37,240 bases of DNA from Vicinamibacteria bacterium (lineage in GTDB: Bacteria > Acidobacteriota > Vicinamibacteria > Fen-336): the NCBI GenBank assembly GCA_039812725.1, contig JBDIBD010000003.1:1-37240 (forward strand). Direction: 5' to 3'. Within the stretch, counting starts at the first letter, position 1. Every line of letters begins with the position of its first letter. Of this stretch, positions 1 to 37,240 are shown piece by piece. Under the pieces are notes generated by a model. That model saw only the letters and a program-made list of their open reading frames with translations, did no database searches and had not been told where the DNA came from. The position numbers were made by a program, and so were the translations under genes.

Positions 1-1590
1 CGGCTGGGGGCCTTCAAGCTGGGCAACGTGGTCGGCACGCTGCTGGCCGGCGTGCTGGTGGGCCAGCTCGACGTGCGCGTGGACCCGCTGGTCAAGCTGG
101 TCTTCTTCGACCTGTTCCTGTTCGCCACCGGCTACAAGGTCGGCCCCCAGTTCTTCCGCGGGTTGAAGAAGAACGCCCTTTCGCAGGCGCTGCTCACGCT
201 GGTGCTGTGCCTGGCCAGCCTGCTGACCACCCTGCTGGCCGCGAAGGTCATGGGCTACGACTGCGGCACGGCCGCGGGGCTCCTGGCCGGGGCCTTCACC
301 GAGTCCACGGTCATCGGCACCGCCGGCAGCACCATCGCGCGGCTGCCGCTCGACGAGGCCGAGCGCACGCGCCTGCTCAACAACATCCCCGTGGCCTACG
401 CGGTCAGCTACATGGTCGGCACGACCGCCGTGGTCTGGTTCCTCTCCAGCCTGGCCCCGCGGCTGATGGGACTCGACCTGAAGGCCGAGTGCCGGCGCCT
501 GGAGGGCGAGGCGGCCGCCGCCTCGACGAGCGAGGCGGGATCGCGATCCGCCTACCGCGAGTGGGACGTGCGGGCCTACCGCCTGTCGGCCGCCTTCGCC
601 GGGCGCGCCGTCGCCGAGGTCGAGCGCTCGTTCGCGCCGGCGCGGGTCTTCGTGCAGCGGCTGCGGCGCGGGGGCGAGCTGCTCGAGGCCGCGCCCGAGA
701 CGCCGCTGCAGAAAGGCGACGTGGCCGTGATCGCCGCCCGCCGACACGTGCTGCTGGCGGATTCGGCCCCCTTCGGCGAGGAGGTCGAGGACCGCGAGCT
801 GCTCGACTTCCCCATGGCCGCGCTCGACGTGGTGGTGACGCGCCGCGAGGCGGCCGAGCGCCCGCTAGCCGAGCTGGCCGAAGAGCACGGCCGCGGCGTC
901 GTGCTGATGAAGCTGGTGCGCGGCGGCGAGGAGGTGCCCTTCGCGGCCGGGACCGTGGTCAACCGCGGCGACCTGCTGCGGCTGGCCGGGGCCCAGGCCG
1001 ACGTCGAGCGCGCCGGCCGCGCGCTGGGCTACGTCGAGCGCCCGTCGAGCGAGACCGACGTGGTCTTCGTGGGCCTCGGCATCCTGATCGGAGGGCTGAT
1101 CGGGGCCCTGACGCTGCAGGTGGGCGACCTGCCGCTCAGCCTGACCGCCAGCGGCGGCGCCCTGATCATGGGCCTGGTCTTCGGCTGGCTGCGCTCCGTG
1201 CGGCCCACCTTCGGACGCATCCCCGAGCCGGCGCTGTGGATCTTCGACACGATCGGCCTGGCCGTCTTCATCGGCTGCGTGGGGCTGGGGGCCGGGCCCA
1301 GCTTCGTCTCGGGCCTGCGCGCCACCGGCCCCGGCCTGCTGCTGGTGGGCCTGATCGTGGCCGTCACGCCGCACCTGTGCGCCGTGGCCTTCGGACGCTG
1401 GGTGCTGAAGATGAACCCCGTGCTGCTGCTGGGGGCCTGCGCGGGCGCGGGGACCACCACGGCCGCGCTGCGGGCCATCCAGGACGAGGCCGGCAGCAAG
1501 CTGCCGGTGCTGGGCTACACCGTGCCCTACGCCATCGGCAACATCCTGTTGACGGCCTGGGGACCCGTGATCGTGATGCTGATGCGCTGA
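1..1590 (+). CDS. aspT: Aspartate:alanine antiporter (AspT/YidE family), 5'-truncated by the window edge
   Basis: Frame is open from base 1 (RLGAFKLGNVVGTLL...). Two hydrophobic AspT/YidE halves (FLFATGYKVGPQFF, AGAFTESTVIG; LLLGACAGAGTTTAAL, GYTVPYAIGNILLT) flank two TrkA-C-like soluble domains. Confidence 0.85.
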   Translation, partial: RLGAFKLGNVVGTLLAGVLVGQLDVRVDPLVKLVFFDLFLFATGYKVGPQFFRGLKKNALSQALLTLVLCLASLLTTLLAAKVMGYDCGTAAGLLAGAFTESTVIGTAGSTIARLPLDEAERTRLLNNIPVAYAVSYMVGTTAVVWFLSSLAPRLMGLDLKAECRRLEGEAAAASTSEAGSRSAYREWDVRAYRLSAAFAGRAVAEVERSFAPARVFVQRLRRGGELLEAAPETPLQKGDVAVIAARRHVLLADSAPFGEEVEDRELLDFPMAALDVVVTRREAAERPLAELAEEHGRGVVLMKLVRGGEEVPFAAGTVVNRGDLLRLAGAQADVERAGRALGYVERPSSETDVVFVGLGILIGGLIGALTLQVGDLPLSLTASGGALIMGLVFGWLRSVRPTFGRIPEPALWIFDTIGLAVFIGCVGLGAGPSFVSGLRATGPGLLLVGLIVAVTPHLCAVAFGRWVLKMNPVLLLGACAGAGTTTAALRAIQDEAGSKLPVLGYTVPYAIGNILLTAWGPVIVMLMR

Positions 1591-1667
1591 GGCGCGGCGA
1601 GCTGCTCTTCCACAAGGGCCATATCCGGAGCGCGTTCCCTCGCGTCGTCTGCTGAGCGGCGCGCGCA

Positions 1668-1693
1668 GGTAACTTACCCGCCTGTTACTTCCC
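1668..1693 (+). promoter_or_regulatory. Conserved 26-bp upstream motif, copy 1 (GGTAACTTACCCGCCTGTTACTTCCC)
   Basis: Intergenic, 61 nt before ATG 1755. Identical to 3443-3468 and 23/26 identical to 8407-8432. Contains the dyad GTAAC-N10-GTTAC. Confidence 0.75.
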
Positions 1694-1754
1694 CGCCGGC
1701 GCAGCCGGGTGCACCCTCGCCCCGACGAGCCGATCGGCTCGGGGAGGAACCTCG

Positions 1755-2837
1755 ATGAAGGCAGCCACTGCCCGGCGGGCGCTGGTCGTGCTCGCGGCGC
1801 TGGGCTGGCTCGGCAGCGCACGGGCGGCCGTCCCGGACGGCACGCCGCTGCTGATCTACCTCCCGCCCGAGGCGTTGCCGCGCGGCGAGGGAGCGAACGG
1901 CTTCGTGACCGTGGGCGGCCTCTACAGCGGCGGCGGCTTCCACTGGATGCCGACCTCGGGCGTCACGGAGATCGGCGGGACCCAGGCCGTGGCGGTGGGC
2001 GCCAACGGCAGGACCATCGTCGGCAACGCCCTCGACCCGCGCGGCTTCGAGCAGGCCGCGATCTGGCAGGGCGGCAGGAACTGGCGATTGCTGGGCTCGG
2101 TCGGCGCCCAGCGGCCGTGCGACCTGCTGGTCAGCAGCACGTTCGGCGCCAGCGCCGACGCCAGCGTGATCGTGGGCCTGGCCTGGGACGGCTGCGGCTA
2201 CGCCCGCGCCTTCCGCTGGGAAGAGCAGACCGGCATGGTCGACCTGGGCACGCTGTCCGGGGGCTCGACGCGCGCCAACGGCGTCTCCGGCGACGGCCGC
2301 GTCGTGATCGGCTGGGACACGCACCCGACCGGGTTTCGGCAGGGGGCCAAGTGGGTGGACGGCCGGGGCGAGCTGATCCGCGGCCCGGCCGGCTTCGTGG
2401 GCGAGGCCTTCGGCGCCAACCGCGACGGCTCGATCATCGTGGGCACCAACTGCAACCCGAACGACCCCACTCCCACGGGCTGGACCTGGACCGCCTCCGG
2501 CGGCCTGACCTGCTCGACGCTGCGGCTGCCGGCCTGGGCGGTGCCGGTTCCGTTCTACCAGGTGCTGATGGAGGCCGTCAGCGACGACGGCCGCGTGATC
2601 GGCGGCTCGCTCTCCTTCGGCCTCGACGCCGAGTCGGCGGTCTGGTTCGACGGCGAGCCGTTCGTGCTGCGCGACTACCTGCGCAGCCACGGCGTGCCCG
2701 ACGCGTTCGAGGGCTGGGTCAACACGGGCTTCGTCACGGACGTGTCGGCCGACGGGCGCACGCTGGTCGGCCACGGCGCGGGGCCGCGCACCTTCCAGGG
2801 CTTCGTCGTGATCCTGCCCGAGCTGGGGAAGAAGTGA
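1755..2837 (+). CDS. Exported HAF-repeat-like beta-propeller protein
   Basis: SD GGAGG upstream and an N-terminal signal peptide (..SARA-AV). Repeats of the type DLGTLSGGSTRANGVSGDGRVVIG, ASADASVIVG and VSADGRTLVG. Confidence 0.7.
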   Translation: MKAATARRALVVLAALGWLGSARAAVPDGTPLLIYLPPEALPRGEGANGFVTVGGLYSGGGFHWMPTSGVTEIGGTQAVAVGANGRTIVGNALDPRGFEQAAIWQGGRNWRLLGSVGAQRPCDLLVSSTFGASADASVIVGLAWDGCGYARAFRWEEQTGMVDLGTLSGGSTRANGVSGDGRVVIGWDTHPTGFRQGAKWVDGRGELIRGPAGFVGEAFGANRDGSIIVGTNCNPNDPTPTGWTWTASGGLTCSTLRLPAWAVPVPFYQVLMEAVSDDGRVIGGSLSFGLDAESAVWFDGEPFVLRDYLRSHGVPDAFEGWVNTGFVTDVSADGRTLVGHGAGPRTFQGFVVILPELGKK

Positions 2838-3427
2838 TGCGCTCCCTCGCGACGGCCCTGTTCCTCCTCACTGCGGCCCCCGCCTGGGGCCAGGCCTTCG
2901 AGGCCGCCCTCCTGGGCGGCTTCGCCACGCCGGGCGGCCTCGACCCGCAGGCCGCAGGCATCACGAAGCTCCGGCTCGACGGCGGCTTCACCTGGGGCGC
3001 CAGCGCCGGCTGGCACTTCTCGCCCCGCCTGGGGGCCGAGGTCTCGTGGACGCGCCAGGAGAGCGCGCTCTCCATCGGCACCGCGCGCGGCCAGGCCGAG
3101 ATGTTCGAGGTGGACCTGGACCAGCTCCAGGCCAGCCTGGTCTGGCGGTTCGGCCGGGCCCAGGCCCGCCTCCGGCCGTTCGTCAGCGCGGGGCTCGGGG
3201 CGGCCTTCCTCAGCGGCCCCGACCTGGAGGGCGAGACCAAGCTGGCTCTGAACCTGGGCGCGGGCCTCCAGTGGCTCCCGGCGCGGCGGTTCGGGGCCCG
3301 CCTGCAGGCCCGCTACGCCCCCACGTTCCTGAACGACTCGGGCTCGGACTACTGCGACCCGTTCGGCTTCTGCCAGTCGTGGCTGCACCAGCTCGAGCTG
3401 ACCGGCGGGGTGGTCGTGAGGTTCTGA
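2837..3427 (+). CDS. Outer-membrane beta-barrel protein (8-stranded OmpA/OMP_b-brl-like), 196 aa
   Basis: TGATG overlap with the previous gene and signal peptide MRSLATALFLLTAAPAWG. Amphipathic strands (RPFVSAGLG) and a C-terminal Phe (VVRF). Confidence 0.75.
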   Translation: MRSLATALFLLTAAPAWGQAFEAALLGGFATPGGLDPQAAGITKLRLDGGFTWGASAGWHFSPRLGAEVSWTRQESALSIGTARGQAEMFEVDLDQLQASLVWRFGRAQARLRPFVSAGLGAAFLSGPDLEGETKLALNLGAGLQWLPARRFGARLQARYAPTFLNDSGSDYCDPFGFCQSWLHQLELTGGVVVRF

Positions 3428-3442
3428 ACGGCGGCCTGCAAC

Positions 3443-3468
3443 GGTAACTTACCCGCCTGTTACTTCCC
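3443..3468 (+). promoter_or_regulatory. Conserved 26-bp upstream motif, copy 2
   Basis: Identical to 1668-1693. Followed by a -10-like CATCGT at 3488-3493. Confidence 0.75.
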
Positions 3469-3503
3469 TGGCGAGGTCCTCCGGGTCCATCGTACGCCCC
3501 GTA

Positions 3504-3720
3504 CGTCATCCTGAGGAGCACCGCCCGGCCCGGCGACGAAGGACCTGATCGTCCAGCGTCGCCGAAGGCGACTCGAAGACGACAGCCGATCGTCCAGCGT
3601 CGCCGAAGGCGCCTCGAAGACGACAGCCGATCGTCACGCGTCGTCGAGAGCGGCTCGACGACGACGAGCCAGACCGGCAGGTCCTTCGCTTCCGGCCGGA
3701 CGGCGTCGCTCAGGATGACG
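3504..3720. repeat. CGTC-type REP-like palindromic element with an internal 41-bp tandem array
   Basis: Terminal inverted repeats CGTCATCCTGAG (3504-3515) / CTCAGGATGACG (3709-3720). Inner inverted repeats CGAAGGACCTG (3537-3547) / CAGGTCCTTCG (3678-3688). 41-bp units at 3547-3587 and 3588-3628 (1 mismatch), plus a degenerate third unit at 3629-3670. Confidence 0.85.
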
Positions 3721-3779
3721 GGGGGTTGGAGCAACTCCCGGAGCGCCCGTCGGCGCCCGGCCCGCAGACTGGAGCGATC

Positions 3780-5390
3780 ATGGAGCCCAAGCACGCCATC
3801 GCAGCGCCTCCCCTGCCGACGGAGGCGGAGCTGGTCCCGACCGAACTGCCGCCGGGCGTCGACCGCCGCACGTTCATGATGCGCAGCGCCGTCATCGGCT
3901 CGGCCGTGGTCATCACGGGGTCGCCCCTTTCGCCGGCGCAGCAGGCCGCGGCCGCCGCGGCGCCGCCGTCGACGCCGGTCCAGGGGCTGTCGCCCGCGCT
4001 GGACGTGGTCAAGAAGTCCAAGGGCCCGGTCATGACCGTGGTCGACGAGTTCTACAAGGTCGGCCCGGGGCCCTCCAGCTCCCACACCATCGGCCCGATG
4101 CGCATCACCTACGACTTCTACCAGCGCTGCACGAAGCTGCCCCCGGCGACGCTGGCCAAGGCCACGGCCCTCAAGGTCCACCTGTTCGGCAGCCTGAGCG
4201 CCACCGGCAAGGGCCACGGCACCGAGCGCGCCGCCCTGGCCGGCATCGTGGGCAAGGAGCCGGCCACGGTCGAGCCGGCCTTCCTGGACGAGCTGGCCGC
4301 CAAGCCCGACCAGACCTTCACCGTGAAGCTCGGCGACAAGTCCTTCCCGGTCTCGCTGAAGGACGTCGTCTACGACGCGCCGAAGGGCGACTTCCCGCAC
4401 CCGAACACCATGACGTGCAAGCTCATGGGCGGCGAGGCGGTGCTGCTCGAGCAGGAGTACTACTCGGTCGGTGGCGGCTTCATCGAGTGGAAGGGCTACG
4501 AGCCGCCGAAGAAGGGCGCGCCGAAGTACCCCTACGCCACCATGAAGGAGCTGCAGGCCCACGCGGCGGCGAACAAGCTCTCGATCGCCCAGGTGCTGAT
4601 GGCCAACGAGGTCGCGGTCTCGGGTCGGAGCGAGGCCGAGGTCAATGCCTTCCTCGACAAGATCGCCACGGCCATGGTCAACATCGTCAAGTCGGGGCTG
4701 GCGGCGCCGCCCGCCACGCTGCCCGGCCCGATCAAGCTCAGGACCAAGGCCGGCGAGGTCTACAGGCGCGCCATGGACGACACGTTCGTGGGCCAGCGCG
4801 GCGTGGGCGTGGTCTCGGCCTATGCCCTGGCGGGCTCCGAGGAGAACGCCCGCGGCCACCTGGTCGTGACGGCGCCCACGGGCGGGTCGGCCGGGGTCAT
4901 CCCGGCCCTCGTCTACGTGCTCGGCGAGGGCGGCCGCAAGCTGCCCCAGGAGAAGATCCGCGCCGGCCTGCTGGCGGCGGCCGGCATCGGCTACCTGTGC
5001 AAGCACAACGCCACCCTGGCCGGGGCCGAGGGCGGCTGCCAGGCCGAGATCGGCGTGGCCTCGGCGATGGGGGCGGCCCTCATCGCCCAGGCCCACGACT
5101 TCGACCACCAGGTCGTCGCCAACGCCGCCGAGTCGGCCCTCGAGCACCACCTCGGCCTGACCTGCGACCCGGTGGCCGGCTTCGTGCAGGTGCCCTGCAT
5201 CGAGCGCTGCGCCTACGGCGCCGTCAAGGCCTGGACGGGCTTCATGATCGCGAGCAACGAGATCCCGGCCGCCCGGCGCGTGGACTTCGACACCACCGTC
5301 GAGGCCATGGCCCTGACCGCCAAGGAGATGAACTCCAAGTACAAGGAGACCTCCGAGGGCGGGCTGGCCGTCTCGCTGGTGCTCTGCTGA
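3780..5390 (+). CDS. sdaA: Fe-S dependent L-serine ammonia-lyase (single chain) with a twin-arginine N-terminal extension, 536 aa
   Basis: Motifs GPSSSHTIGPM, GSLSATGKGHGT, YSVGGGF, EENA, VTAPTGG and the Cys ligands GGCQAE / LTCDP / VPCIER, plus KYKETSEGGLA. SD GGAG before ATG 3780. Leader contains DRRTFMMRSAVIGSAVVITG. Confidence 0.9.
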   Translation: MEPKHAIAAPPLPTEAELVPTELPPGVDRRTFMMRSAVIGSAVVITGSPLSPAQQAAAAAAPPSTPVQGLSPALDVVKKSKGPVMTVVDEFYKVGPGPSSSHTIGPMRITYDFYQRCTKLPPATLAKATALKVHLFGSLSATGKGHGTERAALAGIVGKEPATVEPAFLDELAAKPDQTFTVKLGDKSFPVSLKDVVYDAPKGDFPHPNTMTCKLMGGEAVLLEQEYYSVGGGFIEWKGYEPPKKGAPKYPYATMKELQAHAAANKLSIAQVLMANEVAVSGRSEAEVNAFLDKIATAMVNIVKSGLAAPPATLPGPIKLRTKAGEVYRRAMDDTFVGQRGVGVVSAYALAGSEENARGHLVVTAPTGGSAGVIPALVYVLGEGGRKLPQEKIRAGLLAAAGIGYLCKHNATLAGAEGGCQAEIGVASAMGAALIAQAHDFDHQVVANAAESALEHHLGLTCDPVAGFVQVPCIERCAYGAVKAWTGFMIASNEIPAARRVDFDTTVEAMALTAKEMNSKYKETSEGGLAVSLVLC

Positions 5391-5423
5391 GCCTGCGCGT
5401 TCCGGCTTCGTGAAGGAGGCCCG

Positions 5424-6665
5424 GTGAGCAACGGCGCCAAGGCGGCGGGCGTGGCGTGGCTGGTCACGGCCGTCTATTACTTCTACCAGTACACGCTGCG
5501 CTCGGCGCCGGCCGTCATGATGCCGCAGCTCACCGAGGCCTTCGGCCTGAGCGCCATGGGCGTGGCGTCGATGGTGGGCCTCTTCTACTGGGGCTACTCG
5601 CCCTTCAGCCTGGTGGCCGGCGTGGCCATGGACCGGCTGGGTCCGCGCCGCGTCGTTCCCCTGGGCGCCGCCGCGGTCGGGCTGGGCGCGCTCCTCTTCG
5701 CCTCGGGCGACCAGCAGCTCGCCAGCCTGGGGCGCCTGCTGCAGGGGGCCGGTGGCGTCTTCGCGCTGGTGGGGGCGGTCTACATCGCCTCCACCGGCTT
5801 CCCCGCCTCGCGCGCGGCCACTCTGATCGGGGCCACGCAGATGTTCGGCATGGCCGGCGGCTCGGCCGGCCAGTTCGTGGTCGGGCCCGTGATGGGCGCC
5901 GGGGTCCCCTGGAGCCGCTTCTGGATCTTCATGGGCTTGGCCGGCCTGGCGATCGGCGGCGCGCTCTACGCGATGCTGCCGGCCCAGGAAGAAAGGCAGC
6001 ACGGTCGCGACTGGCTGGGCGAGGCCCTGCGGGCGCTGGGCACGGTGCTGCGCAACCCCCAGTCGCTGCTGTGCGGGATGATCGCGGGCCTGCTGTTCAT
6101 CCCCACCACCATCTTCGACATGATCTGGGGCGTGCGCTACCTGCAGGAGGCGCGCGGCTACGAGTACGCCTCGGCCGTGATGCGCTCGGCCACGGTGCCG
6201 CTGGGCTGGATGATCGGTTGTCCTCTGCTCGGGCTCGTGTCGGACCGGCTGGGGCGCCGCAAGCCGGTCATCGCGGGGGGCGGCCTGGTGCTGCTGGGCT
6301 GCCTGGCCTTCATCCTGTACGGACCGGCCGAGGTGCTGCCGCCCTACCTGCTGGGAATCGTGGCGGGCGTGGCCTCCGGGGCGGCCATGCTGCCCTACAC
6401 TGTCATCAAGGAGGCCAACCCGCCCGAGCTGGGCGGCACGGCCACCGGAGTGGTCAACTTCCTCAACTTCACCTTCAGCGCCCTGCTGGGTCCGGTCTTC
6501 GGCTGGATCCTCAGGAGCGTGTCCGGCGGGGCCGGCGCGATGTCGCTGGAGCACTACCAGACTGCCTTCGAGCCCCTGCTCTACGGAGTGGGGCTGGCCG
6601 TGCTGCTGACGCTGGTCTTGCGAGAGACCGGCGCGGCCGCGCGGCGCACGGGGGGTGCCCGATGA
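5424..6665 (+). CDS. MFS transporter
   Basis: About 12 hydrophobic segments and MFS motif A twice (GVAMDRLGPRR, GLVSDRLGRRK). SD AAGGAGG before GTG. Confidence 0.9.
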   Translation: MSNGAKAAGVAWLVTAVYYFYQYTLRSAPAVMMPQLTEAFGLSAMGVASMVGLFYWGYSPFSLVAGVAMDRLGPRRVVPLGAAAVGLGALLFASGDQQLASLGRLLQGAGGVFALVGAVYIASTGFPASRAATLIGATQMFGMAGGSAGQFVVGPVMGAGVPWSRFWIFMGLAGLAIGGALYAMLPAQEERQHGRDWLGEALRALGTVLRNPQSLLCGMIAGLLFIPTTIFDMIWGVRYLQEARGYEYASAVMRSATVPLGWMIGCPLLGLVSDRLGRRKPVIAGGGLVLLGCLAFILYGPAEVLPPYLLGIVAGVASGAAMLPYTVIKEANPPELGGTATGVVNFLNFTFSALLGPVFGWILRSVSGGAGAMSLEHYQTAFEPLLYGVGLAVLLTLVLRETGAAARRTGGAR

Positions 6666-7426
6666 ACAGACTCATGGTGTGGCTCGTCGTCGGCCTCGCG
6701 GCCGGGGCCGTCTCCGCCGACGAGGTCTACCTGAAGAGCGGCGGCAAGCTCTCCGGCAAGGTCGTCGGCCGCAGCGCCACCACCATCGAGGTCGAGGTGG
6801 GGGCCGGCAAGATCGGCGTCCCGGTCGCGAGCGTGCTGCGCGTCGAGGAGGGGCGCTCGGCCCTCCAGGAGTACGAGGAGCGCGCCGGCAAGCTGGGCGC
6901 CGGGGACGCGAGCGGCTGGGTGGCCCTGGGCGACTGGGCCACGGCCCAGGGGCTCGGCACGCAGGCCCGCGAGGCCTACCACCGGGCGCTCTCCGCCTCG
7001 CCCGGCGACCCGCGCGCCAACGCGGGCCTGGGCAACGTCCAGGTGGACGGGCGCTGGGTCAGCGAGGAGGAGGGCTACAAGGCCAAGGGCTACGTGCTCT
7101 ACGGCGGCGAGTGGATCACGCCGGCCGAGCAGGCCCGCCTCAAGCAGGAGGACGCGGCCGACCAGCAGCGCCGTCACGAGCGCGCGCAGGCCCAGGCCGC
7201 CGCGCGCGAGGCCGAGGCCCGCGCGGCCGAGGCGGAAGCCAAGGCCCGGGAGGCCGAAGCCCAGGCCGAGGAGGCCAGCGAGGGGCTGCCGCTCTGGTAC
7301 GGCTGGGGGACGGGGCCCACGGACTGGCCCGACGGCAGCGTGCGGCCCGTGCCCCCGCGTCCACCCACGCCGCCGCGGCCACCCCAGCCGCCGCAGCCGC
7401 TCAACCGGCCGGGAGGTGCCCAGTGA
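6662..7426 (+). CDS. Exported hypothetical protein (helical/TPR-like core, Ala/Glu coiled coil, Pro-rich tail), 254 aa
   Basis: ATGA overlap and signal peptide MNRLMVWLVVGLAAGAVSA-DEVYLKSGG. Typical GC3 codon bias. Confidence 0.7.
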   Translation: MNRLMVWLVVGLAAGAVSADEVYLKSGGKLSGKVVGRSATTIEVEVGAGKIGVPVASVLRVEEGRSALQEYEERAGKLGAGDASGWVALGDWATAQGLGTQAREAYHRALSASPGDPRANAGLGNVQVDGRWVSEEEGYKAKGYVLYGGEWITPAEQARLKQEDAADQQRRHERAQAQAAAREAEARAAEAEAKAREAEAQAEEASEGLPLWYGWGTGPTDWPDGSVRPVPPRPPTPPRPPQPPQPLNRPGGAQ

Positions 7427-8163
7427 GCCCCGCCATCGTGCGAACCCTTCTCGGGGCGGCCGCGCTGCTGGCGGCCCTCGCCACGCCGGCCCAGACGGTG
7501 GACGAGATCGTCGCGAAGAACCTCGCCGCTCGCGGCGGGCGCGAGGCGCTGGCGGCGGTCCACACGCTGCGCATGACCGGCCTGGCCACCGCCGGGCCCG
7601 GCCGCACCGCCATCGTGCGGCGCGAGGTGGCCCGCCCCGGCCGCATCCGCACCGAGTTCGTCTTCCAGGGGACCACGGGCGTCTACGCCTGGGACGGGAG
7701 CTCCGGCTGGAAGGTCTCGCCCCTCGACGGCAGCCTGGACGTCGAGCCCCTGTCGCCCGAAGGGGCTGCCCTCTCGGCCGAGCAGGCCGACTTCGAGGGC
7801 CCGCTGGTGGACTGGCAGGCCAAGGGCCACCGCGTCGAGCTGGTCGGAACGAGCCAGCTGCCCGGAGGGCCGGCCCACGAGCTGAAGGTCACGCTGAAGT
7901 CGGGCACCGTGCGGAAGCTCTGGATCGACGCCGCCACGGGGCAGCTGGTGCGCTCGGAGGCGGCCCGGCGCTGGCGCGGTCACGAGGTGGCGGTGGAGAC
8001 CCTCTTCGGGGACTACCAGAAGTCCGCGGGCGTGGCCTTCCCGCGCTCGATCGAGACCGGCCTGCAGGGCCGCGTGCGACGCCTGCGCATCGCCGTCGAC
8101 AGCGTGGAGGTCAACCCCGCCCTCGACGAGTCCCGCTTCCGGAGGCCGGCCGCCACGCCCTAG
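7423..8163 (+). CDS. Exported LolA-like / outer-membrane lipoprotein-sorting fold protein, 246 aa
   Basis: GTGA overlap, SD GGAGG and a signal peptide. Pattern QTVDEIVAKNLAARGG...LWIDAATGQL...DYQ..GVAFP...VEVNPALDESRF is typical of this family. Confidence 0.65.
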   Translation: MSPAIVRTLLGAAALLAALATPAQTVDEIVAKNLAARGGREALAAVHTLRMTGLATAGPGRTAIVRREVARPGRIRTEFVFQGTTGVYAWDGSSGWKVSPLDGSLDVEPLSPEGAALSAEQADFEGPLVDWQAKGHRVELVGTSQLPGGPAHELKVTLKSGTVRKLWIDAATGQLVRSEAARRWRGHEVAVETLFGDYQKSAGVAFPRSIETGLQGRVRRLRIAVDSVEVNPALDESRFRRPAATP

Positions 8164-8190
8164 TCGTCGAGCTGGACGCGCCGTCCCGAG

Positions 8191-8370
8191 GCCGTCTCGC
8201 CGTCCGTCACCCTGGGCGACGCCGTCATGTCGTCCGTCACCCTGAGCGACGCCGTCATGTCGTCCGTCACCCTGAGCGACGCCGTCGGGCCGGGAGCGAA
8301 GGGTCTCTCGAGTCGTACAACCCGAGAGATCCTTCGTCGCCGACTCGGACGGCGGCGACTCAGGATGACG
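8191..8370. repeat. CGTC-type REP-like element with a triplicated left end (30-bp tandem units)
   Basis: 30-bp units at 8191-8220, 8221-8250 and 8251-8280 (the last two identical), each carrying CGTCACCCTG(A/G)GCGAC. The complete element at 8265-8370 ends in CTCAGGATGACG, with inner hairpin CGAAGGGTCTCTCG..CGAGAGATCCTTCG. Confidence 0.85.
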
Positions 8371-8406
8371 TCGTGGTCCCCTGCGCTGCCGGGCCGGCGC
8401 TGAAAC

Positions 8407-8432
8407 GGTAACTTACGCGGCTGTTACTTCCG
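8407..8432 (+). promoter_or_regulatory. Conserved 26-bp upstream motif, copy 3 (GGTAACTTACGCGGCTGTTACTTCCG)
   Basis: 23/26 identical to copies 1 and 2. CATCGT at 8452-8457 lies at exactly the same spacing as in copy 2. 44 nt before ATG 8477. Confidence 0.75.
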
Positions 8433-8476
8433 GCGCGCCGCCCCGGGCGGTCATCGTGGCCCTCGAGGGAGTCCCC

Positions 8477-8719
8477 ATGACCACCTGTCTCCAGCTCGTC
8501 AGCGAGCAGTTCCCTTCCCTCCGCGACCGCGTGGCCCGGCGCTTCGAGCGCGACGAGACCTTCCGCGAGCTGTGCCACGACTACGAGTCGTGCGTGGCCG
8601 CCCTGGCGCGCCTGGGAGAGGCCTCCCCCGAGATGAAGCGCGAGTACGCCGCCCTGAAGCTGCGCCTCGAGGCCGAGATGCTGGGCTACCTGCGGGAGCC
8701 CGGCAACTCGGTCCACTAG
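8477..8719 (+). CDS. Small helical hypothetical protein, 80 aa, first gene of the aspA operon
   Basis: SD GAGGGAG, strong codon bias, 16 nt before aspA. Sequence FPSLRDRVARRFERDETFRELCHDYESC. Confidence 0.7.
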   Translation: MTTCLQLVSEQFPSLRDRVARRFERDETFRELCHDYESCVAALARLGEASPEMKREYAALKLRLEAEMLGYLREPGNSVH

Positions 8720-8735
8720 GCCCGAAGGAGACGCC

Positions 8736-10138
<1,403 letters not shown>

Positions 10139-10142
<4 letters not shown>

Positions 10143-10642
10143 GCGTCGCGCGGGTCCTCGCGGCGGGCGGGCTGGCCCTGTCGCTGGCAGGCGGGCTGCC
10201 CGTTCGCGCCGAGGAGCCCTGGCGGCCGATCGAGGGCAGCTGGTCGGCCACGGGGACGCGCCACGCCATCGCCGCCGGCGACGTCTCCGAGGCCGTGGTG
10301 GTGGAGGTCTCCGGGGCCGTCGTGCTGTCGGCCGGCTCCGGCCTGAGCCGGGGCTTCCGCGGCGAGGCCGTGGGCTTCGACGACGGCCAGGGGCTGTGCG
10401 TCGGGCGCGCCGTCTGGACCGACGCGGACGGCGACCGCATCTTCAGCCGGCTGAAGGGCGAGCCCCTGCAGGCCGGCAAGCGCTGGGTGGGCGAGATCAC
10501 CGGCGGCACGGGACGCTACGCCGGCCTCGAGGGCCAGTACTCGCTGGTCTGGCAGTACGTCGTCCCGGGCGAGCAAGGCCGCATCCAGGGCCGCGCCGTC
10601 AGGCTGACCGGGCAGGTGCGCCGGGGAGGGCCGCGGTCGTGA
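10139..10642 (+). CDS. Exported small beta-barrel hypothetical protein (dirigent/allene-oxide-cyclase-like motif), 167 aa
   Basis: GTGA overlaps at both ends and signal peptide ..LPVRA-EE. Motif ITGGTGRYAG. Confidence 0.6.
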
Positions 10643-12054
10643 GCGAGGGCGCCTCTCCCGGCGGGCCCTGGCGGGCCCGCGGCGCCACGCTGGCGCTCCT
10701 GGCGGGCCTCTGGCTGGCCCCCGTGCCCGAGGGCCTGACGCGCCCCGCCTGGCACCTGTTCGCGCTGTTCGTCTCGGCCATCGCGGCGGTGGTGCTGGGG
10801 GCCCTGCCGATCCTGACCTCGTCGGTGCTGGCCCTGGCCGCGGCGGTCCTGAGCGGCACGCTGTCCCCCGCCCAGGCCTACTCGGGCTTCGCCAACGGCA
10901 CGATCCTGCTGATCGTGGTGGCCTTCCTGGTGGCCCGCGCCGTGGTCAAGTGCGGCCTGGGCGAGCGCCTCGGCCACCTGGTGGTGAGCCTCTTCGGGCG
11001 CTCGACGCTGGGGCTCTCCTACAGCGTCTTCCTGGTCGACGGCGTGATCGCGCCGGCCTTCCCGAGCAACACCGCGCGCTCGGGCGTGCTCTACCCGCTG
11101 GTGCTCTCCGTGGCCGAGGCGGCGGGGGCGCGGCCGGGGGCCGAGGGACGCCGCCGGCTGGGGGCCTTCCTGATGTTCTCGGGCATGGCCAGCCTGACGG
11201 TCTCGTCGGCCCTGTGGTTCACCGCCATGGCCGCCAACCCGCTGGGGGCCGAGATCGCCCGCGGCTACGGGCTCGAGATCGGCTTCGGCTCGTGGCTCCT
11301 GGCCTCGTGCGTCCCCACGCTGGCCGCCATGGCCCTGCTGCCGCTGCTGCTCTACAAGCTCCTCGCGCCCGAGGTCACCTCCACTCCGGAAGCTCCGCGC
11401 GCCGCCCGCGAGGCCCTGCAGGCGCTCGGCCCGCTCAAGGCCCACGAGAAGGTCGTGGCGGCCACCTTCGTGGGCATGGTGGCGCTGTGGGCCTCGGCCG
11501 CCAGCCTCGGGCTCGACTCCACGGCCGTGGCCTTTCTGGGCCTGGGCGTGCTGCTGGCCACCGGCGTGCTGACCCTGGGCGACATCGCCAAGGAAGGCGA
11601 CGTGCTGGCCACCTTCATCTGGTTCGCCGTGCTCTTCACCTTGAGCGGCCAGCTCAACTCGCTGGGCTTCATGGGCTACGTGGGCGAGCGCCTGGCTGGC
11701 GCCCTGGGGGGCTTCTCGGCCGGGGCGGCCGGCCTGCTGCTGGTGGTGGCCTACGTCCTGCTGCACTACCTGTTCGTCAGCCAGACGGCCCACCTGCTGG
11801 CCCTCTTCGGCGTCTTTCTGGACGTGGGCGTGAAGCTGGGCGTGCCGGTGGCGCCCTTCGCCTACCTGCTGCTGTTCGCCACGAACTTCTTCTCGGCCAA
11901 CACGCCGCAGGGCTCGAGCGCCAACCTGCTCTTCGCGGGCAGCGGCTTCCTCTCGCAGGGCGAGCTGTACCGGCTGGGCGCCCTGACCACCGCCGTCAAC
12001 CTCGCCGTCTTCGTGGTCGTGGGGATCCCCTGGCTGCTGCTGGTGACGCGGTGA
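10639..12054 (+). CDS. DASS family anion/dicarboxylate transporter (CitT/TtdT-like), 471 aa
   Basis: PVPEGL...AWHLFALF, PAFPSNTARSG and TAMAANPL, with multiple TM segments. GTGA overlap. Confidence 0.88.
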   Translation: MSEGASPGGPWRARGATLALLAGLWLAPVPEGLTRPAWHLFALFVSAIAAVVLGALPILTSSVLALAAAVLSGTLSPAQAYSGFANGTILLIVVAFLVARAVVKCGLGERLGHLVVSLFGRSTLGLSYSVFLVDGVIAPAFPSNTARSGVLYPLVLSVAEAAGARPGAEGRRRLGAFLMFSGMASLTVSSALWFTAMAANPLGAEIARGYGLEIGFGSWLLASCVPTLAAMALLPLLLYKLLAPEVTSTPEAPRAAREALQALGPLKAHEKVVAATFVGMVALWASAASLGLDSTAVAFLGLGVLLATGVLTLGDIAKEGDVLATFIWFAVLFTLSGQLNSLGFMGYVGERLAGALGGFSAGAAGLLLVVAYVLLHYLFVSQTAHLLALFGVFLDVGVKLGVPVAPFAYLLLFATNFFSANTPQGSSANLLFAGSGFLSQGELYRLGALTTAVNLAVFVVVGIPWLLLVTR

Positions 12055-12082
12055 GGGCCCCGTTCCTGAAGGAGGTCTCGTC

Positions 12083-13147
12083 ATGACGCGTCTGTCCCGT
12101 ATCGCCTGGGTGGCGGTCGTCGCCGCCTTGCTGGCCGTCCCTGCCCTGGCCGCCGAGAAAGCCCCGAACGTCGTCGTTCTCGCCACGGGCGGCACCATCG
12201 CCGGCGCCGCCGCCAGCGACGTGCAGGCCGGCTACACCTCGGGCCAGGTCGGCGTCGAGCAGCTCCTGGCCGCCGTGCCGCAGGCCAGGAAGCTGGCCAA
12301 CCTGCGCGGCGAGCAGATCTCGAACATCGGCTCGCAGGACATGAACGACGAGGTCTGGCTCAAGCTGGCGCGCCGCATCAACGAGCTGCTGGCCCAGCCC
12401 GACGTGGACGGCATCGTCATCACCCACGGTACCGACACCATCGAGGAGACGGGCTACTTCCTGAACCTGGTGGTCAAGTCGAGAAAGCCGGTGGTGCTGA
12501 CGGCCGCCATGCGGCCCTCCACCGCCCTCTCGGCCGACGGCCCGCTCAACTTCTTCAACGCCGTGGCCGTGGCGGCCCACAAGGACGCGGCCGGGCGCGG
12601 CGTGCTGGTGGTGGTCAACGACTGGATCCACGGCGCCTCGTCGCTCACCAAGACCAGCACCACGGCCGTCCAGACCTTCCTGTCGCCGCTGCGCGGCCTG
12701 ATGGGCGTGGTGGCCTACGGCGAGGTCGAGTTCTACCGCGGCCCGGTCGGGCGCAACACGCTGGACAGCGAGTTCTCGCTCGACGGCGTGACGGCCCTGC
12801 CGCGCGTGGACATCGTGATGGCCCACGCCAACATGGACGGCAAGCTGATCGAGGCCGCCGTGGCCGCGGGGGCCAAGGGGGTGGTGATCGCGGGCGTCGG
12901 AAATGGCAATATGACCCAGGGGGGCCTGGACGCCCTGGCGGCCCAGGCGAAGAAGGGGGTGGTCTGCGTGCGCTCGACGCGCGTGGCCACGGGCCGGGTG
13001 GGCCGCAACGTCGAGGTCGACGACGACAAGCTCGGCCTGATCGCGTCCGACGACCTCAACCCGCAGAAGGCCCGCGTGCTGCTGCGGCTGGCGCTGCTCA
13101 AGCCGCGCACGCCGGCCGAGCTGCAGCGCCTGTTCGTCGAGTACTAG
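12083..13147 (+). CDS. ansB: Type II (periplasmic) L-asparaginase
   Basis: ATGGTIAG, NIGSQDM, HGTDT, AMRPST, GVGNGN and LNPQKAR. Sec signal ..AVPALA-AE. SD AAGGAGG. Confidence 0.92.
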   Translation: MTRLSRIAWVAVVAALLAVPALAAEKAPNVVVLATGGTIAGAAASDVQAGYTSGQVGVEQLLAAVPQARKLANLRGEQISNIGSQDMNDEVWLKLARRINELLAQPDVDGIVITHGTDTIEETGYFLNLVVKSRKPVVLTAAMRPSTALSADGPLNFFNAVAVAAHKDAAGRGVLVVVNDWIHGASSLTKTSTTAVQTFLSPLRGLMGVVAYGEVEFYRGPVGRNTLDSEFSLDGVTALPRVDIVMAHANMDGKLIEAAVAAGAKGVVIAGVGNGNMTQGGLDALAAQAKKGVVCVRSTRVATGRVGRNVEVDDDKLGLIASDDLNPQKARVLLRLALLKPRTPAELQRLFVEY

Positions 13148-13182
13148 CCGGTACCCGGCCCGCGAGGCCAGGAGGGAGATCG

Positions 13183-14715
13183 ATGCGAGCGCGAGTGGCC
13201 GCACCCAGCACGACCACGGGACCCGCCGGGGGCCTCGCCGCCGCCCTGGCGCTGCTTCTGGCCGCGGCGCCCTCCCTCCTGGCCCAGGGGGCCGCCACCA
13301 TCGCCTGCTCGTCGAAGGCCGGCGAGCGCCAGCAGTGCCCCGCGGACACGTCCCGGGGGGTGGTGCTGGCCCGCTCGACCGGCGAGGCGCCCTGCCTGCT
13401 GGGCAAGACCTGGGGCTACGACGACCAGGGCGTGTGGGTCTCCGACGGCTGCAGCGCCGAGTTCCTGGTGCGCCGCTCCCCGGAGACCGAGGCGGAGCCG
13501 CAGGCCCCGCCCAGGAAGGAGGCGCCCTTCTACGTCCCCAACGCGGGCTTCAAGATCTTCGACGGCGACAAGGGCCAGATGTACGTGCGGCTCTTCAGCT
13601 ACGCGCGCTACCTCAACCAGAAGGGCCTCGACGAGACCTACACCGACGCCTTCGGCCGCACCCAGACGGTCAAGCTGCGCGAGGACGTCCAGCTCAACAA
13701 GTTCTTCCTGCCCTTCTCGGGCTGGTTCCTGACCCCCAAGCTGCGCTACTACCTCTACGTCTGGTCCTCCAACCCCTCCCAGGGCGACCCGGCCCAGGTG
13801 GTCGGGGCGGGCAACCTGAGCTACGTCTTCGACCGGCACGTGACCCTGGGCGCCGGCATCACCAGCCTGCCGAGCGTGCGCAGCACCGAGGGACAGTTCC
13901 CCTACTGGCTGGGGATCGACGACCGCCTGACCTCCGACGAGTTCTTCCGCGGCTCCTACACCACCGGCGTCTGGCTCAAGGGCGAGCTGTCCACCAAGGT
14001 CAAGTACATGGCCATGCTGGCCAACAACCTGAGCACGCTGGGCGTGAGCGCCTCCCAGATCGACAACACCCTCGACACCACCTCGCTCATGCTGCAGTGG
14101 CTGCCCAGCACCGGCGAGTTCGGCCTCTACGGCACCTTCGGCGACTACGACTGGCACGAGAAGCTGGCCACGCGCCTGGCCGGCCACTACACCCAGAGCA
14201 CGGAGGACAAGCAGAGCCAGCCGGGCACCAACGGCATCGAGAACAGCCAGATCCGGCTGACGGACGGCAGCGTCATCTTCACCCCCGAGCTGTTCGGGAA
14301 GGGCGTCACCGTCGAGCGCGTGAAGTACCGCATGGCCAGCGTCGACGGCGGCCTCAAGTACAAGGGGCTGTCGCTCGAGGCGGAGTACTACTGGCGCTGG
14401 CTGAGCGACTACGAGGGCCCCGGCACGGCCGGGCTGGCCGACATCGACGACCACGGCTTCCAGGTGCAGTCCTCGGCCATGCTGGTGCCCAAGACCCTGC
14501 AGGTCTACCTGAGCGGGGCGGGCATCTACGGCCGGTACGGGGACAGCTCCGAGGTCCGTGCCGGCGCCAACTGGTACCCCGCCCGGGAGCGGGGCTTCCG
14601 CGTCAACGGCGAGTGGCTCCACCTGAACAAGTGCCCGGTCGGCTACACGGCCGTCCCCTACCCCGTGGGCGGGAACGGCGACGTCTTCCACGTCAACCTC
14701 GAGATGAACTTCTGA
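13183..14715 (+). CDS. Outer-membrane porin-like protein with an N-terminal Cys-rich DUF3011-like domain
   Basis: Signal peptide and a 4-Cys module (IACSS..ERQQCPADTSRGV.L.....PC..GKTWGYD..GVWVSDGCSAEF). Aromatic-rich amphipathic strands ending LEMNF. Confidence 0.65.
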   Translation: MRARVAAPSTTTGPAGGLAAALALLLAAAPSLLAQGAATIACSSKAGERQQCPADTSRGVVLARSTGEAPCLLGKTWGYDDQGVWVSDGCSAEFLVRRSPETEAEPQAPPRKEAPFYVPNAGFKIFDGDKGQMYVRLFSYARYLNQKGLDETYTDAFGRTQTVKLREDVQLNKFFLPFSGWFLTPKLRYYLYVWSSNPSQGDPAQVVGAGNLSYVFDRHVTLGAGITSLPSVRSTEGQFPYWLGIDDRLTSDEFFRGSYTTGVWLKGELSTKVKYMAMLANNLSTLGVSASQIDNTLDTTSLMLQWLPSTGEFGLYGTFGDYDWHEKLATRLAGHYTQSTEDKQSQPGTNGIENSQIRLTDGSVIFTPELFGKGVTVERVKYRMASVDGGLKYKGLSLEAEYYWRWLSDYEGPGTAGLADIDDHGFQVQSSAMLVPKTLQVYLSGAGIYGRYGDSSEVRAGANWYPARERGFRVNGEWLHLNKCPVGYTAVPYPVGGNGDVFHVNLEMNF

Positions 14716-14729
14716 GCGAGGGACGAGCG

Positions 14730-15824
14730 ATGCGCGAGACATGCACGACGCGACGCCGCCTCCCGGCCCTGGCCGGGCTGGTGGCGGCGCTGGCGGCGCC
14801 GGCCCTCGTGGCCGCGCAGGCCGCGGGCCCGGGGGCCTCTACCTACCTGGTCCACGACGCCCACTTCCACCTGACCAACTACGTCCAGCAGGGGACCGAC
14901 GTCCGCGAGTTCCTGAAGATCATGGGGACCAAGGTCGGGCGCTCGACCCTCTTCGGCATCCCCCTGCAGCAGACCTGGTCCTACGGCAACACGGGCGACT
15001 TCGCCCCGACCTACTACCTGCAGACCGACGCGCCGCTCTACTACTACTCGTTCACCGACGCCTCCATCGCGATGGCCTACAAGTCGCTGACGAAGGAGGA
15101 GCAGGCGCGCCTCGACCCGATGATCACGGGCTTCAACCCGGCCGACATGTACGCGGTCGACCACATCCAGCGCGTGCTGCGGACCTTCCCGGGCGTCTTC
15201 TCGGGCATCGGCGAGTTCACCATCCACAAGGAGTTCGTCTCGGCCAAGATCGCCGGCGAGACCGCCAGCCTCACCAACCCGGCCCTCGACCGCATCCTCG
15301 ACTTCGCGGGCGAAGCGGGGCTGGTGGTGATCCTCCACAACGACGTCGACACGCCCTTCCCGAAGCCGGGCCAGGATCCCTACCAGGTGGTGCAGCTGGC
15401 GCAGCTCCTGCGACGCCACCCACAGGCCACGGTCGTCTGGGCCCACTGTGGGCTGGGCCGGATCGTGCGTCCGGTGGCGGACCAGGTCGGCATGGTCGCG
15501 CGCGCCCTGGCCGACCCGAGCCTGTCGCACGTGTACTTCGACATCTCGTGGGACGAGACCGCCAAGTACCTGGTGGCCACGCCCGAGACGGTGCAGCAGG
15601 CGGCCGACCTGATCAACCGCTACCCCGACCGGTTCCTGTTCGGGACCGACGAGGTCGCGCCGAAGGACCAGGCCGGCTACCTGAAGGTCTACGACCTCTA
15701 CGCGCCGCTGTTCGCCAGGCTGACACCGGAGGCCAGCCACAAGCTGCGGCTGGGCAACTACGAGCGACTCTTCGACCAGGCCCGGCTTCGGGTCCGTGCC
15801 TGGGAACGGGCCAACCCGAAGTGA
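14730..15824 (+). CDS. Exported amidohydrolase (TIM-barrel metallohydrolase, Amidohydro_2-like), 364 aa
   Basis: Metal motifs HDAHFH, GIGEF, LHND, WAHCG and FLFGTD. Leader MRETCTTRRRLPALAGLVAALAAPALVAAQA. Confidence 0.8.
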   Translation: MRETCTTRRRLPALAGLVAALAAPALVAAQAAGPGASTYLVHDAHFHLTNYVQQGTDVREFLKIMGTKVGRSTLFGIPLQQTWSYGNTGDFAPTYYLQTDAPLYYYSFTDASIAMAYKSLTKEEQARLDPMITGFNPADMYAVDHIQRVLRTFPGVFSGIGEFTIHKEFVSAKIAGETASLTNPALDRILDFAGEAGLVVILHNDVDTPFPKPGQDPYQVVQLAQLLRRHPQATVVWAHCGLGRIVRPVADQVGMVARALADPSLSHVYFDISWDETAKYLVATPETVQQAADLINRYPDRFLFGTDEVAPKDQAGYLKVYDLYAPLFARLTPEASHKLRLGNYERLFDQARLRVRAWERANPK

Positions 15825-15838
15825 CCCAGGAGGGAATC

Positions 15839-17113
15839 GTGGACAAGAGACGGACGGCAGGACTGCTGGCGGCCCTCGCCTTCGCGGCGGCCGCAGGGGC
15901 GTCGCCGGCGCTGGCAGACGAGGCCCAGGCGGCGCCCGCGCCGGCGCCGGCCCCGAGCCCGGCCGCCGAGCCCGCCCAGGGCGAGGCCAAGCCGCGCCTC
16001 GACGTCTACGGCTTCGCCATGCTCGACATGGGCTACCAGTCGAAGCAGAACGACCCCAACTGGTTCGACGTGCTGCGGCCCACCAAGCTGCCGGCCTACG
16101 AGAACCAGTTCGGCGAGGACGGGCGCTTCTTCGCCGGGGTGCGCCAGAGCCGGCTGGGGGTCAAGGGCTTCATCCCCACCGGCGCCGGCGAGGTCAAGAC
16201 CATCTTCGAGTTCGAGCTGTTCGGCACCGGCGTGGACGCGGGCCAGACCACCTTCCGCCTGCGCCACGCCTGGGGCGAGCTGGGCAAGGTCGGGGCGGGG
16301 CAGACCTGGAGCCCGTTCATGGACATCGACGTCTTCCCCAACTCGGTCGAGTACTGGGGACCGAACGGCATGGTCTTCTTCCGCAACGTGCAGCTGCGCT
16401 TCACCCCCTGGTCGAAGGGCGACTCGCGGCTGGCCATCGCCCTCGAGCGTCCCGGCGCCAGCGCCGACCAGGGCGTCTACGCCGGCCGCATCGAGCTCGA
16501 GGGCGTGACGGGCCGCTTCCCGCTGCCCGACCTGTCGGCCCACTTCCGCAAGGCCGGCGGCTGGGGCCACCTGCAGCTCTCCGGCATCGTGCGCAAGATG
16601 AAGTGGGACGACACCAACGGCGACCGCTTCGACCTGAGCGGCGAGGCCACGGGCTGGGGCCTGCACGCCAGCTCGAACGTCAAGCTGGGCAGGCACGTGG
16701 CGCGCATGTCGGTGGTCTACGGCGAGGGCATCCAGAACTACATGAACGACGCCCCGGTGGACGTCGGCGTCCAGAACAACTTCTCGAACCCGGTCACGCC
16801 GGTGGTGGGCAAGGCCCTGCCGCTGCTGGGCGTGGTGGCCTTCCTCGACCTCAACTGGAACGCCAAGTGGACCAGCACGGTGGGCTACTCCTACCTGGAC
16901 ATCGACAACAGCGACGGGCAGGCCGCCGACGCCTTCAAGACGGGCCAGTACGCGCTGGCCAACGTGCTCTACTATCCCGCCCCCAACGTGTTCCTCGGAC
17001 CGGAGATCCAGTGGGGCAAGCGCGAGAACTACCGCGACGGCTTCACCTCGGACGACTTCCGCATCCAGTTCTCGGCCAAGTACAACTTCAAGCTCTCCCT
17101 GGGAGGCAAGTGA
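15839..17113 (+). CDS. DcaP-family outer-membrane porin, 424 aa
   Basis: SD AGGAGG before GTG and signal peptide ..SPALA-DE. Motifs VRQSRLG, FRLRHAWG, GQTWSPFMD and RIQFSAKYNF. Confidence 0.75.
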   Translation: MDKRRTAGLLAALAFAAAAGASPALADEAQAAPAPAPAPSPAAEPAQGEAKPRLDVYGFAMLDMGYQSKQNDPNWFDVLRPTKLPAYENQFGEDGRFFAGVRQSRLGVKGFIPTGAGEVKTIFEFELFGTGVDAGQTTFRLRHAWGELGKVGAGQTWSPFMDIDVFPNSVEYWGPNGMVFFRNVQLRFTPWSKGDSRLAIALERPGASADQGVYAGRIELEGVTGRFPLPDLSAHFRKAGGWGHLQLSGIVRKMKWDDTNGDRFDLSGEATGWGLHASSNVKLGRHVARMSVVYGEGIQNYMNDAPVDVGVQNNFSNPVTPVVGKALPLLGVVAFLDLNWNAKWTSTVGYSYLDIDNSDGQAADAFKTGQYALANVLYYPAPNVFLGPEIQWGKRENYRDGFTSDDFRIQFSAKYNFKLSLGGK

Positions 17114-18141
17114 TGAACCGTTCGAAGACGGCGCGGCTCCTGGCCGCGGCGCTGGCCGTGCTCGCCCTCGCGGCGCCGCTGGCCCCGGCCCAGACGCCGG
17201 CGGAGATCCAGTCGGCCCTCGACGCCGCCTACGCCAAGTACAAGGGGCTGCAGGAGGGCAAGAACGCCGACTACATCCCGGCCCTGGCCAAGGTCGACCC
17301 GAACATCTACGGCATCGCCCTGGTGACGGCCGACGGCAAGGTCTACACCGCCGGGGACGTCAAGTCCGAGGTCTCGATCCAGTCGATCTCGAAGGTCTTC
17401 ACCATGGCCAAGGTCATCGAGGAATCGGGCCCCGACGCCATCGAGAAGACCATCGGCGTGGACGCCACCGGCATGCGCTTCAACTCGATCGTGGCGGTGG
17501 AGCTCGCCCAGAAGGCCCTGGGCGGCCCCGAGATCAACCCGCTGGTCAACCCGGGCGCGATCACGGCCACGAGCATGGTCAAGGGCGCCACCCGCGACGA
17601 GATCTGGAAGAGCCTCCTGGGCTTCTACTCCGAGTTCGCCGGCCGGCCGCTGTCGGTCAACCAGGAGGTCTTCAAGTCCGAGAGCGACACCAACCAGCGC
17701 AACCAGGCCATCGGCTACCTGATGTACGCCTACGAGTTCATCAAGTCCGAGCCGCTGCGGGCCACGGACATCTACACCGAGCAGTGCTCCGTGAACGTCA
17801 ACGCCAGGGACCTGGCCGTCATGGCCGGCACGCTGGCCAACGGCGGCAAGAACCCCGTCACCGGCAAGCAGGTCATGCAGGCCGCGCACGTCCCCAACGT
17901 GCTGGCCGTGATGGCCACCGCCGGGCTCTACGACGACTCGGGCAAGTGGCTGTACCATACCGGGTTGCCCGGCAAGAGCGGCGTGGGCGGCGGCCTCATC
18001 GCGGTCTCGCCCGGGAAGTTCGGGATCGCCGTGGTCTCGCCCCCGCTCGACGAGGCCGGCAACTCCGTGCGGGCCCAGAAGGCCATCGCGGACGTCTCGA
18101 ACGCGCTCGGCGGCAACCCGCTGGCCCCGAAGGCGCGCTAG
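17113..18141 (+). CDS. glsA: Glutaminase A (serine beta-lactamase fold) with a signal peptide, 342 aa
   Basis: GKNADYIPALA, catalytic SIQSISK, NPLVNPGAI, GLYDDSG and PGKSGVGGG. TGATG overlap. Leader MNRSKTARLLAAALAVLALAAPLAPA-QT. Confidence 0.92.
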   Translation: MNRSKTARLLAAALAVLALAAPLAPAQTPAEIQSALDAAYAKYKGLQEGKNADYIPALAKVDPNIYGIALVTADGKVYTAGDVKSEVSIQSISKVFTMAKVIEESGPDAIEKTIGVDATGMRFNSIVAVELAQKALGGPEINPLVNPGAITATSMVKGATRDEIWKSLLGFYSEFAGRPLSVNQEVFKSESDTNQRNQAIGYLMYAYEFIKSEPLRATDIYTEQCSVNVNARDLAVMAGTLANGGKNPVTGKQVMQAAHVPNVLAVMATAGLYDDSGKWLYHTGLPGKSGVGGGLIAVSPGKFGIAVVSPPLDEAGNSVRAQKAIADVSNALGGNPLAPKAR

Positions 18142-18236
18142 GAAGGGCGATCTCTCGATCGTTCGCAGCAGCAACGCAGGTCCGCCCGGGACGCAAGGGG
18201 GGCACCCCACGGGCAACAGACAAGGAGAATGACCAA

Positions 18237-18902
18237 GTGATTCGCAAACTGACGTGGATGGCGGCGGTGGGCGTCCTGGCGGCCGGGGTGGCGAGCGCCC
18301 AGCAGCCCCGGGTGGAGGTCGGCGCGACGGTGGGCTACACCTCCAGCGACGGCGTGACGGGCGGACCCGTGCTGATCCCCGGCTTCGGCACCTTCGACGA
18401 GGCCAGCCCGAAGGACTCGATGTCCTGGGGCCTGCGGCTGGGCTTCATGGTCAACGACAACGTCGAGGTGGGAGCGCTCTTCAACCAGCAGAAGAGCACG
18501 ATGGAGATCAAGGGCACGTCCACGGCGGAGATCGGCGACCAGAGCGTCAACAACTACCACGGCTACGTGGCCTACAACTTCGGCGACGCCGACTCGGCGG
18601 TCCGCCCCTACTTCCTGGGCGGGCTGGGCGCGACCGACTACGGCTCGATCTCGGCCAAGCTCGGCAACCTGAGCCGCCAGATCGACGGCGGCACGCAGTT
18701 CTCCACCACCTGGGCCCTGGGCGTCAAGATCAACGCCGGCAAGAACCTCGGCCTGCGCCTGGAGGGCCGCTGGACCCCGACCTACATCAAGTCCGACGCC
18801 GAGGGCTGGTGGTGCGACCCCTACTGGGGCTGCTACGTGGTGGGCGACGCCCAGTACGCCAACCAGTTCGAGGTCTCGGGCGGGCTGCACTTCCGCTTCT
18901 AG
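18237..18902 (+). CDS. Outer-membrane beta-barrel protein (OMP_b-brl-like), 221 aa
   Basis: SD AAGGAG before GTG and signal peptide ..GVASA-QQ. Contains RPYFLGGLG and ends HFRF. Resembles 2837-3427. Confidence 0.75.
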   Translation: MIRKLTWMAAVGVLAAGVASAQQPRVEVGATVGYTSSDGVTGGPVLIPGFGTFDEASPKDSMSWGLRLGFMVNDNVEVGALFNQQKSTMEIKGTSTAEIGDQSVNNYHGYVAYNFGDADSAVRPYFLGGLGATDYGSISAKLGNLSRQIDGGTQFSTTWALGVKINAGKNLGLRLEGRWTPTYIKSDAEGWWCDPYWGCYVVGDAQYANQFEVSGGLHFRF

Positions 18903-18926
18903 CCGGTCCCGGGCGAGACCCGGCCC

Positions 18927-19114
18927 CCGTCATCCTGAAGCGACAACATCGAGATCTCCGTCATCCTGAGCGACAACGTCGAGCCCGGAGCGAAGGATCT
19001 CTCGGGTCGTACGGCCCGAGAGATCCTTCGTCGCCGGCGGGACGGCTGCTCCTCAGGATGACGACGGGCCCTCGCCTCGCGGACCGCGTCGTGCGGTGCC
19101 TGCTCGGGATGACG
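18927..19114. repeat. CGTC-type REP-like element with duplicated termini
   Basis: Core at 18959-19063 (CGTCATCCTGAG..CTCAGGATGACG) with a near-perfect 40-bp palindrome at 18991-19030. Extra left end at 18927-18957 and extra degenerate right end CTCGGGATGACG at 19103-19114. Confidence 0.85.
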
Positions 19115-19149
19115 TTCCTTCGAAGACGCGCACCCCACCCCAGGACCTC

Positions 19150-20175
19150 ATGCCCCTTGCCCGCCTGACCACGCCCGTGCTGGCCGCGCTGCTCTGGGCC
19201 TTCCCCGCCCTGGCCGTCAAGGTCGACGTGGTGCTGCTCCAGAACGGCTCGCGCGTGGTGGGCGAGATCAAGTCCATGAGCCGCGCCCGGCTCGAGCTCT
19301 CCACCGACGACATGGGCACGCTCAAGGTCGAGTGGCAGAAGGTCGCCGCCGTGACCGCCCCGGAGTTCTTCGAGGTCGAGACCATGGGCGGCCGCCTGCA
19401 CTTCGGCTCGCTGCGCCCGGGGGCCGGCGAGGGCCGGCTCGAGGTGGTTTCGAGCGACCGCGCCACCAGCCTGGCGCTGCGCGACGTGGCCCGCATCCAG
19501 CTCGTGAAGGCCCGCTTCTTCGACCGCTTCCGGGGCTCGATCGACGCCGGGGCCAGCTACACCAGCGCCTCGGAGCTGCTGCAGCTCGACCTCGACGCCG
19601 AGCTGCGCTACCGGCGCCCGCGCTACGAGCTGGCGCTGGCCGCCGACGCCGTGCTGTCGCGCCAGCCCGACGTGGAGGACACCCGGCGCGCCGCGCTGTC
19701 CGCCAGCTGGGCGCGCCTCTTCTCGAACCGTCACCGGCTGCTGGCCCAGGGGACCCTGGAGCAGAACCGGGAGCTGGGCTACGAGCTGCGCTCGAGCGTG
19801 GTCGCGGGATGGGGCTACCTGCTGGCCCGCGACTCCCACAACGAGCTGCTCGGAGGCGGCGGCCTGGCCGTGAACCGCGAGCAGCCGGTCGAGGGGCAGA
19901 CCACGACCAACGCGGAGCTGACGGCCGGCCTCAACTACGCCCGCTTCGCCTACGACTTCCCCCACACCGACGTGCAGCTCGCCGCCTTCGGCTTCCTGGG
20001 CCTCAACCAGTGGGGCCGTTTCCGGGTGGAGGCCAGCGCCAGCCTGCGCCGCGAGCTTCTGACGGACTTCTACGTGACCCTCAAGGCCTACGAGAGCTAC
20101 GACAGCGCTCCCGCCACGGCGGGGGCGCAGCGGAACGACTGGGGGCTGAGCCTTGGCGTCGGCTACAAGTTCTGA
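19150..20175 (+). CDS. DUF481-like outer-membrane beta-barrel protein, 341 aa
   Basis: Signal peptide ..AFPALA-VK and N-terminal DVVLLQNGSRVVGEIK module. Barrel strands ending LGVGYKF. Confidence 0.65.
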   Translation: MPLARLTTPVLAALLWAFPALAVKVDVVLLQNGSRVVGEIKSMSRARLELSTDDMGTLKVEWQKVAAVTAPEFFEVETMGGRLHFGSLRPGAGEGRLEVVSSDRATSLALRDVARIQLVKARFFDRFRGSIDAGASYTSASELLQLDLDAELRYRRPRYELALAADAVLSRQPDVEDTRRAALSASWARLFSNRHRLLAQGTLEQNRELGYELRSSVVAGWGYLLARDSHNELLGGGGLAVNREQPVEGQTTTNAELTAGLNYARFAYDFPHTDVQLAAFGFLGLNQWGRFRVEASASLRRELLTDFYVTLKAYESYDSAPATAGAQRNDWGLSLGVGYKF

Positions 20176-20357
20176 GGACCCGCCCCCGTGCAGGCGCTCC
20201 ACGCCGCAGCCCGCGCGCCACCGGGTGGGGCGGTGGGTCCCCCTGGGCCGCTCGTGCAGGCGGATTTCCTTTCACGGCAGCTCCTGGGGGTGTCAAGATG
20301 GGCAGGCCGTCAGGCCTGCCGGGCCAGCCCTCCACGGCTGAGAAACGAGGGAAGAAC

Positions 20358-20906
20358 ATGAGGTTCGATCGAGCCGTCCTGGCCGTCGTGGCGCTCTTCG
20401 CGGCCTTCGGCCGCCCCGCCGTCGCCCAGGAGATGCCCCCCAACGCGCCCCACTACGTCAAGAGCCTGGAGGCCCCCGGTCTGGAGCTGCGCTTCCTGGA
20501 CTTCAAGTGGGACCAAGAGGCCTTCGACACGCTGCGCAACGGCGGCACGCACCCGATCGGCTCGCGCAGCTGGGTGCTGGCCCGCCTGGTGCTGACCAAG
20601 AACCCGATGCGTTGCGAGGGCAAGATCATCCCGGTGGGGCCCGCCATCCTGATCCTCAACCCGGCCAAGAAGGGCGGCGCGCCGACCGTGGAGCTGCGCG
20701 CCATCGACATGCGCGAGATCTTCGTGGACATGAACGTGGTGGCCGAGCCGCCTCCCGGCGAGACCTACTTCGTGGGGCCGGCCCAGCTGCGCCCCGTGGA
20801 GCCGAAGGCCGCGCGCCTGGACGTGCGCCTCAACGAGCGCAAGGACGGCGTCGACGTCATCACCCACTACGGCGACCGCGAGCTGACCGTCACCCTCACG
20901 CGCTGA
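20358..20906 (+). CDS. Exported hypothetical protein, 182 aa
   Basis: SD GAGGGA, signal peptide ..RPAVA-QE and strong codon bias. Confidence 0.65.
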   Translation: MRFDRAVLAVVALFAAFGRPAVAQEMPPNAPHYVKSLEAPGLELRFLDFKWDQEAFDTLRNGGTHPIGSRSWVLARLVLTKNPMRCEGKIIPVGPAILILNPAKKGGAPTVELRAIDMREIFVDMNVVAEPPPGETYFVGPAQLRPVEPKAARLDVRLNERKDGVDVITHYGDRELTVTLTR

Positions 20907-20933
20907 GCCGGGACAGGACGCGCCGAAACACCC

Positions 20934-20970
20934 TGGACTGCAGGACGCCGTGGTGGTATGTCTAGACATA
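20934..20970 (+). promoter_or_regulatory. Putative vapBC promoter with a palindromic operator
   Basis: TGGACT (20934-20939), 17-nt spacer ending TGG, TATGTC (20957-20962). The perfect 14-bp palindrome TATGTCTAGACATA (20957-20970) covers the -10 and the start codon. Confidence 0.6.
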
Positions 20971-21215
20971 TGAGGACCACGGTGCGGCTGGATGAGACCT
21001 TGCTGGAGCGGGCCAAGCGCGAGGCGGAGCGCCGGGGGGAAACCCTGACCGCGCTCATCGAGCGGGGCCTGCGCCTCGCGCTCGCCAGCCCGCAGCGACG
21101 TCCGGTGCGACGGCGAGTGGAGGTCCCGGTCTGCCGGGAGGGGGGCGGGACGCTGAAGGGCGTCGACCTCGACGACAGCGCAGCGCTCCTGGACATCGCC
21201 GAGGGTCGCGGGTGA
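20970..21215 (+). CDS. vapB: VapB-type ribbon-helix-helix antitoxin, 81 aa
   Basis: N-terminus MRTTVRLDETLL..AK, C-terminal GVDLDDSAALLD. Overlaps the PIN toxin by GTGA. Confidence 0.85.
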   Translation: MRTTVRLDETLLERAKREAERRGETLTALIERGLRLALASPQRRPVRRRVEVPVCREGGGTLKGVDLDDSAALLDIAEGRG

Positions 21216-21637
21216 TCCTGCCGGACGTCAACGTCCTGCTCTACGCCTTCCGCGCCGACAGTCGCGACCACGCCCGCTATCACGGCTGGCTCGACGGCCT
21301 CCTGAACGGCGACGAGGCGTACGGCATGTCGCCGCAGGTGCTGTGCTCCGTGGTCCGCGTCGCCACGCATCCCCGTATCTACGCCTCGCCCAGCCGCCTC
21401 GAGCACGCCCTGGCCTTCACCCGCGTGCTGCTGGAGCAGCCCAACTGCACGGTCGTGGCGCCCGGCGACCGCCACTTCTCGATCTTCGAGGACCTCTGCC
21501 GGAGGGCGGCGGCCCACGGCAACCTCGTCCAGGACGCCTGGCTGGCCGCCCTCGCGATCGAGTCCGGGTGCGAGTGGGTCACGACCGATGGCGATTTCGC
21601 TCGCTTCCCCGGGCTGCGCTGGCGCCGGCCGTTCTGA
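21212..21637 (+). CDS. vapC: VapC PIN-domain ribonuclease toxin
   Basis: ILPDVNVLLYA, GNLVQDAWLAALAIE and VTTDGDFARFPGLRW. Confidence 0.9.
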   Translation: MILPDVNVLLYAFRADSRDHARYHGWLDGLLNGDEAYGMSPQVLCSVVRVATHPRIYASPSRLEHALAFTRVLLEQPNCTVVAPGDRHFSIFEDLCRRAAAHGNLVQDAWLAALAIESGCEWVTTDGDFARFPGLRWRRPF

Positions 21638-21802
21638 GCCGGCCAGCGCCAGCCGCGTGAGGGTCCCGTCCCTGCGCCGACGACCGGCCCGCGCTCCCGG
21701 GGGTTCGGTCGCGGCCGGCCAGCCGGGTGCGGACCGCGACGCATTCCCGCTTCGTTCCCGAGGGCGGACGGTGCTAGGGTGGGCCCAGGAGGTGGCGACA
21801 CC

Positions 21803-22993
21803 ATGAGCCGGGACGGCCTGGTCGGCGACCCCCCCGACTTCTCGCTGGTGCTGGGCGGGCCGCTCTACCAGCTGTGGCGCCGCGCGCGCCTGGCCGACGA
21901 CGCGCTGCTGCTGGTGCGCCAGCGCATCCTGGCCGTCACGCTGCTCTGCTGGCTGCCGCTGCTGGCGCTCGCGGCCCTGCAGGGACAGCTCCTCGGCGGC
22001 GTGGCCGTCCCCTTCCTGGGGGACGTCGAGACCCACGCGCGCTTCCTGGTGGCGCTGCCGCTGCTGGTGGCCGCCGAGCTGGTGGTGCACCGGCGCATGC
22101 GCTTCGTGGTGCGGCAGTTCCTGGACCGCCACCTGATCCCCGAGGAGTCCCGCCCGCGCTTCGAGGCGGCCATCGCCTCGGCCGTGCGCCTGCGCAACTC
22201 CGTCCTGGCCGAGGTGCTGCTGATCGCCTTCGTCTACCTGGTCGGCGTCCTGGTGGTCTGGCGGCAGTACGGGGCGCTCGCCGCGGCCACCTGGTACGGC
22301 ACGCCGTCCGCCGGGGGCGCACGGCTCTCGTGGGCCGGCCTGTGGCTCGGCTACGTGAGCCTGCCGGTGTTCCAGTTCCTGCTGCTGCGCTGGTACTTCC
22401 GGGTCTTCATCTGGGCGCGCTTCCTGTGGCAGGTCTCCCGCATCGAGCTGCGCCTGGTCCCCACCCACCCGGACCGCAACGGCGGGCTGGGCTTCCTCTC
22501 CAGCACGGTCTACGCCTTCGCCGTGCTGGCGGTGGCGCACGGGGCGCTGCTGGCCGGCCAGCTGGCCAGCCGCATCTTCTTCCTCGGGGCCCGCCTGCCC
22601 GACTTCAAGGTCGAGATCGGCGTCATCGTGGCCTTCCTGCTGTGCGCGGTCTTCGGGCCGCTGCTGGTGTTCACGCCCCAGCTGGCCGAGGCCAGGCGCA
22701 CCGGCCTGCGCGAGTACGGCACGCTGGCCCAGCGCTACGTGCGCGAGTTCGACGCCAAGTGGCTGCGCGGCGGCGCGCCCGCCGGCGAGGCGCTGGTGGG
22801 CAGCGGCGACGTCCAGTCCCTGGCCGACCTGGCCAACTGCTTCGACGTGGTGCGGGGCCTGCGCATCGTGCCCGTCACGAAGGAGGCCGTGCTGCAGCTC
22901 GCGGTCGCCACCCTGCTGCCGATCGCCCCGCTGCTGCTGACCATGATGCCGCTCGAAGAGCTGCTGCGGAAGCTGTTCGGCATCCTGTTCTAG
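21803..22993 (+). CDS. Conserved hypothetical integral membrane protein, 396 aa
   Basis: SD AGGAGG and an extended -10-like TGcTAGGGT at 21772-21780. Several TM segments, with motifs FSLVLGGPLY, HPDRNGGLGFL and DVQSLADL. Confidence 0.75.
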   Translation: MSRDGLVGDPPDFSLVLGGPLYQLWRRARLADDALLLVRQRILAVTLLCWLPLLALAALQGQLLGGVAVPFLGDVETHARFLVALPLLVAAELVVHRRMRFVVRQFLDRHLIPEESRPRFEAAIASAVRLRNSVLAEVLLIAFVYLVGVLVVWRQYGALAAATWYGTPSAGGARLSWAGLWLGYVSLPVFQFLLLRWYFRVFIWARFLWQVSRIELRLVPTHPDRNGGLGFLSSTVYAFAVLAVAHGALLAGQLASRIFFLGARLPDFKVEIGVIVAFLLCAVFGPLLVFTPQLAEARRTGLREYGTLAQRYVREFDAKWLRGGAPAGEALVGSGDVQSLADLANCFDVVRGLRIVPVTKEAVLQLAVATLLPIAPLLLTMMPLEELLRKLFGILF

Positions 22994-23007
22994 GGACTCT
23001 CGAGGGC

Positions 23008-23040
23008 CCGGGGACCGGCGCCAGGCGGCGCCGGCCCCGG
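23008..23040. terminator. GC hairpin between convergent genes
   Basis: CCGGGG-a-CCGGCGCC / GGCGCCGG-CCCCGG: 14-bp stem, 4-nt loop, no U-tract. Confidence 0.45.
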
Positions 23041-23048
23041 AGTCACGG

Positions 23049-25787
23049 CTACGGCAGCAGGTTGCCGTCGGCGTCGATCGAGCGGATCGGGCCCAGGTTC
23101 AGCTCCTTCAGGCCGGCCTCGACCTTGGCCTTGTCGCCCACCACGATCCAGACCAGGTGGTCGGGGTCGACGCCCTTCTTCCCCGCCGCCTGGACCTGCT
23201 CGAGCGTCAGGCCGCGGATGCGGCCGGCGTAGCCGTCGAAGTAGCGGTCGTCGAAGCCGAAGCGCACGATCTCGGCCAGCGAGCCGGCCACGGCCGCGCC
23301 CGTCTCCCACTGGCCCGGCAGGGTCAGCGTGAGGCCGTTCTTGGCCGTCTGCAGCTCGTCGGCCGTGATGGGCTTCTCGCCGCGGATGCCGCGCAGCTCC
23401 TTCAGGATCTCGGCCGCCGACTCCCGGGTCTTGTCCGACTGCACCGGGGCGATGGCGAGGAAGGGCCGCGGGCCGCGGGCGTCCCAGTAGAAGGCCTGGG
23501 CGCCGTAGGACCAGTGCTTGTCCTCGCGCAGGTTCATGTTGAGGCGCGAGATGAACTGCGTGCCGAGCACCGCGCTCATGGCCTCGAGGGCGGGCTCGTC
23601 GGGGTTGGCCTTGGGCGCGGCCACGTGGCCCGCGATGACCACCGACTGGATCGCGCCCGGCCGGTCGAGCAGGTAGACCTCGGACCTGGGCCGCGGCGCC
23701 ACCTCGGCCACGTTCTTCTTCGGGGCCTGGCCGGCCTTCCAGCCGGTGAAGGCCGCCTCGAGCTTCGGCACGATCTCGGCGGCGGTGGTGTCGCCCACCA
23801 CGACCAGCGTGGCGCTGCCGGGCCGGAACCAGGTGGCGTGCCACCTCTCCACGTCGGCTCGGGTGAGCTTGCCGACGGTGGCCTGCGTCCCCGACCCGGT
23901 CAGCGGGTTGCCGTAGGCGTGGCCGGGGCCGTAGATCAGCCGGGGCAGCACGCGCAGGGCCATCGGGAAGGGCGAGGCGCTCTCGCGCTCGATGGCGGCC
24001 AGCTGCTGGCGCTTGAGGCGCTCGAAGTCCGCCTCGGGGAAGGCCGGGTTCTGGACCACGTCGGCCAGGATGTCGAGCGACGGCCCCAGGTTGGCCTTGA
24101 GCGCCGAGAGCGTGACGCTGGTCAGGTCGAGGTTGGCGCCGGTGCTGAGCGTGGCGCCCAGCTTGACCAGCGCGCTGCTGATCTCGAGCGCGCTGCGGGT
24201 CTTCGTCCCCTCGTCCAGCATGTCGGCCGCCAGCTTGGCCGTCCCGGGCAGGCCGCCCTGGTCCGAGGCGTAGCCGGCGTCCACCAGCAGGTTGAAGCTC
24301 ACCACCGGCACGGCGTGGCGCTCGGCCACGATCACCTTCAGGCCGTTCTTCAGCGTGGCGCGTGTGAAGGCCGGGAACCTCGGCTCGGGCGCCTGGCCCG
24401 CGTCGGGCTTCTTCTGGCGGTCGGCGCCGGCAGCCGCGGCCTCGTGCTCCGGCAGCGGGGTCACGGTCAGCACGTACTGGCCGTCCGACAGGAAGCGCCG
24501 GGCCGCGTCCCAGACCTGCTGCGGGGTGGCCTCCCGCACGCGCCGCAGGCGGGCCTTGTAGGCCTCGGGCGAGCCGCCGTAGACCTGGCTCTGGGCCAGC
24601 ACGTCGGACTTGCCGCCGAAGCCGCCGATGCGCTCGATGCCGCGCGTGAACTCGGCCAGCACCTGCGTGCGCGCGGCCTCCAGTTCCTCGGCCGTGGGGC
24701 CCTTCTCCAGGAAGCGTGCCAGCTCCTCGTCGAGGGCCTGCTCGACCCGGGCCGCGTCGCCGCCCGGGCGCACGTAGGCGTCGAGGTAGAACTGCCCGCC
24801 GATCTCGGCCGCGTCCTGGGCGGCGCTGACCTGGGTGGCCGACTGGTCGTCGTAGACCAGGCGCTTGTAGAGCCGCGAGGTCTTGCCGGTGCGGGCCAGG
24901 ACGCGCGCCGCCAGGTCCAGCAGGGCGCTGTCGTCGGTCCCCCAGCCGGGGGAGTTCCAGACCTTGAAGATGCGGGCCTGCGGCACGCGGTCCTGCATGG
25001 TCTGGCGATGGGTGCCCGTGCGCTGGGCGATCCAGGCCTCCTGGCGCGACACCGGCGGGCCCGGCGGGATGTCGCCGAAGTACTTCTCGACCTTGGCCCT
25101 GGCCTCCTCGAAGGTCACGTCGCCGGCCACCACCAGCACCGCGTTGGCGGCGCCGTAGTAGTCCTGGAACCACTGCTTGACGTCGGCCAGGCTGGCGGCC
25201 TGCAGGTCCTCCATCTCGCCGATCACGGTCCACGAGTACGGGTGGCCGGGCGGGTAGGTGCCCTTCTGGATCAGCTCGTCGACCCGGCCGTAGGGCTCGT
25301 TCTCGCCCTGGCGCTTCTCGTTCTGCACCACCCCGCGCTGCTCGTCGAGGCGGGCCTGGTCGATGGCGCCCAGCAGGTGGCCCATGCGGTCGGACTCCAT
25401 CCACAGCACCAGGTCGAGGGCCGGCTTCGGCACGTTCTGGAAGTAGTTGGTGCGGTCCTGGTTGGTGGTGCCGTTCAGGTCGGTGGCGCCGATCTTCTCC
25501 AGCACCTTGAAGTAGTCGTCGTTGAAGTTCTCCGAGCCGTTGAACATCAGGTGCTCGAAGAGGTGCGCGAAGCCCGTCTTGCCGGGCTTCTCGTTCTTGG
25601 AGCCGACGTGGTACCAGACGTTGACCGCCACGATGGGGGCCTTGTGGTCCTCGTGGACGATCAGCGTCAGGCCGTTCTTCAGGACGTGCTTCTGGTACGG
25701 GATGTCGAGTCCGGCGTCCTGGGCGGACGCCAGGGGGGCCGCCCCCAGCACCGCCGCCAGGGCGGCCGCGACGAATGCGCTCTTCAT
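23049..25787 (-). CDS. M16 family (pitrilysin-like) zinc protease, exported, 912 aa
   Basis: Inverted zinc motif HLFEH in GKTGFAHLFEHLMF. Two M16 modules (LKNGL twice) and RLNMNLREDKHWSYG. Signal peptide MKSAFVAAALAAVLGAAPLASA. Confidence 0.92.
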   Translation of the reverse strand: MKSAFVAAALAAVLGAAPLASAQDAGLDIPYQKHVLKNGLTLIVHEDHKAPIVAVNVWYHVGSKNEKPGKTGFAHLFEHLMFNGSENFNDDYFKVLEKIGATDLNGTTNQDRTNYFQNVPKPALDLVLWMESDRMGHLLGAIDQARLDEQRGVVQNEKRQGENEPYGRVDELIQKGTYPPGHPYSWTVIGEMEDLQAASLADVKQWFQDYYGAANAVLVVAGDVTFEEARAKVEKYFGDIPPGPPVSRQEAWIAQRTGTHRQTMQDRVPQARIFKVWNSPGWGTDDSALLDLAARVLARTGKTSRLYKRLVYDDQSATQVSAAQDAAEIGGQFYLDAYVRPGGDAARVEQALDEELARFLEKGPTAEELEAARTQVLAEFTRGIERIGGFGGKSDVLAQSQVYGGSPEAYKARLRRVREATPQQVWDAARRFLSDGQYVLTVTPLPEHEAAAAGADRQKKPDAGQAPEPRFPAFTRATLKNGLKVIVAERHAVPVVSFNLLVDAGYASDQGGLPGTAKLAADMLDEGTKTRSALEISSALVKLGATLSTGANLDLTSVTLSALKANLGPSLDILADVVQNPAFPEADFERLKRQQLAAIERESASPFPMALRVLPRLIYGPGHAYGNPLTGSGTQATVGKLTRADVERWHATWFRPGSATLVVVGDTTAAEIVPKLEAAFTGWKAGQAPKKNVAEVAPRPRSEVYLLDRPGAIQSVVIAGHVAAPKANPDEPALEAMSAVLGTQFISRLNMNLREDKHWSYGAQAFYWDARGPRPFLAIAPVQSDKTRESAAEILKELRGIRGEKPITADELQTAKNGLTLTLPGQWETGAAVAGSLAEIVRFGFDDRYFDGYAGRIRGLTLEQVQAAGKKGVDPDHLVWIVVGDKAKVEAGLKELNLGPIRSIDADGNLLP

Positions 25788-25950
25788 TTTCGATGACTCC
25801 TGCAGGTCTGGTGACCGGGGCCCGGCGCCACGCGCCGCCCGAGAGAGGGCGGCAGACCGCCCCCTGGGGCATACGATACCCGGCCTGGCCGGGTTCCGGG
25901 GATTCCCCGGTGCTAAGATGACGTGTCGGCCGCGTCCAAGGAGGTCCCGG

Positions 25951-27690
25951 ATGTGGCGCCCGCTTCGATCCCTCCTGCCCTGCCTGGCCGTCCTGTCCTG
26001 CCTGGCGGCTCCGGCCGCGGCCCAGCTGGTCGAGTGCCAGGAGCCGGGCAACCACATCGTGAACTGCGGCTTCGACACGGACGTGTCGGGCTGGAACCTG
26101 ACCTGGGGCAGCTTCGCCCACCAGCCCGGGGACGGCTGGCCGCTGCCCGGCAGCCTGGAAGCACAGTCGGTCACCACCCCCACCAGCGCGGTGATCGAGT
26201 TCGAGCAGCTCGTGCCGGTGCTGGCGCCCGCCAGCTCGTACGACTACTCGCTCGACGTGCGGGTGATCTCGGGCACGGCCGACGAATGCGCGCTCACGCT
26301 CGTGGTCAACGGCAGCCACACCATCATTTGGGTCTTCTATCCCGGCGCCGGCTGGTCGCGGGTCAACGCGCGGGCCCAGCCCGCCGCCGTGGGCAGCTTC
26401 GCGACCTTCAAGGTGAGCTGCTTCAACTACTCCTCCCAGCCCTTCGCGATGCGCTTCGACGACGCCTACCTGGCGCCGACCGTGTGGACGCCCGACGTGA
26501 GCGTGGCCCTGGTGAGCTGCCAGGGCACGCTGGCCCTCGGGGGCGGCGTGGCCTACGGCGCGCTGGTGGAGAACCACGACTCCACTCGCGCGGCCGACGT
26601 GGACCTGGTGGCCAGCCTGCCCGGCACCTGCCGCTGGGCCTGCGCACCCACCGCCGGCGCGTTCTGCACCACCGGGCCGGTGCAGGGCCCGCTGACCGAC
26701 GCGGTCTACCTCCCGGCTGGCGGCAGCGTCAGCTACGACGTGACCTGCCTCGACGCCACCGGCCCCGACGCCACCTTGACGGCCACGGTGCTGGGCGGCA
26801 GCGACCCGAACCCGGCCGACAACGTGGACACGCACTGGCACGCCGTCGTCCCGGCCACGGAGGCGCCCCACGTCAAGGGCGACCTGACGGGCGACATGCA
26901 GGTCGACCTGGTGTGGCGCCAGCAGGCCAACTGGACCCACGCGGTGTGGGAGCAGGTGGGCGTGCGCCGCCTGGGGGCCGCCGCCGCCCTCACACCCACC
27001 CCGGACGCCGTCTGGGAGCTGGAGGGCGTCGACGACTTCGACGGCGACCACCGCAGCGACCTGGTCTTCCGGCACGCCACCAGCGGCGCGGTGGAGTTCT
27101 GGCTGATGAACGGCCTCACGCGCGTGGGCGAGCCCGTGCCGCTGGGCAACGCCCCGACCCTGCCGCTCGACTGGCAGCTGGCCGTGACCGGCGACCTCGA
27201 CGGCGACGCGCGGCCCGACCTGCTGTGGCGCAGCACCGCCACCCAGAAGCTCGCGGTCTGGATCATGAACGGCACCGACCGCGCCGGCGTGCTCGTGCCC
27301 AGCCCCGACCAGGCCGTGCACCCCAACTGGGACGTGGTGGCCGCCCTCGACTACGACGGCGACCAGCTGCGCGACCTGCTCTGGTACAACTCGACCTCGG
27401 GCCGCATCGTGCTGTGGCTGATGGACGCGAGCCTGGTGCGGCGCACGGGCTTCTTCACCAACCCGCCCGGCGCGGGCGACAACAACTGGAAGGTGCTGGC
27501 CAGCGGCGACTACGGCATCGGTCCCGGCGGGCGCACCTGCGCCAACGACCTGGTCTGGCGCAACGACAACTCCGGCAAGCTGGTGGTCTGGTACATGGAC
27601 CGGGCTGGCAACCGCACGTCGGGCACGTTCGTGTCGCCCGCGGCGCCGTCGCCCGATCCGCTGGGCTGGAACCTCGTCGGGCCGCGCTGA
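25951..27690 (+). CDS. Exported protein: CBM-like N-domain, DUF11-like Ig domain and C-terminal FG-GAP/VCBS repeats, 579 aa
   Basis: SD AAGGAGG, TGcTAAGAT at 25911-25919 and a signal peptide. Contains NCGFDTDVSGW, SDPNPADN and repeats DFDGDHRSDLVFR, GDLDGDARPDLLWR and DYDGDQLRDLLW. Confidence 0.75.
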   Translation: MWRPLRSLLPCLAVLSCLAAPAAAQLVECQEPGNHIVNCGFDTDVSGWNLTWGSFAHQPGDGWPLPGSLEAQSVTTPTSAVIEFEQLVPVLAPASSYDYSLDVRVISGTADECALTLVVNGSHTIIWVFYPGAGWSRVNARAQPAAVGSFATFKVSCFNYSSQPFAMRFDDAYLAPTVWTPDVSVALVSCQGTLALGGGVAYGALVENHDSTRAADVDLVASLPGTCRWACAPTAGAFCTTGPVQGPLTDAVYLPAGGSVSYDVTCLDATGPDATLTATVLGGSDPNPADNVDTHWHAVVPATEAPHVKGDLTGDMQVDLVWRQQANWTHAVWEQVGVRRLGAAAALTPTPDAVWELEGVDDFDGDHRSDLVFRHATSGAVEFWLMNGLTRVGEPVPLGNAPTLPLDWQLAVTGDLDGDARPDLLWRSTATQKLAVWIMNGTDRAGVLVPSPDQAVHPNWDVVAALDYDGDQLRDLLWYNSTSGRIVLWLMDASLVRRTGFFTNPPGAGDNNWKVLASGDYGIGPGGRTCANDLVWRNDNSGKLVVWYMDRAGNRTSGTFVSPAAPSPDPLGWNLVGPR

Positions 27691-27710
27691 GGCGGAACCC
27701 GCCGCGCGCC

Positions 27711-27739
27711 TTGACCCTTCCGCCGGCAGCGTCCATGCT
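27711..27739 (+). promoter_or_regulatory. Putative sigma70 promoter of the hypothetical-fahA operon
   Basis: TTGACC-17 nt-CATGCT, followed by SD GGAGG and GTG 27764. Confidence 0.55.
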
Positions 27740-27763
27740 TGGCGGCTCCGGAGGTCGACGCGC

Positions 27764-28639
27764 GTGACTGCCCTGCGAGAGCTGCTGACGGGGATCGTGG
27801 ACTATGCCGGGCTCTTCCCGCCGGCCCAGCTCGACATGCCCGCGGCCGTGGCCGAGTACGCGGCCCACCGCAAGAGCGCCGAGAGCTGGATGCTGGGGCG
27901 GTTCGTCGTGCCGGCGGCGCGCCTGGCCGAGCTCGCCTCGGCGGCGTCCTCGCACCTGTCCGCGGGAGACCCCTGGCGGCTCTCCGCGCTGGTGGGCGCC
28001 GACGCGACGGCCGACGGCGCGGTCATCGCGGCCTTCAACACGACGCACGCGGGCCGGGCCGTGGTCGACGCGGTCGAGCTGAAGGCCAGCACGCCCGCCG
28101 AGGTCGAGCGGGCCCTGGCCGCGCTGCCGCGCGACCTCACGGCCTACGTCGAGCTGCCGCTCCTGGCCGAGCTCGAGCCGCTGCTGGCCGCGCTCAAGGC
28201 CGGTGGCGCGCGGGCCAAGGTCCGCACGGGCGGTCTGGTCCCAGAGGCCATCCCCGCCGCGGCCGACGTGGCCCGCTTCATGGCCGCCTGCCGCAACGCG
28301 GGGGTGCCGTTCAAGGCCACGGCGGGCCTGCACCACCCGCTGCGGGGCGAGCAGGCCCTGACGTACGCCCCGGACAGCCCGCGCGGGGTGATGCACGGCT
28401 TCCTCAACGTCTTCGCCGCGGCAGCCCTGTTGCGCGCGGGCGCGCCGGCCGACGAGGCCCTGGCCCTGCTGCGCGAGGAGCGGCGCGAGGCGCTGCGCTT
28501 CCTCCCGGCCGGCCTCGAGTGGAACGGCCGCCACCTGCCCGCGGCCGCCCTGGCGGCCGCCCGCGAGCTGGCCGTGGGCTTCGGCTCGTGCTCGTTCCGC
28601 GAGCCGGTGGCCGACCTGCGGCAGATGGGACTGCTATGA
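27764..28639 (+). CDS. Conserved hypothetical protein coupled to fahA
   Basis: Motifs VDYAGLFPPA, AKVRTGG, FKATAGLHHP, MHGFLN and FGSCSFREP. ATGA overlap with fahA. Confidence 0.75.
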   Translation: MTALRELLTGIVDYAGLFPPAQLDMPAAVAEYAAHRKSAESWMLGRFVVPAARLAELASAASSHLSAGDPWRLSALVGADATADGAVIAAFNTTHAGRAVVDAVELKASTPAEVERALAALPRDLTAYVELPLLAELEPLLAALKAGGARAKVRTGGLVPEAIPAAADVARFMAACRNAGVPFKATAGLHHPLRGEQALTYAPDSPRGVMHGFLNVFAAAALLRAGAPADEALALLREERREALRFLPAGLEWNGRHLPAAALAAARELAVGFGSCSFREPVADLRQMGLL

Positions 28640-29961
28640 GCACCCACGAGATCGACGAGACCCACGACCCCTCGCTGCGCTCCTGGGTGGAGTCGGCCCA
28701 AGACCCGCACACCGACTTCCCCATCCAGAACCTGCCACTGGGCGTCTTCCGCACCGCGCCGGGCCAGCCCGGCCGGGTCGGCGCCGCCATCGGCGACCAG
28801 GTGCTCGACCTGCCGGCCTGCGACCGCGAGGGGCTGCTGCGCGGGATGCCGCTCGAGGTCGAGGCGGCGCTGCGCCAGCCCACGCTCAACGCCTTCATGG
28901 CCCTGCCGCAGCGGCTCCGGCGCGCCCTGCGCCACCGGCTCGGTCACGTGCTGCGCGCCGAGGGGGGCCAGGTCACAGGCCGCCCCAAGGCCGACCGGGT
29001 GCTCGTTCCGCAGTCGCAGGCGGAGCTGCTCCTGCCGGTGGAGATCGGCGACTACACCGACTTCTACGCCTCGGTCTTCCACGCCACCAACGTGGGCAGC
29101 ATGTTCCGCCCGGACAACCCGCTCTTGCCGAACTACAAGTGGGTGCCGATCGGCTACCACGGCCGGGCCTCGTCGATCGTGGCGAGCGGAACGCCGGTGC
29201 GGCGCCCCAGCGGCCAGACCGAGCCCGCCACGCCCGACGCGGCGCCGGGCTTCGGCCCCTCGCGCCTGCTCGACTACGAGCTGGAGCTGGGCTTCTTCGT
29301 GGGACCGGGCAACGCCCTGGGCAGCCCCGTGCCGCTGGCCGAGGCCGAGCGGCACCTGGTGGGCCTGTGCCTGGTGAACGACTGGTCGGCCCGCGACCTG
29401 CAAAAGTGGGAGTACCAGCCGCTGGGGCCGTTCCTGGCCAAGAACTTCGCCACCACGGTCAGCCCCTGGGTGGTGCTCAACGAGGCCCTGGCGCCCTTCC
29501 GCGCGCCGGCCTTCGCGCGCCCCGAGGGCGACCCGCGGCCGCTGCCCCACCTCACGACCGACGAGGACCAGGCCCGCGGCGCCTACGACGTCACGGTCGA
29601 GGCCTGGCTCTCGACGGCCCGCATGCGCGCGACAGGCCAGGCCCCGGTGCGGCTGTCCCAGGCCAGCGCGCGCGACCTCTACTGGACGCCCGCGCAGATG
29701 CTGGCCCACCACGCCTCCGGCGGCTGCAACCTGCGGCCGGGCGACCTGCTGGCCAGCGGCACCGTCTCGGGGCGCGAGAAGGGCGCGCGCGGCTGCCTGC
29801 TGGAGCTGACCTGGCGCGGCAGCGAACCGCTGACGTTGCCGTCGGGCGAGGAGCGCCGTTTCCTGCAGGACGGCGACGAGGTCGTGCTGCGGGCCCACTG
29901 CCAGCGCGAGGGCTTCCGGCGCATCGGCTTCGGCGAGTGCCGCGGGGTGGTGCAGGGCTGA
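28636..29961 (+). CDS. fahA: Fumarylacetoacetase, 441 aa
   Basis: DFPIQNLPLGVF, GDYTDFYAS..HATNVG, PIGYHGRASS, LDYELE, NDWSARDLQ.WEYQPLGPFLAKNF and GDLLASGTVSG. Confidence 0.93.
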   Translation: MSTHEIDETHDPSLRSWVESAQDPHTDFPIQNLPLGVFRTAPGQPGRVGAAIGDQVLDLPACDREGLLRGMPLEVEAALRQPTLNAFMALPQRLRRALRHRLGHVLRAEGGQVTGRPKADRVLVPQSQAELLLPVEIGDYTDFYASVFHATNVGSMFRPDNPLLPNYKWVPIGYHGRASSIVASGTPVRRPSGQTEPATPDAAPGFGPSRLLDYELELGFFVGPGNALGSPVPLAEAERHLVGLCLVNDWSARDLQKWEYQPLGPFLAKNFATTVSPWVVLNEALAPFRAPAFARPEGDPRPLPHLTTDEDQARGAYDVTVEAWLSTARMRATGQAPVRLSQASARDLYWTPAQMLAHHASGGCNLRPGDLLASGTVSGREKGARGCLLELTWRGSEPLTLPSGEERRFLQDGDEVVLRAHCQREGFRRIGFGECRGVVQG

Positions 29962-29996
29962 CGATCCTGGCTGCGGCGCAGCCAGGATCGTCAGCC
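29956..29996. terminator. Perfect 19-bp stem hairpin between convergent fahA and atoE
   Basis: GGCTGACGATCCTGGCTGC-ggc-GCAGCCAGGATCGTCAGCC. Its right arm overlaps a REP end. Confidence 0.6.
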
Positions 29997-30032
29997 TGAG
30001 CGACGACGTCGAGCCTGGAGCGAAGGATGACG
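29989..30032. repeat. Internally deleted REP-like element
   Basis: CGTCAGCCTGAGCGACGACGTCGAGCCTGGAGCGAAGGATGACG: the left arm of the 18959 element joined directly to its right terminus. Confidence 0.7.
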
Positions 30033-30043
30033 ACGGGGACGCG

Positions 30044-31450
30044 CTACAGCGGGTACGGCAGCGTCAGGCCCAGCAGGTAGACCAGCCCGACGCACAGCGG
30101 CGCCAGCACCAGGAAGACCACGAAGGTGTAGCCCATCACGTCGCGGGCCTTGAGACCCAGCAGGGCCAGCGTGGGCAGCATCCAGAACGGCTGCACCAGG
30201 TTGGCCACGGCCTCGCCCAGGTCGTAGACCGCCACCATCCAGCCCAGGTGCACCTGCAGGCGGTGGGCCGTCTCCATCACGTAGGGGGCCTCGATGATCC
30301 ACTTGCCGCCGCCGCTCGGGACGAAGACCCCCAGCACCGCGCTGTAGACCGCGATCACCGGCGGCAGCGTCTCGCGCGTGGCGAACGCCACGAAGAAAGC
30401 CGCGATCTTCTCCGAGAGCGGCGTGTACGCGATCATCCCGGCGATGCCGGCGTAGAAGGGGTACTGCAGCACCACGGCCCAGGTGGCCGGGGTGGCCTCC
30501 TGCACGGCCCGCATCAGGCGCGCGGGGGTGGCGTGCAGCAGCGCCCCGAGCAGCAGCAGCACCAGCAGGATCAGGTCGAGGGTGATGGCGGTCAGCCCGC
30601 CCCCGGCCTTGAGGAACGAGCGCACGACGTAGGCCGCCCCCAGGGCCACGAAGCAGGCCGTGAGCAACCGGCTGTGCTCCAGGCGCTCGCCGGGCCGGCG
30701 CGCTCCTACGTCCTGCTCGTCGGGCGGCGGGGCCAGGGGCACGCCCAGGTCGGCCGCGGTGCGCGCGGCGGCGCCGGTGGGCGTGTAGAGCCAGACGAGG
30801 GCCGACACCACCAGGACCTCGACCGCGATGGCGGCGAAGCTCTGCCACAGGAAGATCGTGTGCGGGAAGCCGATCAGGCCGTCGGGGACCAGCCCGCCGT
30901 GCGAGACGATCTCGCGGATGCGCGGCGACAGCGCCCCGGGCGTCGCCATCTGCAGCGCGGCCGAGCCCGACAGCCCCTGGGCCCAGATGCTGCCCAGCCC
31001 CAGCAGGGTCGAGGCCGCCAGGGCGCGGTAGTCGACGCCCGGCACGCGCCGGGCCACCTCGCGCGCCAGCAGCGCCCCGAAGATCAGCGAGAAGCCCCAG
31101 TTCAGCCAGGCCGTGAGCATGGCGAAGACGGCCACCATCACCACCGCGCCGCGCGGGTCCGTGGTGAGCCCCGCCAGGCCCACGATCAGCCGGTGCACCG
31201 GCCGGGCCGAGGCCACCACGTAGCCCAGCACCAGGATCAGCACCATCTGCATGGTGAAGCGCAGCAGCTCCCAGAAGCCGCGCCCCCAGGCGTCCACCAC
31301 GTCGCCCGGCGGGCTCACCAGCAGGGCCCCGGCGAAGGCGATCACGGTGGCCAGCAGCGCGAAGACGAAGGCGTCCGGCAGCCAGCGCTCGGTGAAATCG
31401 GTGAAACGCAGCGCCAGGCGCGCGACCAGGCCGTCCGCGGGGCGGGACAT
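30044..31450 (-). CDS. atoE: Short-chain fatty acid transporter (AtoE family), 468 aa
   Basis: ERWLPDAFVFA, FTMQM.LILV.G, LNWGFSL, DYRAL, GLSGSAAL, QYPFYAGI, FVPSGGGKW and NLVQPFWMLP. Confidence 0.88.
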   Translation of the reverse strand: MSRPADGLVARLALRFTDFTERWLPDAFVFALLATVIAFAGALLVSPPGDVVDAWGRGFWELLRFTMQMVLILVLGYVVASARPVHRLIVGLAGLTTDPRGAVVMVAVFAMLTAWLNWGFSLIFGALLAREVARRVPGVDYRALAASTLLGLGSIWAQGLSGSAALQMATPGALSPRIREIVSHGGLVPDGLIGFPHTIFLWQSFAAIAVEVLVVSALVWLYTPTGAAARTAADLGVPLAPPPDEQDVGARRPGERLEHSRLLTACFVALGAAYVVRSFLKAGGGLTAITLDLILLVLLLLGALLHATPARLMRAVQEATPATWAVVLQYPFYAGIAGMIAYTPLSEKIAAFFVAFATRETLPPVIAVYSAVLGVFVPSGGGKWIIEAPYVMETAHRLQVHLGWMVAVYDLGEAVANLVQPFWMLPTLALLGLKARDVMGYTFVVFLVLAPLCVGLVYLLGLTLPYPL

Positions 31451-31517
31451 GGCGCGCAGGATACAGCGCCGGGCCCGGTCCCCGCCTGCCCCCGCCGGGG
31501 TGTAGGCTGCGCCCCGC

Positions 31518-35705
<4,188 letters not shown>

Positions 35706-35781
35706 CCACGTGGACTGGCGCCCGCGCGCTGGCTAACATCGTGTCGATGCGCACACGGCCCAGGCCGCGGCGACGGCTGGC

Positions 35782-36126
35782 GTGAAACGAGAGCGCGGGA
35801 CGCACCTGCGCCGAGAGCGCGCGCCGGAGCCGGCGCCCCACTCGGCCACGCTCGACGGGGTCACGTACCAGTGGGAGCTGCGCCATGGCTGGGGCGCGGC
35901 GCCGGGGGCGGGCTACCGCGGCGTCTCGGTCTCGGTCTGGCTGCGCCGGCTGCAGACCCGCGAGCTGATCGTGGACTTTCCCTTCGCGCTCTTCGGCCGC
36001 GAGGCCCCGCCTTTGGCGAAGCTGCAGGCGGCGGTCGAGCGGGCCATCGCCGCCGCCCTGGCGGCCGGCTGGGATCCCGAGTCGCGCGGCCGGGCGCGGC
36101 GCTTCGCGGCGCCCGAAGGGGCCTGA
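35782..36126 (+). CDS. Hypothetical protein, about 114 aa (start uncertain)
   Basis: Codon-biased ORF filling the gap after topB-recQ. Ends AIAAALAAGWDPESRGR. Confidence 0.55.
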   Translation: MKRERGTHLRRERAPEPAPHSATLDGVTYQWELRHGWGAAPGAGYRGVSVSVWLRRLQTRELIVDFPFALFGREAPPLAKLQAAVERAIAAALAAGWDPESRGRARRFAAPEGA

Positions 36127-36130
36127 GGCC

Positions 36131-36598
36131 TCAGCCCCGCTCGAGCGCGGCCGCGGCGCGGCGGCCGCTGCGCACCGCCCCCTCGATGGTGGCAGGCAGG
36201 CCGGTGTCGGTCCAGTCCCCCGCCAGCCACAGGCCGGCGATGGGCGAGCGCTCGCCCGGCCGCAGGGTGGCGCTCGCGGGCGTGCAGGCGAAGGTGGCGC
36301 TGGCCTCGCGCAGCGCGTGCGAGCGCAGCACGCGCGCGCCGGCCATGGCGGGGAAGAGGCGGCGCAGCGACTCCTCGGCCGAGGCCGCCAGCTCGGCGTT
36401 GCGGCGCGGGGCGCTGCGGCGCGCGGCCGAGACGATGAAGGACAGGTGCTGGGGGACGCCGGCGCGGCCGAACAGCCGGCCCTTGTCGAAGACCCACTCC
36501 ATCTCGCCCTCGCGCAGGCCGACCATCGGCCGGTCGAGCACGGGCCGGTCGAGCCACAGCTCGACCGAGACGATGGGCGAGGCGCCCAGCCGCGGCAG
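36131..36598 (-). pseudogene. hpnE: 3' remnant (~155 codons) of an HpnE-like flavin-dependent squalene/phytoene oxidoreductase
   Basis: LGASPIVSVELWLDRPV..WVFDK..RE..ATF..LWLAGDWTDTGLPATIEGAVRSG is the C-terminus of this family. There is no N-terminal GxGxxG domain, and similarity stops about 13 nt from the stop codon of the upstream gene. Confidence 0.7.
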
Positions 36599-36611
36599 CC
36601 CTGACCGGCCA

Positions 36612-37052
36612 CTACCAGTAGCGCCGCACGTCGCCGCCGTCGGCCGCGCGCTCGAAGGCCTTGGCGGCCTCGAAGCCGGCCACCTTGCCGTCGGCCCAGT
36701 CGCCCCAGTGCACGATCTCGTGCAGCAGCGTCGACTCCACCAGCAGGTGCATGCGCGGGTCGCGCCGGTCGGCGTCCGAGCCCTCGAAGCGGTCGCAGAT
36801 GGTCTTGGCGATGAACACCGTGTCGGGCCACTTCTTGCCGATGAACTCGCCGTTGGCCGTGGGGATGTGGCGCCAGTCGACCTCCGGCGGGTGGCCGTGG
36901 TTGATGGCCAGCAGCGACGCCGCGTCCGACAGCTCGGCGTAGCGCTGGAAGGCCTTCAGCACCTTGGGCTTCTTGTTCACCCGTGGGAGCTCGTTGCAGA
37001 TCCACATCGCGAGCTTGGGGTAGGTCTTGATGAAGCCGGCCGACACGATCAT
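36612..37052 (-). CDS. Stand-alone zincin metallopeptidase, Tox-MPTase3-like, 146 aa
   Basis: HExxH in LVESTLLHEIVHWGD, followed by G.E...AFE. N-terminal YPKL. No signal peptide. Confidence 0.6.
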   Translation of the reverse strand: MIVSAGFIKTYPKLAMWICNELPRVNKKPKVLKAFQRYAELSDAASLLAINHGHPPEVDWRHIPTANGEFIGKKWPDTVFIAKTICDRFEGSDADRRDPRMHLLVESTLLHEIVHWGDWADGKVAGFEAAKAFERAADGGDVRRYW

Positions 37053-37146
37053 GGGGAACCCCGCAGGAGGAAGCGCGATGGCGCAGTCTGCGCCAGGTGG
37101 CGTTCCACCGGCGTTCTACAGGCTGCCGGCCGGCCGGGGGCCTGGC

Positions 37147-37240
37147 TCAGGTGGCCAGCTTGCGGCCCAGGCGCTGCTCGATCTTCTCGGTCTTGGCCTT
37201 GAGCCGGCCGCCGGGGGCGGCGCGGTAGTCCATCTTCAGG
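37147..37240 (-). CDS. 3' end of an unidentified gene running off the window
   Basis: LKMDYRAAPGGRLKAKTEKIEQRLGRKLAT-stop, with strong codon bias. Confidence 0.55.
   Translation of the reverse strand, partial: LKMDYRAAPGGRLKAKTEKIEQRLGRKLAT

Follow-up and report, generated by a model that had tools for sequence, protein, structure and literature searches.

Predicted export of amino-acid-deaminating enzymes encoded in a mosaic porin and carrier island of a Vicinamibacteria bacterium

Why should a bacterium place ammonia-releasing enzymes with apparent export leaders among genes for outer-membrane barrels and carriers, and do such genes form one system? The question is raised by the first part of the window, the whole 37,240-nucleotide stretch of DNA analysed here, from a sludge bacterium of the Vicinamibacteria. 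Mapping by third-position GC frame analysis together with Pfam and NCBIfam matches gave 19 co-oriented genes on the plus strand (1-20906; g1 to g19). The original prediction had counted about 18 co-oriented genes up to 20175; the shared orientation holds, but the run extends one gene further. Neighbouring genes overlap by 1 or 4 nt at six junctions (g2/g3, g5/g6, g6/g7, g9/g10, g10/g11 and g15/g16), as had been noted. Family matches likewise recover the four ammonia-releasing enzymes (serine dehydratase SdaA, aspartase AspA, asparaginase AnsB and glutaminase GlsA) plus an Amidohydro_2 enzyme, along with five outer-membrane barrels (2837-3427, 13183-14715, 15839-17113, 18237-18902 and 19150-20175) and three carriers (AspT, MFS and DASS). 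Five predicted exported proteins have no assigned function. As regards the assembly, its pieces are matched by near-identical contigs in two other DNA studies. The organism is seen repeatedly in activated-sludge and wastewater runs; on the RNA side, the match consists of a relative's contigs in one RNA library, where DNA carry-over is possible.

Leaders were called with a crude hydrophobicity-plus-charge rule rather than SignalP, allowing any upstream start codon; by this rule they are found in 14 soluble or outer-membrane products and are absent from AspA and g8. As an internal control, the script was negative for the leaderless AspA clade in 5/5 loci, and eight further AspA N-termini, read separately, also lack a leader (0/8). 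SdaA, GlsA, AnsB and the amidohydrolase are thus predicted from their N-termini to be exported. The claim that all the enzymes other than aspartase bear export leaders is upheld at the level of prediction, both here and in their homologues. TatA and the ammonium transporter Amt are both present in the genome (94% complete, 676 contigs), in which TatC was not found; TatC is present in four of five relatives that have Tat-SdaA.

The serine dehydratase gene (g4, 3780-5390) encodes a single-chain 4Fe-4S L-serine dehydratase paralogue (TIGR00720, 389 bits versus a cut-off of 345). It belongs with E. coli SdaA/SdaB/TdcG and the Legionella pneumophila enzyme 4RQO, aligning with the latter over its full enzymatic length (residues 87-536, E 1.6e-84) and retaining the cysteines of the cluster as well as the C-terminal one. 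Unlike them, it has an N-terminal extension of ~85 residues, with a twin-arginine (RR) motif ~28 residues in, and an MFS partner. The motif occurs in 119/119 close homologues, 55 of which have a lipobox behind it, and in 72 of 78 species-genome loci; MAGs of Syntrophales and Desulfovibrionaceae show independent Tat-like leaders on SdaA. The GC3 coding signal extends over the leader, and a second, canonical leaderless SdaA (~40% identity to g4) lies on another contig (C487). Directly downstream of the SdaA homologue, an MFS gene (here g5, 5424-6665; PF07690) is found in 54/80 loci, making it a conserved partner of Tat-SdaA. Genes of the deamidase module lie within 10 kb of Tat-SdaA in 17 of these 80 loci. 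One caveat here is that 4Fe-4S serine dehydratases are oxygen-labile, so a periplasmic SdaA is an odd fit to activated sludge.

Two enzymes are each paired with a porin. The g13 porin (13183-14715; PF11218) has an N-terminal DUF3011 domain and a 16-strand-type barrel spanning residues ~117-510; the barrel model (pLDDT 87.6) has OprP 2o4v as its top Foldseek match (E 6.8e-12). It is followed by the amidohydrolase (g14, 14730-15824; PF04909), a metal-hydrolase-type TIM barrel that shows no variation in its HxH, His and Asp columns across 28 sequences and whose fold matches the uncharacterised protein 3cjp (Z 21.6). Homologues of g14 give 549 species-genome matches; a leader is called in 81/88 loci. 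The second pair comprises a DcaP-like porin (g15, 15839-17113; PF19577, 61.5 versus 27; leader in 74/77 loci) and GlsA (g16, 17113-18141; NF009020, 428 bits versus a cut-off of 395), a single-copy gene and the sole glutaminase found in the genome. GlsA belongs with E. coli GlsA1/YbaS (1u60; PF04960/NF009020), scoring over the equivalog cut-off and aligning through residues 31-335 with YbaS residues 6-306 (E 3.5e-88). YbaS acts in the cytoplasm together with GadC, whereas g16 has a DcaP-like porin partner and a conserved Sec-type leader of ~27 residues (signal-like N-termini in 118/119 homologues and 84/87 loci). Of 80 amidohydrolase loci, with many phylum labels, 69 have GlsA, 68 have DcaP and 67 have the g13-type porin, which there adjoins the amidohydrolase; 61 have all three. 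Conversely, the partner genes adjoin GlsA in 14/19 loci. Flavobacterium, Niastella and Steroidobacter carry the cassette too. Conservation of the neighbourhood, one of the checks proposed with the original prediction, is thus seen for this core of GlsA, DcaP-like porin, amidohydrolase and second porin.

A further module joins AspA, a small exported protein, a DASS carrier and AnsB. AspA (g9, 8736-10142; NF008909, 705 bits versus a cut-off of 510) is leaderless and falls inside the leaderless clade of the AspA tree, and is predicted to be cytoplasmic. The 167-residue g10 product (10139-10642), predicted to be exported, is encoded with 4-nt overlaps on both the aspA and DASS sides and is retained in four other loci (G013, L147, L159 and L164). 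The DASS carrier (g11, 10639-12054; TIGR00785, 300 bits versus a cut-off of 199) has as its nearest solved homologues in the PDB the chloroplast proteins DiT2.1 (E 1.2e-82) and DiT1 (E 2e-80). Both are exchangers, and g11 is probably a dicarboxylate/amino-dicarboxylate exchanger. The proposal that aspartate is converted to fumarate with exchange through DASS is therefore plausible. AnsB (g12, 12083-13147; TIGR00520, 433 bits versus a cut-off of 314) is a type II (periplasmic) L-asparaginase with a leader, which is shared by 24 of 26 orthologues. The cluster aspartase itself has a predicted signal peptide in other phyla, cultured Flavobacterium, Niastella and Steroidobacter among them. The script flagged 17/23 cluster AspAs, of which one (L083) is an artefact, leaving 16; among Bacteroidota homologues, 105/120 pass a strict leader rule and the remaining 15 also show a hydrophobic leader. 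The leader-bearing rows form a single clade of 17 (support 93/100). In low-GC Flavobacterium, just one start codon precedes the AspA core, and it takes in the leader. Our literature search found no paper on an exported aspartase.

Several smaller genes accompany these modules. The HAF-repeat protein g2 (1755-2837; TIGR02913; leader) has a homologue that adjoins Tat-SdaA, OMP and MFS genes at one locus (G003), and its stop overlaps by 1 nt a small outer-membrane beta-barrel gene (g3, 2837-3427; PF13505 OMP_b-brl, 40 bits). The 352-nt gap that follows (3428-3779) contains a 41-nt x3 tandem repeat, a member of a dispersed family found genome-wide. No sigma-54-like site was found in the gap, and the search for a regulator and for nitrogen-control or sigma-54 sites was likewise negative. 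Two translationally coupled genes, g6 and g7 (6662-8163), encode leader-bearing proteins, presumed exported, with only weak TPR and LolA-like matches; they are retained in L099/L147 (one contig) and L205. Upstream of aspA, g8 (8477-8719; 80 residues, leaderless, without a family match) is retained in L062 and L099/L147 and lies near an OMP gene in G013. Toward the end of the run are a small OmpW-like barrel (g17, 18237-18902; PF13505, 51.7 bits), a DUF481 barrel (g18, 19150-20175; PF04338, 67.6 bits) and a leader-bearing protein without a family match (g19, 20358-20906); the g17 and g18 types are present in 8/80 and 20/80 amidohydrolase loci, respectively.

The full gene order is retained in only one other species genome (loci L099 and L147), and elsewhere the modules are reshuffled; parts of the arrangement recur in hundreds of species. 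These data argue against the single integrated system originally envisaged: four modules, each conserved on its own, make up a mosaic island. Because the modules recombine freely, to speak of one pathway may overstate mere co-location. Building on the gene identities, conserved leaders and module-level synteny, we nonetheless favour, at somewhat better than even odds, a reading in which nitrogen is stripped outside the cytoplasm and the carboxylates and ammonia are then taken up. Dedicated porins of the anion type would let amides and amino acids through the outer membrane. In the periplasm, AnsB would convert Asn to Asp, GlsA Gln to Glu and the Tat-exported Fe-S SdaA Ser to pyruvate, each step releasing ammonia, while the highly conserved Amidohydro_2 enzyme would cleave an additional substrate, supplied through an OprP-like porin of its own. 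The DiT-like DASS carrier would import Asp (perhaps also Glu) against fumarate that cytoplasmic AspA has formed, with AspT as an additional aspartate route; pyruvate may cross the inner membrane via the MFS carrier, and ammonia by diffusion or Amt. Sister lineages may reach the same end by exporting AspA and omitting the carrier. If so, the pay-off would be nitrogen and carbon captured from amino acids.

Could the leaders instead be start-codon or annotation artefacts, or non-exporting remnants on enzymes that are cytoplasmic, as in model organisms? At high GC content, long open frames precede the true starts of genes, some cytoplasmic proteins (NarG) carry vestigial Tat motifs, and TatC was not found in this genome. 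We nevertheless consider this very unlikely, given the single leader-including start codon of Flavobacterium AspA, the conservation of leader lengths and motifs beside variable linkers, the lipobox behind the RR motif, the GC3 signal over the SdaA leader and the retention of a separate leaderless SdaA. Equally improbable, in our estimation, is an energy module in which AnsB-made Asp enters via AspT and is decarboxylated, with Ala leaving to generate proton-motive force. AspT (g1, 1-1590, its 5' end cut by the contig start) does score over the equivalog cut-off (TIGR03802, 596 bits versus 547), matches the aspartate/alanine antiporter 8xw5 (E 1.4e-60), the AspT of Tetragenococcus halophilus, and adjoins AnsB in G013, L095 and L096. 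The T. halophilus AspT/AspD (AsdA) system resembles this locus in its AspT-family antiporter but not in its decarboxylase: the best match to aspartate 4-decarboxylase (TIGR03801) in the 94% complete genome is 44 bits against a cut-off of 435. Nor is one found beside AspT in the nearest syntenic relative (L147), where only a small ORF, carbonic anhydrase and DUF2254 lie upstream. A contig from another run (X2) reaches 2.1 kb past the window start. Since no AspD was found, the decarboxylation branch of the original prediction is unsupported.

Two other purposes merit more weight, though each seems unlikely to us. Ammonia released outside the inner membrane could take up protons and protect the cell at low pH, with nutrient capture secondary. 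In E. coli, cytoplasmic YbaS is an established case of acid resistance through glutaminase activity, and loci with an Acidobacteriaceae or Terriglobia label commonly contain the four-gene core. The Fig. 8 legend of a paper on ansB-aspA-dcuA also lists pH homeostasis among its roles (PMC10634366). Against this, the organism recurs in activated sludge and wastewater, the cassette is present in Flavobacterium, Niastella and Steroidobacter, no GadC, GadB or other acid-resistance partner is among the window's Pfam and NCBIfam matches, and no result favoured buffering over nutrient capture. The other possibility, which we hold to be similarly doubtful, is that the Asn/Asp module supplies fumarate as a respiratory electron acceptor, by Asp/succinate antiport as in DcuA, and, jointly with this, that the AspA exported in other phyla serves reductases facing the periplasm or the uptake of fumarate. 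Flavobacterium carriers of the cassette are aerobes, which counts against respiration of fumarate, and GlsA, the amidohydrolase and SdaA would be left unexplained. In its favour, the A. succinogenes cluster is interpreted in this way (PMC10634366), and C. jejuni is described as respiring AspA-derived fumarate (PMC4178425).

Extracytoplasmic stripping of nitrogen, the reading we prefer, has precedents; the original prediction named no characterised system of this architecture but allowed that one might exist. Actinobacillus succinogenes has an ansB-aspA-dcuA cluster (Asuc_0140-0142), and in E. coli aspA-dcuA, DcuA acts as an L-aspartate/fumarate 'nitrogen shuttle' (PMC10634366, whose references include Strecker et al. 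2018). On that account, the A. succinogenes cluster and the module here both have adjacent genes for a periplasmic asparaginase II, a cytoplasmic aspartase and a dicarboxylate exchanger, and would share conversion of Asn to Asp outside, Asp import, and formation of fumarate and ammonia inside. They differ in the carrier, which here is not a Dcu-family member but a DASS protein closest to the chloroplast DiT transporters, and in the gene for a predicted exported 167-residue protein that separates aspA from the carrier gene here; the cluster AspA of other phyla is itself predicted to be exported, and no carrier is encoded. Helicobacter pylori reportedly has a coupled periplasmic deamidase/transport system as well. 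Campylobacter jejuni 81-176 is described as using AnsB with a Sec signal and GGT, followed by DcuA/B, DctA, Peb or GltS (PMC4178425). The likeness lies in periplasmic deamidation of Asn and Gln with subsequent import of the acidic amino acids, as proposed here, and in the gain of a signal peptide that relocates a normally cytoplasmic enzyme. The system here would differ from those of C. jejuni and H. pylori in handling glutamine with a GlsA-family serine-type glutaminase rather than GGT, and in having dedicated porin genes beside the enzymes, together with an amidohydrolase and a Tat Fe-S serine dehydratase.

The window spans bases 1–37,240 of contig C3 in a 94% complete genome of 676 contigs. 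Its G+C content is ∼72%, and for this reason genes were mapped from the GC phase of third codon positions, not from ORF length. Nineteen plus-strand genes run from base 1 to 20906, with overlaps of 1 or 4 nt at six of the junctions. The original prediction had described a co-oriented run ending at 20175; the run is real, but this end is too early. The gene families it named were all confirmed with Pfam and NCBIfam, and the confirmed set includes two small outer-membrane barrels and a DUF481 barrel. For g2, g6, g7, g8, g10 and g19, a lenient Pfam search gave no match above the cut-offs. An RHH antitoxin and VapC/PIN toxin pair (20958–21637, plus strand) lies immediately after the island, followed by one further plus-strand gene. 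Farther along are an M16 peptidase of 1044 aa (23049–26183, minus strand), a fumarylacetoacetase (28660–29961, plus strand) and an AtoE-type short-chain fatty acid transporter (30044–31519, minus strand), which suggest that additional amino-acid and peptide catabolism is encoded beside the island. A single 1395-aa ORF (31518–35705, plus strand) encodes a TopoIII-RecQ fusion, with a type IA topoisomerase (Toprim and Topoisom_bac) at residues 4–598 and a RecQ helicase (DEAD, Helicase_C, RecQ_Zn_bind and HRDC) at residues 744–1393. Near the end of the window, a small ORF (36612–37052, minus strand) contains a Tox-MPTase3 metallopeptidase-toxin domain (68.5 bits).

Amidohydrolase (g14) relatives were detected in 549 species genomes. 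Among the best 80 of these 549, GlsA (69 loci), the DcaP-like porin (68) and the g13-type porin (67) are encoded within 10 kb, with all three present in 61. Genes ansB and aspA occur within the same distance in 22/80 and 19/80, respectively. Seven of the 80 lack every scored partner (GlsA, the two porins, AspA and AnsB), and at least two of these are contigs of <2.5 kb. Viewed from the GlsA side, a partner is present in 14 of 19 loci; GlsA stands alone in the other five, two of which are short or end-cut contigs. Two gene orders were found, porin-amidohydrolase-DcaP-GlsA and DcaP-GlsA-porin-amidohydrolase, and the occurrence of both indicates that the units are porin plus amidohydrolase and DcaP plus GlsA. 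Among the labels of records carrying the cassette are Acidobacteriota, Gemmatimonadota, Pseudomonadota, Bacteroidota, Eisenbacteria, Latescibacteria, Zixibacteria, Verrucomicrobia, Nitrospirota and Planctomycetota, which for MAGs can be wrong. The Pseudomonadota carriers include cultured Steroidobacter and Peristeroidobacter, and the Bacteroidota carriers include Niastella, Flavobacterium and Chitinophagaceae. In the Niastella yeongjuensis locus (L049, 1439–8393, minus strand), the ansB-aspA arm is also accompanied by a Porin_O_P porin, a small outer-membrane barrel, an uncharacterized 375-aa protein and a DUF481 protein, so the cassette is accompanied by many extra outer-membrane barrels in another phylum as well.

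The complete gene order is kept in one contig labeled Acidobacteriota (represented by loci L099 and L147), which reads AspT, SdaA, MFS, g6, g7, g8, AspA, g10, DASS, AnsB, porin, amidohydrolase, DcaP, GlsA, OMP, DUF481. The whole set is thus conserved only in close kin, and elsewhere it occurs as modules. Treating all 18 genes as one system, as originally predicted, is at odds with this pattern; co-occurrence supports only the core of GlsA, DcaP-like porin, amidohydrolase and second porin.

The rule used to call export leaders was crude: it asked for a hydrophobic 10-mer with K or R before it, and it is permissive in that any upstream start codon was allowed. By this rule, 14 soluble or outer-membrane products of the island carry leaders, and AspA and the small g8 product do not. 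Across 99 related loci, predicted leaders are present on GlsA (84/87), the amidohydrolase (81/88), AnsB (24/26), the DcaP-like porin (74/77) and the g13 porin (68/74), while leaderless aspartases score negative by the same rule. The predicted leaders on which the original proposal of export relied are kept among homologues and are not start-codon noise.

The glutaminase, GlsA, is the only one found in the genome (NF009020, 427.6 versus a cut-off of 395; PF04960, 344 versus 27). Its S-x-x-K stretch, which we take to hold the serine-lysine catalytic residues, is the same as that of YbaS (1u60) in the alignment. E. coli YbaS aligns only from GlsA residue 31. Whereas characterized members are cytoplasmic, this protein has a conserved predicted leader of ∼27 aa before the YbaS-aligned region, and 118/119 close homologues have a signal-like N-terminus.

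The amidohydrolase (PF04909, 59.8 versus 26.4) has metal-binding HxH, His and Asp columns that are invariant in 28 sequences, and identities across phylum labels are 64–84%. Its predicted structure (pLDDT 79) is an Amidohydro_2 TIM barrel with fold Z scores of 18–22 to family members. The nearest structures in Foldseek and VIA-align are uncharacterized proteins and LigI/ACMSD-type enzymes; the top relatives are generic Amidohydro_2 proteins, and no characterized subfamily was matched. A PDB sequence search was without result, and the protein atlas gave family names only. Of the two porins, g15 matches DcaP (PF19577, 61.5 versus 27) over profile positions 115–224 of 410 only, and its Flavobacterium orthologue matches positions 69–410. 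For g13, Pfam gave no OprO/OprP-type match. The g13 barrel model (pLDDT 87.6) resembles a 16-strand-type porin, with OprP (2o4v) as the best Foldseek match (E 6.8e-12, TMq 0.59) and general porins scoring close behind; protein-atlas leads were Porin_O_P-like clusters.

Serine dehydratase SdaA is a single chain that combines beta and alpha domains, matching both PF03315 and PF03313 (TIGR00720, 389.1 versus 345.1). Core residues 87–536 align with the whole length of Legionella SdaA (4RQO), and the cysteines that serve as Fe-S cluster ligands, as well as the C-terminal one, are all aligned as Cys. The core is preceded by an extension of ∼85 residues in which a twin-arginine motif comes before a hydrophobic stretch. 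Among the 119 close homologues listed (≥80% identical, 518–555 aa), the motif is present in all and is followed by a lipobox in 55. There are 573 confirmed SdaA matches in the species-genome collection; 78 of the best 80 could be judged, and 72 of these retain the strict twin-arginine pattern. The six misses comprise one variant residue after RR, two cases in which S-R replaces R-R in an otherwise conserved Tat leader (L173 and L175), one contig-edge truncation, one garbled sequence and one SdaA (L220) in which the leader is missing altogether. More distant lineages (∼42% identical), from MAGs labeled Syntrophales and Desulfovibrionaceae, have Tat-like leaders of their own. A second SdaA in the genome, on contig C487, is canonical, leaderless and ∼40% identical to Tat-SdaA. 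We found TatA but not TatC in this genome (94% complete, 676 contigs), and TatC is present in four of five relatives carrying Tat-SdaA.

Tat-SdaA appears to keep company of its own. An MFS gene lies directly downstream in 54/80 loci, and 17/80 have one or more genes of the deamidase module no farther than 10 kb away. The neighbors of Tat-SdaA in genome G003 are the HAF protein, an OMP and the MFS carrier; in G006 and G007, a g13-like porin is found next to it. In G013, the AspT-to-SdaA block lies on the opposite strand.

AnsB bears a leader and falls in the type II subfamily, predicted to be periplasmic (TIGR00520, 432.9 versus 314.3), scoring below the E. coli equivalog (NF008304, 434 versus 506). 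The aspartase of the window scores as such (NF008909, 705 versus 510); it is below the cut-off of fumC_II (455 versus 665) and just short of that of the TIGR00839 equivalog (653 versus 681). The g1 product matches the solved aspartate/alanine antiporter (TIGR03802, 596 versus 547). The original prediction coupled this AspT to aspartate decarboxylation, a branch that finds no support: the best TIGR03801 score in the genome is 44 bits against a cut-off of 435, and no AspD lies beside AspT in L147. A public contig reaches 2.1 kb upstream of window base 1. For the DASS carrier, the closest solved homologues are chloroplast DiT2.1 (E 1e-82) and DiT1 (E 2e-80), followed by a bacterial DASS protein. 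DiT proteins are glutamate/malate and 2-oxoglutarate/malate exchangers, and the likeness would fit exchange of Asp or Glu against fumarate or malate. In G013, the order is aspA-g10-DASS-ansB-aspT; its DASS orthologue (L029, on contig C3 of G013, 704–2083) reads as four frame-shifted fragments and aspA as two, which probably reflects sequencing errors in this 3-contig assembly rather than decay.

In many other carriers, the aspartase itself appears to be exported. The compact operon of Flavobacterium daemonense reads porin, aspA, ansB, glsA, amidohydrolase, porin, and the sole start codon ahead of the aspartase core places a typical signal peptide in front of it. This protein is an aspartase by NF008909 (658 versus 510), with the match beginning at residue 20. 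Among 120 close homologues, many from named cultured species, 105 passed a strict leader rule, and the other 15 also have a hydrophobic leader ending at the same junction. Of the cluster-linked aspartases, 17/23 were flagged by script as leader-bearing, or 16 once L083 was removed, whose frame runs on into glsA and gives an artefactual leader. Leader-bearing forms include those of Niastella, Steroidobacter and Peristeroidobacter and loci labeled Gemmatimonadales, Eisenbacteria and Latescibacteria; the leaderless forms are those of the window, its nearest loci and Bryobacteraceae. We built a maximum likelihood tree of 25 rows, leaving out matches with stops or not spanning query residues 12 to 455, with the genome's own fumarase-like paralogue as an outgroup on a very long branch. 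All 17 leader-bearing rows group in a single clade with support of 93/100, and the leaderless rows fall outside it. A DASS gene adjoins aspA in the nearest relatives of the window. Together, the distribution of leaders and the DASS neighbor point to two solutions to the same task: an aspartase predicted to be exported, or one kept inside with an exchanger added.

Scans for regulatory elements gave little. The sigma-54 consensus pattern (≤2 mismatches) had three matches versus 5.25 expected by chance, with no sigma-54/nitrogen-control site and no match in the gap preceding g4 or the one preceding g8. A sigma-70/terminator scan yielded zero promoters and five terminators (4.7 expected), and no Rfam family reached its gathering score. 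The two largest intergenic gaps hold tandem repeats, one of 41 nt × 3 (3547–3670) and one of 30 nt × 3.3 (8187–8286). These were rejected as regulatory sites, as the family is dispersed over dozens of contigs of the genome, like REP or MITE elements. In one RNA library of a relative (94–98% identical), contigs span portions of sdaA (with its leader), the MFS/g6 junction, aspA, the DASS gene, ansB, g13 and the amidohydrolase/porin junction. Contigs of this kind say nothing about expression level or where transcripts end, and they may stem from carried-over DNA.

From the observed gene identities, conserved leaders and module synteny, we propose the following route. Substrates would enter through the paired porins, and AnsB, GlsA and Tat-SdaA would free ammonia in the periplasm, leaving Asp, Glu and pyruvate; the amidohydrolase would cleave a further compound. 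The carboxylates could then be imported by DASS (plus AspT) and the MFS carrier, Asp being split by cytoplasmic AspA with fumarate available for exchange outward. Ammonia would enter freely or via Amt, which is present in the genome. That ammonia release from Asn, Gln and Ser has been moved outside the cytoplasm and is followed by uptake is the best explanation we can offer, and we consider it somewhat probable. Ammonia set free in the periplasm might instead serve to buffer acid, a reading for which no specific support was found; the organism turns up repeatedly in activated-sludge and wastewater runs of several studies, and the carriers include non-acidophiles, both of which speak against acid buffering.

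Our broader proposal extends release and uptake to many Gram-negatives of at least eight phylum labels, and here we are more tentative, putting it a little short of even. These organisms may share an undescribed extracytoplasmic route of nitrogen stripping in which GlsA, the aspartase (exported in Bacteroidota, Steroidobacteraceae, Gemmatimonadota and others), a Tat-exported Fe-S SdaA and the conserved amidohydrolase, acting on a new amide or lactam substrate, would all be periplasmic. Adjoining porin genes would feed these enzymes, and only ammonia and simple carboxylates would cross the inner membrane. The window would represent a variant with the aspartase kept inside and a DiT-like exchanger recruited.

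In textbook accounts of amino-acid catabolism, serine dehydratase, aspartase and GlsA act in the cytoplasm. If they are periplasmic in hundreds of soil, freshwater and sludge species, models would change of how bacteria gain nitrogen and carbon from amino acids, of who frees ammonium in soils and treatment plants, and of what the porins of these bacteria select for. The analysis also draws attention to the amidohydrolase for its high conservation. Compact versions of the cassette occur in cultured Flavobacterium, Niastella and Steroidobacter strains, among them F. daemonense, F. anhuiense, N. yeongjuensis and S. agaridevorans, making the question testable now.

In openly accessible main articles, we found no account combining exported GlsA, Fe-S SdaA, aspartase (in sister lineages), a conserved hydrolase and dedicated porins; in the same sources, judged from search listings, serine dehydratase is merely co-mentioned with twin-arginine or periplasm. 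Listings likewise gave nothing related for a periplasmic glutaminase with a signal peptide, and only asparaginase reviews for glutaminase, asparaginase or aspartase deamidation in the periplasm. The main texts reached describe neither a periplasmic aspartase nor a signal-peptide aspartate ammonia-lyase of Flavobacterium. For glutaminase with DcaP, no relevant paper was seen, the closest, in the portion available, concerning an AnsB-type glutaminase-asparaginase.

Periplasmic deamidation coupled to uptake is itself of an already known kind. According to an excerpt of one study, Campylobacter jejuni has periplasmic AnsB and GGT, and the gain of a Sec signal by AnsB widened its diet (PMC4178425). 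The ansB-aspA-dcuA cluster of Actinobacillus succinogenes and DcuA/AspA of E. coli, as described in part of another, follow the same logic as the proposed route (PMC10634366). The exchanger there belongs to the Dcu family, whereas here AnsB and AspA are found with a DASS carrier (TIGR00785). By this comparison, the Asn/Asp module of the window would work like the ansB-aspA-dcuA system without belonging to it.
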